This document shows positions 1-64,000 of a stretch of DNA of 64,000 nucleotides, one piece after another. Position numbers and translations under genes: made by a program. The stretch lies in contig CAWFJP010000012.1 of assembly GCA_963816145.1 (NCBI GenBank), positions 64,001 through 128,000 of the forward strand, in the 5' to 3' direction. The DNA comes from an uncultured delta proteobacterium. GTDB lineage: Bacteria > Desulfobacterota > Binatia > UBA9968. The notes below the pieces were generated by a model. The model saw only the letters and a list, made by a program, of their open reading frames with translations. It had not been told where the DNA came from and made no database searches. Position 1 is the stretch's first letter, and every line of letters starts with the position of its first letter.

Positions 1-81
1 ATCGGGCTGGCCATCATCATTTCGGTCTATCGCCATCGCCAATCCTTGGATCCCCAGGAGATGCAGCTGCTCAAATGGTAG
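1..81 (+). CDS. nuoK: NADH-quinone oxidoreductase subunit K, 3' end (partial)
   Basis: Frame 1 reads IGLAIIISVYRHRQSLDPQEMQLLKW*, a typical NuoK C-terminus overlapping the nuoL start. Confidence 0.9.
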   Translation: MGLAIIISVYRHRQSLDPQEMQLLKW

Positions 82-1997
82 AGACGACCCAAAATCTGGT
101 GAATACCGATCTTTTGCGCTGGATTCCCTTGATTCCGCTGCTCGGCAGTGTGGTCAATCTGTTCTTTGGCCGGGCATTGGGTAAACAAGGCGCCGGGTTG
201 TTGGCCTGCGCGGCGGTCGGGACATCGTTCGCATTGGTTGTTTTTGTCTTCTCGCAGTTGCCATCGACTGGGATCTTTCGCGATTTGCTTTACACCTGGA
301 TTCACTCAGGGTCTTTTCAGGCCAATCTTTCCTTTCAAGTCGATGCGTTAACCACGGTGATGCTCTTGGTGGTCACCGGCATCGGCTTTTTGATCCATAT
401 TTATTCCTTGGGCTACATGGGCGATGACGACGACATGGTGCGCTTTTTTATTTATCTCAACCTGTTCATCTTTTTCATGCTGCTCTTGGTCATGGGTGAC
501 AATCTGCTGTTGCTCTTTGTCGGTTGGGAAGGTGTCGGCCTTTGTTCCTATCTCTTGATCGGTTTCTGGTACCACGATCACAACAACACCATCGCCGGCA
601 ATAAGGCGTTTATCGTCAACCGCATCGGCGATCTGGGATTCATCATCGGGATTTTCGTGTTGGTGGCTGAGTTAGGCCGCCAAGGCATCTGGACGCTCGA
701 TTTCGTCGAGCTGCAGAAGCATGTGAAAATGTTGCAGCCGGGCACCATTACGTTAATCACCTTTCTGCTTTTCATCGGCGCCACGGGAAAATCGGCACAG
801 ATACCGCTGTTTGTCTGGCTGCCCGACGCTATGGCCGGACCGACGCCGGTGAGCGCGCTGATCCACGCCGCCACCATGGTGACCGCCGGCGTCTACATGA
901 CGGCACGGCTGCATTTTCTCTTCGCCTTGGCGCCGGCGACCTTGGCACTTATCGCTGTGATCGGCACGGCGACGGCATTTTTCGCCGCGACCATTGCGCT
1001 GACGCAGAACGATATCAAGAAAGTCTTGGCCTACTCGACGGTGAGCCAACTGGGGTACATGTTTCTCGCCGTCGGCATGGGTGGCTTCGGTGCGGCGATC
1101 TTTCACGTCTTCACCCATGCGTTCTTCAAAGCTTGCTTGTTCCTGGGTTCCGGTAGCGTTATCCACGCTCTCGGCGGCGAGCAGGATATGCGCAAGATGG
1201 GCGGGCTCAAAGCTTACATGCCGAAAACTTACTGGACCTACGTCGTTGCAACTTTGGCGATCGCCGGCGTGCCCTTCACCGCCGGTTTCTTCTCCAAGGA
1301 TTTGATTCTCTGGCAGACCTTCAGCCATGGCGCGACCCTGTTATGGGCCGTTGGCCTTGTCACCGCCGGAATGACCGCCTTTTACATGTTTCGCCAGCTA
1401 TTCATGGTCTTTCATGGCGAGTGCCGCGCCGACGCCCATGCCAAGGCGCATATTCATGAATCGCCGGCAATCATGACCTTGCCGCTGATTATCCTGGCCG
1501 TCGGTTCGGTCTTCACCGGTTGGCTGGGCGCGCCGGAATATCTCTGGGGCAGCCGCTGGGATCATTGGCTGGAGCCGATCTTCGGTGCCCAGGCCCATCA
1601 TGGTGCGGTAAGTAGCGAGCTGTTGGTGACCTTTGTCACTTTGGCCGTGGTCGCCGTGGGAATTTATTTGGCATACCTCATGTTCGGCAAAGCCGGAGCG
1701 TTGGCCGGACAAAGAATTGGCAGCGGCGTTCTCTACGAGCTCTCGCTCAACAAGTATTACGTCGATGATATTTACGATTTTATTTTCGTCCGGCCGTTCA
1801 CGGCGGCGGCCAAGTTCTTTGCCGGCATCGTTGATCCTTGGGTGATCGATGGCGCGGTCAATGGCGTCGCCGCCACGGCGCGCGGTTTCAGCACGATCTG
1901 GCGCGGCCTGCAGACCGGTAACGTACAGCACTATGCAGCGATGTTTTTAGTCGGTGTCCTGGCCCTGCTCGCGTACTATCTCGGACAACTGTCATGA
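75..1997 (+). CDS. nuoL: NADH-quinone oxidoreductase subunit L
   Basis: GWEGVGLCSYLLIGFW and GKSAQIPLFVWLPDAMAGPTPVSALIHAATMV motifs. Confidence 0.97.
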   Translation: MVETTQNLVNTDLLRWIPLIPLLGSVVNLFFGRALGKQGAGLLACAAVGTSFALVVFVFSQLPSTGIFRDLLYTWIHSGSFQANLSFQVDALTTVMLLVVTGIGFLIHIYSLGYMGDDDDMVRFFIYLNLFIFFMLLLVMGDNLLLLFVGWEGVGLCSYLLIGFWYHDHNNTIAGNKAFIVNRIGDLGFIIGIFVLVAELGRQGIWTLDFVELQKHVKMLQPGTITLITFLLFIGATGKSAQIPLFVWLPDAMAGPTPVSALIHAATMVTAGVYMTARLHFLFALAPATLALIAVIGTATAFFAATIALTQNDIKKVLAYSTVSQLGYMFLAVGMGGFGAAIFHVFTHAFFKACLFLGSGSVIHALGGEQDMRKMGGLKAYMPKTYWTYVVATLAIAGVPFTAGFFSKDLILWQTFSHGATLLWAVGLVTAGMTAFYMFRQLFMVFHGECRADAHAKAHIHESPAIMTLPLIILAVGSVFTGWLGAPEYLWGSRWDHWLEPIFGAQAHHGAVSSELLVTFVTLAVVAVGIYLAYLMFGKAGALAGQRIGSGVLYELSLNKYYVDDIYDFIFVRPFTAAAKFFAGIVDPWVIDGAVNGVAATARGFSTIWRGLQTGNVQHYAAMFLVGVLALLAYYLGQLS

Positions 1998-3547
1998 TGT
2001 CAGCGCAAGGCTTCGGAGATTTGACTCTGCTACTCGCCATCCCGGTGCTCGGCGCGGCGGCGCTTTTGTTTCTGCCGCGGCGCCAGTCGGCCGGGCTGTT
2101 CGCCGTTGCACTGATCGCCAGCGCGATAGCCTTCCTCTGGTCGCTCAAGATTTTCGAACGCTTCGACGGCGGCAACGGCGAGATGCAGCTGATCGAGCGG
2201 GTGGCGTGGATGCCGGCCATCGGCATTCAATATCTTGTCGGTATCGACGGCATCAGCATTTTTCTGGTTTTGCTTACCACCTTTCTCATGCCGCTGGCGC
2301 TGTTGGCCTCCTGGTCGGTGCGTGACAAGGTCAAAGAGTATTTGATCTTCATGCTACTCTTGGAAACCGGCATGCTCGGCGCCTTCCTGGCGCTCGATCT
2401 GGTGCTGTTCTATGTGTTTTGGGAAGTCATGCTGGTGCCGATGTATTTTTTGATCGGCGTGTGGGGCGGTACGCGGCGCATCTACGCGGCGGTGAAATTC
2501 GTTCTCTTCACCATGGCCGGCAGCTTGCTCATGTTGGTGGCGATCATTTATCTCGCCACGCGCCATGCTCAGGTGACGCAAGTGCTGACATTTAACGTGT
2601 TACACCTCTACGATCTGCACTTGCCGGTGGAGCAACAATTCTGGTTATTCCTCGCCTTCGCTTTGTCGTTCGCCATCAAGGTGCCGCTGTTTCCATTCCA
2701 CACCTGGCTGCCTGACGCCCATGTGGAAGCGCCAACCGCCGGATCGGTAATCCTCGCCGGCGTGCTGTTGAAGCTAGGTACCTACGGCTTTCTGCGTTTC
2801 GCCATGCCGCTGTTTCCCGACGCCGCCATCGCCTTGATGCCTTACCTCGTTGCCCTATCGGTTATCGGCATCGTCTACGGCGCGTTGGTGGCGATGATGC
2901 AGACCGATATCAAAAAGCTGGTCGCCTATTCTTCCGTCAGCCATCTAGGGTTCGTCATGCTTGGGCTCTGCGCGCTCAATATGCAGGGAGTGCAGGGCAG
3001 CATCTATCAAATGCTCAATCATGGCCTTTCTACCGGCGCACTGTTTCTCATGGTCGGCATGATCTATGACCGGCGCCACACCCGACTGATCGCCGAATTC
3101 GGCGGATTGTGGAAGCAGATGCCGGTGTTTTCGGTCTTGTTGCTGGTGGTGACGTTGTCCTCCATCGGGCTGCCGGGGCTCAACGGCTTCGTCGGTGAAT
3201 TTCTAATTCTACTCGGCTCCTTTAGCGTGACGCCGCGCTGGACCGCGGTGGCGGCGACCGGCGTGATTCTCGGCGCGATCTACATGCTCTGGATGTTTCG
3301 CCGGGTGATCTTCGGGCCGCTCAACAACCCGGAGAATCAAAAGCTGCAAGATCTGAACGGCCGGGAATTGTTAATCTTAGCGCCGATGATTTTCTTGATC
3401 GTTTACATGGGCGTCCATCCCCAGCCGTTCTTGAGCCGCATGCAACCGGCGGTGGCATTAAATTTGAAGCGAATCTTTACTTTGCCAGTATCACCCATGG
3501 CCGCCCAACCTGATGTCAGCGGGGAGCAGCAGAACGATGGACGTTAA
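1994..3547 (+). CDS. nuoM: NADH-quinone oxidoreductase subunit M
   Basis: FYVFWEVMLVPMYFLIG and KVPLFPFHTWLPDAHVEAPT motifs; operon order. Confidence 0.97.
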   Translation: MMSAQGFGDLTLLLAIPVLGAAALLFLPRRQSAGLFAVALIASAIAFLWSLKIFERFDGGNGEMQLIERVAWMPAIGIQYLVGIDGISIFLVLLTTFLMPLALLASWSVRDKVKEYLIFMLLLETGMLGAFLALDLVLFYVFWEVMLVPMYFLIGVWGGTRRIYAAVKFVLFTMAGSLLMLVAIIYLATRHAQVTQVLTFNVLHLYDLHLPVEQQFWLFLAFALSFAIKVPLFPFHTWLPDAHVEAPTAGSVILAGVLLKLGTYGFLRFAMPLFPDAAIALMPYLVALSVIGIVYGALVAMMQTDIKKLVAYSSVSHLGFVMLGLCALNMQGVQGSIYQMLNHGLSTGALFLMVGMIYDRRHTRLIAEFGGLWKQMPVFSVLLLVVTLSSIGLPGLNGFVGEFLILLGSFSVTPRWTAVAATGVILGAIYMLWMFRRVIFGPLNNPENQKLQDLNGRELLILAPMIFLIVYMGVHPQPFLSRMQPAVALNLKRIFTLPVSPMAAQPDVSGEQQNDGR

Positions 3548-4982
3548 CCTCGTACCCCTGCTGCCGGCGGTGCAAGTGCTGGTTACTGCACTGGTGGTCA
3601 CCGTGCGTGACCTGTTTATCAAGGCCAACGAATCGCGCGGCGTCCTAGCTTTCTATAGTCTTGTTGGTCTCGGCTTGGCCGCCGCCGAGGTGGTGTTGTT
3701 GCTCGGCGGCAAGCAAGAGAGCGCATTCAACGACAGCTTCATGCTCGATCGCTTCGCGTTGTTTTTCGCGGTGATTTTTATCTTTGCAGCGGCGCTGACG
3801 ATTCTCACATCGATCGACTATGTGCGGCAGGCCGGCATCCACGAGGGTGAATTCTACGCGCTCATTCTGTTCGCGACCTCGGGCATGATTGTCATGGCGG
3901 CGGCCAACGATTTGATGGTTTTCTTCCTCGGCCTGGAAACCATGTCGATCGCGGTCTACGTGCTCACCGGCATGTGGCGTTCCAACGGCCGATCTAGCGA
4001 AGCGGCGATGAAATACTTTTTAATGGGCGCCTATGCCACCGGCTTCTTGCTCTATGGGATCGCGTTGATCTACGGCGCCACCGGCTCGACCAATCTAACC
4101 CAAATATCCGCTTATATGCTTGACCAACCCGCTGAATGGCCGATTTATCTGATCGGCGGCGGTTTTTTGCTGTTGATCGGTTTCGCTTTCAAAGTCGGCG
4201 CAGTGCCGTTTCATTTCTGGGTGCCCGATGTTTACGACGGCGCGCCGACGCCGGTGACCGGTTTCATGTCGGTGGCGGTCAAGGCCGCCGCCTTCGCCGC
4301 CTGGGCGCGCATCCTGCTATACCGGCTCTCGCCGTTGGACGGCGATTGGGTATTTCCACTGTGGATCATCGCTATCGGCACGATGACGTTAGGCAATCTG
4401 TTGGCGATCACCCAACAGAGTATCAAGCGTATGCTGGCGTACTCGAGCATCGCCCATGCGGGATATCTACTGATACCCATCGTCGTCGGCGTGGAATGGG
4501 GCGGTTTGCCGCTGCTGTTCTATCTACTCACCTATTCTTTCATGACCCTGGGCGCTTTCGCCGTGCTTGCCAGCATGGCGGAGGGCAACGAGCCTCGCGA
4601 TGGATACAGTGACTTTGCCGGATTGGGTTTCAAGCGGCCGTTCTTGGCGCTCGCCATGTCGCTCTTTATGCTATCACTGGCCGGATTCCCACCGCTGGCT
4701 GGTTTCACCGGCAAGTTCTACGTCTTTCGTTCGGCAGTTTTATCCGGCCAATTAAACCTCGCCATAATCGGTGTGCTCAACAGCCTGCTGTCGGTGATCT
4801 TCTACTTGCGGGTTATCGTCGCGATGTATATGGAAGAGGGCGGCGCCCAAGGAAAATCGTTTCGCCAAGCGCCGTTCGTTTATATCGCCGTCGCCATCGC
4901 TCTGATCGGCACGATCTATTTGGGTATTCTGCCCGCCGACGCACTCAACTGGAGCCGCCAGGCTTTTGGCTCGTTGGAATAA
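3537..4982 (+). CDS. nuoN: NADH-quinone oxidoreductase subunit N
   Basis: EAAMKYF, FKVGAVPFHFWVPDVYDGAP and KRMLAYSSIAHAGY motifs; start at ATG 3537 chosen after a purine-rich RBS. Confidence 0.96.
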   Translation: MDVNLVPLLPAVQVLVTALVVTVRDLFIKANESRGVLAFYSLVGLGLAAAEVVLLLGGKQESAFNDSFMLDRFALFFAVIFIFAAALTILTSIDYVRQAGIHEGEFYALILFATSGMIVMAAANDLMVFFLGLETMSIAVYVLTGMWRSNGRSSEAAMKYFLMGAYATGFLLYGIALIYGATGSTNLTQISAYMLDQPAEWPIYLIGGGFLLLIGFAFKVGAVPFHFWVPDVYDGAPTPVTGFMSVAVKAAAFAAWARILLYRLSPLDGDWVFPLWIIAIGTMTLGNLLAITQQSIKRMLAYSSIAHAGYLLIPIVVGVEWGGLPLLFYLLTYSFMTLGAFAVLASMAEGNEPRDGYSDFAGLGFKRPFLALAMSLFMLSLAGFPPLAGFTGKFYVFRSAVLSGQLNLAIIGVLNSLLSVIFYLRVIVAMYMEEGGAQGKSFRQAPFVYIAVAIALIGTIYLGILPADALNWSRQAFGSLE

Positions 4983-4988
4983 ATTCAT

Positions 4989-5069
4989 TCACCACGAAGG
5001 ACACGAAGCGCACGAAGTTCGGAGGAATCAGTATCCGGGACCTTCGCGTTCTTCGTGCCTTCGTGGTGA
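4989..5069. repeat. Palindromic intergenic repeat, CACCACGAAG family (intact copy)
   Basis: Arms tcaccacgaaggacacgaagcgcacgaag ... cttcgcgttcttcgtgccttcgtggtga, between convergent genes. Confidence 0.85.
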
Positions 5070-5096
5070 TATCGTTCTCTGCGCTGCAAAACACAA

Positions 5097-5930
5097 TCAG
5101 TTTGTTTTGACGAAGAAGCCGATCGCTACCGGCACTTCGGAAGTGCCGGGCACCGATTCTTCCAATCTGCCTGATTTGAAATAGAGCTGGGCGGAACCGC
5201 CACCGTCGAGATTCAACAACTCTGGGGTGTCGAGATGCCATTTGGCGTTGGCAAAGAGTTCTTGCAGCTCGACAAAGCTCAAGCCGCCAAGCACCGCATC
5301 GGTGACCGCAATGAGGATGCGCCCCTCTTTATCCATTCCAAGCACGGTCCGGCGGGCGTAACGGCCGAGGCCGCGCATGGTCTCAACCAGCGCACCACGG
5401 CTTAACAACAACGGGCCGGACTGAAGGGCTTCGCTCGATTGCGCCGGAGAAAAATCGTCTCTGTGCATGACCATCGGATTGCCATCGACGATGGCAAAAA
5501 CTCCCGTGTAGAGCGCGTGCGTCGACACAGTGCGATTGATCTCTTTGTCTCTAGTTTTCAGATACGCTAGCGGCCGGCCGCGCTCGTCGAAATAGTTGGC
5601 GTTGATCGCCGCGATGGCACCGCTCTTTTCAACGAAGCTCTTCGCCGTGGCGCCTTTCACTTGAAAATCGCTGCTCGAAAGCACCCGTGCGCCGATGATT
5701 TTAGAATCAAAGCGCAGAAGCTTTAAGTCCAGCGTGTAGTTTGGTTCGGAGCGCAGGAAGGCGATTTTGCGCTGCTCGACGCCTTTGTGAATCGATCGCC
5801 AACTACCAATGTCGGTTGCCGTCAGGGTGCCGCTGATCTTGAATCGCCCGGAAGATTGTCCATGCAGCGGCGTAATCTGGAGAATTAACAGCAAAACGGC
5901 CAACGCCAATGTGAACGAGCAACTCTTCAT
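5097..5930 (-). CDS. Phosphodiester glycosidase family (NAGPA-like) secreted protein
   Basis: Signal peptide; AINANYF, QSGPLL and LNLDGGGS motifs. Confidence 0.8.
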   Translation of the reverse strand: MKSCSFTLALAVLLLILQITPLHGQSSGRFKISGTLTATDIGSWRSIHKGVEQRKIAFLRSEPNYTLDLKLLRFDSKIIGARVLSSSDFQVKGATAKSFVEKSGAIAAINANYFDERGRPLAYLKTRDKEINRTVSTHALYTGVFAIVDGNPMVMHRDDFSPAQSSEALQSGPLLLSRGALVETMRGLGRYARRTVLGMDKEGRILIAVTDAVLGGLSFVELQELFANAKWHLDTPELLNLDGGGSAQLYFKSGRLEESVPGTSEVPVAIGFFVKTN

Positions 5931-6042
5931 TCTATCCAAAAGCATAACAAACCGACGGCAAAAGAACAGCCAGCGCGCAGTTTGCAACTCTTCTCACCTT
6001 CCTGCTAACTGGTTAGACAGCAAATCAATCTTGGAGGCAATC

Positions 6043-6258
6043 ATGGGCAAGACTTTTCGAATGATGGTTTTTTTCGGCTTGGTCGCGGCACTGCCGGCTT
6101 GCGGCGACAAGAAGGATCAAGCGGCAAACGAAGAGGCGGCTAAACAGGCGATCCAACAAGGCGCACAAAAAGAACAGAAGATGATGGAAGGCATGGTCAA
6201 GGGCGTCGAGACTGTCGAAAAGAAGATGACCGAGGAGAAGCAAGAGACGAAGAAGTAG
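6043..6258 (+). CDS. Small putative lipoprotein
   Basis: GGAGG RBS; hydrophobic N-terminus with LPAC lipobox, then a charged helical tail. Confidence 0.7.
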   Translation: MGKTFRMMVFFGLVAALPACGDKKDQAANEEAAKQAIQQGAQKEQKMMEGMVKGVETVEKKMTEEKQETKK

Positions 6259-6401
6259 CCCGTTTCGTTGATGTTCCGTTCCGAGCTGCAAAGCGGCATC
6301 ATCTACGCGCTGCTCACCGGTGTGCTCGTCTTGATCCAGAGCTAGGGTTGTTAGGCACTTCAGGTATTAGTCTGGATTCCAAACGCGACGCAATTGATTG
6401 T

Positions 6402-6473
6402 TCACCACGAAGAACACGAAGGCATCGGACACAAAATGTTCCGAACTTCGTGCGCTTCGTGTCTTCGTGGTGA
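6402..6473. repeat. Palindromic repeat, CACCACGAAG family
   Basis: tcaccacgaagaacacgaag ... cttcgtgcgcttcgtgtcttcgtggtga. Confidence 0.85.
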
Positions 6474-6506
6474 TAATGATTTTCATTGTTTCTCGCTAAG
6501 GACCGT

Positions 6507-6860
6507 TTAACGATTAGGGGTGATTTCAAAAACTACGCGCTCCAGCTGCGGCGGCGAGTCGCGCAAGGTCAAGACCTGCTTGCGCACCGCTTCATCGGCC
6601 ACCTGGTTTGCGGTGCAGGAGATTATCTCGCCTTTGGCGGCGATGCTTACGGTATTGTTAGCGATCATGTTTTGACACCAGTGTTTGCCCTGGACTCTAC
6701 TCGATGTTGCGTAAAATTTTCCCTGCAAAAAGAGAAAGCGCAGCTCGACGGTGCGCGGCAGGCCGCTCTTGCGGCCGGTGGTCGTTAGGTTGGCGACAAC
6801 GGTGGCCCCGTCCTTGAGGTTCATGGGCGGGAATATATGGTCAACTAACTCACGACTCAA
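6507..6860 (-). CDS. Deazaflavin (F420)-dependent nitroreductase-like protein (DDN/FDOR family)
   Basis: LTTTGRKSGLPRTV motif and W..N signature; ~117 aa. Confidence 0.8.
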   Translation of the reverse strand: MSRELVDHIFPPMNLKDGATVVANLTTTGRKSGLPRTVELRFLFLQGKFYATSSRVQGKHWCQNMIANNTVSIAAKGEIISCTANQVADEAVRKQVLTLRDSPPQLERVVFEITPNR

Positions 6861-6954
6861 GTATTTGCTAACTTGACTCCCTCGCGGATCGAAAGATAAG
6901 CTTGGCGGCGTCTACGCGACTTAAACTATTATCGACAACCCAAGCGGAGGCAAA

Positions 6955-7779
6955 ATGGCGGCTAAGAAATCAACTGGAATCACCGCGACCATGATCAAAT
7001 TCGGCGGCGGCATCAGCGCGGCGCGCGCGCTGCCCAAGGCCAAAGGCAAGCGGCCGGCGGTGATCATCCTCCATGAGCGTTACGGCATCGATCAACATAC
7101 CAAAGATCTGACCGCCAAATTGGCGCAAGCGGGTTTTGTCGGATTGGCGCCGGACTTGTTTCATCGCTTCACCGGCGACCGTAAAGCGGTTTTGCGCGGT
7201 GAGCAAAGAGTCGATCTGTCCGACGACGGCGCCCTAGCCGATCTCAACGCCGCGGTGGATTACTTAAAAAGGTTGAAAGAAGTCGACCCGACGCGCATCG
7301 GGATCATCGGCGTTTGTCAGACCGGCCGGCAGCCGGTGCTGCTGGCGGCCAAGCGTAACGATATTGCCGGAGCCGTGGTGCTTTATGGCGCCATCGGCGG
7401 ACGGGAGTGGCAAGGCAACGATCTGCGGCCGACGCCCATCGAAGACTTGGTCGCCCAGGTGAACTGTCCGGTGCTGGGGATTTTCGGCGAGGCGGATCAT
7501 ATTATATCCGTCGATGATGTCGCCCGAATCCGCAACTGCTTCGAGAAATTCAGGAAGAGCTGCCATATCCGGATTTATCGCGACGCGCCCCACGGCTGGC
7601 TCAACGACACCATGCCGGGGCGCTACCGCAAGGAGGCCGCCAACGATGCTTGGAAGCTGATGATGGGGTTTCTCAAAAAGTGTTTCGCCGGCGGCTGGGA
7701 CGCCACTCGTATTTTCTGCACTTACGAGAGCGACTATGCGACGACTTACGACTTCAAGAAAAATGTGCGCATGGAATAG
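6955..7779 (+). CDS. Dienelactone hydrolase family protein
   Basis: ILHERYG, APDLF, GVCQTG (GxCxG nucleophile) and APHGW motifs. Confidence 0.88.
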   Translation: MAAKKSTGITATMIKFGGGISAARALPKAKGKRPAVIILHERYGIDQHTKDLTAKLAQAGFVGLAPDLFHRFTGDRKAVLRGEQRVDLSDDGALADLNAAVDYLKRLKEVDPTRIGIIGVCQTGRQPVLLAAKRNDIAGAVVLYGAIGGREWQGNDLRPTPIEDLVAQVNCPVLGIFGEADHIISVDDVARIRNCFEKFRKSCHIRIYRDAPHGWLNDTMPGRYRKEAANDAWKLMMGFLKKCFAGGWDATRIFCTYESDYATTYDFKKNVRME

Positions 7780-7794
7780 CCAGAGGTTAGCGCC

Positions 7795-8760
7795 ATGAAT
7801 TTGCCACGAAGCAATCATACTAGACTTGCGGCGGTGCTGACTGGGTTCGCCTTGCGGTTAATCTTCGCCGGCGATGCAGTGATCGCGGCGGAGCGCGTGT
7901 CGATAGCCACACCGAGCCGCGGCTTATTTGAGTTTCCCGTGGTCGTAGCGATGCGCAAAGGATTTTACAAAGCTGAAGGCATTGACGTCGACAAGGTGCA
8001 GATGCAGCCCACATTGGGCGTTCAGGCCCTGGTCGCCGGCGATGTCGATTATTTGCTGGCTTGGGGCTCGGCCTTGCGTGCGGCGGTCACCGGCGTACCG
8101 GTCAAGAACGTCGTCGGCATCGCCAGTCGGCCGCTGCATGTGTTGATCGCACGCCCCGGCATCCAATCGCCCCAGGATCTCAGGAACAAAGTTATCGGCG
8201 TCGACTCGGTGGCCGGCACCGTCGATTATCTATCCCGCGTGGCGGTGCGCCATTTCGGCATGGAGCCGGACAAGGACGTTAAGATTATCGTCACCGGCGA
8301 GAGCCCGACGCGCTTGGCCGCGCTGCGCAGCGGCGCCATCGACGCCACACCCATCGATGTCGCATTTGCCGTGAAAGCCGAAGACGAAGGATTCCGGCGC
8401 ATGATTTATCTGGGCGATCTGATCGAATTGCCGTTGTCGGGAATGGCAGTCACCGATCACAAACTGCAAACCCAACGCGATCAAGTGCGCCGCATGGTGC
8501 GAGCGACGGTGCGCGGCACGCGCTACTTCAAACAAAACCGTAGCGAGACAGTGCAGATGCTCGCTGACTATCTGCGCATCACGCCGGCACAGGCCGCTAA
8601 AGCCTATGACACCTCACTCAATTCCTTCACCGACGACGGCATGATCTCGGACAAGGGGGTTTTGCTCGATGTCCAACTCACCAAAGAGCGGTTGAAGATG
8701 ACCAAGGATATTCCGCTCAGTCAGTTGGTGGATTGGAGTTTGGTGCGGGAGATCAAATGA
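7795..8760 (+). CDS. ABC substrate-binding protein (NMT1/SsuA-like)
   Basis: Signal peptide; KGFYKAEGIDV, ALVAGDVDY and AALRSGAIDA motifs. Confidence 0.85.
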   Translation: MNLPRSNHTRLAAVLTGFALRLIFAGDAVIAAERVSIATPSRGLFEFPVVVAMRKGFYKAEGIDVDKVQMQPTLGVQALVAGDVDYLLAWGSALRAAVTGVPVKNVVGIASRPLHVLIARPGIQSPQDLRNKVIGVDSVAGTVDYLSRVAVRHFGMEPDKDVKIIVTGESPTRLAALRSGAIDATPIDVAFAVKAEDEGFRRMIYLGDLIELPLSGMAVTDHKLQTQRDQVRRMVRATVRGTRYFKQNRSETVQMLADYLRITPAQAAKAYDTSLNSFTDDGMISDKGVLLDVQLTKERLKMTKDIPLSQLVDWSLVREIK

Positions 8761-8977
8761 TCGAGCACTCGGGGGCGGAAGCGGCAGCGGCAGCCCCTTG
8801 GACTTTCCTATTTCCGACTCTTTCACTTCACAACAGAAGAGTTAGACTTTAACGGGTTAAACGCCATCGCGACCAACCGGTAGCGTTGCATCAGAGTCCT
8901 CTGAAGAAATATAACCGATGCAAGAATCAGGACAATTGTCTTCGAATGTTATCAAACCCAAGAAGGAGCATGACAAA

Positions 8978-9637
8978 ATGAAAAGAAAAATATTTTTGAT
9001 TGGCGCGGTGGTATTTGCAGCGTGTCTGGTCGCCGGCGGTGCTCATGCCAACTATCAGGACGATGTCGACCAGGCTGTGGCAATTATTGAAAGCTTTCAG
9101 AAAATCCCTGAGCAGGGCATTCCAACCGCGGTCCTGCGCAATGCCCGAGGTCTGGCGATCATGACCGTTACCAAGGCGGGATTTATCGTTAGCGGCAGAG
9201 GCGGTAAAGGTATTGTCATCGCCCGAACCGATACGGGCTGGAGCGGTCCTTCGGCGATCGGCACGGGAGGGATGGGCTTTGGCTTTCAAGCCGGAGCTCA
9301 GGTCTCTGAAATTGTGATTATTCTCAACACCCCTGCGGCGGTGGAAGCATTTACAAAAGACGGCGACGTTACCCTTGGGGGCAATTTGAGCATAACGGCA
9401 GGCCCCATCGGGCGCGATGCCGAAGCTAGAGTGGGATTGCAATCGGTCATGTTCTCATACAGCCGCAGCCAGGGAGTTTTCGGCGGCCTTTCGATCGAAG
9501 GCACGGTGGTGGCCACGCGCAAAGACGACAATGCGGCCTATTACGGCAAGCCCGTAGAGGCGAAAGACATTCTTGCGGGCAAGGTGCCAGCGCCGGCAGG
9601 TGCTAGCAAATTGCGGCAAATTCTCTCGAAATGGTAA
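8978..9637 (+). CDS. Lipid-binding SYLF/YSC84 domain protein
   Basis: KAGFIVSGRGGKG, WSGPS, GFQAGAQ and YSRSQGVFGGLSIEG motifs. Confidence 0.88.
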   Translation: MKRKIFLIGAVVFAACLVAGGAHANYQDDVDQAVAIIESFQKIPEQGIPTAVLRNARGLAIMTVTKAGFIVSGRGGKGIVIARTDTGWSGPSAIGTGGMGFGFQAGAQVSEIVIILNTPAAVEAFTKDGDVTLGGNLSITAGPIGRDAEARVGLQSVMFSYSRSQGVFGGLSIEGTVVATRKDDNAAYYGKPVEAKDILAGKVPAPAGASKLRQILSKW

Positions 9638-9862
9638 GCCGTCGATGGGCCGCGGGGCAAACTCTAGGTTCTGGACTTGCCGGACGGCGCGCGTCGTCCG
9701 CGCAAATGCATCGATTTCGGCTAGTGCTGGTCGAATAAGTCGCGCTTAAGCTGAATTATAGCGGGCTATACCCACTGATTTAGCCTGACGTGACGCGATA
9801 GATGCACGACCGATCTAGACCGACGTCAACGTCGCAATAGACACCCATGCCGCCGAGTTTGC

Positions 9863-10003
9863 GATACCTCACTCAATTCTTGCACCGACGACGGCTTGAT
9901 CTCGGACGACGGTGTCAATCTCGACGTTCGATTAATCAAGAAGCGGCTCGAGATGACCAAGGAAATTCCCCTGAGCCAGTTGGTGGATTGGAATTTGGTA
10001 AGA
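9863..10003 (+). pseudogene. Diverged copy of the 3' tail of SBP gene 7795..8760
   Basis: Translates DTSLNSCTDDGLISDDGVNLDVRLIKKRLEMTKEIPLSQLVDWNLVR vs parent DTSLNSFTDDGMISDKGVLLDVQLTKERLKMTKDIPLSQLVDWSLVR. Confidence 0.9.
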
Positions 10004-10078
10004 AACCAAGAGAGATTGTTATTCGCCTAGCAAGAAGTTCGACAAAACTCTTTTCAACGTACGGTCGGTGGAGGCTCC

Positions 10079-10465
10079 ATGTTAACCGGTTCATGTCTAT
10101 GTGGCGGTGTGAAATACGAAATTGACGGTGAACTGGGTCCCGTAACCAATTGTCATTGTAGCTTGTGCCGCAAGATGTCGGGGTCGGCGTTCGCCAGCGG
10201 GGCGGCGATTCCTGCGGCTTCGTTTCGGTTCACCGCCGGACAAGACTTGCTCAAGGAATGGCAGTCGTCGCCCGGCAACCACCGGGTGTTTTGCGGCCGC
10301 TGTGGCACGCCATTAATCAAACGCAAAGATAAAGATACGAGCACACTGCGGTTTCGCCCCGGCAGTTTGGATAGCGATCCGGGCGTGAAAATTTCCAAGC
10401 ATCTTCACGTTAGCTCGAAGGCGCCGTGGGTCGAGATCAAGGATGGCTTGCCGCAGTCGGGGTAA
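10079..10465 (+). CDS. GFA (CENP-V) family Zn protein
   Basis: GSCLCGGV, CHCSLCRK and FCGRCGTP motifs. Confidence 0.9.
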   Translation: MLTGSCLCGGVKYEIDGELGPVTNCHCSLCRKMSGSAFASGAAIPAASFRFTAGQDLLKEWQSSPGNHRVFCGRCGTPLIKRKDKDTSTLRFRPGSLDSDPGVKISKHLHVSSKAPWVEIKDGLPQSG

Positions 10466-10537
10466 CGGGTAGTTGTCAGCAGTCAGTGATCAGCTATCAA
10501 CCGGGAAAAGATACCTCATCAATTTGCAACGATTCGC

Positions 10538-11119
10538 TTGAAACTTTCTCGCTCATTCTACGAACAGCCAACTATTGATGTTGCCAGGCAACTGCTGGGT
10601 AAGTTTCTCATTCACCGCCATGCCGATGCCACTTTGGTCGGACGGATTGTCGAGACTGAGGCGTACCTCGGTCCGCACGATCTGGCATGTCACGCGGCCA
10701 AAGGAAGAACCAAGCGGACCGAGGTGATGTTTGGCGCCGCGGGTCATGCGTATGTCTACTTCATCTACGGATTTTACAACATGCTCAATTTGGTTACGGA
10801 AGCGAAAGATTACCCCGCCGCGGTTCTGATCCGAGCGGTGGAGCCGGTGTGCGGGATTGAGGTCATGAAGCGACATCGAAAGAGCGGCCTGTTGCCCAAT
10901 CTCGCCAGCGGCCCGGGCAAACTTTGCCAAGCGTTTGCCATCGACCGTGCGCTCAATGGCCAGGATATCTGCGGCAAGATTCTTTACCTGGAAGACCGCG
11001 GTGAACCGACACCGAAGTTCGACGCGACACCGCGCATCGGCGTCGATTACGCCGGCAAGTGGAAAGATAAGCCGTTACGTTTCGCGGTTCGCGATAACAA
11101 GTTTGTCTCGAAGCCTTGA
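10538..11119 (+). CDS. mpg: 3-methyladenine DNA glycosylase (MPG/AAG type)
   Basis: GRIVETEAY, YVYFIYG, AVLIRAVEP, GPGKLCQA and TPRIGV motifs. Confidence 0.92.
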   Translation: MKLSRSFYEQPTIDVARQLLGKFLIHRHADATLVGRIVETEAYLGPHDLACHAAKGRTKRTEVMFGAAGHAYVYFIYGFYNMLNLVTEAKDYPAAVLIRAVEPVCGIEVMKRHRKSGLLPNLASGPGKLCQAFAIDRALNGQDICGKILYLEDRGEPTPKFDATPRIGVDYAGKWKDKPLRFAVRDNKFVSKP

Positions 11120-11141
11120 TAGTTTGTTGCCAACGATTTTT

Positions 11142-11615
11142 ATGGAGAAGTACCTCGTCAGAATCGACAATAGTCCTGAGCGCCTGGTCGAGGCCGGGCC
11201 GCTGGTCCAGGGCAGTTGGAGCCGGCAGCATGATGATCTCGGTCGAGAGATCCGCGGCGAGTTTCTCATCGACACCGGAGCCTACGGCGCGATGATCGAT
11301 CTTGCAGTTGCTGAGATGTTGCAACTCTCGCCGCTGGGCACGCGGGCGGTGCATGGCATTCACGGCTACGGCACCCTGCAACTTTACTTGGGCCGCGTGT
11401 TCTTACCTGCCGTGGACTCAGATGGTAGGTCAACGATGTATACGTCCGTGCTGGAATGTGTCGGTGTGCCATCCTTGCGCGAGAAAAGTTTCGAGCACCG
11501 CGCCGATGTGATCGGCATTCTCGGCCGGGTGTTCTTGCGCAATGCCAGTGTCACGGTCGATAATCTATCGGGAAAACTGGAATTGGTAATCGTTGGCGAC
11601 GGGAATCGCGACTAA
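11142..11615 (+). CDS. Retropepsin-like aspartyl protease domain protein
   Basis: FLIDTGA catalytic motif plus ILGRVFL motif; start at MEKYL. Confidence 0.7.
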   Translation: MEKYLVRIDNSPERLVEAGPLVQGSWSRQHDDLGREIRGEFLIDTGAYGAMIDLAVAEMLQLSPLGTRAVHGIHGYGTLQLYLGRVFLPAVDSDGRSTMYTSVLECVGVPSLREKSFEHRADVIGILGRVFLRNASVTVDNLSGKLELVIVGDGNRD

Positions 11616-11621
11616 ACAATC

Positions 11622-12239
11622 ATGAACTCGAAAACCATCTACGTCGACCTTGACGATGTCTTGTGCGAAACGGCGCGCCATTTTCTCGTCGTCGTCGAGC
11701 GCGAATTCAACAAGCGGATCGCCTACGAAGAACTGACCGATTTCGACATCGGTTCGTCCTGCGGCCTCGAGCCGGCGCAGACCGACGAGTTGTACCGCAT
11801 CGTCCATCGGCCGGACGAGCTCATGCAGATGGCACCCATCGACGGCGCGATCTCGACGCTTCAGCAATGGGCGAACGCCGGCTATGAGATCGCCATCGTC
11901 ACCGGCAGGCCGCCCGATTCTTACGAGCCGTCTTTAGCATGGCTGACGCGTCACCGTGTGCCGTACGCATCTTTTAGCATGGTCGATAAGTATTCGCGTT
12001 TTGCCACTGACAATACCGTGGCAATTCGCCTCGGTGAGTTAGCGCAGCGGGAATACTGCTGGGCGGTCGAAGATTCCTTGCCGATGGCGGAGTTTCTCGC
12101 GACTCGGATGAAGCTACCCGTGGCTTTAATAGATTGCCCATGGAATCGCGCCAGCGATGGTCACGCTAACGTCGGACGCTACGCCGATTGGCCGACGCTG
12201 GCGCGGCAGATGCCGAGACTTAAGACACAAGGCGATTGA
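11622..12239 (+). CDS. HAD-family 5'(3')-nucleotidase-like protein
   Basis: YVDLDDVL, IVTGRP, VEDS and PWNR motifs. Confidence 0.8.
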   Translation: MNSKTIYVDLDDVLCETARHFLVVVEREFNKRIAYEELTDFDIGSSCGLEPAQTDELYRIVHRPDELMQMAPIDGAISTLQQWANAGYEIAIVTGRPPDSYEPSLAWLTRHRVPYASFSMVDKYSRFATDNTVAIRLGELAQREYCWAVEDSLPMAEFLATRMKLPVALIDCPWNRASDGHANVGRYADWPTLARQMPRLKTQGD

Positions 12240-12247
12240 CCGCAAAG

Positions 12248-12440
12248 TGTTCATGTCTTTACGGTCGTCTGCAGAGTATGAAAATTCACGCCACCCCTCC
12301 ATGGGTTTGTTCATTGACCCGTCATGCCGGCGGAGGCCGGCATCCAGGGGAGGGGATGGATACCGGCTTTCGCCGGTATGACGGAACCCTCGTGGCAATT
12401 CGTTGCGCAGATCACACCCGCACATATATTTTCGAAAGAG
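12248..12440 (+). mobile_element. ~200-bp TIR-less mini-element, copy 1
   Basis: AG|tgttcatg...tcgtctgcagagtatgaaaat ... REP doublet ... tattttcgaaagAG; homologous to the copies at 23678, 45909 and 63043. Confidence 0.75.
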
Positions 12441-12524
12441 AACGCATAAGGGCGCAAGGAAGAATAAGCCATGTGGTACTTATCCGAGACGATTATGTGC
12501 CGGAGTAATTAGGGAGCGGTTCCA

Positions 12525-13091
12525 ATGCACAGCGATACGACTTATTCACTGGCAAGGTTTGTCGCCGATCTGCGGTCGATCACCGCGGCCACGGCGTATG
12601 AAACAGATGTCCTCCGCAAGGTTGCGCCGTTGGCCGAGCGCTTGGCCGCTAGTCCTGGCTTGAGGCGGGAACCGGCGATTCATTCAAACGTTGAAAAAGG
12701 CTTCAGCTTCAATCTGCTCCATGAAGAGCCGGATCACTCGCTCGCGGTCGTGATATTGAGCTGGTTGCCGAGCGGCGCGACGCTGCCGCACAATCATGGC
12801 ACCTGGGGGATTGTCGTCGGACTCGAAGGCGCCGAGAAGAACATCTTTTGGCGGCGTCTCGACGACGGCAGCCGCGCCGGCTATGCGGAACTCGAAAGGG
12901 TCGGTGAAATGGACTGCGTTCTTGGCCAGGCGGTGGTCTTGCCGAGTCCGACGATTCACAGCGTGGAGAACACGACGGCACAACCGAGCCTATCGCTACA
13001 CGTGTATGGCAAGAATGTTTACTACACCGGACGGTCGCAGTTCGATGTCGTCAACAAGCGCGAGCTTCCATGGGGCAAAAGTGCTTCGTGA
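12525..13091 (+). CDS. Cysteine dioxygenase-like cupin
   Basis: WLPSGATLPHNHGTWG, IHSVEN and SLSLHVYG motifs. Confidence 0.85.
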   Translation: MHSDTTYSLARFVADLRSITAATAYETDVLRKVAPLAERLAASPGLRREPAIHSNVEKGFSFNLLHEEPDHSLAVVILSWLPSGATLPHNHGTWGIVVGLEGAEKNIFWRRLDDGSRAGYAELERVGEMDCVLGQAVVLPSPTIHSVENTTAQPSLSLHVYGKNVYYTGRSQFDVVNKRELPWGKSAS

Positions 13092-13110
13092 ATGATGGAG
13101 GTAGTCAAAC

Positions 13111-14118
13111 ATGATGACCGTACTGACCGTGGCTATGATGTTTTTCCTAAGTCTGAGCGCGCCCAGCCTCGCTGCCGACGCCGATGGGCAACAGCGGTTG
13201 CTCATCGAATCGGCGCGCAAAGAAGCTAAAATGATTTTTTACACATCGGTGGAGACCGAGTTTGCCCGCTCGCTGACCAGCGCGTTCGAGTCCAAATACC
13301 CCTTTATCAAGACCGACATTTTTCGCTCGACCCATGACAAAATCCTTAGCCGCATGAACATCGAGCGGCAGACCAGCACTTACGTCGCCGATGTGGTCAG
13401 CGTCGGTGAATTCGAGACCTATCACATGCAAAAAAAAGGCTTTCTTCAGCCCTACAAGTCACCCAATGCCGCGGTCTATCCCGAGGGGTTCAAAGACCCC
13501 AACGGTTACTGGACCGATCTCTACGACAACCTGATCGTCACGGCCTACAACACGAATCGAGTCAAACGCGACGAGTTGCCGAAACGCTGGGAGGACTTGC
13601 TCCATCCGCGCTGGAAGGGACGCATGGTGCTCGACCAGAACGAAGATCGCTGGTTTGCCAACATGATCCATTTCATGGGTGAGAAGAGAGGCATAGAGTT
13701 CATGCAGGCATTAGCGAAGCAAGAGGTCGCCATCCGCAGCGGCCGATCACTGATTACTCAATTGTTGAGCGCGGGTGAATTCGACTTGCAGATCGTTGCT
13801 TACTGGTACCGGCCTTACCTGATGAAAAAACAGGGCGCGCCAGTGGATTGGCTGGGATTGGAGCCGGCGATCGTCGCGCTGCATCCGATCAGCATCGTTG
13901 AGAGAGCGCCGCATTCCAGCGCCGCGCGTTTGTTCATTGATTTCGCTCTATCGGATGAAGGCCAGAGGGTTTTTCTCAAGCGCGGCCGCGAACCGGCCAT
14001 GCCTGGGCTTAGACCGGAAGGTTATCCGAGTCAGCTAAAAATGTTTCCCAGCCGGGTCCAGCTGGCCGAAAAACTCGACGACTACAGCCGGCAGTATCGC
14101 GCTCTGTTCGTGCGCTGA
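13111..14118 (+). CDS. Extracellular solute-binding protein (Fe3+/thiamine-like cluster)
   Basis: ARKEAK..YTS, YNTNRV...PKRWEDLLHPRWKG and APHSSAARLFIDF motifs. Confidence 0.85.
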   Translation: MMTVLTVAMMFFLSLSAPSLAADADGQQRLLIESARKEAKMIFYTSVETEFARSLTSAFESKYPFIKTDIFRSTHDKILSRMNIERQTSTYVADVVSVGEFETYHMQKKGFLQPYKSPNAAVYPEGFKDPNGYWTDLYDNLIVTAYNTNRVKRDELPKRWEDLLHPRWKGRMVLDQNEDRWFANMIHFMGEKRGIEFMQALAKQEVAIRSGRSLITQLLSAGEFDLQIVAYWYRPYLMKKQGAPVDWLGLEPAIVALHPISIVERAPHSSAARLFIDFALSDEGQRVFLKRGREPAMPGLRPEGYPSQLKMFPSRVQLAEKLDDYSRQYRALFVR

Positions 14119-14146
14119 AAGCAGGTTAAAGTCGCTTTCGGGGGTG

Positions 14147-14344
14147 GTTGAAATCCCTCGCCTTCACGCGAAGAGAGGATTTGTCATGCCGGCGAAGGCC
14201 GGCATCCATCTTCGGTTTCGTTGGCAGGCCAAAGAAAACCTGGATTCCGGCCTACGCCGGAATGACCAAACGAAGAGTCGACTTCTAGTCGACGAATTGA
14301 GAACTCCTCGGCTTGGAGCCGAGGGTCGTTTAGTGCGATTCAAC
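14147..14344. repeat. REP-doublet-containing MITE-like element
   Basis: gtcatgccggcgaaggccggcatcc ... ggattccggcctacgccggaatgac (14183-14266) inside imperfect ends gttgaaatc/gattcaac. Confidence 0.65.
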
Positions 14345-14786
14345 TCAGCGGCGCGCCGCTCTTCGAGTGGCGCTCGGTCAATTCCAAGAGATAACCATCG
14401 GGATCCTGGATGAAGGCGACGTGATCCTGACTGCCGGGACGATTGGGCTGCGGTCCGAGGGTGAATTTCACGCCTTCGGCTTTGAGTTTTTCGCTCAACT
14501 TGTAGAGATCGGAAACATACAGGGCAATGTGACCGTACCATTTGGGCATCGCCGGCACATGGCCGGGGCCGCCGGTTTCGATCAGTTCCAACCCTGGATA
14601 TTCGTCCTCTGTGCCGTAACCCAGGTAGCCAACCCGCTCGTTCTTGTCGGGGGAGGGGCGCAGGCGTTGCACGTCCATGCCCAGCAAGCGCGTGTAAAAA
14701 TCAATGCTGCGATCGAGATTGCTGACCAGCATCATCGTATGACGAATGCGAAAGGTGATGTCGCCGACGGTTTTTTCTCCTGCCAT
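14340..14786 (-). CDS. VOC family / lactoylglutathione lyase-like protein
   Basis: HTMMLVSNLDRSIDFYTRLLGM, YGHIAL and FIQDPDGYLLEL motifs. Confidence 0.88.
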   Translation of the reverse strand: MAGEKTVGDITFRIRHTMMLVSNLDRSIDFYTRLLGMDVQRLRPSPDKNERVGYLGYGTEDEYPGLELIETGGPGHVPAMPKWYGHIALYVSDLYKLSEKLKAEGVKFTLGPQPNRPGSQDHVAFIQDPDGYLLELTERHSKSGAPLS

Positions 14787-14931
14787 AGGTTTCTCCCGGA
14801 GCTTGGTAAATCTAAGTCCGCGCATCCATGCGCTTTGGCGGCGACAGTAGCCCAGGAGCGCGCGCGGAATCAAGCGCGGCCGAGCAGCCGCGTCGCTGGT
14901 AGGAAGGGAATCTTTTCGCGCCCCGGAAAAT

Positions 14932-15078
14932 TTAGTGATGCGCTCGGCGCTGACGCCCGGCCCAAAAAATTAATCCACCGAGAATCGCCATGGTGGGCAG
15001 CCAATTTCTCAGCGCCCACTCGGTGATCGGCCTGAGCTCGAAATAAATACGTCCAGCGAATTCCCCGATAATGTCCAT
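14932..15078 (-). CDS. 48-aa small membrane protein (below the ORF-track cutoff)
   Basis: GGAGGTGG RBS, then MDIIGEFAGRIYFELRPITEWALRNWLPTMAILGGLIFWAGRQRRAHH*. Confidence 0.6.
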   Translation of the reverse strand: MDIIGEFAGRIYFELRPITEWALRNWLPTMAILGGLIFWAGRQRRAHH

Positions 15079-15382
15079 TAGACCACCTCCGGGTAAAGCA
15101 ATTCGTGTACGTGCTTAGGCAGTGGCGGAAGCATAGGCCCGAACGGCATGGTTGTGCAAGAGTGAACGCGCCACGGCGAGCCCGTGGGAATTACCCGTTA
15201 GCCATAGGGCTTGCCAAAACCTGCCATGGGCTGAAGTTCATGACAGAAAAACTCTGCGGATTTGCAGCAGCCGGGGCAGTTGGCTGAGGAATGGCTAAAT
15301 AATCCCCCGTAGCGATTGTCATGGTAGTACAGAGGCCTCTGACCTGACGGCGGCTTCGGCGAATTGGTAGGTTCTGGTCTGC

Positions 15383-16238
15383 TTACGACAGTGCTTTCGT
15401 GAAAGCCCGCCGCAGGAATACGCCGATCAAGTGGCGCTTGTAGTCGGCACCGCCTTCGATGTCGTCGACCGGATCGGCGGCCTGAGCTAACGCTTCGGCG
15501 GCGTTGCCGAGTTGCTTTTCCACTTGCGCCCGCGCGCCGGTGAGTAACCCATTCGCCTTGTCGGACTGAGTCGGCGCTACACTGACGCTGCCGACCACGG
15601 CGGAAGCTTTTTTAATGTTGTCGCCGTCAAGATCGAGGAGTAGCGCCAATCCCAAAGTGGGCCGTTCCTTGAGTTGGAATTTTAGATACGCGGCACGCTG
15701 GGTCTTGGTTAACACCGGTATCTCGACACCGATCAGCAGTTCGTCGCTCGCCAGAGAGGTCTCATAGGCGCCAGTGATCAGTTTATCCATCGCCACGGTT
15801 CGCGCACCGGCTTTGCCCTGGACATGGACCTTGGCGCCAAGGGCGGTCAGCAGCGTCGGCCGGATCGGAGTGGGGCTCGGCAAAGCAGAGATTGCCGCCG
15901 AGCGTGCCGCAGGCGCGCACGCGAATGTTGGCCACCTTGGTTTCCATCTCGGCCAACACCGGTAAGCTTTGCTTGACCAGCGCCGAGCGCTCGATGGCGC
16001 GGTGGGTGGCGCTGCCGCCGATCATCAGGGCACCGTTTTTCAACTCGATTTTGTTCAAGTCGGGGATGGTTTTGACGTCAACCAAGTGCTCGTAGCGCAG
16101 GAGATCATGCTTCATGGCCAGCAGCAGCTCGGTGCCGCCGGCATAGAGCCGTCCCTTCTCGCCGTACTGAGCGAGCATCTGGGAGGCTTCGCCAACGCTT
16201 TTGGGTTGATGAATCGAAAATTTTCTTAAGGGCATCAT
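15383..16238 (-). CDS. Xanthine dehydrogenase-family FAD-binding (medium) subunit; one +1 frameshift near 15860
   Basis: YAGGTELL and TLGGNLC..EPHSD motifs; continues in a second frame to ADYKRHL. Confidence 0.85.
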
Positions 16239-16316
16239 AAAACTGAAAAAGGCGGAAGGCGGAAGGCAAAAGGCGGAATGGTACTCCGGCCGATTTTATC
16301 CTTCATACTTCATCCC

Positions 16317-18596
16317 TCATCCTTTCTTTTCTTGCAGCGCGCGCCAGACTCTTTCAGGCGTGAGCGGTGCTTGGCGGATGCGCACACCGACGGCGCGGTC
16401 GACGGCGTTGGCGATATTGGCTGCCATGGAATTCAACGACGCTTCGCCGCCGCCTTTGGCGCCGTAGGGGCCGACACCATCTCGATTCTGCACCAGATGG
16501 AGTTCGACTTGCTTCGGCAAGTCGGAGAAGCGCGGCAAACGATAGTCGAGGATCGAGCCGTTCATCAACTGCGAGCCATCGTAAACCAACTCTTCGAACA
16601 GGCCGATGCCCATGCCCATAGTCGCGGCGCCGATGTCTTGGCCTTCGGCCAGGGCGGGATTGATCGCCAGGCCGACATCGCCGACGGTGGCGAGTTTTTC
16701 CATGGTGATCTTGCCGGTGTCTTCGTCGACGGAGATTTCCACGCCGGTGGCGGCGGCTTCCCAGAAGACCGGCAGGGCGGCGAACTTGCCGGATTTTCGA
16801 ATGTAAGACCGGCCGATCACTTCGCCATCGGGAAGGGCGTAAAATTTACTGATCACTTGCGACCAGTCGAGCTGCACTTCGCCGCAGCGAACGCCGCCGC
16901 GGACGGTTTCGATCTGTTCCTTTTTCACTTTGAGCACATCGGCGGCCATCACGACCATTTGCTGTATCGCCTCTTGGCAAGCTTCCTGTACCGCGCTGCC
17001 CATCAGCGTCGTCGTCCGGCTCGCGCCGGTGGAGCGGTCGTAAGGCGTGATCGCGGTGTCGGATGACACCACGTTTACTTTGTCATACGTGATGCCCAGC
17101 TCTTCGGCAGCGATTTGCGGCAGGACGGTATGACTCCCCTGACCCAACTCGGTGCTGCCGGTCATGATGGTTGCCGAGCCGTCGGCGTGGACGCGCACGG
17201 CGGTGGAGGTCAGCGGATAGGCACCGGCGTCGCTGCCGGAAATGGCGACGGTGCGGCCATGGCCTTTCGCCAGCGGCGTGCCCCAGCCGATCGCTTTTGC
17301 CACGGTGTCCAAGTCTTGTTTAAGCGTGCCATCGAAGGGGCGCATGCCGGGAAAAAATTCTTCACCGGGTTTGGCTGCGTTCTGCAAACGAAACTCGTAG
17401 GGATCTTTTCCGATCTTCGCCGCCAGCTCGTCGATCTGCGATTCACCCGGCAGCGTCACCTGGGCGCAGCCGAAGCCGCGATAGGAACTCGCCGGCACGG
17501 TGTTGGTGTAGAGCGACATATTCTCGATAAGCACGTTGGGTATGGCATAGGGGCCGACGCAGCGGTTGGTCGACTTTTCGACCACCAGCGGACTGTTTTC
17601 CGCGTAGGCGCCGGTGTTCATCATTATTTTCGCCTGGCGCGCGATGATCTTACCGTTCTTATCGACCGCGGTGCGCATCCAGGTGTAGGCGTCGTCGCTG
17701 CGCGTGGTCAGCATCGCTTCTTCGACTGTGAGCTGGAGTTTCACCGGCCGCTTGGCTTTCCACGAGCAAGCCGCCACCAGCGGCTCGACTTTTGTGTAAG
17801 ATTTGCTGCCGTAACCGCCGCCGACGAACGGGACGATCAGGCGGACTTTGCTCACCGGCAGATTGAAGATCGACTTCAAATCATGGCGCACCATGAACGG
17901 ATGCTGCGCCGAGGAGTAAACGTTAACGCCCTGGTCGCTAACGTCGGCGATGGCGACATAGGGTTCCATCGCGTAGGCGTAGGTCATGGGGAAGTAATAG
18001 TCGCCCTCGACCACCGTGGCCGCTTCTTTGAACGCTTTCTCGACATCACCCCACTGAATCTTGTGAGTCTGGCAGATGTTGCTGCCTTTGCCGGCGGTGA
18101 CATCGCCTTCGAAACCGCGCAGCGCACCGGCTTCGAATTTTCGCTCGTGCAGGAGCGGCGCGTCTTTGGCGAGCGCCTCCTGCGGTGTGAAGATGCCTTT
18201 GAGCTCCTCGTACTTGACGTCGATGAGTTCCAGGGCTTCGAAGGCGGTTCGTTCGTCGACAGCGACAACGGCGGCAACCGGTTCGCCGGCGTAGCGCACT
18301 TTGTCGATGGCCAACAGCGGATGGTCCTTGACGGCGTGGCCGAAGTAAGGATTCAAGCCGTCGAGATCGAAGCCGGTGACGACGCAATAGACGCCGGGAT
18401 GGGCTTCGGCTTTCGACTTATCGATGGCAATGATTTTCGCGTGGGCGAGCGGGCTGCGCAGCACTTTGGCGTAAGCCATGCCGATGAGCCGAAGATCGGC
18501 GACATACTGCGCTTTGCCGGTTACTTTGACCCGGCCATCGCGCCGCGGGATCGAATGATTGACGATTTGAAAATCGGTTTGCTTTTCCGCGCTCAC
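16317..18596 (-). CDS. Xanthine dehydrogenase-family molybdopterin-binding (large) subunit
   Basis: KVTGKAQY, VGGGYGSK, SYRGFG, ELGQG and GPYGAKGGGE motifs. Confidence 0.93.
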   Translation of the reverse strand: MSAEKQTDFQIVNHSIPRRDGRVKVTGKAQYVADLRLIGMAYAKVLRSPLAHAKIIAIDKSKAEAHPGVYCVVTGFDLDGLNPYFGHAVKDHPLLAIDKVRYAGEPVAAVVAVDERTAFEALELIDVKYEELKGIFTPQEALAKDAPLLHERKFEAGALRGFEGDVTAGKGSNICQTHKIQWGDVEKAFKEAATVVEGDYYFPMTYAYAMEPYVAIADVSDQGVNVYSSAQHPFMVRHDLKSIFNLPVSKVRLIVPFVGGGYGSKSYTKVEPLVAACSWKAKRPVKLQLTVEEAMLTTRSDDAYTWMRTAVDKNGKIIARQAKIMMNTGAYAENSPLVVEKSTNRCVGPYAIPNVLIENMSLYTNTVPASSYRGFGCAQVTLPGESQIDELAAKIGKDPYEFRLQNAAKPGEEFFPGMRPFDGTLKQDLDTVAKAIGWGTPLAKGHGRTVAISGSDAGAYPLTSTAVRVHADGSATIMTGSTELGQGSHTVLPQIAAEELGITYDKVNVVSSDTAITPYDRSTGASRTTTLMGSAVQEACQEAIQQMVVMAADVLKVKKEQIETVRGGVRCGEVQLDWSQVISKFYALPDGEVIGRSYIRKSGKFAALPVFWEAAATGVEISVDEDTGKITMEKLATVGDVGLAINPALAEGQDIGAATMGMGIGLFEELVYDGSQLMNGSILDYRLPRFSDLPKQVELHLVQNRDGVGPYGAKGGGEASLNSMAANIANAVDRAVGVRIRQAPLTPERVWRALQEKKG

Positions 18597-19072
18597 TTTG
18601 TGCTCTCCTTGGACATCATGCCGGCGGCGCGTTGAATAGCGGCGACGATCGGCACATAGCCGGTACAGCGGCAGATGTTGCCGTCCATGTGATGGATGAT
18701 TTCCTCGCGACTGGGGTTGGGATTCTCATCCAACAATGCCTTGGCCGCCATGATCATTCCCGGCGTGCAGTAGCCGCACTGAAACGCGAACTCGTCGATG
18801 AAAGCCTGCTGGATCGGATGGAGCGTGCCATCGGCTTTTTCCAAGCCTTCGACGGTCAGGAGGTTTTTGCCGCGCGCCTCGTAGGCGAGGTAGGTGCAGG
18901 CGCTCACCGGCAGGTTGTCGACCAGCACGGTGCAGGCGCCGCAGACTTGGACTTCGCAAGACACTTTGGTGCCATTCAAGTTGAGCTGGTTACGCAGCAC
19001 TTCAGCTAGCGTGTCCGCCGGCTCGCACTCCACCGACCAGGGTTTGCCGTTTAAGTTGAATTGCAGATTCAT
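18593..19072 (-). CDS. (2Fe-2S) small subunit of XDH-family enzyme
   Basis: CEVQVCGACTV, QCGYCTPG and GNICRCTGY motifs. Confidence 0.93.
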   Translation of the reverse strand: MNLQFNLNGKPWSVECEPADTLAEVLRNQLNLNGTKVSCEVQVCGACTVLVDNLPVSACTYLAYEARGKNLLTVEGLEKADGTLHPIQQAFIDEFAFQCGYCTPGMIMAAKALLDENPNPSREEIIHHMDGNICRCTGYVPIVAAIQRAAGMMSKESTK

Positions 19073-19162
19073 AGAAAACTACATTAGAGCAATGAAGCGA
19101 TGGAGTACTGGGTTTTTCCGAACCCAATACACCAGTGTTCCATTACTCCCGCGCTCCAATCT

Positions 19163-20191
19163 TTAGTTATATCTCGGCAGAATATTCTCCGCCCACAGTT
19201 CCATCTGCTGGGTCAAGCTATCGATGGTCGGATAGATGATCTTCAACTCGAAATGTTGCACGCCGTTTTCAATAAACTCATCGACGCGGCGGCGCACGTC
19301 GTCGACTGAGCCAAAAATATGGCGGTCGAGGGCGAACTGCATGCTGTCAATGTCGCGCTCGTAGCTTTCGCTGCTGGTTTTTAGCGTCGGCATCGCCAAG
19401 TTCAAGCCTTCTTCACGGGTTTTGGCGATGGTGGCTAACTTTTCGACGGCAATGGTGATCTTCTTCGGATCGCGGCCATTCTCTTGAGCCGTCTTGTTGA
19501 GAATATCGCAACCGACTTTCATTTCGTTCGGCGACAGCCAGCCGGGAATCCAGCCTTCGCCGTATTTACCGGCGCGTTTAGCAGCGAGTTTCATCCACCC
19601 GCCGACCCACACTGGCGGATGGGGTTTTTGAAATGGTTTGGGGAAAACTTCAGCGTTCTTAAACTCGATGAAATCGCCCTTGTAAGACGCCAGCGGCTGC
19701 GTCCAGATCGCTTTCATCGCTTGGATATATTCATCCGTGCGATCGCCGCGGCGGTCGTAGGGCACGCCAAAGACACCGAACTCGTCTGATTCACGCGTGG
19801 CTTTGGAACCCAAGCCGACGCCGATTAGCAAGCGGCCATTGGCAAGGATATCGAGGGTCGAATACTGTTTGGCGGCGTAGATCGGATTACGGCAAGGCAT
19901 GACCAAGCAGGCGACGCCGAGGACGATTTTTTTAGTTTCCGCGGCGAGGTACGACAAAATCGTCGTCGCTTCGAAGAAATTGGCATCCTGGGTATCGCTC
20001 AGCGCTTCGGCGGCGCCGGACGAAATATGGTGCCGGTGCATTTCCGAACTCCACACCACATGGTCATGCACCCAGACCGCGTCGAACCCCATGTCCTCGG
20101 CCGCCTTGGTCGCTTTAACGATGTTCTCGATACTCGACAGCGGTCCCGAATTTGGCACACGCACGCCAAAGGAAATTTTATTCATATTCAA
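19163..20191 (-). CDS. LLM class flavin/F420-dependent oxidoreductase
   Basis: AEDMGFDAVWVHDH, TLDILANGR and PKPFQKPHPPVWVGG motifs. Confidence 0.9.
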   Translation of the reverse strand: MNMNKISFGVRVPNSGPLSSIENIVKATKAAEDMGFDAVWVHDHVVWSSEMHRHHISSGAAEALSDTQDANFFEATTILSYLAAETKKIVLGVACLVMPCRNPIYAAKQYSTLDILANGRLLIGVGLGSKATRESDEFGVFGVPYDRRGDRTDEYIQAMKAIWTQPLASYKGDFIEFKNAEVFPKPFQKPHPPVWVGGWMKLAAKRAGKYGEGWIPGWLSPNEMKVGCDILNKTAQENGRDPKKITIAVEKLATIAKTREEGLNLAMPTLKTSSESYERDIDSMQFALDRHIFGSVDDVRRRVDEFIENGVQHFELKIIYPTIDSLTQQMELWAENILPRYN

Positions 20192-20194
20192 CTC

Positions 20195-21115
20195 CTACTT
20201 TGTCTCGGTGATTTCGACTTTGTGGTACTTCAGGTGGCGGTTGTACCAGTCGACCACATTGGTGGCGACATCGTCGAAATAGTCATTGTAAATGCCGTAG
20301 TGGGTGGTCTTCTTATAAAGCACCAGCTTCTTGGGCTCGCCCGCTGCTTCATAAAGATCGAAGGACTGTTTCTCGGGCGTTACGGCGTCGCCTTCGACCG
20401 TGATGAAAAGCACGCCGCGCGGCGAAATTTTGTGGACCACGTCGATGGGGCTGTATTCCAGGATTGCCTCGGCACAGGCTAGCGGCATAGCGTCGGGGAT
20501 TTTATCGGCAACGTCTTTTTTGATCGTGGTGGTCTGGCGCTCAGGGGTCTGCACCATGATGCCGCCTTCGCGGGCGCTGACGATGGCGCCCTTGCCGGTG
20601 GCGGCGCGTTGCTTGCGATCGGCGTCGATGGTTTTCAAGTAATCGACCCACTCGTACTCGCGGCGCATGGAATGGAGCCACTCGCGGCCGCTGCTGACGC
20701 CCAAATAGCTGACGCAGCATTTGACGCGCGCATCGATGGCGGCGACGTAGACGGCGTTGCCGCCGCCGGTGCCGCCGGAGCCGTAGGTGGCGAGCCGGTC
20801 GGGATCGATGTCCGGGCGGGTTTCCATGAAACTGAGCGCGCTGCGGATATCTTCCGCTTGCCATTTGGGCATGACCCAGCCGCGTTCGCTGCCCTCGCTA
20901 TCGCCCCAGCCGCGGTAATCGAAGCACAAACAGGCGTAACCGGCGGCGCAGAGCTTGTCGAACATCATGATGTAGTGCTTGGCATCTTTGAGGCCAAGAA
21001 AGCCCGGACCCTGAACGATGCCGGGGTAGGGCTTGCCCTGATTCGAGTCAGGCATATAGAGCACGCCGGCGAGCTTGATACCTTCGGAGTAAAAATTAAC
21101 CTTTTCAGTTCTCAT
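20195..21115 (-). CDS. Alpha/beta-fold hydrolase with atypical nucleophile elbow
   Basis: FDYRGWGDSEG; YGSGGTGGG where GxSxG is expected; D and H (TTHY) triad positions present. Confidence 0.8.
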   Translation of the reverse strand: MRTEKVNFYSEGIKLAGVLYMPDSNQGKPYPGIVQGPGFLGLKDAKHYIMMFDKLCAAGYACLCFDYRGWGDSEGSERGWVMPKWQAEDIRSALSFMETRPDIDPDRLATYGSGGTGGGNAVYVAAIDARVKCCVSYLGVSSGREWLHSMRREYEWVDYLKTIDADRKQRAATGKGAIVSAREGGIMVQTPERQTTTIKKDVADKIPDAMPLACAEAILEYSPIDVVHKISPRGVLFITVEGDAVTPEKQSFDLYEAAGEPKKLVLYKKTTHYGIYNDYFDDVATNVVDWYNRHLKYHKVEITETK

Positions 21116-21125
21116 AAAGTCTCCG

Positions 21126-21230
21126 TTCAATCACTGCGTTCCGTTCCAACCGTTCCAACCGTTCCAACCGTATCGGAGGTTCCGATTCCGACGGTTTGAA
21201 TGACTTGAACTGTTTGAACAGTTGGAACAA
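21126..21230. repeat. Palindrome built from 9-bp tandem units
   Basis: (gttccaacc)x3 ... ggtttgaat/gacttgaac/tgtttgaac/agttggaac; a related copy lies at 28315-28398. Confidence 0.8.
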
Positions 21231-21236
21231 CGAGCG

Positions 21237-22232
21237 CTATGCGCGAACAGCGGGCAGCACTTCTTGGCCCAGGTAGTCGATCTGCTGGTACCAGTCGGCG
21301 TAACGGAAGCGCAGGTCGAACACGATGTGATTCAAGCCGGCTTCTTCGTAGCGCTTGGTATCGCGGGCGATGTCCGCCGGGGTGCCGGCCATCAGCAACC
21401 CTTCGATATCTTCGACTGTCGAGAAGGTGCCGGACTTCGGTTTTACCCAGGTCTTTTTGCTTGGCGCGTTGCCTTCGTTGATCAAGCCCTTGGTGTTGAC
21501 CTTGCTCAGCGCGACATCGCGGTTCTTGTCGATGCTGGTGATCGGAATCGCACCGGTGGTGACCATCGGCCGACTGTTGGCTTTGCACTGCTCTTCGAAA
21601 TACTTGACCATCTTATTGAACGTCGCCGTAGGAATGCGTCCCGGCATCCAACCGTCGCAATATTCCGCTGCCCGGCGGCAAGACGCCGGCGTGCCGCCGC
21701 CGTACCAGATTGGGATCGGTTTTTTCGGCGTCGGTTTGAGCTCGACGTCTTTGAAATCGTAATAATCGTCGGTGTAGCTGATCTTTTCGCCGGCCCAGAA
21801 GCGGCGGCAGAGCTGGGCATTGATCTTCGCCATGTTGGCGCGGTCTTGGAGAGTTACTTTTTTGTAACCGGCGGCTTCGAATTCATGGGGGAAAGTGCCC
21901 AGTCCCAAGCCCATAATGATGTTCTCGCACATGGTGCTCAGGCCGGCCATGGACTGCGCCAGGTGAATCGGATGGCGATGGGAGATAACGGTGCCGGTGC
22001 CGAGAGTGAGTTTTTTGCAGACCGAGGATATCGCCGCAAGAACCAGCAAGCCCTCGATATGGGTATTGTCTTCGCCTTCCATGCCATGGGGTTCGAAAAC
22101 CAAGTGATCTCTGACCCAAACCGAGTCAAATCCGTAGGCCTCGGCCTTTTTCGACCCCTCGATGCACAGTTCGGTGGAACCATATTCGCAAAAATGCGGC
22201 AGCAATAAACCAAATTTCAGCTTTGTCGCCAT
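21237..22232 (-). CDS. LLM class flavin-dependent oxidoreductase
   Basis: AEAYGFDSVWVRDH and PIPIWYGG...RRAAEYCDGW motifs. Confidence 0.9.
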   Translation of the reverse strand: MATKLKFGLLLPHFCEYGSTELCIEGSKKAEAYGFDSVWVRDHLVFEPHGMEGEDNTHIEGLLVLAAISSVCKKLTLGTGTVISHRHPIHLAQSMAGLSTMCENIIMGLGLGTFPHEFEAAGYKKVTLQDRANMAKINAQLCRRFWAGEKISYTDDYYDFKDVELKPTPKKPIPIWYGGGTPASCRRAAEYCDGWMPGRIPTATFNKMVKYFEEQCKANSRPMVTTGAIPITSIDKNRDVALSKVNTKGLINEGNAPSKKTWVKPKSGTFSTVEDIEGLLMAGTPADIARDTKRYEEAGLNHIVFDLRFRYADWYQQIDYLGQEVLPAVRA

Positions 22233-22398
22233 TCGTCCATCTCCTTGTGATTAATAATGATTTAGTTTTGAAGCAAAATTCTTATCACATTTTTCTTGGC
22301 AAAGTCCATGAGTGTAGCTGCAATGGAGCCCGCTTCGATTTGACGGGGGATTGCCTCAACGCCGCCGATTCCAGCGGCTTCGACAACCCGAGTGAGAC

Positions 22399-23395
22399 TT
22401 AACCTTTGGCCAATGCCTTGATGAAACCGCTTTGCTCGATCTCGCGAATCAGATCGGTGCGGATGAAGCTGTCGTAGTCGGTGGTGCGCGCCTTGGGGTC
22501 TTTGATCTGGTCGAGGACGGTTTTGACTTCTTCCCCCGACGGTGTCGGCACCAGACGGAAATAGCGCTGGGTAAACAGCTCGTAGGTTTCGTCGAGTACG
22601 GCTGGCTCGTCCATCTTGGTATATTTTTTCAGCACACGGATGGTGAAGTCTTTGTTGCGCATCAAGCTATGGGTCGACTCGATGATCGCTTTGAGGAAAT
22701 TGATGACGATGGGGCGATGGGTTTTGATGTACGCTTCGGTGGCCATGTAGGAGAGGCCGGGATATTGAATCCCGAGATTGCCCAAATCCATCAATTCTTT
22801 GAAGCCCAAGTGCTTGGCTTTGGTCAGCGCCGGCGAGGACAAGCGCGCCACCATGGATGGCGCCGCTCTGCATGGCGGCCAAGATTTCCGGCAGGCCGCC
22901 CAATTGCAGGATGGTGACATCTTTTTCCGGCTCTAGATTAATCTTCTGCAAATATTTGCGCACGCCGAAATCGCTGAGCGCGCCGAAGCGGGTGACGCCG
23001 AGCTTTTTACCTTTCAACTCCAGCGGCGAGCGCAGGTCGGGATGGACCATCAAGCTTTGCGGCGTAGTATTGAGCAGCGTGGCGAACATGACGGTATCGG
23101 CGCCGCCAACCTTCGCCAAGATACTACCGGTGCCGGCGCCTTGTGTGATTTGAGTTTCGTTGGCGATGGTCGTCGACATGGCGCGCGGCCCGCCGCCGAT
23201 GTAGATCAATCCGACATCGAGGCCATGTTTATTGAAGATGCCAGCGTCCACGGCGACCCAGGTCGACAACGACGCCGCGCCGATGGAGGAATAGCTAACG
23301 CGAATGCGCGTGAGATCTTTGCTCTGGGCAGAGCCGAGGATAGTGTTAGACAGGAGGTAAAGCGCGACCGCGAAGAAACCTAAGGTTTGGCTCAT
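22399..23395 (-). CDS. ABC substrate-binding protein (NMT1-like); one +1 frameshift near 22843
   Basis: ORFs 22667..23395 and 22399..22920 join as AAMQSGAIHGGA-LSSPALT after removing one base. Confidence 0.8.
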
Positions 23396-23474
23396 GGCAA
23401 TTCCTCCACTGGGTTTCGTATATCACCCATGCCTGCCACCAAGCAAAGCCCATTTCATTACAGGATTTGGCACA

Positions 23475-23615
23475 TCTCACGCGAAGGCCAAGAACGCCAA
23501 ATCCGTAATTCTTGTCATTTCGACCAAAGGGAGAAATCTGTCGCTGGATCCGTCCGTTGCGTTCGCGATGACGGGCGTCGGTCTGCCACCTTTGCGCCTT
23601 CGTGCCTGCGCGAGA
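23475..23615. repeat. Nested repeats: a GCGAAG/GCAAAG-type palindrome enclosing a gtcatttcgac...gatgac REP doublet
   Basis: Outer arms tctcacgcgaaggcc / ccttcgtgcctgcgcgaga; inner gtcatttcgaccaaagggagaaatct...gcgatgac. Confidence 0.7.
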
Positions 23616-23677
23616 GACGATCCGTTTCCGAACGGTGCGCGCAGCACACCCAACGGAATCCCTCGTGTGTTTCGTGC

Positions 23678-23872
23678 CTCCATGGAAATTACATATGGCG
23701 GATATTCTGCGAAACGAAGAAATCTTCTTGGTCCGTCATACCGGCGAAAGCCGGTATCCATCCCCACCCTCCCCTGGATGCCGGCCTCCGCCGGCATGAC
23801 GACGCGATAAAAGGGCCCGTGGAGGGGGCGGCGGAATTTCATACTGTGCAGACGACCGTAAGCTCATGAACA
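23678..23872 (-). mobile_element. ~200-bp TIR-less mini-element, copy 2
   Basis: ttcgtgc[CT ... catgaaca]CTtcgtggtga; removing it restores the repeat arm. Confidence 0.78.
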
Positions 23873-23954
23873 CTTCGTGGTGAGAACTCAGTTCCCAGCA
23901 TTGACACAACTTGACTGTGGGAAGTAAGTTCGCCCAGAATCATGGAGGTAGTTT

Positions 23955-25007
23955 ATGGCCGGGCCGCAGAAAGAGTTTGAAGTCCATCCCTATGTCCAGT
24001 TCATGACGGACAAATACAGTCCATACAAAAATTGGATCAAATCCGAGGGGGTGCCGATCATCACCGGTGAATTCGTCCAGGACGTGCGCACCGAACCGCT
24101 GGGCTATTGGCAGCGCAAGGATTGCAAAGGCGCGATCTGCACGTTCTCCGATCAGATGGTGGCGGACGGTTATATTTGCGAGATCGATCCGGGAAAAAAT
24201 TCTAAACCGCAGCGCCAGCTCTACGAGGAGATCATCACCGTCGCCGCCGGGCGCGGCGCGACCTCGGTGTGGTATGACGGCACGGCCAAGCGCACCTTTG
24301 AATGGGAGCGCGGCAGCACCTTCGCGATACCGTTAAATTCTTGGCACCAGCATTTCAACGCCAGCGGCACCGAGCCCTGCCGTTACTTCGCCCTGACCAG
24401 CCAGCCGGTGGCGTTCGAGCTCTACCGCGACCCGGAGTTTATCTACAACACCATTTACCAGTTCAAAGACCGCTTCGATCCCGGCGATGCCGAGTTTTTT
24501 TCCAAAGAGGGGAAATACTTCACCGAATATTACGGCGGCATCTTGCATTCCAACTTCATCCCCGACATACGCAAAATTAATCTGGTCGCGCGCGAAAAGC
24601 GCGGCAAAGGCACGCGCAACATGTACATCCACATGTCAGGGGGCTCCATGCTCGCCCATGTATCGGAATTTCCCGTCGGCCGTTACAAGAAGGCGCACCG
24701 CCATGGCCCCGGCGCCCATGTGTTTCTGCTCGACTCCACCGGCTACACGCTGATGTGGCAGGAGGGCGAAAAGCCGCAGCGCTACGATTGGCATGAAGGC
24801 ACGGTGATCTCGCCGCCGGCGGGCTCCTGGCATCAACACTACAACACTGGCAATCAGCCCTGTAAGTTCGTCGCGCTGCATGCCAATACCGCGGTTCAGG
24901 GCGAAGAGCGCGGCGTCGAACAGATCGAGTTCGAGGAAGGCGACGAGTGGATGCGCCAAATGTTCGCCGACGAGTGCGCTAAGAATGGCGTCAAGGTGGA
25001 TATGTAG
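23955..25007 (+). CDS. Bicupin protein (gentisate-dioxygenase-like fold)
   Basis: Two cupin repeats: PLNSWHQHFN and KAHRHGPGAH...PPAGSWHQHYN. Confidence 0.85.
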   Translation: MAGPQKEFEVHPYVQFMTDKYSPYKNWIKSEGVPIITGEFVQDVRTEPLGYWQRKDCKGAICTFSDQMVADGYICEIDPGKNSKPQRQLYEEIITVAAGRGATSVWYDGTAKRTFEWERGSTFAIPLNSWHQHFNASGTEPCRYFALTSQPVAFELYRDPEFIYNTIYQFKDRFDPGDAEFFSKEGKYFTEYYGGILHSNFIPDIRKINLVAREKRGKGTRNMYIHMSGGSMLAHVSEFPVGRYKKAHRHGPGAHVFLLDSTGYTLMWQEGEKPQRYDWHEGTVISPPAGSWHQHYNTGNQPCKFVALHANTAVQGEERGVEQIEFEEGDEWMRQMFADECAKNGVKVDM

Positions 25008-25233
25008 GGCGCACGGAGTGCGGCCAATGGATAATGGATAATGAATAATTGAGAATGGAAAATTACCGAAGATAGCCGCGCGCGAGGGAAGACAATTGTA
25101 TGATATCCAGCGAGAGACTGCAGGCCAACAGTCGACGACGGCAAAGGATTTCTTAAATACCAAAAACTGTGGCGGGAGATTTTTCAGATCCGGTAAATGG
25201 CGGCCGCTGGTTCAACGCCAATTTTCGGACCAG

Positions 25234-26229
25234 TTAATAGGGCAGCCGCGTGCCAATGCTCTTCTCTATGGCGCTGCGGTAAATGTGGTCGGCCATGGCG
25301 ATGTCTTGGTTTACCAAGCCGATGGCGCGGATGAAAATCCGTTCCTGCTCCGACTGACGGCCGGGTATCTTGCCGGCGAGCAACTCGGGGAGTTCGGCGT
25401 AGAGATCTTTTTCGCTCAAATAATTCTCTTTCAACATGCGCTGCATGTCTGATTTGTTCTTGCAGTGTGCCCAGCTGTCGACGACGAATTTGTCGGCGTT
25501 CTTGTAGACTGAGCTTTCAACTTCTTGGTGCTTGCCGATGGAATAGACGGTGACGCCTGGCCCGAGCCAGGACTCTTTGACGAACGGCGTTGATGTTGTC
25601 GTCGCCGAGATCACGACATCAGCGCCGCTGAGTGCCTCTTCGGTGGATTCCACCGGGATGATGTTCAATCCGTATTCCGCACCCACTTCCTTGGCGTAGT
25701 TCTGGCGCGACTCGGGCGTGCGCGAAGTGACGCGGATTTCTTTCAAGTTAAATGCCCGAGCCATTACCGGCACGGCGGCGCGGGCGGTGTCGCCGGCGCC
25801 GAGCATCGCCATTACGGTTGAACCTTTGCGCGCGAGCGCACGCATGGCGACCGCCGCGGCCGCGGCGGTGCGCACGGCGTGGCACCAGTCTTCGTCCATG
25901 AATGCGAGGATCTCGCCGCCTTCGAGATCGCTGAGGATGAGCACTCTTCTCGGTCCGCGCGGCGGGCGCGAGACATCACGGCTTCCACCGGCGGCTTTGA
26001 TCGAACGAATGCGAAAGCCGGCGACCGGCGTAGTCTTCAACGCGCAGCCGGTGACCCAGGACTGCCAGCCTTGCTCGGGTTTGATCGCGAAATCTTCCGG
26101 CGTCGACCAGATGACCCGCCCTTCGCTGTGATCGCGCAGCGCCTGCTCGGTGATCTCAATGGCCCGGCCGAGGTCGAGAACTTTTTTAACGTCGTTATTG
26201 GAAAGGTAGAGGATGCCGTTGGAGTCCAT
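25234..26229 (-). CDS. Ornithine cyclodeaminase / mu-crystallin family protein
   Basis: VRTAAAAA, LGAGDTA, ADVVISAT and GRQSEQERI motifs. Confidence 0.88.
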   Translation of the reverse strand: MDSNGILYLSNNDVKKVLDLGRAIEITEQALRDHSEGRVIWSTPEDFAIKPEQGWQSWVTGCALKTTPVAGFRIRSIKAAGGSRDVSRPPRGPRRVLILSDLEGGEILAFMDEDWCHAVRTAAAAAVAMRALARKGSTVMAMLGAGDTARAAVPVMARAFNLKEIRVTSRTPESRQNYAKEVGAEYGLNIIPVESTEEALSGADVVISATTTSTPFVKESWLGPGVTVYSIGKHQEVESSVYKNADKFVVDSWAHCKNKSDMQRMLKENYLSEKDLYAELPELLAGKIPGRQSEQERIFIRAIGLVNQDIAMADHIYRSAIEKSIGTRLPY

Positions 26230-26297
26230 GAGAGTCGTCCTAGATGATTCTCCCGCAAAGGCACAAAGGCGCGAAGTCGGAGAAATACTTTTTCTCG

Positions 26298-27434
26298 TTA
26301 GTTGATCACATCCAACCTGCGGCAGCCGATGGTTAAAAACTCTTGGCCCTTATCCGTTATCAGTACATCTTCCTCGAGATGGACCGCGCTCTTCCCCGAG
26401 CGCACTTTCGGTTCCAGGGCGAGCACCATGCCGGGACGGTAGGTCTCGGTCTCGACTTCATTCAATGACGGCGGCTCCGCGCGCGACATGCCGATGCCGT
26501 GGCCGATGCGCTTGGGGCTGTCGACTGCTTGGTAGCCGCGCTTGATCAATTCGCGGTTGGCCACGCGAGAGACCTCGGCGAGCGGCGTGCCGACTTTCAT
26601 CGATTCGAAGCAAAGCTGAATGACGTCGCAGGCGGTTTCGTGGTCCTTCCTATGTTCGGCGGTAGGCTCGCCGAAGATCGCCATTCTGGTGATGTCGCCG
26701 TAGTAGCCTTCGTAGCAGGCGCCGAAGTCGGCGATCATGCGGTCGCCTTTTTCATAACGCCGGTCGTCGTAGCGGGTCGACGAGTTCAACATGAGAAATC
26801 CCGGATGACGCGGATGGGCGCCTTCTTCGATCATCGAGATATAGAGACGGTCGGCGACTTCGCGGCGGGTCATGCCGGGCTTCAGCTGCGGCAGGCAGCG
26901 GTCGTAGGCTTTGACGGAAATCTCGCAAGCTTTGCGCAGGAAGTCTAGTTCCCGCGGGCTTTTGATGACGCGCATTTCGTTCAATGCCGCGCTGCCGTCT
27001 TTGATTTGCGCTTTGGGCAGCGCTTCGGTCAGTCCGGATAAATAATTCACCGGGATACCCAGGCGCTGATCGTCGCCTAACTCGAAGCCCAGTTTACTTT
27101 CGCCTAACTCCATTTCCTTGATGCTCGCTGCGATCATCTCCTGCGGAAACGGCACGTCGGTGTAAGACCTCACTTCGCCGACCCAGGGCAACGCCTTGGC
27201 CTTGGCTTTGTCGTTGCCGTAGACGAGCAAGAGCGGTTTGCCGGTCTTGGGGAGAATACAAATTTGCGGTCGTTGAATATGGTCCAGCTGGTAGCTGATC
27301 AGGCCGCTGAAGTACCAGTAGTTGTTCTTTTCGGAAACCACCAGGGCATCGAGGCCGTCGCGCTCCATGAGCGCTTGGGCGCGGGTATAGCGATCGAAAT
27401 ATTCCTGATCGACGAAGGGGGATTCGGTGGCCAT
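26298..27434 (-). CDS. M24 (Xaa-Pro peptidase-like) family protein
   Basis: RVIKSPRE, DFGACYEGYYGDITR, GHGIG, LEP and LEED metal-ligand motifs. Confidence 0.9.
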   Translation of the reverse strand: MATESPFVDQEYFDRYTRAQALMERDGLDALVVSEKNNYWYFSGLISYQLDHIQRPQICILPKTGKPLLLVYGNDKAKAKALPWVGEVRSYTDVPFPQEMIAASIKEMELGESKLGFELGDDQRLGIPVNYLSGLTEALPKAQIKDGSAALNEMRVIKSPRELDFLRKACEISVKAYDRCLPQLKPGMTRREVADRLYISMIEEGAHPRHPGFLMLNSSTRYDDRRYEKGDRMIADFGACYEGYYGDITRMAIFGEPTAEHRKDHETACDVIQLCFESMKVGTPLAEVSRVANRELIKRGYQAVDSPKRIGHGIGMSRAEPPSLNEVETETYRPGMVLALEPKVRSGKSAVHLEEDVLITDKGQEFLTIGCRRLDVIN

Positions 27435-27485
27435 GAGAGTCTCCTACTGATGGTCGGTCCTGCCAGGTTTATGGTGGAGAGGATT

Positions 27486-27567
27486 TTACCACGAAGGACA
27501 CGAAGAGCACGAAGTTCGGAAAATATATTGGCTAATCCCTTCGTGTCCTTCGTGATCTTCGTGGTGA
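27486..27567. repeat. Palindromic repeat, CACCACGAAG family
   Basis: ttaccacgaaggacacgaagagcacgaag ... cttcgtgtccttcgtgatcttcgtggtga. Confidence 0.85.
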
Positions 27568-27574
27568 GTCTCTC

Positions 27575-28282
27575 TTAGCTCGCCAGCGCTTTGCGGCCTT
27601 CCATTCGTTTGATTTTGCCGACGTAGTCGAGGGCTTCGGATAGCTGAATGACGCTGGCGTACTTTGCGTTCATCTCGAACAAATTGACCAGGTGCGAGGT
27701 GCGTGAGCGGTCGAAGATGCATTCCTCCACGGGGAATACCGGGTAGCCGTAGGAGTAGCCGTCGAGCACGGTGCCGCGCACACAGCCGCAGGTGCTGGTG
27801 CCGGCGATGAGCAAAGTGTCGATGTTTTTGCGCACCAAATAGGTGATCAAATGGGTGCCGAAGAAGGCGCTGGCGCGGGCCTTGCGCACGATGAATTCGT
27901 CGTCGCGCGGTTTGATCATGTCGGGGAATTCGACGGCGAGTTTTTCGAAGTCGGTCTTGTCGACGCCGCGTTTGGTGGCGTTGCCGAAGGCTGCTTTGAA
28001 ATCGGGATCGGAGGTGGAGTAGATCACCGGAATCTTGGCGTCCCGGCAGGCGTGGAGCAATCCCTTGATTTTCGGCAGCGCGTCCCAGGCGACTTGGCCG
28101 CAGCTGGTGGGAAACTCATCGATCGCTTCCATGACCGGCATCGGCTTGGTGCCGGTGAAGCCGGTGATGACGTCGATGATAATCAGCGCCGGATTGACGC
28201 CGAACTTTTCTTTGCCTTTGTAGCCGGCCTTTTCATAAATCTTTCGCTCTTCTTCGGGGACAATCGCTTCCCAGTCGCGCAT
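27575..28282 (-). CDS. Isochorismatase-family cysteine hydrolase (N-carbamoylsarcosine/maleamate amidase-like)
   Basis: PALIIID, KARASAFFGT and GTSTCGCVRGT (D-K-C triad). Confidence 0.88.
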   Translation of the reverse strand: MRDWEAIVPEEERKIYEKAGYKGKEKFGVNPALIIIDVITGFTGTKPMPVMEAIDEFPTSCGQVAWDALPKIKGLLHACRDAKIPVIYSTSDPDFKAAFGNATKRGVDKTDFEKLAVEFPDMIKPRDDEFIVRKARASAFFGTHLITYLVRKNIDTLLIAGTSTCGCVRGTVLDGYSYGYPVFPVEECIFDRSRTSHLVNLFEMNAKYASVIQLSEALDYVGKIKRMEGRKALAS

Positions 28283-28407
28283 AACTTAACCTCCGATGTC
28301 ACACTAAAGTTAAAGGTTCCAGTCGTTCCAGCAGTTCCAATTGTATCGACTCATTTGAAACTGAGCGCAGCGGTGAAACGGTTGGAACTATTGGAACCTC
28401 GCATTAG

Positions 28408-29475
28408 TCATGGTGAAAACAGTTTGTCGCCGCGCTGGGTCATGAACAGTTCCAGCGGCAGTTCGGTGCCGATGCCTTTTTCTCTGGCTTTGTCGTACAT
28501 CTTTCTCGCGGTGACCGCGAACTGGATGCCCATGCCGGTGTTGTTTTTGAAAAAGGTGATCTCTTTGTCGCTTTGGCGGCCGCGGCAGTTGCCGTTCACT
28601 AAGTCGCCGAGCTCATGGAGGTCTTCGGCTTTGACCAAGCCACGCTCCAAGCGATCGTGAAATTCGGCCTGCTTGTCGAGAAAGATTTGCTGCTTGTAGC
28701 CGACGACGATGAGATTGGCTTTCATTACCGCTTCGTCGTCGAGCTCTTTTCTCGGCAAGAAGCCGTCGCCACCGACGATGCTGTTGAGATGCATGCCGGG
28801 TTCGACCCATTTACCGAGAATCACCGGATCGACGGTGTTGGTTGCCGCCGTGACGATGTCGCTGCCGCGAATCGCCTCCTCGGCGGAATTGGTCGGCAAG
28901 ACTTCGATGCCGGTCTCTGCGCTTACTTCCTTGGCGAACTTCTCGCGGTTCGCCTTGGTCGGGCTGTAGACTTTGACCCGGGTCAGCTGGCGCACGCAGG
29001 CATGGGCGGTGACTTGGGTTTTGGCTTGTTCGCCGGAGCCCAACAGCGCCATCACTTTGGCGTCTTTGCGAGCCAGTAAGTTGCTCGCCACCGCGCTGGT
29101 GGCGCCGACGCGCATGGCCGAGATGTAATGATCGTCCATGATCGCCAAGATATTGCAGGTGTCCATATCGAAGAGCATCACCAGGCCGATGAAATCGCCG
29201 GGATAAACGCGCCGTTTGCTGCCTTCGACTTGGATTTCTTTCGAAAAGCTCGAGTCGATGCGCAGCGCCATCGACTTCATGCCCGGCACCAGCCCCATGA
29301 TGTTGTTGAAATAGTACTGGCCGCCTTCCTCTTTCCAGGGCGTGCGCAGACGGGCGCGCGGCGCGAGCATGGCTTTGCCCTGACCCAACTCGCGAAAAGC
29401 CAGCTCGATGGCGTCGATCTCCTCAGACATCGGCAGCAAGTTTTCCATCTGATGGTTTTTGAGGACGAGTACCAT
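28408..29475 (-). CDS. Ornithine cyclodeaminase / mu-crystallin family protein
   Basis: MRVGATSA, LGSGEQA and FKNNTGMGIQF motifs. Confidence 0.88.
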   Translation of the reverse strand: MVLVLKNHQMENLLPMSEEIDAIELAFRELGQGKAMLAPRARLRTPWKEEGGQYYFNNIMGLVPGMKSMALRIDSSFSKEIQVEGSKRRVYPGDFIGLVMLFDMDTCNILAIMDDHYISAMRVGATSAVASNLLARKDAKVMALLGSGEQAKTQVTAHACVRQLTRVKVYSPTKANREKFAKEVSAETGIEVLPTNSAEEAIRGSDIVTAATNTVDPVILGKWVEPGMHLNSIVGGDGFLPRKELDDEAVMKANLIVVGYKQQIFLDKQAEFHDRLERGLVKAEDLHELGDLVNGNCRGRQSDKEITFFKNNTGMGIQFAVTARKMYDKAREKGIGTELPLELFMTQRGDKLFSP

Positions 29476-29552
29476 GAAGTTCTCCTTAGATACTCTGCGT
29501 ACAACAGAGCTTGAAGTGGAGTCAAGACGGCGGAGAAAGTAAATCCAGTGTA

Positions 29553-29589
29553 GAAAAACGAAGGGCTGAGAAACTTTTCTCAGCCCTTC
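29553..29589 (-). terminator. Rho-independent terminator of the ferredoxin gene
   Basis: gaagggctgagaaa/tttctcagcccttc inverted repeat followed by a T-run on the minus strand. Confidence 0.85.
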
Positions 29590-29619
29590 ATGAAACGGCG
29601 CGAAGCAGGCGGTTAGTGA

Positions 29620-29892
29620 TTAGCCTTTCTTGGCTTTGTACCAGTCAGCGTCGATTTTGATAAAGTGTTTCCACTTATCTGGAACCGCCGCTTCCTCAAA
29701 GATCGCCTCCACGGGGCAGACCGGCTCGCAAGCCCCACAGTCGATGCACTCCTCGGGATCGATATAGAGCTTATTTTCTTTCTCGAATTCCTCAGCCTCA
29801 TTTTTTGTCGGATGAATGCAATCCACCGGACAGACATCCACACAGGCCGTGTCTTTGGTATCGATACAGGGTTCAGCAATAATGTAGGCCAT
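29620..29892 (-). CDS. Dicluster (7Fe-type) ferredoxin
   Basis: [19 protein letters not shown] and [12 protein letters not shown] motifs. Confidence 0.93.
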
Positions 29893-30043
29893 CTATTCCT
29901 CCTAGATTCGAACTCCAACTTAGTTAACAAATCGACTCTCGCATGTCAATTTATCGGGATGTCCGACGCGTTAAGGTCGCCGCCTTGACCCCCTCGAGCG
30001 CTCGATGTTAGATGCAAGTTACTCCAGATTGGCGGGAAATATC

Positions 30044-31123
30044 ATGATCCGGCAATTTTTAGGTATATTTCTCTGTGCGGCGGCCATTGGCCTCGACGGC
30101 GGTTCCGAATCGTTGCCAGCGGCGACGGTCGACGAGCTTGCCAAGAGCATGCGCAGCCTCACTGGCGCTCAGCGCAAGTCGTTCTTAGAGGAGGGCGCGC
30201 GCAAGGAAGGCGAGGTGATCTGGTACACCTCGATGAGCTTGACCGACTTCCCCAAGATCGTCGGCGCTTTCGAGCGGAGCCATCCCTACGTCAAGATCAA
30301 AACCAATCGTTTATCGCAGTCTTCGGTTATGCCCAAGATCGAAACCGAAGCCCGCGCCGGCCACTATGCCGTCGATTTGGTCGCCTCGGCGCCGGTGGAG
30401 ATGTGGGAACTCAAGCAGCGCAATTTCTCCGCGCCCTATCTTTCGCCTGAGCTAAAAGCTTTCCCCACCGGTTCATTCGACCCGCAGGGTTTCTGGGCTT
30501 CGACCGAGGTGACGCCCATAGTTCTGGCATTTAACACTAAATTGGTTGCCCCTGATGACGCGCCCAAGAGTTATCAGGATCTGTTGCTGCCCAAGTGGCG
30601 CGGCAAGATGAATTTCGGCAGCGATGAGTACGCCTGGTATTCAGTCATGCTCGACGGCATGGGCAAAGCCAAGGGGATGGATTTCATGCGCGCCCTGGCG
30701 CGCCAGCAGCTGCATATCCCCGGCGGCAGCAGTATCATGCGCTTGCAATTGATGCTCGCCGGCGAGTCCGCGATGGTGATCGCGGCGCGCGGCCGGCGCG
30801 CCACCGAATACAAAGAAAAGGGCGCGCCGGTGGATTTTCGCTTGCTCGATCCCTATCCGGGCGAGCCCAACGGCTTGGCTTTGATGCGCCGGGCGGCACA
30901 TCCGCATGCTTCTATGCTGTTTATCGACTGGATGCTTTCGGAAGAAGGCCAGACGGTGCTCGCGCAGCAAGTGCCGCGGATTACCTTGCGCAAGGGCGTC
31001 AAGCAGATCCCGCGGCATCAGGAGCTTTACAAAAAAGAGTTCGTTTTTGTGAATCCCGCTTCTCTCGGCCCCAATTTGACCGAGCTGATCGCTTCCTATC
31101 AGCAGGTTTTCAACATCCGCTAA
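30044..31123 (+). CDS. Extracellular solute-binding protein (Fe3+/thiamine-like cluster)
   Basis: GARKEGEVIWYTS, FNTKLV...PKSYQDLL and AAHPHASMLFIDW motifs. Confidence 0.85.
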   Translation: MIRQFLGIFLCAAAIGLDGGSESLPAATVDELAKSMRSLTGAQRKSFLEEGARKEGEVIWYTSMSLTDFPKIVGAFERSHPYVKIKTNRLSQSSVMPKIETEARAGHYAVDLVASAPVEMWELKQRNFSAPYLSPELKAFPTGSFDPQGFWASTEVTPIVLAFNTKLVAPDDAPKSYQDLLLPKWRGKMNFGSDEYAWYSVMLDGMGKAKGMDFMRALARQQLHIPGGSSIMRLQLMLAGESAMVIAARGRRATEYKEKGAPVDFRLLDPYPGEPNGLALMRRAAHPHASMLFIDWMLSEEGQTVLAQQVPRITLRKGVKQIPRHQELYKKEFVFVNPASLGPNLTELIASYQQVFNIR

Positions 31124-31233
31124 ATGGCGGGTCATGGTTTAACTTGATTATGGCTTGGGTGCGAGGATCTCGTCATGTGACACATCTAGTTCAATGGTCT
31201 CGACGGTCGCGGTCAGATGGCTGCCGATTATAT

Positions 31234-31374
31234 CCCCCTTTGGAAAAGGGGGATCAAGGGGGATTTGAATCCGGGGCGGGCAGGTTTTCTTCGGAGCAGT
31301 CGCGCTGTGTTCTGGGACGATGGAGCCGTGTGAGCAGACAAAATCTCCCCTGGCCCCTCTTTTCCAAAGAGGGG
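31234..31374. repeat. REP-like doublet (CCCCCTTT...AAGGGGG family)
   Basis: ccccctttggaaaaggggg..aagggggattt / aaatctcccc..cccctcttttccaaagagggg; a partial copy lies near 38845. Confidence 0.7.
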
Positions 31375-31534
31375 TGATTAAGGATTTAACAGTTTTGCGG
31401 TAGTCGACGAGAATCTATCGTGACTTCTGTACCCACCGTGTCCAAACAGGATGTATAGGTAACGGTTATGGGTGACGGGGAGAGATTTCTCGCTGCGCTC
31501 GAAATGACAGACTTCCACAGGTTATTGAGTACTA

Positions 31535-31984
31535 ATGGCTGTTGAAATCACCCGGTTGGGAGCCGGCACCAAGTATCCGACCGCGGCGTTGCGCCAGATC
31601 GCCGAGATTCTCCTCCGCGCCCTCAAACAAAGCCGTGCCGAACTCAGCATCGCCCTGGTCGGCGACCGGGAAATGCGTCCACTCAACGCCAAGTACCGAA
31701 AGAAAAGGCAAACCACCGATGTGCTGTCGTTCTTCGTCGAGGACCAGCCGAGGTCGGGCGCAAAATTGCTCGGCGACGTGGTGATCTCCGTGGAACAGGC
31801 GCGCCGCCAGGCGGCGGAGGGCGGCATGACCCTCAAGAGCGAGATGGTGACTTTACTGATTCACGGCATCCTGCACTTGCTCGGCTACGACCATGAAAAA
31901 TCGCCGCGCCAAGCGCAGATCATGTTCGCTTACGAGCGGAAACTTCACGCCTACCTTTGTGACCGCGGGTTATTGAAGGTATAG
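31535..31984 (+). CDS. ybeY: rRNA maturation endoribonuclease YbeY
   Basis: TDVLSF, LGDVVIS and HGILHLLGYDH motifs. Confidence 0.95.
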   Translation: MAVEITRLGAGTKYPTAALRQIAEILLRALKQSRAELSIALVGDREMRPLNAKYRKKRQTTDVLSFFVEDQPRSGAKLLGDVVISVEQARRQAAEGGMTLKSEMVTLLIHGILHLLGYDHEKSPRQAQIMFAYERKLHAYLCDRGLLKV

Positions 31985-32031
31985 TAACCGGAGGTCGGAA
32001 GTCGCTAATCAGGAGTCGGAAGAAAGCTAAG

Positions 32032-33136
32032 ATGATCGAAGAAACTACAGAACAACTTACCCACCTCGAAGCGCGGCTTGAGCAGTTGCGGAGGCGGCTT
32101 TGACGTCGACAGCAAGCAGAAGCGTGTCGAGGAGCTGAACCAAGTCACCGCCCAACCGGATTTCTGGAACGACGCCGACAAAGCGCAAAACGTTCTCAAA
32201 GAACAGTCTGCCCTCAAAGCCGTCCTCGCCAACTGGGAAAAGCATCAGTGCGATCTTGAAGAGGCGAGGTTTTTTCTCGACGTCGCCAGAGACGAGAAAA
32301 ACGAGGACGCGCTCGGCGAAGCTGCCGGCAAAGTCGCGGCGATCACCAAGGAGATGGCACAGACCGAGCTGACCCAACTGCTGGGCGGCCCCGATGACAG
32401 GCGCAACGCCATTGTCACGCTGCATCCCGGCGCCGGCGGCACCGAGGCGCAAGACTGGGCCGAGATTCTCTTGCGCATGTATTTACGCTGGTGCGACCGG
32501 CGCGGTTTCCGCAAAGAGATTCTCGACTATCAACCGGGCGAGGAAGCTGGGGTCAAAAGCGTGACCTTTAATGTCACTGGCGATTACGCATTTGGCTACC
32601 TGAAAGCTGAAGCGGGGATTCACCGCCTGGTGCGGATCTCGCCATTCGACGCCAACTCGCGTCGCCATACCTCGTTCGCTTCCGTCTTCGTTTATCCGGA
32701 GGTCGACGACGATATCAAAATAGAAGTTAACGACGACGACCTGCGCGTCGATACTTACCGATCGAGCGGTGCCGGCGGCCAGCATGTCAATAAAACCGAT
32801 TCGGCGGTGCGTCTGACCCATCTGCCGACTGGGATTGTAGTCGCCTGCCAGAACGAGCGCTCGCAGCATAAAAACCGGGCGATGGCGATGAAGATTCTCA
32901 AATCGCGGCTTTACGAATTGGAGCTGGTAAAGCAAAAAGAAAAGATGGAGAGCTACCATAAAACCAAGAAAGACATCGCCTGGGGCAGCCAGATCCGCTC
33001 CTATGTGCTTGCTCCTTATCGCCTGGTCAAGGACCATCGCACCAACGTCGAGGTCGGCAACGCCGACGCCGTCCTCGATGGCGACATCGATCAGTTCATC
33101 GAAGCTTATCTGATGATGGCGGATGAGCCGGCTTAA
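32032..33136 (+). CDS. prfB: Peptide chain release factor 2, with +1 programmed frameshift at 32098-32104
   Basis: MIEETTEQLTHLEARLEQLRRRL then CTT TGA C with an internal GGAGG; the +1 frame contains SPF and GGQ. Confidence 0.97.
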
Positions 33137-33324
33137 GCGGTTTAGGAGTCAGGGGTTAGGGGTAAGGCATCGCCGCTCCGCCCCGCCGCGCGGAACTTTT
33201 CTGCTACTTCCACCGTTGTGATGACAACTAAAATAATGTGAAGTCCGGGTGTGTCCAAAATTTGGCTTGCGCGGATTTTGTGAAGGTGGTCATCTCAAGA
33301 AATTACTGAATCGTCGGAGGATTG

Positions 33325-34523
33325 ATGGAATCGGAAAGTCTAAAGGCCAGCGGAGCTAATGGTCATATCGCAAACCTTGAAGCGGCGGTGTTGCAGCGTT
33401 ATGGCAACGCGGCTCAGGAAGTTGAAGCCTGCTTATGTTTGCCGGTGAACTATGACAAGACATTGTTGAAAGTTATTCCCGACGAGATTATCGAAAAAGA
33501 CTACGGCTGCGGCGACCCGTCGCGTTATATTCGGCTTGGGGAAACCGTTCTCGACCTCGGTTCGGGCAGCGGCAAGGCCTGCTACATTATTTCGCAAATC
33601 GTCGGCGCCCAGGGCAAAGTGATCGGCGTCGATTTCAATCTGCCGATGCTGGGGCTAGCTCGCAAGCATCAGAAATCCATCGGCGACAAGTTGGGCTACC
33701 ACAACGTTGAGTTTCGCCGCGGCAAGATCCAGGATCTTGCAAACCAATCTCGACTTGATCGATGGCTATCTGCAAGCGAATCCGGTTCATTCGGTCGCGC
33801 GATCTGGCCGGGCTGCGAGAATTCGAAATCAAGATGCGCCAGGAACGGCCGCTTATTCCGGATGAATCCATCGATGTGATCGTGTCGAACTGCGTGCTCA
33901 ATCTTGTCCGGCCCGAGGACAAGAAGCAGTTGTTCGCCGAGATGTACCGCGTGCTCAAGCGCGGCGGCAGGATCGCGATTTCCGATATTGTCAGCGACGA
34001 GGCGGTGCCTGAACATTTGGCCAAAGACCCGGATCTGTGGAGCGCCTGCGTGTCCGGATCCTTTCAAGAAGAAGACTTTTTGCGCGCCTTCGAAGACGCC
34101 AAGTTTCACGGTATGCAAATCGAAGAGCTGCGCAGCGAGGCCTATCAAACCGTCGAGGGCATCGAGTTCCGCGCCATCACGGTGACCGCATACAAAGGCA
34201 AAGATGGGCCCTGCATCGAGCGCAACCAAGCGGTGATTTACCGCGGTCCTTGGAAGCAAGTGGTCGACGACGATGGCCATACGTTGGAGCGCGGCGCGCG
34301 CATGGCGGTGTGCGACAAGACGTTCAAGTTGTATTCACAGGCGCCCTACGCCGGACAATTCATTCTGGTGCCGCCTCGTGAAGAAGTGGCGCTGGCAAGC
34401 GCCGGTTCCTATGATTGTTCGCGCGATCACAAACGCCATCCACGCGAGACCAAGGGGATGGAGTACAACGTCACGAAGATGTCCGGCTCCGTTTGCGGAC
34501 CGGATTCCAATTGCTGTCCGTGA
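33325..34523 (+). CDS. ArsM-like SAM-dependent methyltransferase; two +1 frameshifts near 33740 and 33800
   Basis: YGCGDP, VLDLGSGSG, SNCVLNL, WSACVSG motifs and a Cys-rich C-terminus. Confidence 0.8.
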
Positions 34524-34624
34524 AATAAATTCATATTGATAATTGAGAATGGACAATTGAGAATTATCGGAGGAAGAGAAGAATCGGAACTGCCAATTGG
34601 ATGTAGAGGTTCTCTGATATCTCG

Positions 34625-35584
34625 ATGCAACCGTTCACTGAAAAACTTCGTCGACTAAACGGCAGCGGCCTCAAGCGCCGGTCGGTCGATGTGTTGCAAG
34701 TGAACCTTGGGCGCTACTGCAACCTGGCCTGCATCCACTGCCATGTCGAGGCCGGGCCGACGCGCACGGAGATGATGAGCCGGGAGAATGTCGACGCAGT
34801 GCTGGGTTTTCTCGGTGCGACCAACATTGCGACCCTCGATATCACCGGCGGCGCGCCGGAGCTGCACCCGGCATTCGATTATCTGGTCGAGTCGGCACGC
34901 GGGCTGGGCCGGCAGGTGATCGATCGCTGCAACTTAACGGTGATCTTCGAGCCGGGGAAAGATTATCTGCCGGAGTTTTTTCGCCGGCAGCGAGTCGAAC
35001 TTGTCTGTTCACTGCCTTGCTATTCCAGCGATAATGTCGACAAGCAGCGCGGCAAGGGCACTTTCGCCGGCAGCATCCGGGCGCTGCAAATTCTCAACGG
35101 ACTCGGTTACGGCCGGCCGGAGAGCGGCTTGGTGCTCAATCTGGTTTACAATCCCGTCGGACCGCACTTGCCGCCGCCGCAAGAAAAACTCGAGCAGGAC
35201 TACAAGCGAATTCTTCACGATGAATTCGGCATTGTCTTCAATCGGCTGTTTTGCCTGACCAATATGCCAATCACCCGTTATGCGACCCATCTCAAGCTCC
35301 GCAGCGAGTATGAGCCGTACTTGGATCTGCTCGAGCGCAGTTTCAACGCTAGCACCGTCGATCAAGTGATGTGCCGCAATTTGATCAGCGTCGGCTGGGA
35401 TGGCGGGATTTACGATTGTGATTTCAATCAAATGCTCGACATGCCGCTCACCGACGGCGAAAAACCTTTGCATATCGCTTCAGTGACTTTGGATCAACTG
35501 ACCGGGCCGGCGATCGCGGTCGGCGACCACTGCTATGCGTGCACCGCCGGTTCGGGCAGCAGTTGCGGCGGCACGCTTGTCTGA
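34625..35584 (+). CDS. arsS: Arsenosugar-biosynthesis-type radical SAM protein (Cys-rich C-terminus)
   Basis: LQVNLGRYCNLACIHCHV, DITGGAPE, YDCDFNQ and HCYACTAGSGSSCGG motifs. Confidence 0.88.
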   Translation: MQPFTEKLRRLNGSGLKRRSVDVLQVNLGRYCNLACIHCHVEAGPTRTEMMSRENVDAVLGFLGATNIATLDITGGAPELHPAFDYLVESARGLGRQVIDRCNLTVIFEPGKDYLPEFFRRQRVELVCSLPCYSSDNVDKQRGKGTFAGSIRALQILNGLGYGRPESGLVLNLVYNPVGPHLPPPQEKLEQDYKRILHDEFGIVFNRLFCLTNMPITRYATHLKLRSEYEPYLDLLERSFNASTVDQVMCRNLISVGWDGGIYDCDFNQMLDMPLTDGEKPLHIASVTLDQLTGPAIAVGDHCYACTAGSGSSCGGTLV

Positions 35585-35667
35585 GACCAATGCTAACCCG
35601 CTAAGTCCGTATTCCAGATAGAAAGCCCGCGAAAGTCGACACAGCGCACCGGCTTCTAACGAGAATC

Positions 35668-37920
35668 ATGAAACCAAGTAAAGCGATTCTCCTCGTGATG
35701 GCTCTGGCCGCAGTCGTTGTCGGTGTTCTCTTTCTGCCGGTGCGTGCCTGGTTCGCGCATTTCGAGAGTTTCGTGCGCTCACTCGGCGCCATCGGACCTG
35801 TTGTTGTCGTGCTGGTTTACATTGTTTGCACTGTACTGTTCGTGCCGGGGAGCGCGATTACGATTGGTTCAGGAACGCTGTTCGGCTTGTCGACCGGCTT
35901 TGTCGTCGTGGTTCTTGGCGCTAATTTGGGTGCACTCTGTTCGTTTCTGTTGGCGCGTGGCTTGCTGCGTAACAAAGTCACGCGCTGGGCGGCGGGCAAT
36001 GCTAAGTTTCGTTCCCTCGACCAAGCCATCGGCAAGCAAGGCTTCAAAATGGTTTTGCTCACCCGATTGAGTCCGGTGTTTCCCTTCGTATTGCTGAATT
36101 ATCTGCTCGGAATGACAGCCGTGCGCACACCGTCGTACATCATGGCGAATCTGCTCGGCATGCTGCCAGCGACGTTTCTGTTCGTTTATATCGGCGCCGC
36201 GGCGCGCGATGCGCTCGGCGCGCAAGTCGATGCATCGGCCGGCTTTTATCAGCAGATTCTTAAGTACGTCGGTTTGCTCGCCACGGTTGGTGTGGTTGTT
36301 GTGGTGACCCGCGTTGCGCGCAAGGCCTTGCGCGAGGCGGAACAGTCACAGGAGGGAAACATCGCGGCCGGTAAACCGCTGCTCGATCCAAATCATCGGC
36401 CAGTTGCCTATCGTGAAATGTTGCTTGCCGACGATGTTCATGATCGGCAGCTGATCGAAAATTGTCATCCACCGCGCTGGAGCAATCCGACACCGGCGGG
36501 AAAGTACAATCTGGTCGTCATCGGCGGCGGCACCGCGGGGTTGGTGAGCGCTGCGGGCGCGGCTGGGCTCGGCGCGAAAGTGGCACTCATCGAGCGCAAT
36601 CTTTTGGGCGGCGATTGTCTCAATGTCGGCTGCGTGCCGTCCAAGGGCGTGATCCGTGCGGCGCGCGCCGCTCATGATGCGCGCAGCGGTACGGAGTTCG
36701 GCATCCAACAGACGGCAGATCCGCAGATCGGCTTTGCCACGGCGATGGAGCGCATGCGCCGATTGCGCGCGGGCATCAGCGAACATGATTCGGCGGAGCG
36801 GTTTCGCAAGCTTGGCGTCGATGTCTTTATCGGCCATGGCCGATTTGTCGATCCTAAGACGATTGACGTCGACGGTAATCGCTTGCAGTTCGGCCGGGCT
36901 GTGATCGCCACCGGGGCGCGCGCCGCGGTGCCGCCGATTAGCGGACTTGGTGGCGTTGGCTACTACACCAACGAAACGATTTTTACGCTCACCGAGTCGC
37001 CGCGGCGGCTGGCGGTCATCGGCGCCGGTCCCATCGGTTGCGAATTGGCGCAAAGTTTTCAACGCTTTGGCAGCCAAGTGACGTTGCTCACTGATGGTGC
37101 GGTAATCCTGCCGCGGGAGGATCGCGACGCGGCGGCGATCGTCCGCGCGCAGATCGAAAAAGACGGTGTGACGATCTTGACCGGCGCGCAGATTCAAAGC
37201 GCGTCGCGACGTGACGGCGCGAAGTGTTTATTATTGAACATCGGCGACAGGCCGATGGAATTAGCCTGCGACGCGATTCTGGTAGCGGTCGGGCGCGTGC
37301 CCAACCTCGAAGGATTGGGTCTCGATACCGCGGCAGTGCGCTATGGCATGCGCGGTGTCGACGTCGATGCGCGTATGCGCACGTCCAATCCGCGGGTATA
37401 TGCCGCCGGCGATGTTTGCTCGCGTTACCAGTTTACCCATGCGGCCGACGCGATGGCGCGCATCGTCATTGCCAATGCGCTATTCCTGTCGCGCCGCAAG
37501 GCGACCGATCTAGTCATGCCCTGGTGCACGTACACCGACCCGGAGATCGCTCACGTGGGCTATTACGAAAAGGCTGCGCAGGCTGCCGGTTACGATGTGG
37601 CGACGCTCACGCAGCCGTTGAGCGAGGTCGACCGGGCGATTCTTGACGGCGAGGCGAATGGTTTCGCCCGGGTTCACTACGATAAGAAATCAGGTAGAGT
37701 TCTTGGCGGCACCATCGTCGCGCGCCACGCCGGCGAGATGTTGGGCGAATTGACGCTGGCGATCACGGCGAAGCAGACGATGGGAGTGTTGTCGTCGACG
37801 ATTCATTCCTACCCGACCCAGGCCGAAGCGCTGCGCAAGATCGGCGATGCGTACATGCGCACCAAGCTGACGCCGACGGTTAAAAAGGTTTTTGCCAAAT
37901 GGTTGGAATGGCGACGATGA
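35668..37920 (+). CDS. TVP38/DedA membrane domain fused to a pyridine nucleotide-disulfide oxidoreductase (MerA/LpdA-like)
   Basis: LTRLSPVFPF..LNY in the N-terminal domain; GGGTAG, GGDCLNVGCVPSK and GAGPIGCE in the C-terminal domain. Confidence 0.88.
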   Translation: MKPSKAILLVMALAAVVVGVLFLPVRAWFAHFESFVRSLGAIGPVVVVLVYIVCTVLFVPGSAITIGSGTLFGLSTGFVVVVLGANLGALCSFLLARGLLRNKVTRWAAGNAKFRSLDQAIGKQGFKMVLLTRLSPVFPFVLLNYLLGMTAVRTPSYIMANLLGMLPATFLFVYIGAAARDALGAQVDASAGFYQQILKYVGLLATVGVVVVVTRVARKALREAEQSQEGNIAAGKPLLDPNHRPVAYREMLLADDVHDRQLIENCHPPRWSNPTPAGKYNLVVIGGGTAGLVSAAGAAGLGAKVALIERNLLGGDCLNVGCVPSKGVIRAARAAHDARSGTEFGIQQTADPQIGFATAMERMRRLRAGISEHDSAERFRKLGVDVFIGHGRFVDPKTIDVDGNRLQFGRAVIATGARAAVPPISGLGGVGYYTNETIFTLTESPRRLAVIGAGPIGCELAQSFQRFGSQVTLLTDGAVILPREDRDAAAIVRAQIEKDGVTILTGAQIQSASRRDGAKCLLLNIGDRPMELACDAILVAVGRVPNLEGLGLDTAAVRYGMRGVDVDARMRTSNPRVYAAGDVCSRYQFTHAADAMARIVIANALFLSRRKATDLVMPWCTYTDPEIAHVGYYEKAAQAAGYDVATLTQPLSEVDRAILDGEANGFARVHYDKKSGRVLGGTIVARHAGEMLGELTLAITAKQTMGVLSSTIHSYPTQAEALRKIGDAYMRTKLTPTVKKVFAKWLEWRR

Positions 37921-37943
37921 GCATCGAGGGTAAGGAGTAAGGC

Positions 37944-38792
37944 GTGAGGCGTAAGGCGATTCGGATCGGTCTGACGACATTATTAATTTTCTTCGGCATG
38001 ATTGAATATTCAATTGCCCAGACGGCACCCAAGGCGCAGTTGTGGGCGCGCTGGCAGAAGCATGATCCGGCGAACGCACAGAGGATCGATCACGGTGCGT
38101 GGGATCGCTTGCTCAAGCAGTATGTGGTCCATCATCCGTCGGGCATCAACCGGGTACGCTATCAAGATATCCGTGTCGAAGATCAAAAGCTTTTGAAAAA
38201 TTATCTCCAGACCCTGCAAGGGATGCCGATCTCGACCTATAATCGCAAAGAACAGCAAGCGTATTGGATCAATCTTTACAACGCGTTCACGATCGACCTG
38301 ATTTTGTCGCGCTTCCCGGTGGCGTCGATTCGCGACATCAACATCTCTCCCGGCTTACTGGCGCGCGGACCTTGGGGTGCCAAGCTGATCAGCGTGGAAG
38401 GCGAAAAGCTATCGCTGGACGATATCGAGCATCGGATCTTGCGGCCGATTTGGCAAGAAGAACGAATTCACTACGCGGTTAACTGCGCCAGTTTAGGCTG
38501 CCCTAACCTGCAGCCGGTGGCGTACACGGGCGATAACACCGAAGCGCTGCTCGACAAAGGCGCCAAGGAGTTTGTCAATCATGCGCGGGGCGTGACGCTC
38601 ACCGGCGACAAGCTCAAAGTATCGAGCATCTATGTGTGGTTCCAGGAGGATTTTGGCGGCGGCCCGGAAGGGCTGATGGAGCACTGGCGCAGTTTCGCAA
38701 ATCCCGCGCTGGCGGGAGCGCTGGAAAAATACCAAGGCGGTTTGAGTCACGACTACGATTGGCGCTTGAACGGCGTCGACCTAAAACCGTAG
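37944..38792 (+). CDS. DUF547 domain secreted protein
   Basis: AYWINLYNA, LDDIEHRILR, RIHYAVNCASLGCP and YDWRLN motifs. Confidence 0.88.
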   Translation: MRRKAIRIGLTTLLIFFGMIEYSIAQTAPKAQLWARWQKHDPANAQRIDHGAWDRLLKQYVVHHPSGINRVRYQDIRVEDQKLLKNYLQTLQGMPISTYNRKEQQAYWINLYNAFTIDLILSRFPVASIRDINISPGLLARGPWGAKLISVEGEKLSLDDIEHRILRPIWQEERIHYAVNCASLGCPNLQPVAYTGDNTEALLDKGAKEFVNHARGVTLTGDKLKVSSIYVWFQEDFGGGPEGLMEHWRSFANPALAGALEKYQGGLSHDYDWRLNGVDLKP

Positions 38793-38893
38793 GATATATT
38801 TACCGAAGTGAGCCGATGATCTCGCGGTCTTGCAATTGAATTTACCCCCTTTGCCAAAGGGGGATTTTGTCGAATCGCTGATTTCAGTAATTA

Positions 38894-39574
38894 ATGATGA
38901 ACATTTCAGTCATCGTGCCGGTGCTCAACGAAGACAAGTCCATCGCCGCCACGTTGCAAGCGCTGGCGCCGTTGCAGCCCTACGAAACCATCGTCGTCGA
39001 CGGCGGTAGTCATGATAGAACCAGCGAGATCGCCGCCGAGTTCGGTGTTAAGATAATTTCCGCGGAGCGCGGCCGGGCGCGCCAGATGAATCGCGGCGCG
39101 CAGGAGGCGAGCGGCGAAGTGTTTTTGTTTCTCCACGCCGACACGCGCTTGCCAACAACGGCATTTGCCGATATTGCGGGCGCGCTTGGCGATCCGCGCT
39201 ATGTCGGCGGCCGCTTCGACGTCGCGCTCGATGGCAGCCACTGGATTTTGCCGCTGGTGGCGCGGCTGATCAGCTATCGCTCGCGCGTCTCCAAAGTCGG
39301 CACCGGCGATCAGGCGCTCTTCGTACGCTGCGAAGTGTTTCAGCGCATGGGCGGGTTCCCTGACATTCCGCTCATGGAAGACATCGCTCTCTGCCGCAGT
39401 CTCAAGCGTCTGGGCGAAGTTGCCTGCTTGCGCAGCCGGGTGGTGACCTCGGCGCGCCGTTGGGAATCGGACGGCGTGTGGCGGACGATTTTCCGCATGT
39501 GGACGTTGAAGCTGCTTTATCTGAGTGGCGTATCGCCGACGCGTTTGAAACAGTTCTATGCCGACACCCGCTAA
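38894..39574 (+). CDS. GT2 glycosyltransferase (TIGR04283-like, arsenosugar-associated)
   Basis: SVIVPVLNE, GRARQMNRGA, FLHADT, GDQALF, MEDI and TSARRW motifs. Confidence 0.88.
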   Translation: MMNISVIVPVLNEDKSIAATLQALAPLQPYETIVVDGGSHDRTSEIAAEFGVKIISAERGRARQMNRGAQEASGEVFLFLHADTRLPTTAFADIAGALGDPRYVGGRFDVALDGSHWILPLVARLISYRSRVSKVGTGDQALFVRCEVFQRMGGFPDIPLMEDIALCRSLKRLGEVACLRSRVVTSARRWESDGVWRTIFRMWTLKLLYLSGVSPTRLKQFYADTR

Positions 39575-40253
39575 CGCTCTCGCCATTATGGCCAAGGCGC
39601 CGCTGGCGGGCGCCGTGAAGACCCGGCTGGTGCCGCCGCTGACGCCGGCCCAGGCCGCGGAGTTCTATCGCGCGCTGCTGCTCGACCAGTTCGACCATTT
39701 GCGACATTACGCCGGCGCCGAGCGCTATGTGTTTTTTGCACCGGCGGATGCCGAAAATACTTTGCGCGATCTCGGCGGCGCCGAGTACGCCTATCTGGCG
39801 CAATCCGGTGGCGATCTCGGCGCCCGCATGCAACAAATATTCACTGCGCTTTGGCATTTGGGCCATCGCAACATTATTCTCATTGGCAGCGATCTGCCCG
39901 CAGTGCCTTGGGCGATTCTCGACGAGGGCTTCGCCCAATTGGCCCAGACGGAATCGCGGCTGGTCTTGGGGCCGAGCCGGGACGGCGGTTATTATCTTGT
40001 CGGCATGAATCGACCGACGCCGGAGATATTTGCCGACATGACCTGGAGCCATGAGCGGGTTTTGGCGGAGACGACGGCGCGGCTCGACGCGCTTGATCTG
40101 ACCTACAACATTCTGCCGACTTGGTTTGACCTCGATGTGGCCGAAGATTTTCAACGATTGTGGACATTGCCGAAAACAAAGTCACGTGGGGTGCTGAGCC
40201 GAACGCTGCTTTTCTTGCAACAGTCCGGCCTTTGGCCGCCGTCAAAAGTCTGA
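39558..40253 (+). CDS. DUF2064 / TIGR04282-like transferase
   Basis: AKAP..G.VKTRL, QSGGDLGARM, IGSDLP and LGPSRDGGYYLVG motifs. Confidence 0.88.
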   Translation: MPTPANALAIMAKAPLAGAVKTRLVPPLTPAQAAEFYRALLLDQFDHLRHYAGAERYVFFAPADAENTLRDLGGAEYAYLAQSGGDLGARMQQIFTALWHLGHRNIILIGSDLPAVPWAILDEGFAQLAQTESRLVLGPSRDGGYYLVGMNRPTPEIFADMTWSHERVLAETTARLDALDLTYNILPTWFDLDVAEDFQRLWTLPKTKSRGVLSRTLLFLQQSGLWPPSKV

Positions 40254-40385
40254 CAGTCGCCGAATACATTTGCTTTAAGATCTGCCGATTAGTTCGAGTA
40301 TGTTGCTGACCTCGGCGGGCGAAAGTGATAAGAGTACGCATGAATCAACCCTACCGGCAGGTTCCGGTTAGAACAGGCAGACCTT

Positions 40386-42441
40386 ATGAACCAGTCGATC
40401 GATCAATTGTCCATAAATACCATTCGCACGTTGTCCATGGACGCGGTGCAGCAGGCCAACTCCGGCCACCCCGGCACGCCGATGTCGATGGCGCCGGTGA
40501 TGTACGGTCTGTGGCAGCGCCATCTGCGCTATGATCCCGCCGATCCGCTGTGGCCTAATCGCGACCGTTTCGTGCTGTCCATCGGCCATGCGTCGATGCT
40601 GCTCTATTCGACTTTGTATTTAGTCGGCGTGCGCGCAATCGATGGAAAGCAGCAGGTGCTCGATCAGCCGACGCTGACCCTCGACGATTTGCAGAAAATT
40701 TCGCCAGCTCGACAGCAAGACCCCCGGCCATCCCGAGTTCGGCCTCACCGCCGGTGTCGAGACCACCACCGGTCCGCTCGGCCAAGGCGTGGCCAACAGC
40801 GTCGGTATGGCGATCGCGTCGAAATGGCTCGGCAGCTATTTCAACCGGCCCGGCTTCGAGCTGTTCGATTTCGCTGTTTACGCGCTGTGCGGCGACGGCG
40901 ACATGATGGAAGGGATCAGCAGTGAAGCGGCGTCGCTTGCCGGCCACTTGAAACTCGGCAATCTTTGCTGGATTTACGACAGCAATCGCATCTCCATCGA
41001 AGGCAGCACCAGCTTGGCGCTGTCGGAAGATGTCGGCAAACGTTTCGAGGCTTATGGCTGGAACGTTTTGCATGTCGCCGACGCCAACGACCAGGCAGCC
41101 CTCGATCGGGCGCTGGAACAATTTCGTAAAAGCAACGACCGGCCGACGTTCATCGTGATCGAAAGCCATATCGCCTTCGGCGCGCCCAACAAGCAGGACA
41201 CCGCGGCGGCGCATGGCGAGCCCTTGGGCGATGCCGAGATTAAACTGACCAAGAAAAACTACGGTTGGCCGGAGGACGAAAAATTCTTCGTTCCCGAAGG
41301 GGTTCAAGAAAACTTTGCCCGAGTGCTCGGCAAGCGCGGCCGCGAGCTGCGCGATCGTTGGGCGGCGCAGTTCGCTCAATACAAAGACAAAGTATCCCGA
41401 ACTCGCCGAGCAACTGACGGATCATGCAGCGGCGCGAGCTGCCGGCGGGTTGGAACAAAGACATTCCTAGTTTTCCTGCCGATTCGAAAGGCCTGGCGAC
41501 GCGCGATTCTTCCGGGAAAATATTAAATGCCATCGGCAAAAACGTTCCGTGGCTGATGGGTGGTTCGGCGGATCTGGCGCCATCGACCAAGACGCGACTG
41601 ACTTTTGACGGCGCGGCAGACTTTGAAGCCGGCAACTACGCTGCGCGCAATTTTCACTTCGGCGTGCGCGAGCACGCCATGGGTGCCATCGTCAACGGCA
41701 TGGTGCTCTGCGGTTTGCGCGCGTTCGGCGCCGGTTTCTTGATTTTTAGCGACTACGCCCGGCCGGCGCTACGCTTGGCGGCGCTGATGGAAATTCCCCA
41801 GCTGCATGTCTTTACGCATGATTCCATCGGCGTTGGCGAAGACGGACCGACGCACCAGCCGGTGGAGCAGTTAGCGTCGCTGCGCGCCATGCCCGGAATG
41901 CTGGTTATCCGACCGGCAGACGCCAATGAAGTTGTCGAAGCTTGGCGTGTGATTATGGAGATCGAAGCATGAGCCGGTGGCACTGGCGCTGACGCGCCAA
42001 GCGTTGCCGACCTTGGATCGGACGAAATATGGCGCCGCCGCCGGATTGGCTAAGGGCGCGTACATTCTGGCCGACGCCGACGGTGGCAAGCCGCAGGTGA
42101 TCTTGATCGGCACCGGCAGCGAAGTGTCGCTCTGCATTGACGCCTACGAGCAGCTCAAGAAAGACGGCGTCCGAGCGCGCGTCGTCAGCATGCCGTCGTG
42201 GGAACTGTTCGAGCGGCAGACCAAGGAATATCGCGAGCAGGTGCTGCCTTCATCGATAAAAGCGCGCGTCGCAGTGGAGCAAGGTGTGACTTTTGGTTGG
42301 GCGCAATACGTCGGCATGACCGGCGCGGTGATCGGCATGAAGAGCTTCGGCGCCTCGGCGCCGTTTCAACAATTACAGAAGAAGTTCGGTTTCACGGTGG
42401 AAAATGTCGTGGCGGCGGCCAAGGCGCAGCTCGCGAGTTAA
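40386..42441 (+). CDS. tkt: Transketolase; about four single-base insertions split the frame
   Basis: [24 protein letters not shown] and [16 protein letters not shown] motifs across consecutive ORFs. Confidence 0.92.
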
Positions 42442-42443
42442 CC

Positions 42444-42902
42444 ATGCGCATCGTCATCGGCGCCGATCACGCGGGCTTCGATCTGAAGCAGATTATTGCC
42501 GCTTATCTACGTTATCATGGTCACGAGGTGATCGACCAGGGGACTGATAGCGACGAGCCGGTGGACTATCCCGACTTCGCCGAAGCCGTGGCGAAAAGCC
42601 TGCTTGCCGGCGAGGCAGAGCGCGGCCTGCTCATTTGCGGCAGCGGCGTTGGCGCCTCGGTCGCGGCGAACAAGTTGCCCGGCATTCGCGCCGGTTTGTG
42701 CCATGACACCTACTCGGCGCGCCAGGGTGTCGAGCATGACGACATGAATATTCTCGTGCTCGGGGCGAGAATTATCGGCGTCGAGTTGGCACGTGAGCTG
42801 GTGGATAGTTTTTTAGCGGCGAAATTCAACGGCGCAGAACGGCACCGCAGACGCGTGGATAAAATCCGCGCCTTGGAGCAGCGTTACGGTAAATCCACCT
42901 AA
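42444..42902 (+). CDS. rpiB: Ribose-5-phosphate isomerase B
   Basis: IGADHAG, DYPDFA and [13 protein letters not shown] motifs. Confidence 0.95.
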
Positions 42903-42914
42903 GGGGGTACGGCC

Positions 42915-44039
42915 ATGAACCCATTGAAAGAGCTCGCTGGACAAGGACAATCGATCTGGCTCGATTACATCCGACGCAACTTGATTCGCAGCGGCGAGTT
43001 AAAGCGCATGGTCGAAGAAGACGGTATCCGCGGCGTCACCAGCAATCCGACCATTTTCGAAAAAGCGATCGCCGGCAGCACGGACTATGACGAGGCGTTG
43101 GGCGCCATGCTGGCGCGCGATGCCAAGGCGCCGGTCGAGCAGCTCTATGAGCCTTTGGCGATCGAAGACATTCAGATGGCCGCCGATGTCTTGCGCCCGG
43201 TCTACGATGCCAGCCATGGCGACGACGGCTATGTGAGCCTGGAGGTGTCGCCTCATTTGGCCCATGACACTCAAAGGTCAATCAGTGAAGCCAAGCGGCT
43301 GCGCGCGGTGGTGGATCGCCCCAACTTGATGGTCAAAGTGCCGGCGACGCCGGCGGGGATTCCAGCGATCGAGCAGTTGATCGCGGATGGGCTGAACATC
43401 AACGTGACGTTGATGTTTTCCATGGCCGATTACGAGGCGGTGGCGCGCGCATATTTAACCGGATTAGAGCGGTGCGCCGAGCCGTCCAAGGTCGCCTCGG
43501 TGGCGTCGTTCTTCGTCAGCCGGGTCGACACCATGGTCGATAAAGAATTAGAAAAAAACGGCACCCCGGAAGCGAGCGCGCTACTCGGCAAGATCGCCAT
43601 CGCCAATTCCAAGGTCGTCTACCGCCGCTTCATGGAGATCTTTCGCGGCGAAGGCTTTGCGTCGCTGCGGCAGCGTGGCGCGCGCGTGCAGCGGCCGCTA
43701 TGGGCGAGCACCGGCACCAAGAATCCGGCCTACTCCGATGTGCTCTACGTCGAGAATCTGATTGGCCCGGAAACCGTCAATACGTTACCGCCGGATACCA
43801 TCAATGCCTTCCGCGATCACGGCAAGATTTCCGGCGCGGTGGTGCAGCAGGGGTTCGCTGAAGCCGATGCGGCGCTGGCGGCGTTGGCCAAGTTGGGCAT
43901 CGATCTCGGCGCCATCACGGCAAAATTACAGCAAGACGGCGTGGCGGCATTTGCCGCCTCCTTCGATCAGTTGATGGCGGCATTGGAGAAAAAACGCCAG
44001 GCGATGGTGGATGACGGCGATGTGGTGAAAAAGGGGTAA
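42915..44039 (+). CDS. tal: Transaldolase
   Basis: GQSIWLD, GVTSNPTIF, KVPAT, SFFVSRVD and RPLWAST motifs. Confidence 0.95.
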   Translation: MNPLKELAGQGQSIWLDYIRRNLIRSGELKRMVEEDGIRGVTSNPTIFEKAIAGSTDYDEALGAMLARDAKAPVEQLYEPLAIEDIQMAADVLRPVYDASHGDDGYVSLEVSPHLAHDTQRSISEAKRLRAVVDRPNLMVKVPATPAGIPAIEQLIADGLNINVTLMFSMADYEAVARAYLTGLERCAEPSKVASVASFFVSRVDTMVDKELEKNGTPEASALLGKIAIANSKVVYRRFMEIFRGEGFASLRQRGARVQRPLWASTGTKNPAYSDVLYVENLIGPETVNTLPPDTINAFRDHGKISGAVVQQGFAEADAALAALAKLGIDLGAITAKLQQDGVAAFAASFDQLMAALEKKRQAMVDDGDVVKKG

Positions 44040-44045
44040 ACAGCG

Positions 44046-45590
44046 ATGGCGATCGACGGCCAAGATTATTTGCACCAAAGCTTGGGACAAGCGAAGAAGC
44101 CGCACGGCTGTATCGTGACGATTTTTGGCGCGTCCGGCGATCTCACCAAACGCAAGCTCATCCCGGCGCTGTATAATTTAGCTCTGGAGAAGAAGCTGCC
44201 GGAGCGCTTCGCCGTGGTCGGTTACGCGCGCAGCGAAATGACCCATGAGGCCTTTCGCGACAAAATGCGCGAAGCGGTGCAAGAGTTCTCCCGTACCGGA
44301 CTCAAAGACCAAGCGGTCTGGGAGCTGTTTGCCTCGACACTTTATTACGTGCGCGGTGGCTACGACGAGGCCGACGGTTATAAAAGCCTGAAAGAATTCA
44401 TCGATGGCTTCGATCGCAGCAGCCGGGTGCTGCCCGGCCGGGTCTTCTATCTAGCGACGCCGCCGGATCTGTACGGACCCGTCATTGAGCGCATTGCCGC
44501 CAATGGATTGACGCCCAAGGAAGCCGACGGCGAGGCGCGCACTCGCGTGATCATCGAAAAGCCCTTCGGCACCGACCTGCAAACGGCGCGGGAGCTCAAC
44601 CGCCGCGTGCATGAAGTGCTCGATGAAAATCAGGTGTATCGCATCGACCATTATCTCGGCAAAGAGACCGTGCAAAATATCATGGTCTTACGATTTGCCA
44701 ACGCGGTGTTCGAGCCGATCTGGAATCGCCGTTATGTCGATCACGTGCAGATTACCGCCGCCGAGAGCGTCGGCGTGGAAAACCGCGGCGGTTACTACGA
44801 AGAAGCGGGCGTCGTGCGCGACATGTTTCAGAATCACCTGATGCAGCTTCTCTGTCTCACCGCCATGGAACCGCCGGTGGGATTTAACCCCGACGCAGTG
44901 CGCGACGAGAAGGGTAAACTGCTCAAGTCGGTACGCGCGATCGCGCCGGAGGAGGTGGCCTCGGCGGCGGTGCGCGGGCAATATGGTCCGGGGCAGTCAG
45001 GCGACCAGAAGGCGCCCGGTTACCGGCAAGAGAGCGGGGTGCAAAAGACTTCGCCGACGGTAACTTACGCCGCGCTAAAGTTTTACGTCGACAACTGGCG
45101 TTGGGAAGGCGTGCCGTTCTACCTGCGTTCCGGCAAGCGCATGGCGAAACGGGTCACCGAAGTGGCTATACAATTCAAGCGGCCGCCGTTGTTGCTGTTC
45201 AAGTCCCATTCGCCGGACAATGTCGAGCCCAATGTGTTGGTCATACGCATTCAGCCGGATGAGGGTGTGTCCTTGACGTTTGAAGTGAAGCCGCCGGGAT
45301 CGACCATGGTCGTCAGTCCGCTCAGTTTGGACTTCAATTACGAGGAAGCTTTTGGCAGTGGTTCGCCGGAGGCGTACGAAACGCTGCTGGAAGACTGCAT
45401 CGAGGGCGATTCGACGCTGTTCACGCGCCATGACTGGGTCGAGGCTGCCTGGGCGTTGACCGACCCGATCATTCAAGTGTGGAACCTGAGCAAGCCGAAA
45501 AGTTTCCCCAATTACGCTGCGGGCACCTGGGGACCGGCCGAGGCCGATGATTTCATGCAGCGCGACGGCCGGCGCTGGCGCCGGCCGTGA
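44046..45590 (+). CDS. zwf: Glucose-6-phosphate 1-dehydrogenase
   Basis: GASGDLTKRKL, EKPFG and RIDHYLGKE motifs. Confidence 0.97.
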   Translation: MAIDGQDYLHQSLGQAKKPHGCIVTIFGASGDLTKRKLIPALYNLALEKKLPERFAVVGYARSEMTHEAFRDKMREAVQEFSRTGLKDQAVWELFASTLYYVRGGYDEADGYKSLKEFIDGFDRSSRVLPGRVFYLATPPDLYGPVIERIAANGLTPKEADGEARTRVIIEKPFGTDLQTARELNRRVHEVLDENQVYRIDHYLGKETVQNIMVLRFANAVFEPIWNRRYVDHVQITAAESVGVENRGGYYEEAGVVRDMFQNHLMQLLCLTAMEPPVGFNPDAVRDEKGKLLKSVRAIAPEEVASAAVRGQYGPGQSGDQKAPGYRQESGVQKTSPTVTYAALKFYVDNWRWEGVPFYLRSGKRMAKRVTEVAIQFKRPPLLLFKSHSPDNVEPNVLVIRIQPDEGVSLTFEVKPPGSTMVVSPLSLDFNYEEAFGSGSPEAYETLLEDCIEGDSTLFTRHDWVEAAWALTDPIIQVWNLSKPKSFPNYAAGTWGPAEADDFMQRDGRRWRRP

Positions 45591-45607
45591 GTGAGTAAGA
45601 CGGAATA

Positions 45608-45709
45608 TCTCCCGCAAAGACGTCAAGCCCGCAAAGGTCGGAGAATTAGGATAAAAATAATTTGTCAGAACTTTTATCGTTGTCCTCCGAACTTTGCGTC
45701 TTAGCGAGA
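45608..45709. repeat. Palindromic repeat, CCGCAAAG variant
   Basis: tctcccgcaaagacg ... ctttgcgtcttagcgaga; related arms at 26250 and 45815. Confidence 0.65.
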
Positions 45710-45908
45710 AAAATTTCCGAATCCGAGTTTTTTCAAATTCCATATCAATTGCGCACACACCACAAATTTTGAACGATGGTAATACAAAGGGGACAAAACG
45801 AGATCGGAGAAATTAGCCGCAAAGAATACAAAGATCGCAAGAATGGGATCAGGGAATGTTCCGGGCGCGGCGTGCTGCGACCACAAGAAAGCTTCGTGAC
45901 CTTCGTGC

Positions 45909-46116
45909 CTCCGTTGAAAATACATGTGCAGGTATTATCCGGGCGACGAATTGGCACGAAGGTTCCGTCATACCGGCGAAAGCCGGTATCCAGGCTTTAC
46001 TCGGCCTCGCAGAATGAGCGAAGATGGATGCCGGCCTTCGCCGGCATGACGAATCGGGGGGGCGTGCAGGGGGGCTGCAATTTCATACTCTGTAGACGAG
46101 CGAAAGCTCATGGACA
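45909..46116 (-). mobile_element. ~200-bp TIR-less mini-element, copy 3
   Basis: cttcgtgc[CT ccgttgaaaata ... gctcatggaca]CTtcgtggtga; the empty site equals 5051-5069. Confidence 0.8.
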
Positions 46117-46136
46117 CTTCGTGGTGAGAAAAAACT

Positions 46137-47138
46137 ATGGCACAGCGCGAACTCGTTCTTGCCGGTGATATCGGCGGCACCAAGACCAGCTTGGCGCTGT
46201 TCTCGGTTAAGGGTGATAAGCTGCATGCCGAGTTGACGCGGACTTTTCCCAGTAAGCGGTATTCAGGATTGGGACCGGTACTGCAAGATTTTCTCGCCGG
46301 CGACGGCCCGAAACTTGACGCGGCTTGTTTCGGCATCGCCGGACCGGTGGTCGACGGCAAAGTCAAAACCCCAAATCTGCCTTGGATGGTCGATACGGCG
46401 GAGTTGCGCCGGGCGCTGAAGCTCGACGCGGCCTGGTTACTCAACGATCTCGAAGCCGGCGCCTACGGTATTTTTACCCTGGGCAACGACGAGTTTTGCA
46501 CGCTTAACGAAGGGACAATGCGCCAGTCGGGTAACAAGGCGTTGATCGCTGCCGGCACGGGATTGGGTCAGGCGATCTTGCACGACGACGGTCATCACTT
46601 TGATCCATTGGCGTCGGAAGGCGGCCATGGCGACTTTGCACCGCGCAACGAACTGGAAATCGACCTGCTGCGCTACCTGATGGGCCGCTTTCAACATGTC
46701 AGTTACGAGCGGGTAGTTTCCGGACCCGGTCTTTTCAATATTTATCGCTTCTTCAAAGAGCGCCGCGGTTTGGCAGAACCGCAATGGCTGACCGATCGCT
46801 TTGCCGCTGCCGACGATGATAGCGCGGTGATTTCGCAAGCCGCGTTGGCCGGCGAGGCGGAGATTTGCGTCAAGAGCTTGGATCTCTTTGTTTCCGTCTA
46901 TGGCGCCGAGGCGGGTAATCTGGCGCTGCGCGCCAAGTCGGTGCGCGGCCTTTACATCGGCGGCGGCATTGCGCCGAAGATTCTCGCCAAGCTCAGAGAC
47001 GGCACGTTCATGCGCGCCTTCGTCGATAAGGGGCGCTATACCGACCTGCTCGCCGCCATTCCGGTTCAAGTGGTTTTGAACGATCAAGCGGCGCTGCGCG
47101 GCGCCGCCTACTACGCCGCTTTCATCGCCCGTGACTGA
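46137..47138 (+). CDS. glk: Glucokinase
   Basis: GDIGGTKT, LLNDLEA, AGTGLG, SEGGH and ERVVSGPG motifs. Confidence 0.95.
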   Translation: MAQRELVLAGDIGGTKTSLALFSVKGDKLHAELTRTFPSKRYSGLGPVLQDFLAGDGPKLDAACFGIAGPVVDGKVKTPNLPWMVDTAELRRALKLDAAWLLNDLEAGAYGIFTLGNDEFCTLNEGTMRQSGNKALIAAGTGLGQAILHDDGHHFDPLASEGGHGDFAPRNELEIDLLRYLMGRFQHVSYERVVSGPGLFNIYRFFKERRGLAEPQWLTDRFAAADDDSAVISQAALAGEAEICVKSLDLFVSVYGAEAGNLALRAKSVRGLYIGGGIAPKILAKLRDGTFMRAFVDKGRYTDLLAAIPVQVVLNDQAALRGAAYYAAFIARD

Positions 47139-47235
47139 CCGAGAATTTTGGCCGGCCAGACGTGCCTTGCGGCTCAACCTTTTTCAAAGTTGTTGATTCG
47201 GGGCCGTGTCGTAAAGCGATAGCCAGCTCCCGCTG

Positions 47236-47832
47236 CTAGAGCGACTTGATCTTCCGCAGCTCGGTGACGATCTGTTGATTGGTCGGCCGTATGTTTTCTT
47301 TCTTTTCGATGAAGCGCCAGCGCACGGCGCCCTGGAGGTCGATCACGAAGGTCGACGGGTAGGGCCAGCCGCGGCCATCCGGATTAAATATGCCGTAGCG
47401 GTCGATGACTTTGTGATCTTTGTCTTCAAGCAGTGGAAAATCGAACTCGCCGTCGAAGCGTTTGCGCAGCATTTCGCCGAACTTTTTCGATTCCTCGCGG
47501 GTATCGACGCTGACCGCGAGGATCTGCACCTTGTTTTTCTGGGCTTTGGTCAAAAGGCTTTTCAGCTTCCCGAGCTGTTCCATGCAGAAGGGTCACCAGT
47601 AGCCGCGGTAGAAAACCAAAACCACGGCTTTCTTGCCGCGAAAGTCAGAAAGGTTGACAGCCTGGCCTTCGACGTTTTCCAACGCGAAGTCGGGCGCGGC
47701 TTGACCGACTTTGATGCGCTCGAGTTCGGTGGCGCTGCCGTTAGTCGGATCTTTGGGGCCGAGTTGGGCGAACAGCGGGTTTGCCGCGAGTACGCCGGCA
47801 ATCAAGCCGGCCATTAACCATCGAGATTTCAC
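47236..47832 (-). CDS. AhpC/TSA (redoxin) family selenoprotein, UxxC; TGA at 47593-47595 read as Sec
   Basis: FYRGYW-TGA-PFCMEQL is in one frame and joins two ORFs; hairpin CAGCT-CGGGA-AGCTG starts 15 nt after the TGA. Confidence 0.88.
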
Positions 47833-47892
47833 TTGTTACCTCCGTCAAGCCGATTAACGATTGGGCCGATCATAAGTTCCTCGAGCGAATAA

Positions 47893-48699
47893 TCAAGGGC
47901 GCGAGCTCGCCGGGACGGTCACGTAGGGACGAAAGCGCCGCTGCGCCAGGTAGCGAAACGGGCCGGGTGCAAACTGTTTGATCCAGCACAAGAGCGCTAG
48001 CGAGCGCGGCATGACATGCTCGGCGGTGTCGCGTTCAATGACCCGGATGATCGCTTCGCTAACCGCGCTGATGCTGACGTATAGCGACTCCGGCGATTGC
48101 GGCTGGCTGTCGCGAAAACTGCTGGCGAATCCCGTATGCACCGGTCCTGGACAGACCAACGAGACTTTGACCCCGAGTGGCTTGAGTTCGTGATAGAGAC
48201 TTTCCGACCAGCCGTTCATGGCGAATTTCGAAGCACTGTAGGCGGCCATGTTGAGTGTGCCGATCTTGCCGGCAACCGAAGAAATGTTGACGATATGGCC
48301 GCTGTGGTGCGCGATCATCGACGGCAGCAGTTCATGGGCGCAGTAGACTGCGCCGAAATAATTGACGCGCATGATCGCTTCAATGGTTGCCAAGTCGGTC
48401 TCGTAGAAGGGTTTGCGCATGCCGATGCCGGCATTGTTGATCAAAATATCGACTCGGCCGTAGTCGGCGAGGACTTTGTCGATCATGCCATGGACTTGTT
48501 CCGGGTCGCTGACATCGCAGCCCATCATCAATGACTCCGGACTGGTTTGGCGCACCTCTTTGAGCACTTCTTTCAGCCGCTCGATGGAGCGGCCGCAGCC
48601 GACGACCACGGCGCCGCGCTTGGCGAAATCAATGGCCAATTGCCTGCCGATGCCGTTGGAGGCGCCGGTGATGAAGATGGTCTGGTCGGTGAAATCCAT
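47893..48699 (-). CDS. SDR family oxidoreductase
   Basis: TGASNGIG, NNAG and YSASK motifs. Confidence 0.92.
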   Translation of the reverse strand: MDFTDQTIFITGASNGIGRQLAIDFAKRGAVVVGCGRSIERLKEVLKEVRQTSPESLMMGCDVSDPEQVHGMIDKVLADYGRVDILINNAGIGMRKPFYETDLATIEAIMRVNYFGAVYCAHELLPSMIAHHSGHIVNISSVAGKIGTLNMAAYSASKFAMNGWSESLYHELKPLGVKVSLVCPGPVHTGFASSFRDSQPQSPESLYVSISAVSEAIIRVIERDTAEHVMPRSLALLCWIKQFAPGPFRYLAQRRFRPYVTVPASSRP

Positions 48700-49019
48700 T
48701 CGCGATAATTGCCGCCGCGCGCCAGGCGCTATTTTCAGTCTATCATCGACCGTCGCGCCACGGACCCTGCGGTGATGTCATCACAGGAATGAAACAATGT
48801 CGCTTTCGACGAGTCAAGGTGAAGCCGAGAAAAATTCACTCATTGATCCATTGCAGCATCGTGAAGCCAATAGCTGCGCTGCCGGCCAAATCCTCCAAGG
48901 GAATTAGTGCGCCCAAGAGCCGGGATTCGACCGCCATTACTTACAGGGCGGCAAAACCTTGTTATTGCCCGAGAACCGACTAGAATGGCGCCACTTAACG
49001 TATCGAGAAAGACCACCGC

Positions 49020-50687
49020 ATGACCGCCGAGTTCAGTCCAGACGAACACAAACGCCTTGAGCCTTTTTTTACCAACCTCGAACGCGACACTTTCGGCCTC
49101 AAGCTGCCCCAGGAGGTCGCCGGCGCGTTATTCTCGCGCTACAGCCGCTCGGCCAAGAGTTTGCGCCGGACTTTCCTCGACGAATTTCTCGGCGATCCCG
49201 AGCTCGCCTTGAAAGATTTGCTCGGCGGCCAGCTTCCCGCCGGCGGCGACAGCGCGGCCTTGAAAAAAGCCCGGGCCTTCTTCGAGCGGGTGCTGGTCGG
49301 CTACGGCGACGATTCCGTGGCGCAGTTGGGCGGCGCGCATGTCGCCTGCGAAAATATTTCCAACGTTGCGGCGAAATTGTTGGAAGACGCGCGCATCGGC
49401 ATCGCGCCGCTGGAAAAATCGACGCGCTATGTGCGCTTCGATCAGAAGGACGCCGCCGGCGATTATCTGTTTTACCGCGAGCCCAAGATCATGGCGTCGC
49501 GCCACCGTGACACTTATCTCGAAGTGATGAATTTGCTGTTCGAGACCTATTCGAAACAGATGGAGCCGATGCTCGGTCATGTCGCCAAGTCGCTGCCCAT
49601 CGAGCAGTTGGAAGTGCGCGATCCGGTGAGCGGCAAAGGTCTGAGCTACGCCGAGGCGGCCAAGGACGAGCGCTTGAAGCGCTGGGCCGAGACCGCTTAT
49701 CGCGCTACGGTGCGGGCGCAGGCCTGTGACGTGCTGCGCAGTTATCTGCCGGCGGCGACTCTGACCAACGTCGGCATGTTCGGCGCCGGCCAGGCGTTCG
49801 AGTATCTAGTCAGCAAATTGTACTCGCACGACCTGAGCGAAGCCCAAGCAATCGGCGCGGCGATTCACGGCGAGCTCAATCAGCTCATTCCATCGTTCGT
49901 CAAGCGGGCGCAGCGCAACGACTATCTAGTAGCGACCACGGCGGCGGCGAAAGCGCTGGCGGCCCGCGCGACGACGATAATACCGGTCGCAACCAACGAA
50001 CCGGTGACGCTGGTCGATTACGATCCGGATGCGGAAGCGAAAGTCATCGCGGCGATGCTCTACGGCCACGCACGCCAGCCGCTGGAGCAATTGCGTCAAG
50101 TAGCCGCGGCGTTGAGCCAAGCGGAGCGCCGGCAAATTTTCCAAGAATTTTTCTCCAAGCGGCGCCACCGCCGCGATAGGCTCTCCCGCGCCTTCGAAAA
50201 CGTCTATTACACCTTCGACATCCTCGGCAATCTCGGCCTCTACCGCGACCTGCACCGCCACCGGATTCTCACCCAGGAACGCCAGGATTTTACCACGGTG
50301 CACGGCTACGACACGCCGCCGGAAATCGAAGAGGGAGGCTTCAAGAGCGAGTTCGACCGTTGCATGGAGCGCGCGGCGAAGTTGTGCGAGCAGATCTACG
50401 CCGATCTGCCGAGCGAAGCGCAGTACGTCGTGCCGTTCGCCTACAAGATCCGCTGGTACATGAAGCTGAACCTGCGCGAAGCCCTGCACATGTGCGAGCT
50501 CCGCACCATGCCCCAAGGCCATCCCGACTACCGTTTCATCTGCCAGGAGATGTGGCGCAAAATCCAATCCGTCCATCCGACGCTCGCCGAGTCGGGAAGG
50601 TTTATGGACTGGCAGAAGTATCGGTTGGGAAGATTGCAGTCGGAGATGCGGACGGAGTTTAAGAAGTCGGCGATGGAGAAATCATAG
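49020..50687 (+). CDS. thyX: FAD-dependent thymidylate synthase, tandem-domain type
   Basis: GYGDDSVAQL, EKSTRYV, DLHRHR and ELRT..QGH..YR motifs; 555 aa corresponds to two ThyX domains. Confidence 0.88.
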   Translation: MTAEFSPDEHKRLEPFFTNLERDTFGLKLPQEVAGALFSRYSRSAKSLRRTFLDEFLGDPELALKDLLGGQLPAGGDSAALKKARAFFERVLVGYGDDSVAQLGGAHVACENISNVAAKLLEDARIGIAPLEKSTRYVRFDQKDAAGDYLFYREPKIMASRHRDTYLEVMNLLFETYSKQMEPMLGHVAKSLPIEQLEVRDPVSGKGLSYAEAAKDERLKRWAETAYRATVRAQACDVLRSYLPAATLTNVGMFGAGQAFEYLVSKLYSHDLSEAQAIGAAIHGELNQLIPSFVKRAQRNDYLVATTAAAKALAARATTIIPVATNEPVTLVDYDPDAEAKVIAAMLYGHARQPLEQLRQVAAALSQAERRQIFQEFFSKRRHRRDRLSRAFENVYYTFDILGNLGLYRDLHRHRILTQERQDFTTVHGYDTPPEIEEGGFKSEFDRCMERAAKLCEQIYADLPSEAQYVVPFAYKIRWYMKLNLREALHMCELRTMPQGHPDYRFICQEMWRKIQSVHPTLAESGRFMDWQKYRLGRLQSEMRTEFKKSAMEKS

Positions 50688-50749
50688 GGGGACTGTCGCC
50701 GGATGCATTTCGGCCTTGCTAAGTCTTTTTTGCATGATAAAAAAGACTT

Positions 50750-51883
50750 ATGTATCCACGATTGCTCCAGGCACCCCCCAAGCAAAGCTTTTTCTTGTTC
50801 GGTCCTCGTGGGGTCGGTAAGACGGCTTGGCTGCATCAGCAGTTTCCCGGGGCGCTGTTTTTCGACTTGCTCGATCATCAAGTTTACACTCAGTTGCTTG
50901 CCCGACCCGACCGGCTCGGTGATCAGGTTCCCAAGGCATACAAGGACTGGGTCGTCATAGACGAAATTCAAAGGGTTCCGGAACTGCTCAATGAGGTGCA
51001 TCGTCTCATCGAGTCGCGCAAATTACGTTTTGCCCTGAGCGGATCGAGCGCCCGCAAACTGCGACGGCGCGGGGTGAACTTGCTGGCCGGCCGAGCGCTC
51101 ACGCGTCACATGCATCCGTTCACGGCATTGGAACTCGGCAAAGATTTTGATTTGAAACGAACCCTGCAGTACGGCTGTTTGCCGATGGCATTCACCAGCG
51201 ACCGGCCGCAAGATTATTTGAAAAGCTACGCCGCGACCTACCTGCGCGAAGAAGTCCAGCAAGAAGGTCTCGCGCGCAACATCGGCGCGTTCGGTCGTTT
51301 CATCGAGGTCGCGAGCTTTTCCCAAGGCAGCGTCCTCAACATGGCCGCCGTGGCGCGCGAGTGCGCGGTGTCGGCCAAGGTGGTGGAGGACTATTTCAGC
51401 ATTCTCGAAGACCTGCTGATCGCCGTGCGTTTGCCGATTTTTTCCAAACGCGCCAAGCGGCGGCTGGTGGCCCACCCGAAGTTCTACTATTTCGATGCCG
51501 GTGTCTTTCAAGCGGTCCGTCCTCGCGGACCGCTCGACGCCCCCGAGCAGATCCACGGACCGGCGTTGGAAACCCTGTTCTTGCAACAGGCGCGCGCGCT
51601 GAACGACTACAAGGACTTGGGCTACCGTTTGCACTATTGGCGCACCGCCGCCGGCGACGAGGTCGATTTCGTTCTATACGGAGAGCGCGGTCTGCGTGCT
51701 TTCGAGATAAAAATGGCGCACACCGTCCGCTCGGAAGATCTGCGCTCGTTGCTGAGATTCCAGGAGGATTTCCCCGAAGCTAAAATTCACTTGTTGTATC
51801 TCGGCAAACGCCGTTGGCATGATCGAGGCATTGAGATAATTCCTTTCGGGGATTGCATTGGCGAGCTCGACCGATGGCTGTAA
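50750..51883 (+). CDS. AAA+ ATPase with C-terminal DUF4143 (PD-(D/E)xK-like) domain
   Basis: GPRGVGKT, IDEIQR, KFYYFDAG and YWRT...EVDFV...EIK motifs. Confidence 0.9.
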   Translation: MYPRLLQAPPKQSFFLFGPRGVGKTAWLHQQFPGALFFDLLDHQVYTQLLARPDRLGDQVPKAYKDWVVIDEIQRVPELLNEVHRLIESRKLRFALSGSSARKLRRRGVNLLAGRALTRHMHPFTALELGKDFDLKRTLQYGCLPMAFTSDRPQDYLKSYAATYLREEVQQEGLARNIGAFGRFIEVASFSQGSVLNMAAVARECAVSAKVVEDYFSILEDLLIAVRLPIFSKRAKRRLVAHPKFYYFDAGVFQAVRPRGPLDAPEQIHGPALETLFLQQARALNDYKDLGYRLHYWRTAAGDEVDFVLYGERGLRAFEIKMAHTVRSEDLRSLLRFQEDFPEAKIHLLYLGKRRWHDRGIEIIPFGDCIGELDRWL

Positions 51884-51918
51884 AGAGAGTTCTTGAAATT
51901 GTTGAGAGTCGCGAGCGG

Positions 51919-52054
51919 TGGCGCGAGATTCGATCGAACCATCCAACCCTGTTTGACGGGGGAATTCATGGACTGGCGGAAGTATCGGTTGGGCAGATTG
52001 CAGTCGGAGATGCGGACGGAGTTTAAGAAATCGGCGATGAAAAATACAAATTGA
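51919..52054 (+). pseudogene. thyX 3' tail copy 1
   Basis: WREIRSNHPTL...FMDWRKYRLGRLQSEMRTEFKKSAMKNTN*. Confidence 0.92.
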
Positions 52055-52075
52055 GTACATCTAATCACGTCGCTA

Positions 52076-52495
52076 ATGGTAAAACGATCCATTAAAGTAC
52101 CCTCGTCTAGCGCTAATTTGCCAGCGGAACCGCAAGGTCCGTTGAGGTGTCTCGCTCTACACACCTTGGGATGGAAATCCTTCCAGGATTTATGCGCTCA
52201 AATTTGTGAAGAGGTGCTAAAGACGACACTCTCGATTTATAGGGAAGCGCAGGATGGCGGACAGGACGCTGTCTTTCTCATATCTTCGCTCGATCACGAG
52301 GGCAAGAAGAAAACGGAACGTTCCAGTGGAAATTTTGCGATCACGGCGCCGGTTGAAGCAAAGTGATCTTTCCAACGAAATTGCCACCATCTCCGATTTG
52401 TATCAACGGGGGAGGCGCACACTTATTACTCTATTACGAACATGGATGTAGATGCGCCTGTAGAAACCGAAATTCGCGGGAAGCTTGAAAGCTAG
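52076..52495 (+). pseudogene. Decayed N-terminal restriction-endonuclease-like domain (probable defence NTPase remnant)
   Basis: ALHTLGWKSFQDLCAQICEE...DGGQDA, then Q.K and YY.ITN in shifting frames. Confidence 0.55.
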
Positions 52496-53666
52496 GTGAA
52501 AAGAGCTGTCGTTGTTGTTCTGCCGATAGATATTTTGGTAGGAAAAGCCGGATCTGATCGAAGATATCGTTCTCTATGCTCACGAATAGAGGTCCCACAA
52601 ATTGGAATATAAAGCGTACTTGGACTCTGCGTCCAAGTCTTTCTGATTCTTCAATAGATCGTCGTAAATCCTGTTGATCTGTTGAAATAGATCGATGTCG
52701 CGAATTTCGAGGGAAATCGCTTGCGATATCGTTCCGGATGTACCACGGAGAACAGTTCGACTGTCTTCAATTAAAATAGGCAAATGGGAATACTGCGCTA
52801 TGAGCAATGCAACCGTTAGCGTCGTGGCAACTAGATTAGATGCCGCTGCACGAGCATCATTCACACTTGTTTTTTTAAACCGGTCTAGACTACCGTCGGA
52901 TGTGCAAGATGAGGACCGGATCGACCGTTGCAGAAGGGTGGGCGTAAGCAGGTTGACAGAAGCAATGACTCCTGGAATTGCGACGGTACGTTCTTGGTTC
53001 TGTAACATGCACGTGAGTAAGTTATGGATTTGATCCAACAATCGCCGACGCCATCCCGTATCGTGGGACATCGTCCGGATCAAGTAGAGCTTTAGTCCGA
53101 TACGCACGTGATGAATCACTCCTCTCAGAGTCTGTTTGTGCAAATCTGGATCAATCCGTGATGCGGTCATAGTTCCGATTCGATCAATGACCTACGATAT
53201 CGCGAATATTAGACACGTCGGATGAGCGAGGGCTAATATCTCTATTTGCCTTCTAAGGGAGCGCGCTTCTGAACTGTTTTGCGCGAAGTTCTGAAGCAGG
53301 CTCCCAATCTTCTAGAGAAAACACAAGTTACATGGAGGTTTATCATGACGCAAAAATCCGCTGTATGCGCTGTCATGCTCTAGGTCTTGCGAAGAACTCA
53401 GACCAATCAGTCGATCGGCTTAGAAGGCAATTTGCGAAAATTTGGACCATTCGTTTCTCGATCAGACAGCATCTTCACTTATCACCAACCGGTGTACCTG
53501 CGATTCGACGTGTGGACAATTGTAGGTCACTTGCACGGCATCAAAGATTGACAACAAAGCTGAATCTGAATCGGCCGAAGACAATTTCGACCGTCAGTTC
53601 GTTTGTAGCCACTTGAACCCGTTCGTTGGAATGACGGTCAATTCAAATTGCTGATGTAAAAATTGA

Positions 53667-53945
53667 CTAGACGCTATCGACAAGTTTCAATCTGAAGCTC
53701 ATTCTCTTGGAACGATGAAAAGGGCAATAATGGCAACTGACGGCTTTATTGATCACGTTGTCGGGGATGCTTGCGATCGGAAGAGGTTCAGTTTCTGGAT
53801 ATTGCGCTTTCAGTCCGGAATACAATAAGCCAGGAAGCAAATCACCTACTGCTGGAGCTGTGGTTTCGAAACGGATTTCGAAAATCACCTCAACGAGCGG
53901 GCTTTTTCCTAACGCAACCGGCATCTTGGAATCCATTGGTATCAA
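53667..53945 (-). pseudogene. TIGR04255-like protein N-terminal remnant
   Basis: LGKSPLVEVIFEIRF motif; truncated; AT-rich context. Confidence 0.55.
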
Positions 53946-54084
53946 ATCGCCCTTCTGCTATCTAGGCATCCTTTGTATGGGCCATTATACTGTTAATAAT
54001 TAAGTTCACAAATGTTAGGTCTAATGCAATGACGAGTTGTGATGGTTCCAGCGTGCGCATACGTCGCGAAGATTAGCCATCACT

Positions 54085-54325
54085 CATGATTTTTCATTGA
54101 GGATTTGACTCAACAATTTCTCCAGCGGGCGGAGATCTTTTGATTCTTGGGCGTCGCTATCGAAGTATTTGAGATTGTCGGTGCGCTGCTCTTGCGCGAG
54201 TATTATGATCCTTGGGGATATCGGTGCGCCGGGAGTTTTTCGAATCGCCGGGTTGACTCATTCTTTTTGAAGGGCGATCTGGCCGTCGCGGGAGAGATAC
54301 CAATTGATGAACACCTTGGCGGCGG
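54085..54325 (-). pseudogene. Diverged copy of the 3' tail of SBP gene 61080..62216
   Basis: AAKVFINWYLSRDGQIA...SQPGDSKNSRRTDIPKDH...QEQRTD...RPLEKLL matches 61078-61321. Confidence 0.9.
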
Positions 54326-54464
54326 ATGCCCATGTGTGACGACTCGTCTAAAAGTCCGTAGGTAAATATACATACCCGATTGACCGAAACATTCATCGGT
54401 GGTATCCGCCTATTGCTCGCGGGGTGAAGTGATCGGTTCGAATATAATCGAAGGATGGTGTCGT

Positions 54465-55451
54465 ATGGTTCGAACGATACTCCTGGTATTAGCTCTTTTG
54501 CTTCCCTACTCAGTCAGCGCGGCGACCAAGACTGCGATTCCATTGCGGGTGGCCTACAGTTCGATCTCCGGAGCTGGGATCGTTACTTGGATCGCGGCAG
54601 ATAAGGGATTGTTCGCCAAGCACGGGCTCAATGTCGAGTTGATCTACGTGGCCGGCTCTCAGGCGATGCAATCGCTGCTCGGTGGCACCACGGTTATGGG
54701 GATCCAGGGCATCGAGCCTGTTTTCAGGGTCAACCTTCACGGCTCCGACACGGTGATGATTTTCGGCATCGTGACCAAGCCGACGTTCTCCATCATTGTG
54801 CGGCCGGAGATTAAAGAGTACCGGGAATTGAAGGGCAAGCCGATGGGTGTGACTCGCTACGGCTCGTCCACCGATATGTTGCTTCGGCTGACTCTCGAAA
54901 AGTGGGGTTTCAAACCGGAAATCGATGTTCCGATACTACAAATGGGCGGTGTGCCGCCGATCTTGGCGGGCATGCAATCCGGCACAATCTTTGGCGGCCC
55001 GTTGTCGCTGCCGACGCTGGCCCGCGCCAAGCAGGAAGGGTACCGCGAATTGGCCGATGTGGCGGACCTGATTCCGGATTATCAGGTGGCTGGAATCGTC
55101 ACACGGCGGTCTTTCATAAAAGAGAACCCCGAGATCGTGCGCGGATTCGTCAGGGCCATGACCGAGGCCATCGCCATGTTCAAAAACAACCCCGAAGCGG
55201 TCAAAGAGGTGATGAAGAATCGGCTCAAGATCGACGACCCGGCGGTGATCGAGGAAACCCAGAAAACCTATCCGAAGTACATGCCGAATGTTCCCTACCC
55301 AAGCAAAGCGGGCATCACGGTGATCAAGAATTTTCTCGAAAAAACCGAGCCGGCGCTGCGCAAGTTGTCGATCGACGATCAGATCGACAATCGGTTCGTG
55401 CGGGAAATGGAAGAAAGCGGCTTTCTCCGTGAAGTCAACCGCACTAAGTGA
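54465..55451 (+). CDS. ABC substrate-binding protein (NMT1-like)
   Basis: KGLFAKHGLNVELIY, LKGKPMGVTRYGS and FVREMEESGF motifs. Confidence 0.87.
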   Translation: MVRTILLVLALLLPYSVSAATKTAIPLRVAYSSISGAGIVTWIAADKGLFAKHGLNVELIYVAGSQAMQSLLGGTTVMGIQGIEPVFRVNLHGSDTVMIFGIVTKPTFSIIVRPEIKEYRELKGKPMGVTRYGSSTDMLLRLTLEKWGFKPEIDVPILQMGGVPPILAGMQSGTIFGGPLSLPTLARAKQEGYRELADVADLIPDYQVAGIVTRRSFIKENPEIVRGFVRAMTEAIAMFKNNPEAVKEVMKNRLKIDDPAVIEETQKTYPKYMPNVPYPSKAGITVIKNFLEKTEPALRKLSIDDQIDNRFVREMEESGFLREVNRTK

Positions 55452-55494
55452 CGCTCAATTATATTGGCCCAATATCGGCGTGAAGCTCGTGCAG

Positions 55495-55675
55495 GAGCTT
55501 GGGGCCAGGCCTACTATCGTCGGACCCACTTTGCAATTTATTCTCTGGTTGCGCTGATCGGATCGCTATCCCGCGCGGGATTATTGCGAGTTAGCGTTGT
55601 TTGAATAACTTGTTCATAAAAACTTCGCGCACCAGGCGATCGACGAGGGAGTTGTCGGCGATGGTCTCGACGCCG
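55495..55675 (-). pseudogene. Diverged copy of the 3' tail and downstream region of SBP gene 60063..61055
   Basis: VETIADNSLVDRLVREVFMNKLFKQR* vs parent VETVADNSILDRLVREGFIDKLFKQR*; the downstream DNA also matches 59947-60062. Confidence 0.9.
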
Positions 55676-55677
55676 CT

Positions 55678-55820
55678 CGCCCCGATCGGCTAACAGCGCG
55701 TGGTCCCGATGGTGGGTTGGATCCCGACGCCAGGTGCAGACCTATCTCCACCTACATCGCCAGCACCGCAGCGCCTGGGCGTCCCAGATCGAATTGCGTC
55801 CCTGGGTGGAGAAATTTTAG
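55678..55820 (+). pseudogene. Inverted, diverged copy of the 3' tail of SDR gene 62281..62982
   Basis: RPDRLTARGPDGGLDPDA..QTYLHLHRQHRSAWASQIELRPWVEKF* vs parent ...RPWSEKF*. Confidence 0.92.
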
Positions 55821-56051
55821 CGCACCGGCGGTTATTGTGAACCCGTCGCCGGCAGATTGCGTCTAATGGCATGTGTCAATGTCGAATCGGCGAGCCCCTC
55901 TCGGTTGGGGGCGGGACGTATTGTGGAGGCTGATCGACTGTTTTAGTATGCCAATTTGCATCGTCGTATTAAGGGGCTTTGAACTTCGGTGCGGATCAAT
56001 GCCAACGAGAAACGGTCAGTCATGGGCAAATCATCTGATAGAACCAGTCGA

Positions 56052-56939
56052 ATGAAGCTGCGCTCTCTGTTTGTCGTCTCGGCAATTGCTTTTGCCCTAC
56101 TTGCTGCCGGTTGTAATCTTATACTGGAACCGATCGAGCAGCGATTCCTGTTTCGGCCTTGGGGCGGGGACCCCATGAAGCTTGCATCGGTTGCTGCACG
56201 CGACAACGGCATCGAGGAAGTTCGGCTGCCGACGGCCGACGGCGTGACGCTGCATGGCTGGCTCAAGCGCCCCAAGGTGGCGCCGGCAGTTGGACGCTTT
56301 CCGCTCGTGATCGTATTCGGCGGCGCGCGCAGGGAAACTTCCTGGATAATGGATCTTGCCGACAAACCCGAGCATTGGGGCTGGCTATTTATCAATTACC
56401 GAGGCTTCGGACTATCGGAAGGCGAACCGTCCGAGCGTATTGTCCTGGCGGATACCCGTCTCATATACGATTACGCCGCGGCAAGGCCCGACGTAGATGC
56501 GACAAATATCGTGGTGCTTGGCCGGAGCCTGGGCACTTATTTCACGGTTGCCTTGGCCCGCAGCCGCGCCTTGCGCGGCGCGATCCTCGCCACGCCGTTC
56601 GATAGCATCGCCGCAGTCGGCGAAGAGCGCTATCCGTGGCTGCCGGTCGGGCTGATTCTTAATGGCCGCTATGACGCGGCCGCCCTCGCGCCGAAGATCA
56701 AAGTTCCCGCGCTGTTTGTCTTAGCCGAAAACGACGACGTGACTCCGGTGGAGAATGGCGCCGCACTCGCGCGCGCCTGGGGTGGACCGCAAAAAATTCT
56801 GACCTTGGCGGGCGCGCGCCACTACGGCATCGAGCGGCGGCCGGAATTCTGGAGCGCAGTGACGGATTTTCTCAGCGCCATCGAACCGGCCGCTTCGCGC
56901 CGCGACGATTACGCCGGACAACTCGGCGCGAAGCCGTAA
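56052..56939 (+). CDS. Alpha/beta hydrolase (putative lipoprotein)
   Basis: LAAGC lipobox; NYRGFGLSEGEPSE, GRSLG, D and H motifs. Confidence 0.87.
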   Translation: MKLRSLFVVSAIAFALLAAGCNLILEPIEQRFLFRPWGGDPMKLASVAARDNGIEEVRLPTADGVTLHGWLKRPKVAPAVGRFPLVIVFGGARRETSWIMDLADKPEHWGWLFINYRGFGLSEGEPSERIVLADTRLIYDYAAARPDVDATNIVVLGRSLGTYFTVALARSRALRGAILATPFDSIAAVGEERYPWLPVGLILNGRYDAAALAPKIKVPALFVLAENDDVTPVENGAALARAWGGPQKILTLAGARHYGIERRPEFWSAVTDFLSAIEPAASRRDDYAGQLGAKP

Positions 56940-57024
56940 ACTGCGACCCTTTCGTTCCATGCGTTGCAGCTTTTTTGTCCACGGCTAAATTTACCGAACA
57001 GACCGATAAGTAGTGTATAGTTGT

Positions 57025-57195
57025 TCAGGCGGCATAACGAACATGTTTTTCGAGAAACAGGTTTTTGATGAGCTGAGTCTGCATCTGGCGCCGGAACACA
57101 TGACGGCGCAGCGTGGCCATCATCTCAACCTTGCCGCGCGGACGGCTCTTGCCCAAGGCATGGTTGTTCACATCTTGTTTGATTAGTTCATCGGG
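57025..57195 (-). mobile_element. IS630-family transposase C-terminal remnant
   Basis: PDELIKQDVNNHALGKSRPRGKVEMMATLRRHVFRRQMQTQLIKNLFLEKHVRYAA* resembles IS630 C-termini. Confidence 0.75.
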
Positions 57196-57253
57196 GCGGA
57201 CGCGGGACTGCCAAAACCTGACATCTGGCGTTGCCGCGGAGTGAGATCGAGCG

Positions 57254-59191
57254 ATGCAAAGTGTTTCTCATGACGTAGTTGGCCTGCCGGCACAACAACA
57301 AGCTCTCCAGGCGCGATGCTTCCACCCGACGGAGACGTTTATCGAGTTTAGGAAAGAGGAGATTGACCAGTCCATCCCGGCGCGCTTCGAAGATCAGGTA
57401 CGCAAACATTCTCAACGGCTGGCCATCAAGACCAAGGAGATTGCACTCACCTATGATGCGCTGAACAGGGCGGCAAATCGCATAGCGCACGCTCTCCTGG
57501 CGAGACGTGGAGAGGGACAAGAGCAGGTGGCGATATTCTGTCACCAAGGCGCCGTGGCGATCACCGCGATGCTCGCCGTGCTGAAAGCGGGCAAAACCTA
57601 CGTGCCTCTGGATCCCATGGCGCCAAACCCGCGGAATCGGCAAATCCTCGGCGATGCTCAGATCGGACTTATCCTTGCCGACGCCGAAACTGTTTCACTC
57701 GCCGCCGATCTGGCGCAAAACGAGTTCGGCGTGATGAGTATCGCTAGTCTGGAGTCGAGTTTTTCCAGTGACAATCCCGGGCTCGGTATCTCACCCGATC
57801 GTCTTAGCTACATCATGTATACCTCCGGGTCCACAGGCGAACCCAAGGGGGTTATGCAGAATCATCGGAACGTACTCGACAAAACCAGGGGATGGGTCAA
57901 CGTTGTCCACATCTCGCCGGGAGATCGCTTGAGCCTATTGCGATCGCTTGATGTTAGCGGCTCGATCCGAGATCTATTTGGCGGCTTGCTCTGCGGTGCG
58001 ACAGTTCTTCCCTTCGACGTGAAGAGGGAGGGACAGATGCATTTAGCCGACTGGTTGGTGGATGAGGAGATCACAATCTACAATTCGGTGGTAACGCTAT
58101 TCCGTAACTTGGGCAGCACATTGACCGGTTCTGAGAGTTTTGCCAGCGTTCGCGTGATCAAATTAAGCGGTGAACCGGTGCGCAAGCGTGACGTCGAAAT
58201 CTATAAGAAATATTTTCCGTCGCACTGCCTGGCGATCAATATGTTGGCGTCAGCGGAGGTCGGCAGCACCCGAGTCTATTTCATCGACAAGGAAACCGCC
58301 ATTCCCGACACTCTAGTGCCGATAGGTTATCCGTTGGAAGGATGCGAAGTCCTTCTACTCGACAACGATGGCAATAAGCTCGGCTTCGACGAAGTAGGTG
58401 AAATCGCCGTGCGGAGCCGCTACCTATCGCCGGGATACTGGCGCAGGTCAGACCTTACTCAAGCCTGTTTTCTTGCCGACCCTGAAGGCGGTGATGCGCG
58501 CATCTTTCGCACGGGAGACCTCGGTTCCATGCGTCCGGATGGATGCCTAGTGCACCGGGGACGCAAAGACTTCCACGTAAAGATCAGAGGATATAGCGTC
58601 GAGATCGCCGAGGTTGAAGCGGCGTTGCTCGAACTTGACGCGGTGAAACAAGCCGTGGTCACGACTAGGGCAAACGCCCAGGGAAACCAAGTTTTGGTAG
58701 GTTATGTCGTCCTGACCGGGAAGACTACCCTCACCGTTAGCGCGATCAGGAAAGCTCTGGCCGCAAGGGTACCGGACTATATGATCCCTTCGGCCTTTAT
58801 TTTCTTGGACAGCCTTCCGCTCATCGGCCCCGGAAAAGTGAACGTCCGCGCCCTTCCGGACCCGGGCAAGACGCGCCCGGACCTCGAAGTGCCCTTTGCC
58901 CTGCCGCGCGACCCGGTCGAGGAAAAAATAGTCAAAATCTGGTCCGAGATTCTAGGCTTAAATGAGGTCGGAATTCACGACCGTTTCTTAGAACTGGGCG
59001 GAGATTCGTTGCTCGCCACAAGGGTAATTTCCCGAATCATTGTCACTTTCCGTTGCGATTTGCCGATGCGAACTTTTTTCGCGGAACCCACTGTCGCCGC
59101 TCTAGCCGCTGTGGTGGCGCGGAACGAAACGAAGCCGTCCACGTCGGAAAAAATCAAGCGCGCGCCGAGGTCGAAGCACATTTGGAAATAA
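57254..59191 (+). CDS. Stand-alone NRPS-like adenylation-thiolation didomain
   Basis: YTSGSTGEPKG, GEIAV, FRTGDLG, GRKD..VKIRG, GKVN and LGGDSLLA motifs. Confidence 0.92.
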   Translation: MQSVSHDVVGLPAQQQALQARCFHPTETFIEFRKEEIDQSIPARFEDQVRKHSQRLAIKTKEIALTYDALNRAANRIAHALLARRGEGQEQVAIFCHQGAVAITAMLAVLKAGKTYVPLDPMAPNPRNRQILGDAQIGLILADAETVSLAADLAQNEFGVMSIASLESSFSSDNPGLGISPDRLSYIMYTSGSTGEPKGVMQNHRNVLDKTRGWVNVVHISPGDRLSLLRSLDVSGSIRDLFGGLLCGATVLPFDVKREGQMHLADWLVDEEITIYNSVVTLFRNLGSTLTGSESFASVRVIKLSGEPVRKRDVEIYKKYFPSHCLAINMLASAEVGSTRVYFIDKETAIPDTLVPIGYPLEGCEVLLLDNDGNKLGFDEVGEIAVRSRYLSPGYWRRSDLTQACFLADPEGGDARIFRTGDLGSMRPDGCLVHRGRKDFHVKIRGYSVEIAEVEAALLELDAVKQAVVTTRANAQGNQVLVGYVVLTGKTTLTVSAIRKALAARVPDYMIPSAFIFLDSLPLIGPGKVNVRALPDPGKTRPDLEVPFALPRDPVEEKIVKIWSEILGLNEVGIHDRFLELGGDSLLATRVISRIIVTFRCDLPMRTFFAEPTVAALAAVVARNETKPSTSEKIKRAPRSKHIWK

Positions 59192-59321
59192 AAGCGCCAG
59201 TACTTTTGTCTAATGGGGAGAAATGGACATTTCAAACTTATGCGTCGTCCATGGGAATTGCAAAACCGAAACATGGAATGAGGGAACGATAAGGAAACTA
59301 GGCTCGCGCCGGCCCCCAAGT

Positions 59322-59396
59322 AAGTATCGACTTGGGCGATTATAATCGGAGATGCGGACGGAGTTTAAGAAGTCGGTGTTGCAAAACATGGAATAG
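59322..59396 (+). pseudogene. thyX 3' tail copy 2
   Basis: KYRLGRL*SEMRTEFKKSVLQNME*. Confidence 0.9.
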
Positions 59397-59445
59397 GCTA
59401 CTGGAAGACGTGGATTTCGCAGATCGGGTTCAGAGGTGTCAAAAA

Positions 59446-59764
59446 ATGAAGAAGACAAAACGAGAATTTCTCCGGGTAAATCGGGGGCACTGATAAGTAG
59501 CTTATCCGCTGGACAAAGTTATATGACGTATTCGATCGCCTGGGAACTGGCGTATCTGAAGTAATGAAGGATCACGGCGATTTATTAGATGAGGTTCTTC
59601 GAGAAGCGATCTTACAAGACAACATCGTCCAGCTTAATATGAGCCTGCCTCCAGCCATGAAGGCCGTGCTAGGCAAGCCTGTGCGCCAGCGCACGACGGA
59701 TGCGACGACCCTTGCTCGCATATGTCTCGCGGAACGATTGGAACGAGAAGTAAAAGCGGGTTGA
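59446..59764 (+). pseudogene. Decayed small antitoxin-like (RHH/CopG-type) gene
   Basis: Broken N-terminus (MKKTKR...), then LNMSLPPAMKAVL...TTDATTLARICLAERL. Confidence 0.4.
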
Positions 59765-59828
59765 TTTGACAAAATGTTAGCCGTTCCCCGATGCTGCCGC
59801 TCTAAAAAATCAATACTCAGGCCTGCCC

Positions 59829-59936
59829 CGGATTTTCTCAACGCCATCGAACCGGCCGCTTCGGGCCGCGACGATTACGCCGGGCAACTCGGCACGAAGC
59901 CTTAAACTGCGACCCTCTCGTTCCACGCGTTGCGGC
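59829..59936 (+). pseudogene. Copy of the 3' tail and downstream region of hydrolase gene 56052..56939
   Basis: DFLNAIEPAASGRDDYAGQLGTKP* followed by actgcgaccct; matches 56863-56970. Confidence 0.92.
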
Positions 59937-60062
59937 ATTTGGGCGAGAGCTTAGGGTCATGTCTACTTTGGAATTATTCCCAGGCTTGCTTTCGAACGCG
60001 CTTTACTAATTATTCCCTGGGTGCACTGATCCAGTCGCTATCCAGCTTGGGTTTATGGCCGG

Positions 60063-61055
60063 CTAGCGTTGTTTGAATAACTTGTCGATAAAACCTTCGC
60101 GCACCAGCCGGTCGAGGATCGAGTTGTCGGCGACGGTCTCGACGGCGATCGGCTTTTTGCCCATGAACTCGACGATCGGTGCGATCGCTTCGGGCTCAAC
60201 GCGCGGGACGCGCTCCAAGAACTTTACCGAATCGGTGTACAGTTCTTCGATCAAGCGCTGATCTTTGAGGCGGGTGTATTTCTCAATCACTTTGAACGCG
60301 CGATCTTTCTGGTTGTGCGTTGCGGCGACGCCTTCGAGGTAGGCGCGGGTAAAGGCTTCGGCCAGCTCGGGCGAGCGGCGCAGGTAGTCGCGCGTCAGGG
60401 CGATCACGATGTTGGAGTATTGAATGTCGAGCTCGTTCATGTCGACGAGCATGCGCATCGGCGCGTTGACGCGCAGCGCGGATATCACCGCGCCGGCAAT
60501 CTGTTTGAGTTGAAACGCTGCGGCGATTTCTGTGGTGCCGCCGAACTGGCGCACCGTGACCGCGCCGTCGAGTCCCTTTTTGCGCAACAGCATCCGCGTC
60601 ATGTTGTCGGTCACCGAGCCGAAGCGCGAAACGCCCAAGGTCTTGCCGCGCAATTGCTCGACGCGGGTGATTTCCGGCTGCGTCCATAAGCGATAATAGG
60701 GCCGATTCACCAGACTCATGATCGCAACCAGCGGCGCTCCGCCCAGCACGGCGGCGATCACCGAGTTGGTCGCGGCAAATCCGCCCTGCAAATCGCCGCC
60801 GATCAAGGCCTGCACGACGATCGGTCCGGAAGAAATAAAGATCAGATCGGCATCGATGCCGTATTTTTCGAAGGCGCCGGTCTCCTTGGCCATCCACAGG
60901 CCGGTGCCGGCAGGCCCGACGGTGGAATATCCGAGCGTGAATTTCTTGAGATCGGCTGCGGTCGCCCCGTTGCACAACCAGAAAATCATTGAAATAACCG
61001 TCAACGCTTTTGCAAACGGGCGGCAGATTGCGTTATGAGCGTGCGCAGGTTTCAT
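60063..61055 (-). CDS. ABC substrate-binding protein (NMT1-like)
   Basis: GAFEKYGIDADLIF and LRGKTLGVSRFGS motifs. Confidence 0.87.
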   Translation of the reverse strand: MKPAHAHNAICRPFAKALTVISMIFWLCNGATAADLKKFTLGYSTVGPAGTGLWMAKETGAFEKYGIDADLIFISSGPIVVQALIGGDLQGGFAATNSVIAAVLGGAPLVAIMSLVNRPYYRLWTQPEITRVEQLRGKTLGVSRFGSVTDNMTRMLLRKKGLDGAVTVRQFGGTTEIAAAFQLKQIAGAVISALRVNAPMRMLVDMNELDIQYSNIVIALTRDYLRRSPELAEAFTRAYLEGVAATHNQKDRAFKVIEKYTRLKDQRLIEELYTDSVKFLERVPRVEPEAIAPIVEFMGKKPIAVETVADNSILDRLVREGFIDKLFKQR

Positions 61056-61079
61056 CGGATGGCGCGGTCGGTTCGATGA

Positions 61080-62216
61080 TTACGATTTCTCGCCGAGAAT
61101 CTGCGTCAGCAGCTTCTCCAGCGGCCGCAGGTCTTTTGAATCCGGCGCGTCGCTGTCGAAATAGTTCAGATGGTCGGTGCGCTGCTCTTGCGCCGGGACA
61201 TGGTCTTTGGGGATATCGAGGCGGCGCGAGTTCTTTGAATCGCCGGGCTGGCTCATTTCTTTTTGAAAAGCGATTTGGCCTTCGCGCGAAAGATACCAAT
61301 TAATGAATACTTTGGCGGCGTTGGGATGAGGCGCGCGGTTCATGAGTGCCAGTTGTCCGAACGCGGACGAGATATTGATGCCCTCTTTGAAGTGGGTGAT
61401 GGAAAAATCGGAAATCGGCAGGCCCTGATTCTTGGCCTTGATCACCGCGGAATCCTGGCAGGGGACACAGACCGCGACCTTGCCGCTGGCAACCCAGTCG
61501 ACAGCTTGACGGATTTCACCGGCCATCACCACTTCCATCTCGCTAAAGAGTCGTTGGACAAACTTCACGCCGAGCTCTTTGTGGTAATAAAGATACTGCC
61601 AGGAGGCGCCGGCGCCGCGGACTCTGCGTGGGTCGACGGAGGTGATTTTGCCCTTCAGCTTGGGATTGAGAAGATCCCAGTAGGATCGGTACTCGGCGGG
61701 ATTCAATAGTTGGGTGTTATAGGCCGCGTTGCCGCCGCTCGAGACGTTGCCCTCGTAGACGAAGATGTAGCGGCTGTCCCGGTCGGTGTACTTGTGAGTT
61801 TTCTCCCACCACTTGGAGGTGTCGGTAACCTCGGGAAGAATCAGCGCCGGTTTGATCGGATCGAGAAACTTGGCGAGATAGAGCGCTTGGTATAGAGAAT
61901 TGCCGCCGCCGTTATAGACGTCAGCCAGATATTTTTCGCCGCGCCGTTCGGCGGCGATGCGCTGGCTCAAGTCGGTGCCTGAGCCGCCAATGGTGACCAC
62001 TTTGATCTTGGGAAAAGCTTTCTGAAAGGCGCCGGACTCGATGACTTTGCTGTAGCCGGAAAAGTACAGGGTAACTTGCCCCTCGGCTTCCGCCGCTTTG
62101 ACGGTTTTGTCCCATTCCGCGCGCCAGGCCTCTGCCGCCGGACTCATTTGAGGCGCAAAAAGGATCGCCAGCCAGGTAATTACCAAGATTAAAACTCTCG
62201 CCGTGTTGTGATTCAT
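61080..62216 (-). CDS. Extracellular solute-binding protein (Fe3+/thiamine-like cluster)
   Basis: WDKTVKAAEAEGQV, SYWDLLNPKLKGKI and APHPNAAKVFINW motifs. Confidence 0.87.
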   Translation of the reverse strand: MNHNTARVLILVITWLAILFAPQMSPAAEAWRAEWDKTVKAAEAEGQVTLYFSGYSKVIESGAFQKAFPKIKVVTIGGSGTDLSQRIAAERRGEKYLADVYNGGGNSLYQALYLAKFLDPIKPALILPEVTDTSKWWEKTHKYTDRDSRYIFVYEGNVSSGGNAAYNTQLLNPAEYRSYWDLLNPKLKGKITSVDPRRVRGAGASWQYLYYHKELGVKFVQRLFSEMEVVMAGEIRQAVDWVASGKVAVCVPCQDSAVIKAKNQGLPISDFSITHFKEGINISSAFGQLALMNRAPHPNAAKVFINWYLSREGQIAFQKEMSQPGDSKNSRRLDIPKDHVPAQEQRTDHLNYFDSDAPDSKDLRPLEKLLTQILGEKS

Positions 62217-62280
62217 CCGAATACAAACCCCTGAATGCTGACCTTTTCTACCTGACCGCGCCGTTCCGCCAATTGTTTTG

Positions 62281-62982
62281 CTAAAACTTTTCCGACCACG
62301 GTCGTAACTCAATCTGCGATGCCCATGCGCTGCGGTGCTGGCGGTGCAGGTGGAGATAGGTCTGCGCAATGGCGTCCGGGTCGAGACAACCGTCGGGGCC
62401 GCGTTCGGTGAGTCGTTCCGGGCGCTCCGGGTTGGTGATGCCGCCGTCGATCACCACTTGCGCGACGTGAATATTTCGCGGCTGCAGCTCGCGCGCCATG
62501 CTTTGCACCAGTCCGGTCAAACCCATTTTCCCCATGGCGAATGCCGGAGAGTTGGCGTAGCCTTTGACGCTCGCGGACGCGCCGGTGAATAGGATCGTGC
62601 CGCTGCCGGCTTTGATCATGCGCTTGGCCGCCTCCTGGCCGATCAGAAAGCCGCCATAACAGGTAATCAAGATCGTCTGGCGCACGTCTTCGGGGTCGAG
62701 ATCGGTGACCGGACCGCGGACACGGCCGCTGGCGTTGTAGACGACGAGATTGGGATCGCCGATATCTTGGCTCACCGACTGGAATAGCTTTTTCACGTCC
62801 GTCGGGCTGCTCGCATCGCAAGCGTAGGCGCGGCCGTCGATTTCTTTGACCAAGCCGTCCAGTTTCTTGACGTTGCGCGAGGCCATTGCCACCTTCATTC
62901 CTTCTTTCTTGAACAGCCTTGCCAACGAAGCGCTCAATCCCGGTCCGCTGCCGACAATCAATGCGATTTCTGGTTGTGCCAT
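62281..62982 (-). CDS. SDR family oxidoreductase
   Basis: GSGPGLS, YNAS, FTGASAS and QSMARELQP motifs. Confidence 0.9.
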   Translation of the reverse strand: MAQPEIALIVGSGPGLSASLARLFKKEGMKVAMASRNVKKLDGLVKEIDGRAYACDASSPTDVKKLFQSVSQDIGDPNLVVYNASGRVRGPVTDLDPEDVRQTILITCYGGFLIGQEAAKRMIKAGSGTILFTGASASVKGYANSPAFAMGKMGLTGLVQSMARELQPRNIHVAQVVIDGGITNPERPERLTERGPDGCLDPDAIAQTYLHLHRQHRSAWASQIELRPWSEKF

Positions 62983-63042
62983 GGCGATCCTCCAACGGCG
63001 GGATATTAAGATGAACTCGGGCTGTCAATCAAGACAACGAAG

Positions 63043-63251
63043 TGTCCATGAGCTGACAATCGTCTAAAGAATATGAGATTGGCGGGATTTCCCTCCATAT
63101 ACACCTCTCCCCGACTCGTCATTCCCGCGCAGGCGGGAATCCAGGTTTTTTCACCGCCGAGTTAGCCTGGATACCCGCTTTCGCGGGTATGACGGAGCTA
63201 GGCGGTTTCTTCGATCGGTAAATTTTCTTCGCATGCCTATTTTCGAAGGAG
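63043..63251 (+). mobile_element. ~200-bp TIR-less mini-element, copy 4
   Basis: acgaAG|tgtccatgagc...tcgtctaaagaatatgaga ... gtcattcccgcg REP doublet ... tattttcgaaggAG. Confidence 0.72.
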
Positions 63252-63723
63252 CAATTTCATCGAAGACGAACCAAGTGGATAACGACGAGCTAGAGCGTAT
63301 TCTCGCCGAGGCGCGGCAGTTGCAACTGCCGCGGGGAAATCTTTATCGCAATCAAGCATTCAAGAAGGACTGCAATCACAACAACAATCCGCATGAAGGC
63401 TACCCGATGCTCTCGCTGAAGCACCAACCTACGATACCTGACGTCAGTGAGTGTCGCAATTCTCCTTACTGAAGTTGATTTCTACCTACTGATTCTTGTT
63501 TTGTTCGTCATATCATTCGCGCCGGTTGGGTCGAAGGCGTCTCTCCGAATGAAATTTATAATTTTATGTCGGTGCGGAAGTCCCAGCGCTGCAATGAGTT
63601 ATGCGCCGCGCGGCGATGTATTATCTGCCGATTGATCTGTCACGACAATGTGGCATGCGACTTGCGGTTTTACTGATTGTGCGCGCAATCGTTGGTGCAG
63701 CAATAAACAGAGGAGGAGAAATA

Positions 63724-64000
63724 GTGAAATTTAAAAAATCCGCAATTGCAGCCGCCATCGTGGGGGGTGCCCTAGGGTTAGCGGCGAACTTTGTCGGTGC
63801 GAAGGAAAACATCCACAGCAGGCGTGGATTGCCGACGGATCGTTACCCGGTCACGATCGGAGACGATTCGAGTCTGGCACCTGGTGTCCCGGGGGTGACG
63901 GAGGAAAACACTTCAGATATGACTGCAGATGAAGTGAGGAAAGTGCAGCAGGCGTTGGCAGCCGAGGGATACGATCCGGGCCGCTCCGACGGCGCCATGA
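63724..64000 (+). CDS. Secreted peptidoglycan-binding domain protein (partial, runs off the window)
   Basis: GAGGAGG RBS, GTG start, signal peptide, EVRKVQQALAAEGYDPGRSDG motif. Confidence 0.75.
   Translation, partial: MKFKKSAIAAAIVGGALGLAANFVGAKENIHSRRGLPTDRYPVTIGDDSSLAPGVPGVTEENTSDMTADEVRKVQQALAAEGYDPGRSDGAM

Follow-up and report, generated by a model that had tools for sequence, protein, structure and literature searches.

The window, by which we mean the whole 64,000-nucleotide stretch of DNA analysed, carries four copies of a repeat of about 200 bases. They lie at 12248..12440 (plus strand, 193 nt), 23678..23872 (minus, 195 nt), 45909..46116 (minus, 208 nt) and 63043..63251 (plus, 209 nt), with precisely the boundaries and strands given in a preliminary description of this DNA; the shared left end, shared right end and central REP doublet that it had noted are likewise all present. 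Copy 1 starts 8 nt after the stop codon of the open reading frame at 11622-12239, within a CGCAAAG-type heptad repeat, and its REP doublet occupies about 12321-12382. The left junction of this copy also occurs in contigs of the public runs X8 and X13. Copy 2 comes after ..ctcaccacgaAG, the outer heptad in a CACGAAG palindrome. Copy 3 adjoins the outer heptad cttcgtggtga (46117-46127), and an ATG lies 9 nt downstream of that heptad, at 46137. The left flank of copy 4, acaacgaAG, is target-like and its right flank has no heptad repeat.

Each copy consists of two end modules and a variable centre occupied by the REP doublet. The left-end module of about 42 nt (TGTYCATGAGCTTACGCTCGTCTACAGAGTATGAAATTG..) is found at 12248..12289 (plus), 23831-23872 (minus), 46075-46116 (minus) and 63043-63084 (plus), and the right-end module of some 13-14 nt (TATTTTCnnnGGAG) at 12427..12440 (plus), 23678-23691 (minus), 45909-45922 (minus) and 63238-63251 (plus). 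Both are common to the corresponding ends of an IS110-family element. The mini-element has no recombinase ORF, and its two ends are not inverted repeats of each other. Since it has neither the terminal inverted repeats nor the DDE-made target-site duplication that define a MITE strictly, it is only ‘MITE-like’, a usage that PMC12288879 applies to MITEPpu9.

How large is the family? A profile built from the four window copies gave 415 matches in the window's genome, a 7.8-Mb soil Binatia-type genome, and 57 of these span the whole element. (The count includes C22:4066-4266, which is identical, flanks included, to C14:233207-233407.) The approximately 350 matches that do not span the element are mostly the central REP part alone. 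The two ends are paired rather than independent: a left end is followed by a same-strand right end at a spacing of 150-250 bp in 56/58 pairs. Two copies have the usual ends around another central palindrome, which makes the REP doublet replaceable cargo. With a median terminal branch of 0.065 and no identical pairs among independent copies, these are not young copies.

The insertion point is equally constant. The element sits, in a single orientation, just after the outermost CACGAAG heptad of a palindromic repeat of about 80-95 bp, with AG at both junctions (at the end of the left flank in 55/57 copies, at the end of the element in 49/57). An unoccupied target survives in the window at 4989..5069: the palindrome there is intact, and its arms hold three CACGAAG heptads each (tcaccacgaag-ga-cacgaag-cg-cacgaag ... 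cttcgtg-c-cttcgtggtga); the arm at 5051-5069 reads cttcgtgccttcgtggtga, exactly as first described. The sequence CACCACGAAG is abundant, with 404 occurrences against about 15 expected. In the left flank, positions -10 to -1 are conserved among the 57 copies. Conservation on the right is weak, with G at +1 in 33/57.

If the repeat is a mobile element, are there relatives in which its sites are empty? Empty alleles, with exact boundaries, were found for copies 1 and 3. At the orthologous place of copy 1 the closest relatives (G040, G003, G004 and G035) have the uninterrupted repeat GCCGCAAAG-AACGCAAAG; the window reads CCGCAA[AG]-element-[AG]AACGCA at this point. The target of copy 1 had been likened to 45817, which it resembles without being identical. 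The site of copy 3 is an intact arm, ..GTGTC[CT]TCGTGGTGA, in G036, G037 and G008, and is occupied at the identical point in G003, G040, G004 and G035, there with a different central REP type. All relatives examined differ from the window in the intergenic region orthologous to that of copy 2. In G003 that region holds another copy, elsewhere and in the opposite orientation. G040, G004, G002, G038 and G009 offer no clean empty site for copy 4, whose target had been called less clear from the outset.

Suppose instead that the element is immobile, having entered a palindrome once, after which the whole unit was copied, through recombination among palindromes or by whatever process disseminates them. 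A heptad-like motif does lie to the right of 42/57 copies and to the left of nearly all, and the seven copies in CACAGAG-type targets form a single clade (1 change on the tree versus 6.8 in shuffles, with 0/500 as low). But the flanks and palindrome loops of those seven are unlike one another, and in general the linkers and loops, judged by eye, differ between copies that are 80-98% alike within the element. On their right side some 15 copies are not within a palindrome (in 15/57 the 14 nt next to the right junction are free of heptads). Together with the uninterrupted repeat at the place of copy 1 and a full insertion sequence at the same site in other genomes, this leaves simple copying of the palindrome very unlikely.

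That insertion sequence was found by scanning the IS110 genes of congeners with profiles of the mini-element ends. Two genes matched, with left ends at E 2e-11 and 1.7e-9 and a right tip about 1.53 kb off. They belong to an IS110-family element of about 1.54 kb, present in congeners and sister genera, that has the two ends of the mini-element and occupies the same position in the palindrome. Nine full copies in seven genomes measure 1537-1550 bp. The left junction reads ..CCACGAAG up to the insertion point and TG(A/T)(T)TCATGA..CTTACGCTCG.. beyond it; at the right junction ..AAATTTTCnAAGGAG is followed by n(n)CACGAAG... The nine pairs of junctions show no terminal inverted repeats, and duplication is limited to the 2-nt core. 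Three tandem arrangements were also seen.

The element encodes a DEDD recombinase of 421 aa that scores 113.1 bits against PF01548 (cut-off 29) and 66.6 bits against PF02371 (cut-off 21.3). Its similarity to the IS621 transposase 8wt6 is remote (E 4.5e-11, over two stretches). In that alignment GLDVH, MESTG, KTDMKDA and HESAG face GIDTA, IEATG, KTDTVDA and YESGS; motifs of the GLDVH/MESTG/KTDMKDA/HESAG type we take to be the catalytic motifs of IS110-family recombinases. The non-coding left end extends over 243 nt and the right end over 38 nt. This long left and short right end assign the element to the IS110 group and not to IS1111, by the layout that PMC11208160 sets out. The preliminary description had proposed that a conservative recombinase, IS110-like or other, moves a non-autonomous element that parasitises one repeat family and carries another, and had envisaged longer copies with the same ends around a recombinase ORF. 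Such copies exist, as do the empty alleles in relatives that it had also suggested looking for, and they support the proposal.

Is the partner present where the 57 copies are? In two genomes, G009 and G005, insertion sequence and mini-elements occur together, and the end variants of the mini-elements, TGTGTCATGAGC.. and ..TCATGATC.., match those of the resident insertion sequence. In the window's own genome, which has the most mini-element copies, a tblastn search for the partner recombinase returned one gene only, at 32% identity, and the left-end profile of the insertion sequence gave 32 matches, all limited to its first 40 or so positions. Nor does the interior of the mini-element resemble the insertion sequence any better than shuffles do: the tips are the only parts that match, and the mini-element has no bridge-like RNA of its own. 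The window copies are thus orphans, in a genome with neither partner recombinase nor bridge RNA. This absence bears on the activity of the family, not on its origin.

A Y1 (HUH) transposase or RAYT would offer another route, the repeat being then an IS200/IS605-type mini-element (PATE) or a REPIN. Single-stranded insertion 3' of a short target (..GAAG) would also give one orientation and neither inverted repeats nor duplication; the left flank is far more conserved than the right, the centre is a REP doublet of the kind linked to RAYTs, and the genome has seven Y1_Tnp matches above the family cut-off (one only with adjoining in-frame stretches added), one of them about 1.4 kb from a copy (C29). 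However, 0/7 of these genes are flanked by REP motifs, heptad motifs or element ends, the doublet is cargo, and it is an IS110-family element that has exactly these ends and this site. Identity as a PATE was rejected, as neither similar subterminal hairpins at the two mini-element ends nor a Y1 element with the same ends was found. REPINs and other RAYT-associated doublets share with this repeat an inverted REP doublet, here at the centre of the element; unlike theirs, the conserved parts that determine the site are the IS-derived tips. We regard movement by a Y1 enzyme as highly improbable.

IS110-group recombinases are directed by a bridge RNA, and the left end of the partner contains the segment expected of one. 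It follows the pattern AGCCCG-N8-TGTGATC-NN-GGACATCC, in which N8 equals the 8 nt to the left of the insertion, that is, the left target flank with the AG core. According to PMC11208160, the bottom strand is the pairing partner of the left target guide, which therefore equals the top-strand left target including the core; the 8-mer would accordingly be the predicted left target guide. Across 47 distinct loci in public genome and metagenome contigs it agrees with the target at a mean of 7.15 of 8 positions, and it varies along with the target. Guides CCACAGAG, CCGCAGAG, CCACAAAG and CCACGAAG each face their own target (7/7, 3/3, 1/1 and 5/5), and ACACGAAG guides face CCACGAAG targets in 25/29. 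At the variable positions 0/2000 shuffles reach the observed match, a figure that overstates independence because the loci are related to one another. The methods of PMC11208160 give a nine-base left and a four-base right guide, which fits the flank asymmetry of the 57 copies.

The remaining pairings are less complete. A candidate left donor guide, CGCGAAGGAG, is present in the left end and equals the right-end tip CGAAGGAG. In two loci its G/A variant tracks the right end, but in four others it does not. Neither of the two right-hand guides, for target or donor, could be located, and a search of the left end against Rfam matched zero families. RNAalifold predicts 48 pairs there, almost all kept and two changed on both sides, among sequences that are 89% alike.

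Might the repeat be retained for a function in the host, as a small RNA, a 5' leader or a cassette of promoter and ribosome-binding site, its mobility being secondary? The right end reads ..AAGGAGG, a start codon lies 20 nt downstream of copy 3, and in G002 a lone left end stands directly upstream of an ORF for an ABC-type substrate-binding protein. Moreover, the 42-nt left module is more conserved than a donor site should need. Yet the right end mostly leads into the rest of the palindrome, not into a start codon, and no sigma-70-like promoter was found across a natural RE-AG-LE junction, in L069. This last result also weighs against the bridge-RNA reading, in which the junction of a circular intermediate would be expected to carry a promoter. 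On balance a host function as the primary cause is improbable, if somewhat less so than the other two alternatives.

We conclude, with a probability of roughly 85%, that a bridge-RNA-using insertion sequence of the IS110 group gave rise to the 200-bp repeat, a MITE-like and non-autonomous derivative. Target type also follows lineage, as the single clade of seven copies in CACAGAG-type targets shows, and this too speaks for such an origin. Of the insertion sequence the repeat keeps solely the parts required of a donor: about 42 nt from the start of the left end and 13-14 nt from the finish of the right end, meeting at an AG core. The other 150 nt or so are unrelated filler, mostly the REP doublet. 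In a cell with the full insertion sequence, the DEDD recombinase and the left-end RNA would take the mini-element, or a circle excised from it, as donor. Strand exchange would occur at AG, and from this would follow the fixed site and orientation, the AG at both junctions, and the lack of inverted repeats and of any longer duplication. When the bridge RNA is supplied in trans a 22-bp donor is enough (PMC11208160), and the 42 nt retained on the left exceed the 11 or so expected of a donor. Since the insertion sequence is absent from the window's genome, its 57 copies are either leftovers of past activity or reliant on recombinase supplied from outside.

Non-autonomous IS110 derivatives have been published already, and the present family joins a known kind. 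MITEPpu9, the ssr9 module of the IS110-family ISPpu9 in Pseudomonas putida KT2440, likewise has IS110-like ends and AG at both junctions, inserts in repetitive extragenic palindromes, occurs both beside the insertion sequence and alone, and is proposed to use its transposase in trans (PMC12288879). It differs in carrying the sRNA gene ssr9, which pairs with an antisense RNA encoded by the insertion sequence, and, as that source describes it, has eight copies in a genome with the insertion sequence; five of these copies lie immediately downstream of tnp. The present family has 57 copies, no partner in the genome and a REP doublet as cargo, and shares with its insertion sequence only the 42 and 13 or so nt. 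Minicircles of MITEPpu9 have been shown by experiment (PMC12288879), whereas for the present family circles are predicted.

The partner itself resembles IS621 and the IS110 group, as described in PMC11208160, in its DEDD recombinase with a Transposase_20 domain, its long left and short right ends, the lack of terminal inverted repeats, the 2-nt core at both junctions, its palindromic-repeat targets, and a left-end segment that equals the left target plus core and co-varies with it. In contrast to the CT core of IS621, that of the partner is AG on the transposase strand, and the RNA of the partner is a sequence-based prediction. ISPpu10, an IS110 element that requires a stem-loop in its target, likewise hits many copies of one conserved intergenic stem-loop sequence, and its study lists a method for trans-mobilization of split-donor substrates (bioRxiv 10.64898/2026.03.19.712850). 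A survey of IS110 elements reports reintegrated partial fragments with empty donor and target loci, and tandem non-coding units beside the transposase that recall the tandem arrangements here (bioRxiv 10.64898/2026.08.14.744561); the cases it presents are mostly in genomes that hold the insertion sequence and concern cargo expansion. The present family is a high-copy orphan.

A wider reading, which we offer tentatively and think possible but doubtful, is that the mini-elements are a fossil record of natural reprogramming of a bridge RNA, each retargeting having left its own burst of donor-only copies. The heptads of the host palindromes would have diversified (CACGAAG, CACAGAG, CGCAGAG, CACAAAG) and the insertion sequence would have followed with matching guides; the clade of seven copies in CACAGAG targets would then represent one of these bursts. 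On this reading the subclades of the mini-element could serve to order and date the switches of guide, element and host repeat family would be co-evolving, and the 42-nt left module would be the least that excision naturally requires in cis, more than the donor of some 22 bp that suffices for insertion.

The family is a large, clean natural example and does not reveal a new mechanism. IS110 bridge recombinases are being turned into tools for programmable DNA insertion, a purpose for which it helps to have natural data on what they require. In its 57 copies and their relatives the family provides a natural map of donor needs, 42 nt on the left and about 13 nt on the right, and a natural series of guide variants, each with its own target. 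It accounts for a class of unannotated 200-bp intergenic repeats that break gene-adjacent palindromes in soil Binatia genomes, and it is a case of donor-only parasites that outlive their recombinase in a genome.

The four copies in the window, at 12248-12440 (+), 23678-23872 (-), 45909-46116 (-) and 63043-63251 (+), lie where the preliminary description placed them and align over their full length with a mean column identity of 75%. A profile built from them matched the host genome (7.82 Mb, 31 contigs, 56% G+C) 415 times and covered the whole element in 57 cases; the remaining matches are mostly to the central REP doublet alone. Two of the 57, C22:4066-4266 and C14:233207-233407, are identical over the element and 50 nt of flank on either side. 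The 10.5-kb contig C22 may duplicate part of contig C14, through assembly redundancy or a recent segmental duplication.

Do the two ends of the element belong together? Profiles of the left-end module (about 42 nt) and of the right-end module (about 14 nt) were built separately and then paired across the genome. The ends are coupled: in 56 of 58 pairs the right end lies on the same strand, 150-250 bp downstream of the left. Of the two outlying pairs, one is a copy carrying an additional insert (312 bp) and the other a chance pair on a left match of E = 4. The ends pair only at about 200 bp, and this pairing revealed no long copy enclosing an ORF anywhere in the genome.

The centre is less constant. 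Two copies on contig C26 (8400-8840, minus strand; 31580-32000, plus strand) have the usual ends and target but a different central palindrome, of the CCCTCTCCC..GGGCGAGGG type, which suggests that the centre is exchangeable cargo, or else a landing site for other repeats. At C24:34635 and C1:94826 a different right part (..GAAGAGTCGACTTCYAGKCGACGARTTCA..) follows the left end and first REP, and no usual right end is present at either place; these may be chimeras with another repeat family. Since the centres on C26 and the right parts on C24 and C1 differ, we regard the tips as the conserved, defining parts of the element and the REP doublet as cargo. A solitary 45-nt left end was also seen in the related genome G002 (contig C203, locus L022, 3318-3385), directly 5' of the start codon of an ORF of 340 aa. 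Such a lone end may be what is left of a truncated copy and now serve as the upstream region of that ORF, whose product, to go by its first residues, may be an ABC-type substrate-binding protein.

The mini-element is flanked by another repeat, a palindrome some 80-95 bp long whose arms each hold three 7-nt units (heptads), laid out as TCACCACGAAG-n-CACGAAG-nn-CACGAAG-(G)TTCGGA..loop..TCCGAA-CTTCGTG-nn-CTTCGTG-n-CTTCGTGGTGA. An intact, unoccupied example lies at 4989-5069 of the window. Sister families carry the heptads CACAGAG and CGCAAAG, and the palindromes recur at hundreds of sites across the genome. About 15 occurrences of CACCACGAAG would be expected and 404 are present; 342 arms fit the pattern of an unoccupied CACGAAG arm. 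The mini-element always sits after the outermost heptad, which adjoins its left end. The 2-nt core AG closes the left flank in 55 of the 57 copies and the element itself in 49. In 34 copies the left flank closes with the seven bases CACGAAG, in eight with CACAGAG or CGCAGAG; a heptad-like motif stands within 14 nt to the right of the element in 42/57. Conservation in the left flank spans -10 to -1; on the right it is weak, with G at +1 in 33/57.

Two stretches of the window of about 19-20 kb were searched across the genus (31 genomes), and the orthologous intergenic regions were aligned. At the site of copy 1, where the window reads CCGCAA[AG]-element-[AG]AACGCA, four congeners (G040, G003, G004 and G035) have the uninterrupted sequence ..GCCGCAAAG-AACGCAAAG... 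At the site of copy 3, the intact arm ..CTTCGTGTC[CT]TCGTGGTGAG..ATG is present in G036, G037 and G008; the window's genome and G003, G040, G004 and G035 are filled exactly there. The REP hairpins at this point are of the GCCGGC type in the window's genome and of the TCCCGC type in the other four, a mismatch that would reflect either a hot site hit by more than one insertion or a centre replaced through conversion. The region of copy 2 is different in every relative, and in G003 it holds a copy elsewhere, in the opposite orientation; for copy 4 the orthologous regions of the congeners offered no clean empty site. Comparison of empty and filled sites bears out the boundaries proposed in the preliminary description, the element plus one AG. 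Because the empty sites in congeners are precise, we take the mini-element to be, or to have been, mobile.

Fourteen public DNA runs contain at least half of the words in the copy-1 region; RNA runs contain at most 0.10 of them. Contigs from four DNA runs, mapped to this region, break at repeats. Of the features examined, the contigs confirm the left junction of copy 1, in two further runs (X8 and X13), and nothing else. A contig joint in runs X1 and X3 that skips 12215-12556 was rejected as evidence of an empty allele: its sides, between which any sequence may lie, are short (29 nt). At 14157-14607, 18667-19117 and 23177-23627 of the window the contig depth, summed over four of the public runs, increases 10- to 50-fold; since it does the same at the mini-element copies, other multi-copy repeats lie in these intervals.

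What enzyme might move such an element? The window's genome holds one IS110-family gene and seven matches to Y1 transposases. Mobilisation by an IS200/IS605 or RAYT enzyme was rejected, the seven Y1 genes having no flanks that match the element's ends or the repeats. To find a partner we catalogued the congeners' IS110-family genes (31 genomes) and ran the end profiles over 12 loci, of which 11 came from congeners and one, the C13 gene, from the window's genome. Two of the 12, in G009 and G005, proved to be longer copies with the same ends and a recombinase, of the IS110 kind that the preliminary description had named as one possibility. The left end matches with E values of 2e-11 (G009) and 1.7e-9 (G005), about 300 nt upstream of the DEDD domain; the right tip follows about 1.53 kb from the left end, and heptads lie on both sides. 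G005 is an unpublished genome, and no conclusion rests on it alone.

In G009 the left junction of this insertion sequence (IS) passes from ..ttcaccacgaAG to TGTGTCATGAGCTTACGCTCGTCC.., and the IS consists of a 243-nt non-coding left end, a 421-aa ORF and 38 nt ending in ..AAATTTTCGAAGGAG, beyond which stands GACACGAAGAGCACGAAG. The 421-aa protein has both IS110 Pfam domains and matched the IS621 transposase. Among 123 genomes of the order, relatives 76-83% identical were found in G032 and G005, both of the genus, besides G009's own gene; the same search gave relatives in G072, G074, G075, G079 and G081, from four other genera. Nine full IS copies from 7 genomes measure 1537-1550 bp and have the same junctions; that of G081 lies within a CACAGAG-type palindrome. 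Copies were also seen on MAG contigs labelled Verrucomicrobiia, Candidatus Acidiferrales and Actinomycetes (loci L091, L095 and L097), the target in each being CCACGAAG-like or CCACAGAG. These could be due to mis-binning, loose labels or inter-phylum transfer.

A tblastn search of the window's genome found no gene of this partner IS. Its single match was the resident IS110-family gene (C13:11514-11954, within C13:10645-12050, or 631 to about 2000 of locus L001 on the minus strand), which starts about 70 nt past the stop of a TPR-protein gene. With a protein 32% identical to the real partner, and flanks without similarity to the element's ends, this gene was rejected as the partner; so short a left end may mark it as a remnant or as a member of the IS1111 group. 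Nor was there any trace of the partner's left end past its first 40 nt or so, none of 32 matches extending further.

How is the mini-element related to the IS? The tips alone match, and the interior scores no better than shuffles. An internal homology with the IS left end, apparent by eye, was rejected because it did not outscore shuffles in six copies. The mini-elements of G009 and G005 have the same end variants as the IS of their own genome. A 22-bp donor is enough when the RNA is supplied in trans (PMC11208160); the left-end module here is about 30 nt longer than the roughly 11 nt expected to suffice for a donor. Three tandem arrangements that share the AG core were found: in G075 (contig C779, about 520-570 of locus L069) a mini-element follows an IS, in L105 the IS stands after another right end, and in L125 a left end comes after the IS.

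In a tree of the 56 distinct copies of the window's genome, the seven in AGAG-type targets form one clade (SH-aLRT 83). Target type changes once on this tree against 6.8 times on shuffling, and none of 500 shuffles was as low. The outer flanks and palindrome loops of the seven are unrelated. Since they nonetheless form one clade, we infer separate insertions by one donor lineage, which is what a period of activity of an IS carrying a CACAGAG guide would produce.

According to PMC11208160 the RNA of IS110-group elements lies in a long left end, and the analysis in its methods takes a target guide of nine bases on the left and four on the right for IS621-like RNAs. The left ends of our IS share the frame AGCCCG-[8 nt]-TGTGATC-nn-GGACATCC. 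Where the IS follows CCACGAAG the 8-mer is ACACGAAG or CCACGAAG; in G081 it is ACACAGAG, and the IS is located after CCACAGAG. Scanning public genome and metagenome contigs with this frame, the 8-mer left free, gave 16 and 47 loci. Removal of four chance matches inside ordinary genes (3/16 and 1/47) and of eight further loci without a readable left junction (four at a contig end, four outside the left-end pattern) left 51 loci, 47 of them distinct. Over the distinct loci guide and flank agree at a mean of 7.15 of 8 positions. The guides CCACAGAG, CCGCAGAG, CCACAAAG and CCACGAAG stand beside the matching target in 7/7, 3/3, 1/1 and 5/5 cases, and ACACGAAG beside CCACGAAG in 25/29. Guide and flank match at 2.91 of the three variable positions, against 2.05 after shuffling. 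None of 2000 shuffles reached the observed value; as the loci are kin, this fraction should not be read as a probability.

The asymmetry of the mini-element's flanks, strong on the left and weak on the right, fits a long left and a short right guide. A left-end segment, CGCGAAGGAG, equals the right-end tip sequence, which makes it a candidate for the left donor guide. The segment's sole variant tracks the right end in two loci, but not in four. Neither a right target guide nor a right donor guide was found. RNAalifold predicts for 41 left ends two stems and a hairpin, 48 pairs that are almost never broken; changes on both sides occur in only two pairs, the sequences being 89% alike. Three IS loci gave no relevant Rfam family, and a natural junction of right end, AG and left end gave no promoter-like sites.

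MITEPpu9, the ssr9 module of the IS110-family ISPpu9, has IS-like ends, AG at both junctions and a place in REP sequences, forms minicircles and is entered in ISfinder as a MITE-like element (PMC12288879). A 2026 preprint describes partial fragments of IS110 elements that have reintegrated, and non-coding units in tandem next to IS110 genes (10.64898/2026.08.14.744561); another shows that a target stem-loop contributes to ISPpu10 specificity and lists split-donor trans-mobilisation (10.64898/2026.03.19.712850). Literature searches under other names found nothing more, and supplements may list similar families. With MITEPpu9 and the preprint cases published, non-autonomous IS110-derived elements are already a known kind. 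What is new is that such an element occurs in this host group, in 57 copies, as an orphan and with a REP doublet as cargo, together with the natural series of guide variants.

Follow-up and report, generated by a model that had tools for sequence, protein, structure and literature searches.

The variable locus that separates thyX from a convergent SBP/SBP/SDR group (two solute-binding protein genes, SBP, and a short-chain dehydrogenase gene, SDR) contains six short 3'-end gene fragments, here termed stubs, which lie among cargo genes and each resemble the end of an intact gene nearby. These stubs are probably the result of 3'-end displacement by homology-anchored additive recombination, which would have occurred repeatedly. 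This reading is favoured because of the orientation rule of the stubs, the genome-wide excess of tails over heads, the low dN/dS between stub and parent gene, an empty site in relatives, shared units, recurrence, the absence of tyrosine integrase genes near the events and a pairing seed in thyX. The window, a stretch of 64,000 nt, belongs to the contig termed C12 in the genome-wide counts; coordinates are window positions (Table 1).

Table 1. Features of the focal locus and of a second event in the window. SBP genes are named by their start coordinate; alignments are given as parent ~ stub.
Feature	Position	Strand	Support	Alignment with parent
Second, simple event: intact 321-aa gene 7795-8760, Ysc84-domain cargo 8918-9637, stub 9844-9999 (last ~155-170 nt of the gene)	7795..9999	+		
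thyX, intact, 555 aa, parent of two stubs	49020..50687	+	Pfam Thy1 1.7e-39	
Cargo 1, AAA_14 + DUF4143 ATPase	50750..51883	+	Pfam	
thyX stub 1, about the last 135 nt, own stop codon	51918..52044	+	repeat finder, self-BLASTN	50552-50675 ~ 51918-52039, 82% over 124 nt, E 6e-29 (self-BLASTN); last 80 nt 93% identical (repeat finder)
Low-GC block (GC 0.45-0.48) with gene fragments	52045..54087	.		
SBP 61080 stub, last 237 nt, ends at stop codon	54088..54324	-	repeat finder, self-BLASTN	61084-61320 ~ 54088-54324, 80% over 238 nt, E 2e-54 (self-BLASTN)
Cargo, NMT1-family SBP, distant paralogue of SBP 60063	54399..55451	+	Pfam	
SBP 60063 stub, last 89 nt + 71 nt of downstream DNA	55520..55679	-	repeat finder, self-BLASTN	59992-60151 ~ 55520-55679, 81% over 160 nt, E 4e-37
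SDR stub, last 144 nt, inverted relative to intact SDR	55678..55821	+	repeat finder, self-BLASTN	62280-62424 ~ 55821-55678, inverted, 77% over 145 nt, E 4e-25 (self-BLASTN)
Alpha/beta hydrolase, parent of one stub	55989..56939	+	Pfam Hydrolase_4 and related families	
Cargo, stand-alone NRPS adenylation + carrier protein (A-T), AMP-binding + PP-binding	57254..59191	+	Pfam	
thyX stub 2, about the last 75 nt	59322..59400	+	repeat finder, self-BLASTN	50616-50670 ~ 59322-59376, 85%, E 1e-11 (self-BLASTN)
segX segment, with thyX stub 2 one 'tail + cargo' unit	59444..59773	.		
Hydrolase stub, last 77 nt + 35 nt downstream	59829..59940	+	repeat finder, self-BLASTN	56863-56974 ~ 59829-59940, 92% over 112 nt, E 6e-41
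NMT1-family SBP, intact, parent of one stub	60063..61055	-	Pfam	
SBP_bac_1 solute-binding protein, intact, parent of one stub; listed TTG start probably too far upstream	61080..62369	-	Pfam	
SDR (adh_short), intact, nearest relative of the SDR stub	62281..62982	-	Pfam	

The stub/parent pairs were obtained by self-BLASTN of positions 46001-64000 and a repeat finder. All six tail copies reported in the initial annotation are present, with coordinates shifted by only 1-25 nt, and all of them end at the stop codon or past it. The gene names given there agree with the Pfam families in Table 1. Its statement that 5'-end-only copies are lacking also holds for the self-BLASTN of this region, where the remaining self-matches were those between the thyX stubs, a 73% inverted upstream-region pair (46025-46125/63034-63143) and a 22-nt palindrome. 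In the 7.8-Mb genome, the best match of every stub is the adjoining intact gene and not another paralogue. Both thyX stubs and the single stubs of SBP 61080, SBP 60063 and the hydrolase are in direct orientation downstream of their parents. As for the inverted SDR stub, an SDR gene is located upstream of the same hydrolase as an intact pair in the relatives G014 (locus L042) and G006 (L043), the spacing in L042 being similar (304 nt vs 287 nt). Judged by this gene order, the SDR stub is the stump of the SDR-hydrolase pair still intact in these two relatives. Intact SDR orthologues in G004, G009 and G019 are 88-89% identical.

A TIGR04255 family protein is represented in the low-GC block by its first ~52 residues (53667-53945, minus strand), and two ORFs of the block had no Pfam match. 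The closest own-genome relative of the NMT1 cargo is found on C14 (71% identical). A second A-T gene resembling that of the locus lies on C29 in another stub-flanked block, and an additional copy of segX, for which the family search gave no match, occurs on C31 with 82% identity. Searches of the focal locus for tRNA genes and Rfam families gave no match.

The initial annotation noted that many differences between stubs and parents are synonymous. This applies to the stubs of SBP 61080 (32.5 synonymous vs 13.5 non-synonymous differences; pS 0.66 vs pN 0.07), SDR (23.5 vs 7.5) and to thyX stub 2 (5 vs 1), but not to thyX stub 1 (10 vs 10) or the stubs of SBP 60063 (3 vs 8) and the hydrolase (2 vs 3).

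The 3' preference extends across the genome. A survey of this one genome, based on the author's own crude gene caller and including events at one locus that are not mutually independent, gave 37 gene 3'-end stubs downstream of an intact parent in the same orientation against 12 mirror-image 5' stubs (p=0.0005). Three other parameter sets yielded 37/12, 33/11 and 30/9 tails/heads, and a looser definition that also counts fragments within short ORFs yielded 56/16 and 48/13. The direct downstream arrangement accounts for 37 of the 48 3'-end stubs, against an expectation of 12 with four equally likely arrangements (p=6e-14). In most of the 37 events, 1-10 cargo genes separate parent and stub, and many cargoes are single ordinary genes. 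Among 30 scanned cargo proteins, a Pfam family was assigned to 23, one was transposase-like (DUF772) and none was an integrase. Some cargoes elsewhere in the genome are toxin-antitoxin pairs, the parents there not being toxins. Stub and parent are 74-96% identical across events. About half of the events lose homology at the stop codon, and in the others it continues for 20-330 nt; such a pattern would be expected if non-coding sequences of diverged lineages could not be aligned any more.

The pooled stub/parent dN/dS was 0.213 (95% CI 0.166-0.284; 37 pairs, 1713 codons, 8 stops), and the five C12 pairs alone gave 0.169. If the target had been duplicated in place, as in insertion with long target duplication, and one copy had then decayed neutrally, a value of at least ~0.5 would be predicted. 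The pooled dN/dS therefore indicates that stub and parent diverged as working alleles and did not result from decay after local duplication. The stubs, first described as copies of neighbouring genes, are thus rather the remains of other alleles, and leftovers of one local duplication fit poorly.

The ancestral state was examined at the second, simple event at 7795-9999. According to the match table, 10 relatives have an empty site in which the 321-aa gene is directly followed by the post-stub flank of the window. The base-by-base check found stub and flank collinear with the relative's own gene end in all five empty-site loci fetched; in the sixth locus fetched, that of G002, the Ysc84 cargo is present. 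This shows that the stub and its downstream flank are the ancestral arrangement. Two other events did not offer a clean empty site: at C14:535738, G003 has stub, cargo and parent while the flank is elsewhere in other relatives, and at C29:45846 the parent is almost without orthologues.

In the empty-site relatives, parent tail and stub of the 7795-9999 event both align to one sequence. The same is described for insertion with long target duplication by Furuta, Abe & Kobayashi 2010 (PMC2853133), where restriction-modification genes without a mobility gene have long direct repeats on both sides; these vary in length, and some overlap a gene 3' end. The interleaved order of thyX, hydrolase, thyX stub and hydrolase stub also resembles a tandem duplication pattern, and, as the Ysc84 event may be older than the split from G002, duplication is not excluded by the 20% divergence alone. 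Such an origin is nevertheless quite unlikely. Even the upper bound of dN/dS (0.28), with its signature of purifying selection, is below the expected value, there are merely 8 stop codons in the 1713 codons, and the end of about half of the repeats at a stop codon would be an odd coincidence for a duplication boundary. The repeats given in PMC2853133 are nearly identical (44/46 to 417/423), unlike the more diverged ones found here.

Islands that integrases insert into the 3' ends of genes or tRNA genes, e14 in icd for example, regenerate the gene and leave the old 3' end at the far side. An intact gene, an island, a displaced 3' end and a 3' preference are their classic signature, and the stubs might be read as decayed islands of site-specific integrases that were lost or act from elsewhere. 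This is very unlikely here. A search directed at tyrosine recombinases (PF00589) gave 11 matches in the genome, none within 50 kb of any of the 37 events and none on C12. The target genes are different and number dozens, the repeats reach 460-600 nt, the cargoes are very small, and no tRNA gene is involved. The thyX stubs start at varying distances from the stop codon, ~75 to 265 nt across genomes, with differing left edges in the window (two), G004 (two), G007, L071, L086 and L095, which argues against a fixed att core.

Strains with different cargo could have been stitched together in long-read metagenome assembly, and the genome is indeed a metagenome bin with 6.7% estimated contamination. 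Artefact is extremely improbable, since junctions of the same types were found in independent metagenome contigs and in related genomes. The junction from DUF4143 to thyX stub 1 is spanned by contigs of X2, X1 and X14. A 1832-nt X1 contig covers 54493-56323, with the SBP 60063 stub, the SDR stub and the hydrolase, and another (58128-59375) links the NRPS gene to thyX stub 2. X2 and X14 come from other studies, while X1 may be the source sample. Arrays of the same kind are also found in other genomes of the genus.

Relatives share units of the locus in a different order. G004 has thyX-segX, stub-DUF4143, stub, whereas the window has thyX-DUF4143, stub ... stub-segX; segX follows directly after intact thyX in G004 with 82% identity (L011 17258-16930). 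The DUF4143 ATPase gene lies after a thyX stub in G004 and after thyX in L085, where a 43-nt stub follows. The thyX-DUF4143-stub arrangement was seen in three genome contexts. Of 26 Binatia-type loci with 1 kb or more of downstream sequence, 4 carry extra thyX stubs of at least 100 nt, as do 2 of 11 G-handle loci; the two sets may overlap. Arrays are also found at the same genes in several species, namely at thyX and at the C14:536584 orthologue in G017. The shared units are as diverged (DUF4143 80% at the nucleotide level, segX 82%) as the genomes themselves (thyX 86%), so recent unit exchange is not visible.

Homologous pairing would need a conserved stretch. A near-invariant block of 31-41 nt is present in the thyX tail (50631-50672), and the exact block is common to both stubs and to the intact thyX of 6 of 9 relatives, so a pairing seed is available. 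Genome-wide, an exact shared block of at least 25 nt occurs in 13 of the 37 pairs. Recombination should be very inefficient for DNAs that differ by ~20%, which counts against the proposal. Against it also stand the low number of pairs with such a block, the two unclean sites on C14 and C29 and the missing donor. Identity between the thyX stubs and all 12 thyX genes compared lies at 72-88%; the largest advantage of a relative over the resident gene is 3-6 points, measured over 56-132 nt, and carries no weight. The SDR stub shows 75-77% identity to all SDR genes sampled. No donor emerged from these thyX genes or from the SDR and SBP relatives sampled.

In the additive recombination favoured here, DNA of a related lineage would bring a conserved gene end together with that lineage's own downstream genes and would pair with the resident gene via the conserved tail. 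After joining, the resident gene would keep a complete 3' end followed immediately by the imported genes; the former 3' end and its downstream DNA would be moved further downstream as a silent stub. The joining might rely on homologous pairing at only one end, the other being joined illegitimately (homology-facilitated illegitimate recombination, HFIR), or might be a single crossover of a circle with 'tail + cargo'; no dedicated recombinase would be needed in either case. With regard to DNA entry by natural transformation or conjugation, homologues of ComEC and DprA are present in the genome, as in 10-11 of 14 control genomes, and Ku was not found in it. The order of the focal stubs departs from the simple pushing downstream proposed initially, thyX stub 2 lying beyond the stubs from the other side and the SDR stub being inverted. 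It is unlike simple two-sided pushing and calls for extra assumptions, and the nested array could have arisen by repeats from both sides of the convergent gap plus import of stub-holding blocks. The excess of tails over heads most likely reflects survival and opportunity: tails would be harmless because they lack promoter and start codon, and variable genes may tend to sit behind gene ends. The initial 'tail-swap' interpretation is partly supported: the 3' bias, the junctions and the dN/dS speak in its favour; its local copies, simple pushing and 'undescribed' route need correction, and no donor was identified.

The same architecture and two integrase-free models have been published for rhs and type VI secretion system (T6SS) loci (PMC2935791, PMC5361080). 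At rhs loci (Jackson et al. 2009, PMC2935791), same-sense 3' fragments line up behind an intact gene, each starting with a conserved piece of variable length and bearing its own downstream module, in an array that lacks a recombinase. A circle of 'core piece + tip' is proposed to enter by one homologous crossover, shunting the old end downstream; a variable toxin tip and immunity gene are displaced, and the diversity is thought to be selected. For Vibrio cholerae T6SS effector genes, sequential displacement by HFIR is proposed (Kirchberger et al. 2017, PMC5361080). There a module enters via a conserved upstream anchor, the old 3' end and downstream gene are pushed back, and arrays grow by repetition without an integrase; the process is confined to effector-immunity clusters, in which retention of the immunity gene is adaptive.

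The present arrays resemble those of rhs, CDI and T6SS loci in the intact gene with same-sense downstream fragments, here 37 genome-wide, and in the variable-length conserved start with its own module, as in stub+segX and stub+DUF4143 reordered in G004. With the T6SS case they share the shifted old end, the arrays built up by repetition, the lack of an integrase and, if the proposed recombination applies, entry through a conserved anchor. Unlike rhs, the pattern is genome-wide and concerns ordinary genes (thyX, solute-binding proteins, dehydrogenase, hydrolase), the conserved end itself is displaced, and the module consists of whole unrelated genes. No Rhs, CDI or T6SS domains were found in the focal locus by Pfam, there is no toxin-immunity exchange, and, unlike in T6SS arrays, the retained parts have no apparent function. 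A displacement process so far described mainly at toxin loci would here be acting at ordinary genes. HFIR in transformable bacteria (de Vries & Wackernagel 2002; Prudhomme et al. 2002; Meier & Wackernagel 2003, via PMC2884548, PMC5361080, PMC3240628) adds foreign DNA without a mobile element through one homologous anchor and one illegitimate join; in these accounts it is a laboratory mechanism of low measured frequency. A join within the anchor gene would leave such a stub.

The circle model already proposed for rhs tips (PMC2935791) suggests a further reading, in which tail-stub recombination frees a 'tail + cargo' circle and a transferred circle re-enters the same gene by a single RecA crossover. 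It is possible, though doubtful, that such RecA-only cassettes use conserved tails as portable homology handles, with circles re-entering the corresponding gene of other Binatia cells. A self-sustaining integrase-free cassette system, with tails as portable attachment sites and stubs as working parts and not mere scars, is somewhat less likely still. The different ranks of the same units in the window and G004, the three contexts of thyX-DUF4143-stub, the arrays at the same genes in several species and the long exact blocks kept in stubs are consistent with it. However, no circle or excision product was seen among the contigs examined, and two contig joints of the 'goes back' type are the DUF4143-to-stub junction of strains with a different stub. 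The divergence of the shared units hides any recent spread, and head stubs at about one third of the tail number fit a general process better than a dedicated one. If RecA-only cassettes were real, a large share of the lineage's gene gain would proceed via ordinary gene ends without a mobile-element enzyme, stubs would both record and promote exchange, and the 3' preference would be built in and not only a survival bias.

For annotation, displaced stubs should not be labelled pseudogenes of local duplicates, and island finders keyed on integrases or tRNA genes will miss such loci. Under additive recombination, stubs would be datable fossils that hold the acquisition boundary, the old side and part of the displaced allele. 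Integrase-free acquisition could then be mapped across genomes by searching for direct downstream 3' stubs with low dN/dS, and the same search could test the generality of the displacement known from toxin loci. If additive recombination is indeed at work, this large-genome soil lineage often gains genes without integrase, transposase or phage, and a conserved gene end together with the cell's own recombination system would suffice.

The focal locus lies in a metagenome genome of 7.8 Mb in 31 contigs, and the window covers positions 64001-128000 of contig C12. A gap of 9.4 kb separates thyX from a convergent block of three genes and contains five intact genes. Four encode a DUF4143 ATPase, an NMT1 SBP, an alpha/beta hydrolase and a stand-alone NRPS A-T protein; the fifth is possibly a small ORF in segX. 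Also in the gap are a low-GC block, 2 kb long and made up of gene debris, and six short 3'-end matches to intact genes of the same locus (E 1e-11 to 2e-54 in a self-comparison of 18 kb). These silent gene ends, termed stubs, correspond to thyX (twice), SBP61080, SBP60063, the SDR and the hydrolase. The best genome-wide partner of each of the six is the adjacent gene, never another paralogue. All six extend to the stop codon, and two continue 35 and 71 nt past it. The initial annotation had reported no 5'-end-only copies at this locus, and none was found in the 18-kb self-comparison.

Coordinates of the main features in the window
Feature	Position	Strand	Remark
321-aa gene	7795-8760		followed by a Ysc84-domain gene, then by its stub; simple second event
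Stub of the 321-aa gene	9844-9999		last 155-170 nt of the gene
Dispersed repeat, ~205 nt	12236-12440		
Inverted pair, first copy	46025-46125		just upstream of the gene start at 46137 (plus strand)
thyX	49020-50687	+	left border of the variable stretch
thyX stub 1	51918-52044		
Low-GC block	52045-54087		GC 0.45-0.48 vs ~0.57; made of gene fragments
TIGR04255 family protein fragment	53667-53945	-	covers only positions 4-52 of the 252-position model
thyX stub 2	59322-59400		
segX	59444-59773		adjoins thyX stub 2
NMT1-type SBP (SBP60063)	60063-61055	-	convergent block
SBP_bac_1 protein (SBP61080)	61080-62369	-	convergent block
SDR	62281-62982	-	convergent block
Inverted pair, second copy	63034-63143		just upstream of the SDR start at 62982 (minus strand)

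No matches were obtained in tRNA and Rfam scans of positions 45000-64000, no tyrosine recombinase gene was found on the contig (C12) in a PF00589 search, and comparison with the whole genome revealed no multi-copy repeats at the focal locus. In NCBIfam, segX and most of the ORFs in the low-GC block had no match. The DUF4143 ATPase was considered as a mobile agent and rejected, since the four further DUF4143 matches in the genome lie outside the stub-flanked events. The dispersed repeat of ~205 nt recurs at 81-83% in at least seven other sites of the genome and at many sites in relatives; a second family of ~190 nt lies upstream of C14:537939 on another contig, and both families are absent from the focal locus. 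The two copies of the inverted pair are 73% identical, and pieces of it recur on contigs C27 and C30 with no Rfam match; the pair may be a shared regulatory element.

Between 30 and 54% of the sampled words of the locus are contained in 20 public metagenome runs, and contigs from four runs of four studies were compared. A 250-nt contig of run X2 leads from the DUF4143 end into thyX stub 1; contigs of X1, possibly the source sample, and of X14, which like X2 comes from another study, contain this junction too, but their stub sequence differs. Contigs of 1832 and 1248 nt from X1 cover positions 54493-56323 (the end of SBP54399, two stubs and the start of the hydrolase) and the stretch that links the NRPS gene to thyX stub 2, respectively. 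Because junctions are bridged by contigs from other runs and similar arrays occur in other genomes, chimeric assembly is very unlikely. Back-jumping contig joints leading from 51893/51895 to 50552/50556 were considered as circles and rejected: the 23-29 intervening letters match 51896-51917 with few changes, so that these joints represent the DUF4143-to-stub junction with a different stub.

The four runs provide almost no cover of the low-GC block (52218-54113), with both sides covered; no contig spans the block, so its absence is not implied. Contigs of X1 and X5 diverge leftward of 54067, and the block may be a recent strain-specific insertion. Loose contig ends were found at 50670 (X5), 54067 (X1, X5), 55646 (X1, X5), 55821 (X2) and 61335 (X1, X5); by eye, the sequence past 55646 has no clear continuation of the SBP gene. 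Their position at stub borders suggests other arrangements in other populations.

If a stub arises by local duplication and then decays neutrally, a parent-stub dN/dS of ~0.5 or more is expected. The pooled ratio for 37 pairs across the genome (1713 codons, eight stop codons) was 0.213 (Nei-Gojobori; bootstrap 95% interval 0.166-0.284). It was 0.220 without contig C12 and 0.169 for the five C12 pairs alone. The inverted SDR pair showed 23.5 synonymous versus 7.5 non-synonymous differences. The two classes of 5' fragments gave 0.61 and 0.84, as expected for similarity without coding constraint. The tail-to-parent ratio, which the initial annotation had named as a check, thus argues against duplication in place. 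Most of the divergence (dS ~0.5) therefore arose while both copies worked as genes, which points to separate lineages and late truncation. Alignments often end at the stop codon because the non-coding DNA is too diverged to align.

The 3' bias that the initial annotation proposed to test was borne out by self-comparison of every 40-kb stretch of the genome (378 stretches, 2565 local matches), with 6664 genes called crudely by a simple codon-usage scorer. Repeat pairs consisting of a genic and a non-genic copy were scored for gene part, orientation and side; each fragment was counted once, with a tolerance of 100 nt at either gene end. Among 3'-end fragments, 37 were direct and downstream of the parent and 11 fell into the other three arrangements; among 5'-end fragments, 12 were direct and upstream and 22 were arranged otherwise. 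Counted within this one genome, where several events share a locus, tails thus exceeded heads by 37:12 (binomial p=0.0005). Three other parameter sets gave 37:12, 33:11 and 30:9, and a looser count, which admits fragments within short ORFs and so keeps heads with their own start codon, gave 56:16 and 48:13 (p ~1e-5 to 1e-6). Under the strictest overlap, heads also favoured the mirror arrangement (9 of 15, p=0.004). Head stubs exist and are about one third to one quarter as numerous as tails.

Most events enclose 1-10 genes between parent and stub. Pfam families were assigned to 23 of 30 of these cargo proteins from smaller events. Among them are toxin-antitoxin parts (PemK, ParD, DUF4258/DUF2283), four NMT1 binding proteins, a luciferase-like oxygenase, FadL, an MFS transporter, HtpG, carbonic anhydrase, CinA, acyl-CoA dehydrogenase, an AAA ATPase, a Ysc84-domain protein and a second NRPS A-T protein. 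A single protein is transposase-like (DUF772), and no integrase was present among the 30 proteins scanned. The 11 PF00589 matches in the genome are all more than 50 kb away from each of the 37 events. Another stand-alone NRPS A-T gene (661 aa) lies in a second stub-flanked block at C29:198500-206900 (G000, the own genome; locus L033), where two genes nearby have left stubs as well (460 nt at 83% and 176 nt at 89%). A-T genes seem to be recurrent cargo; one is also located behind thyX in the related genome G019.

The older side could be recognized at the simple event that begins with the 321-aa gene. According to the hit table, ten relatives have this gene directly followed by the post-stub DNA of the window. 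In all five empty-site loci fetched, stub and flank are collinear with the relative's own gene end and flank; the sixth locus, from the closest relative here (G002), has the cargo too. The stub and its downstream DNA are therefore ancestral, and the complete gene end with the cargo is the addition. Against 30 genomes of the genus, no clean empty site was found for C14:533300-538200 or C29:43300-48500. In the relative G017, the orthologue of C14:536584-537939 (C17:89831-92724) has its own, longer tail stub of 427 nt ~1.1 kb downstream. Displacement hotspots thus recur at the same gene, with different stub lengths in the two species.

Read from right to left, the focal stubs are properly nested. 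SBP61080 brackets SBP60063 on one side, and its stub with SBP54399 stands on the other; SBP60063 and its stub bracket the SDR stub, the hydrolase and the hydrolase stub; the NRPS gene, thyX stub 2 and segX lie in turn between the hydrolase and its stub. The pair of thyX and stub 2 cuts across this nesting, and stub 2 with segX was therefore not pushed from the resident thyX. They may have arrived within an imported block, or a stub may have served as a recombination anchor. The SDR stub, placed 168 nt upstream of the hydrolase gene start, was rejected as the displaced end of the resident SDR. It is the stump of an imported SDR-hydrolase pair, since an intact SDR gene adjoins the hydrolase upstream in the relatives G014 and G006, and the spacing between matched segments is similar, at 304 nt in G014 versus 287 nt in the window.

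Behind thyX, the related genome G004 has first segX (82% to the window) and then the DUF4143 gene (80% nt, 86% aa), the latter preceded by a thyX stub of 177 nt and followed by one of 190 nt; the SDR orthologue (88%) of this genome is located ~10 kb beyond the second stub. In the window, thyX-DUF4143 is followed by stub 1 and, after ~7 kb, by stub 2-segX. Both species therefore have the same two units of tail plus downstream DNA in different ranks. The locus L085 has thyX-DUF4143 and then a 43-nt stub piece, and the relative G007 a single 136-nt thyX stub. Among 35 Binatia-type public loci, which may overlap with these relatives, 26 extended 1 kb or more past thyX; four of the 26 contained extra stubs of at least 100 nt and three more had pieces of 41-55 nt, all in direct orientation. 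Left edges of the thyX stubs vary from case to case, and right edges are mostly at or near the gene end. The window thyX, both its stubs and six of nine relatives' genes share an identical block of 31-41 nt, located 15-55 nt before the stop, that would offer an available pairing seed. The window ThyX (555 aa, two-part) has full-length relatives in Binatia at 68-92%; others, at 39-48%, occur in Nitrosopumilus and other Thaumarchaeota, in Aenigmarchaeota and Micrarchaeota MAGs and in a Roseiflexaceae MAG, a distribution that appears odd for a housekeeping enzyme.

Pairing at ~20% divergence should be rare. Compared with 12 thyX genes, neither the window's three thyX tails nor three relatives' stubs pointed to a clear donor, and no fetched relative was closer to the SDR, SBP60063 and SBP61080 stubs than the resident gene. 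The DUF4143 and segX units shared with G004 resemble each other no more closely than the genomes do, and recent exchange is therefore not demonstrated.

By analogy, the architecture can be described as '3'-end displacement', in which incoming DNA would enter through a conserved gene part, bringing a complete end and its own downstream genes, and the old end would be shunted downstream. Two integrase-free models appear for rhs/T6SS loci in the available text of two papers: a 'core piece + tip' circle formed by repeat recombination and re-entering by a single homologous crossover (PMC2935791), and homology-facilitated illegitimate recombination (PMC5361080). Joining by a circle carrying tail and cargo fits the reshuffling of units and the persistent exact blocks. 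A general, undirected process fits as well, given that head stubs exist and the cargo is ordinary. ComEC and DprA are present here but nearly universal in control genomes; a homologue search found no Ku in this genome. Under '3'-end displacement', the excess of tails would be best explained by survival and opportunity, because a promoterless, start-less tail is presumably harmless and variable DNA would tend to lie behind the ends of genes.

Events of this kind are already known, with the rhs/T6SS loci as the comparison. A genome-wide account of such stubs at non-toxin genes was not found in the literature searched, though one may exist, and the supplements to the cited papers could hold more non-toxin cases. 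What is new here is the dense and nested arrangement, with six stubs in 9 kb; the genome-wide count, with its rule of orientation and its bias towards tails; the signature of selection that speaks against local duplication; and the finding that units recur and are reshuffled across species at a single housekeeping gene.
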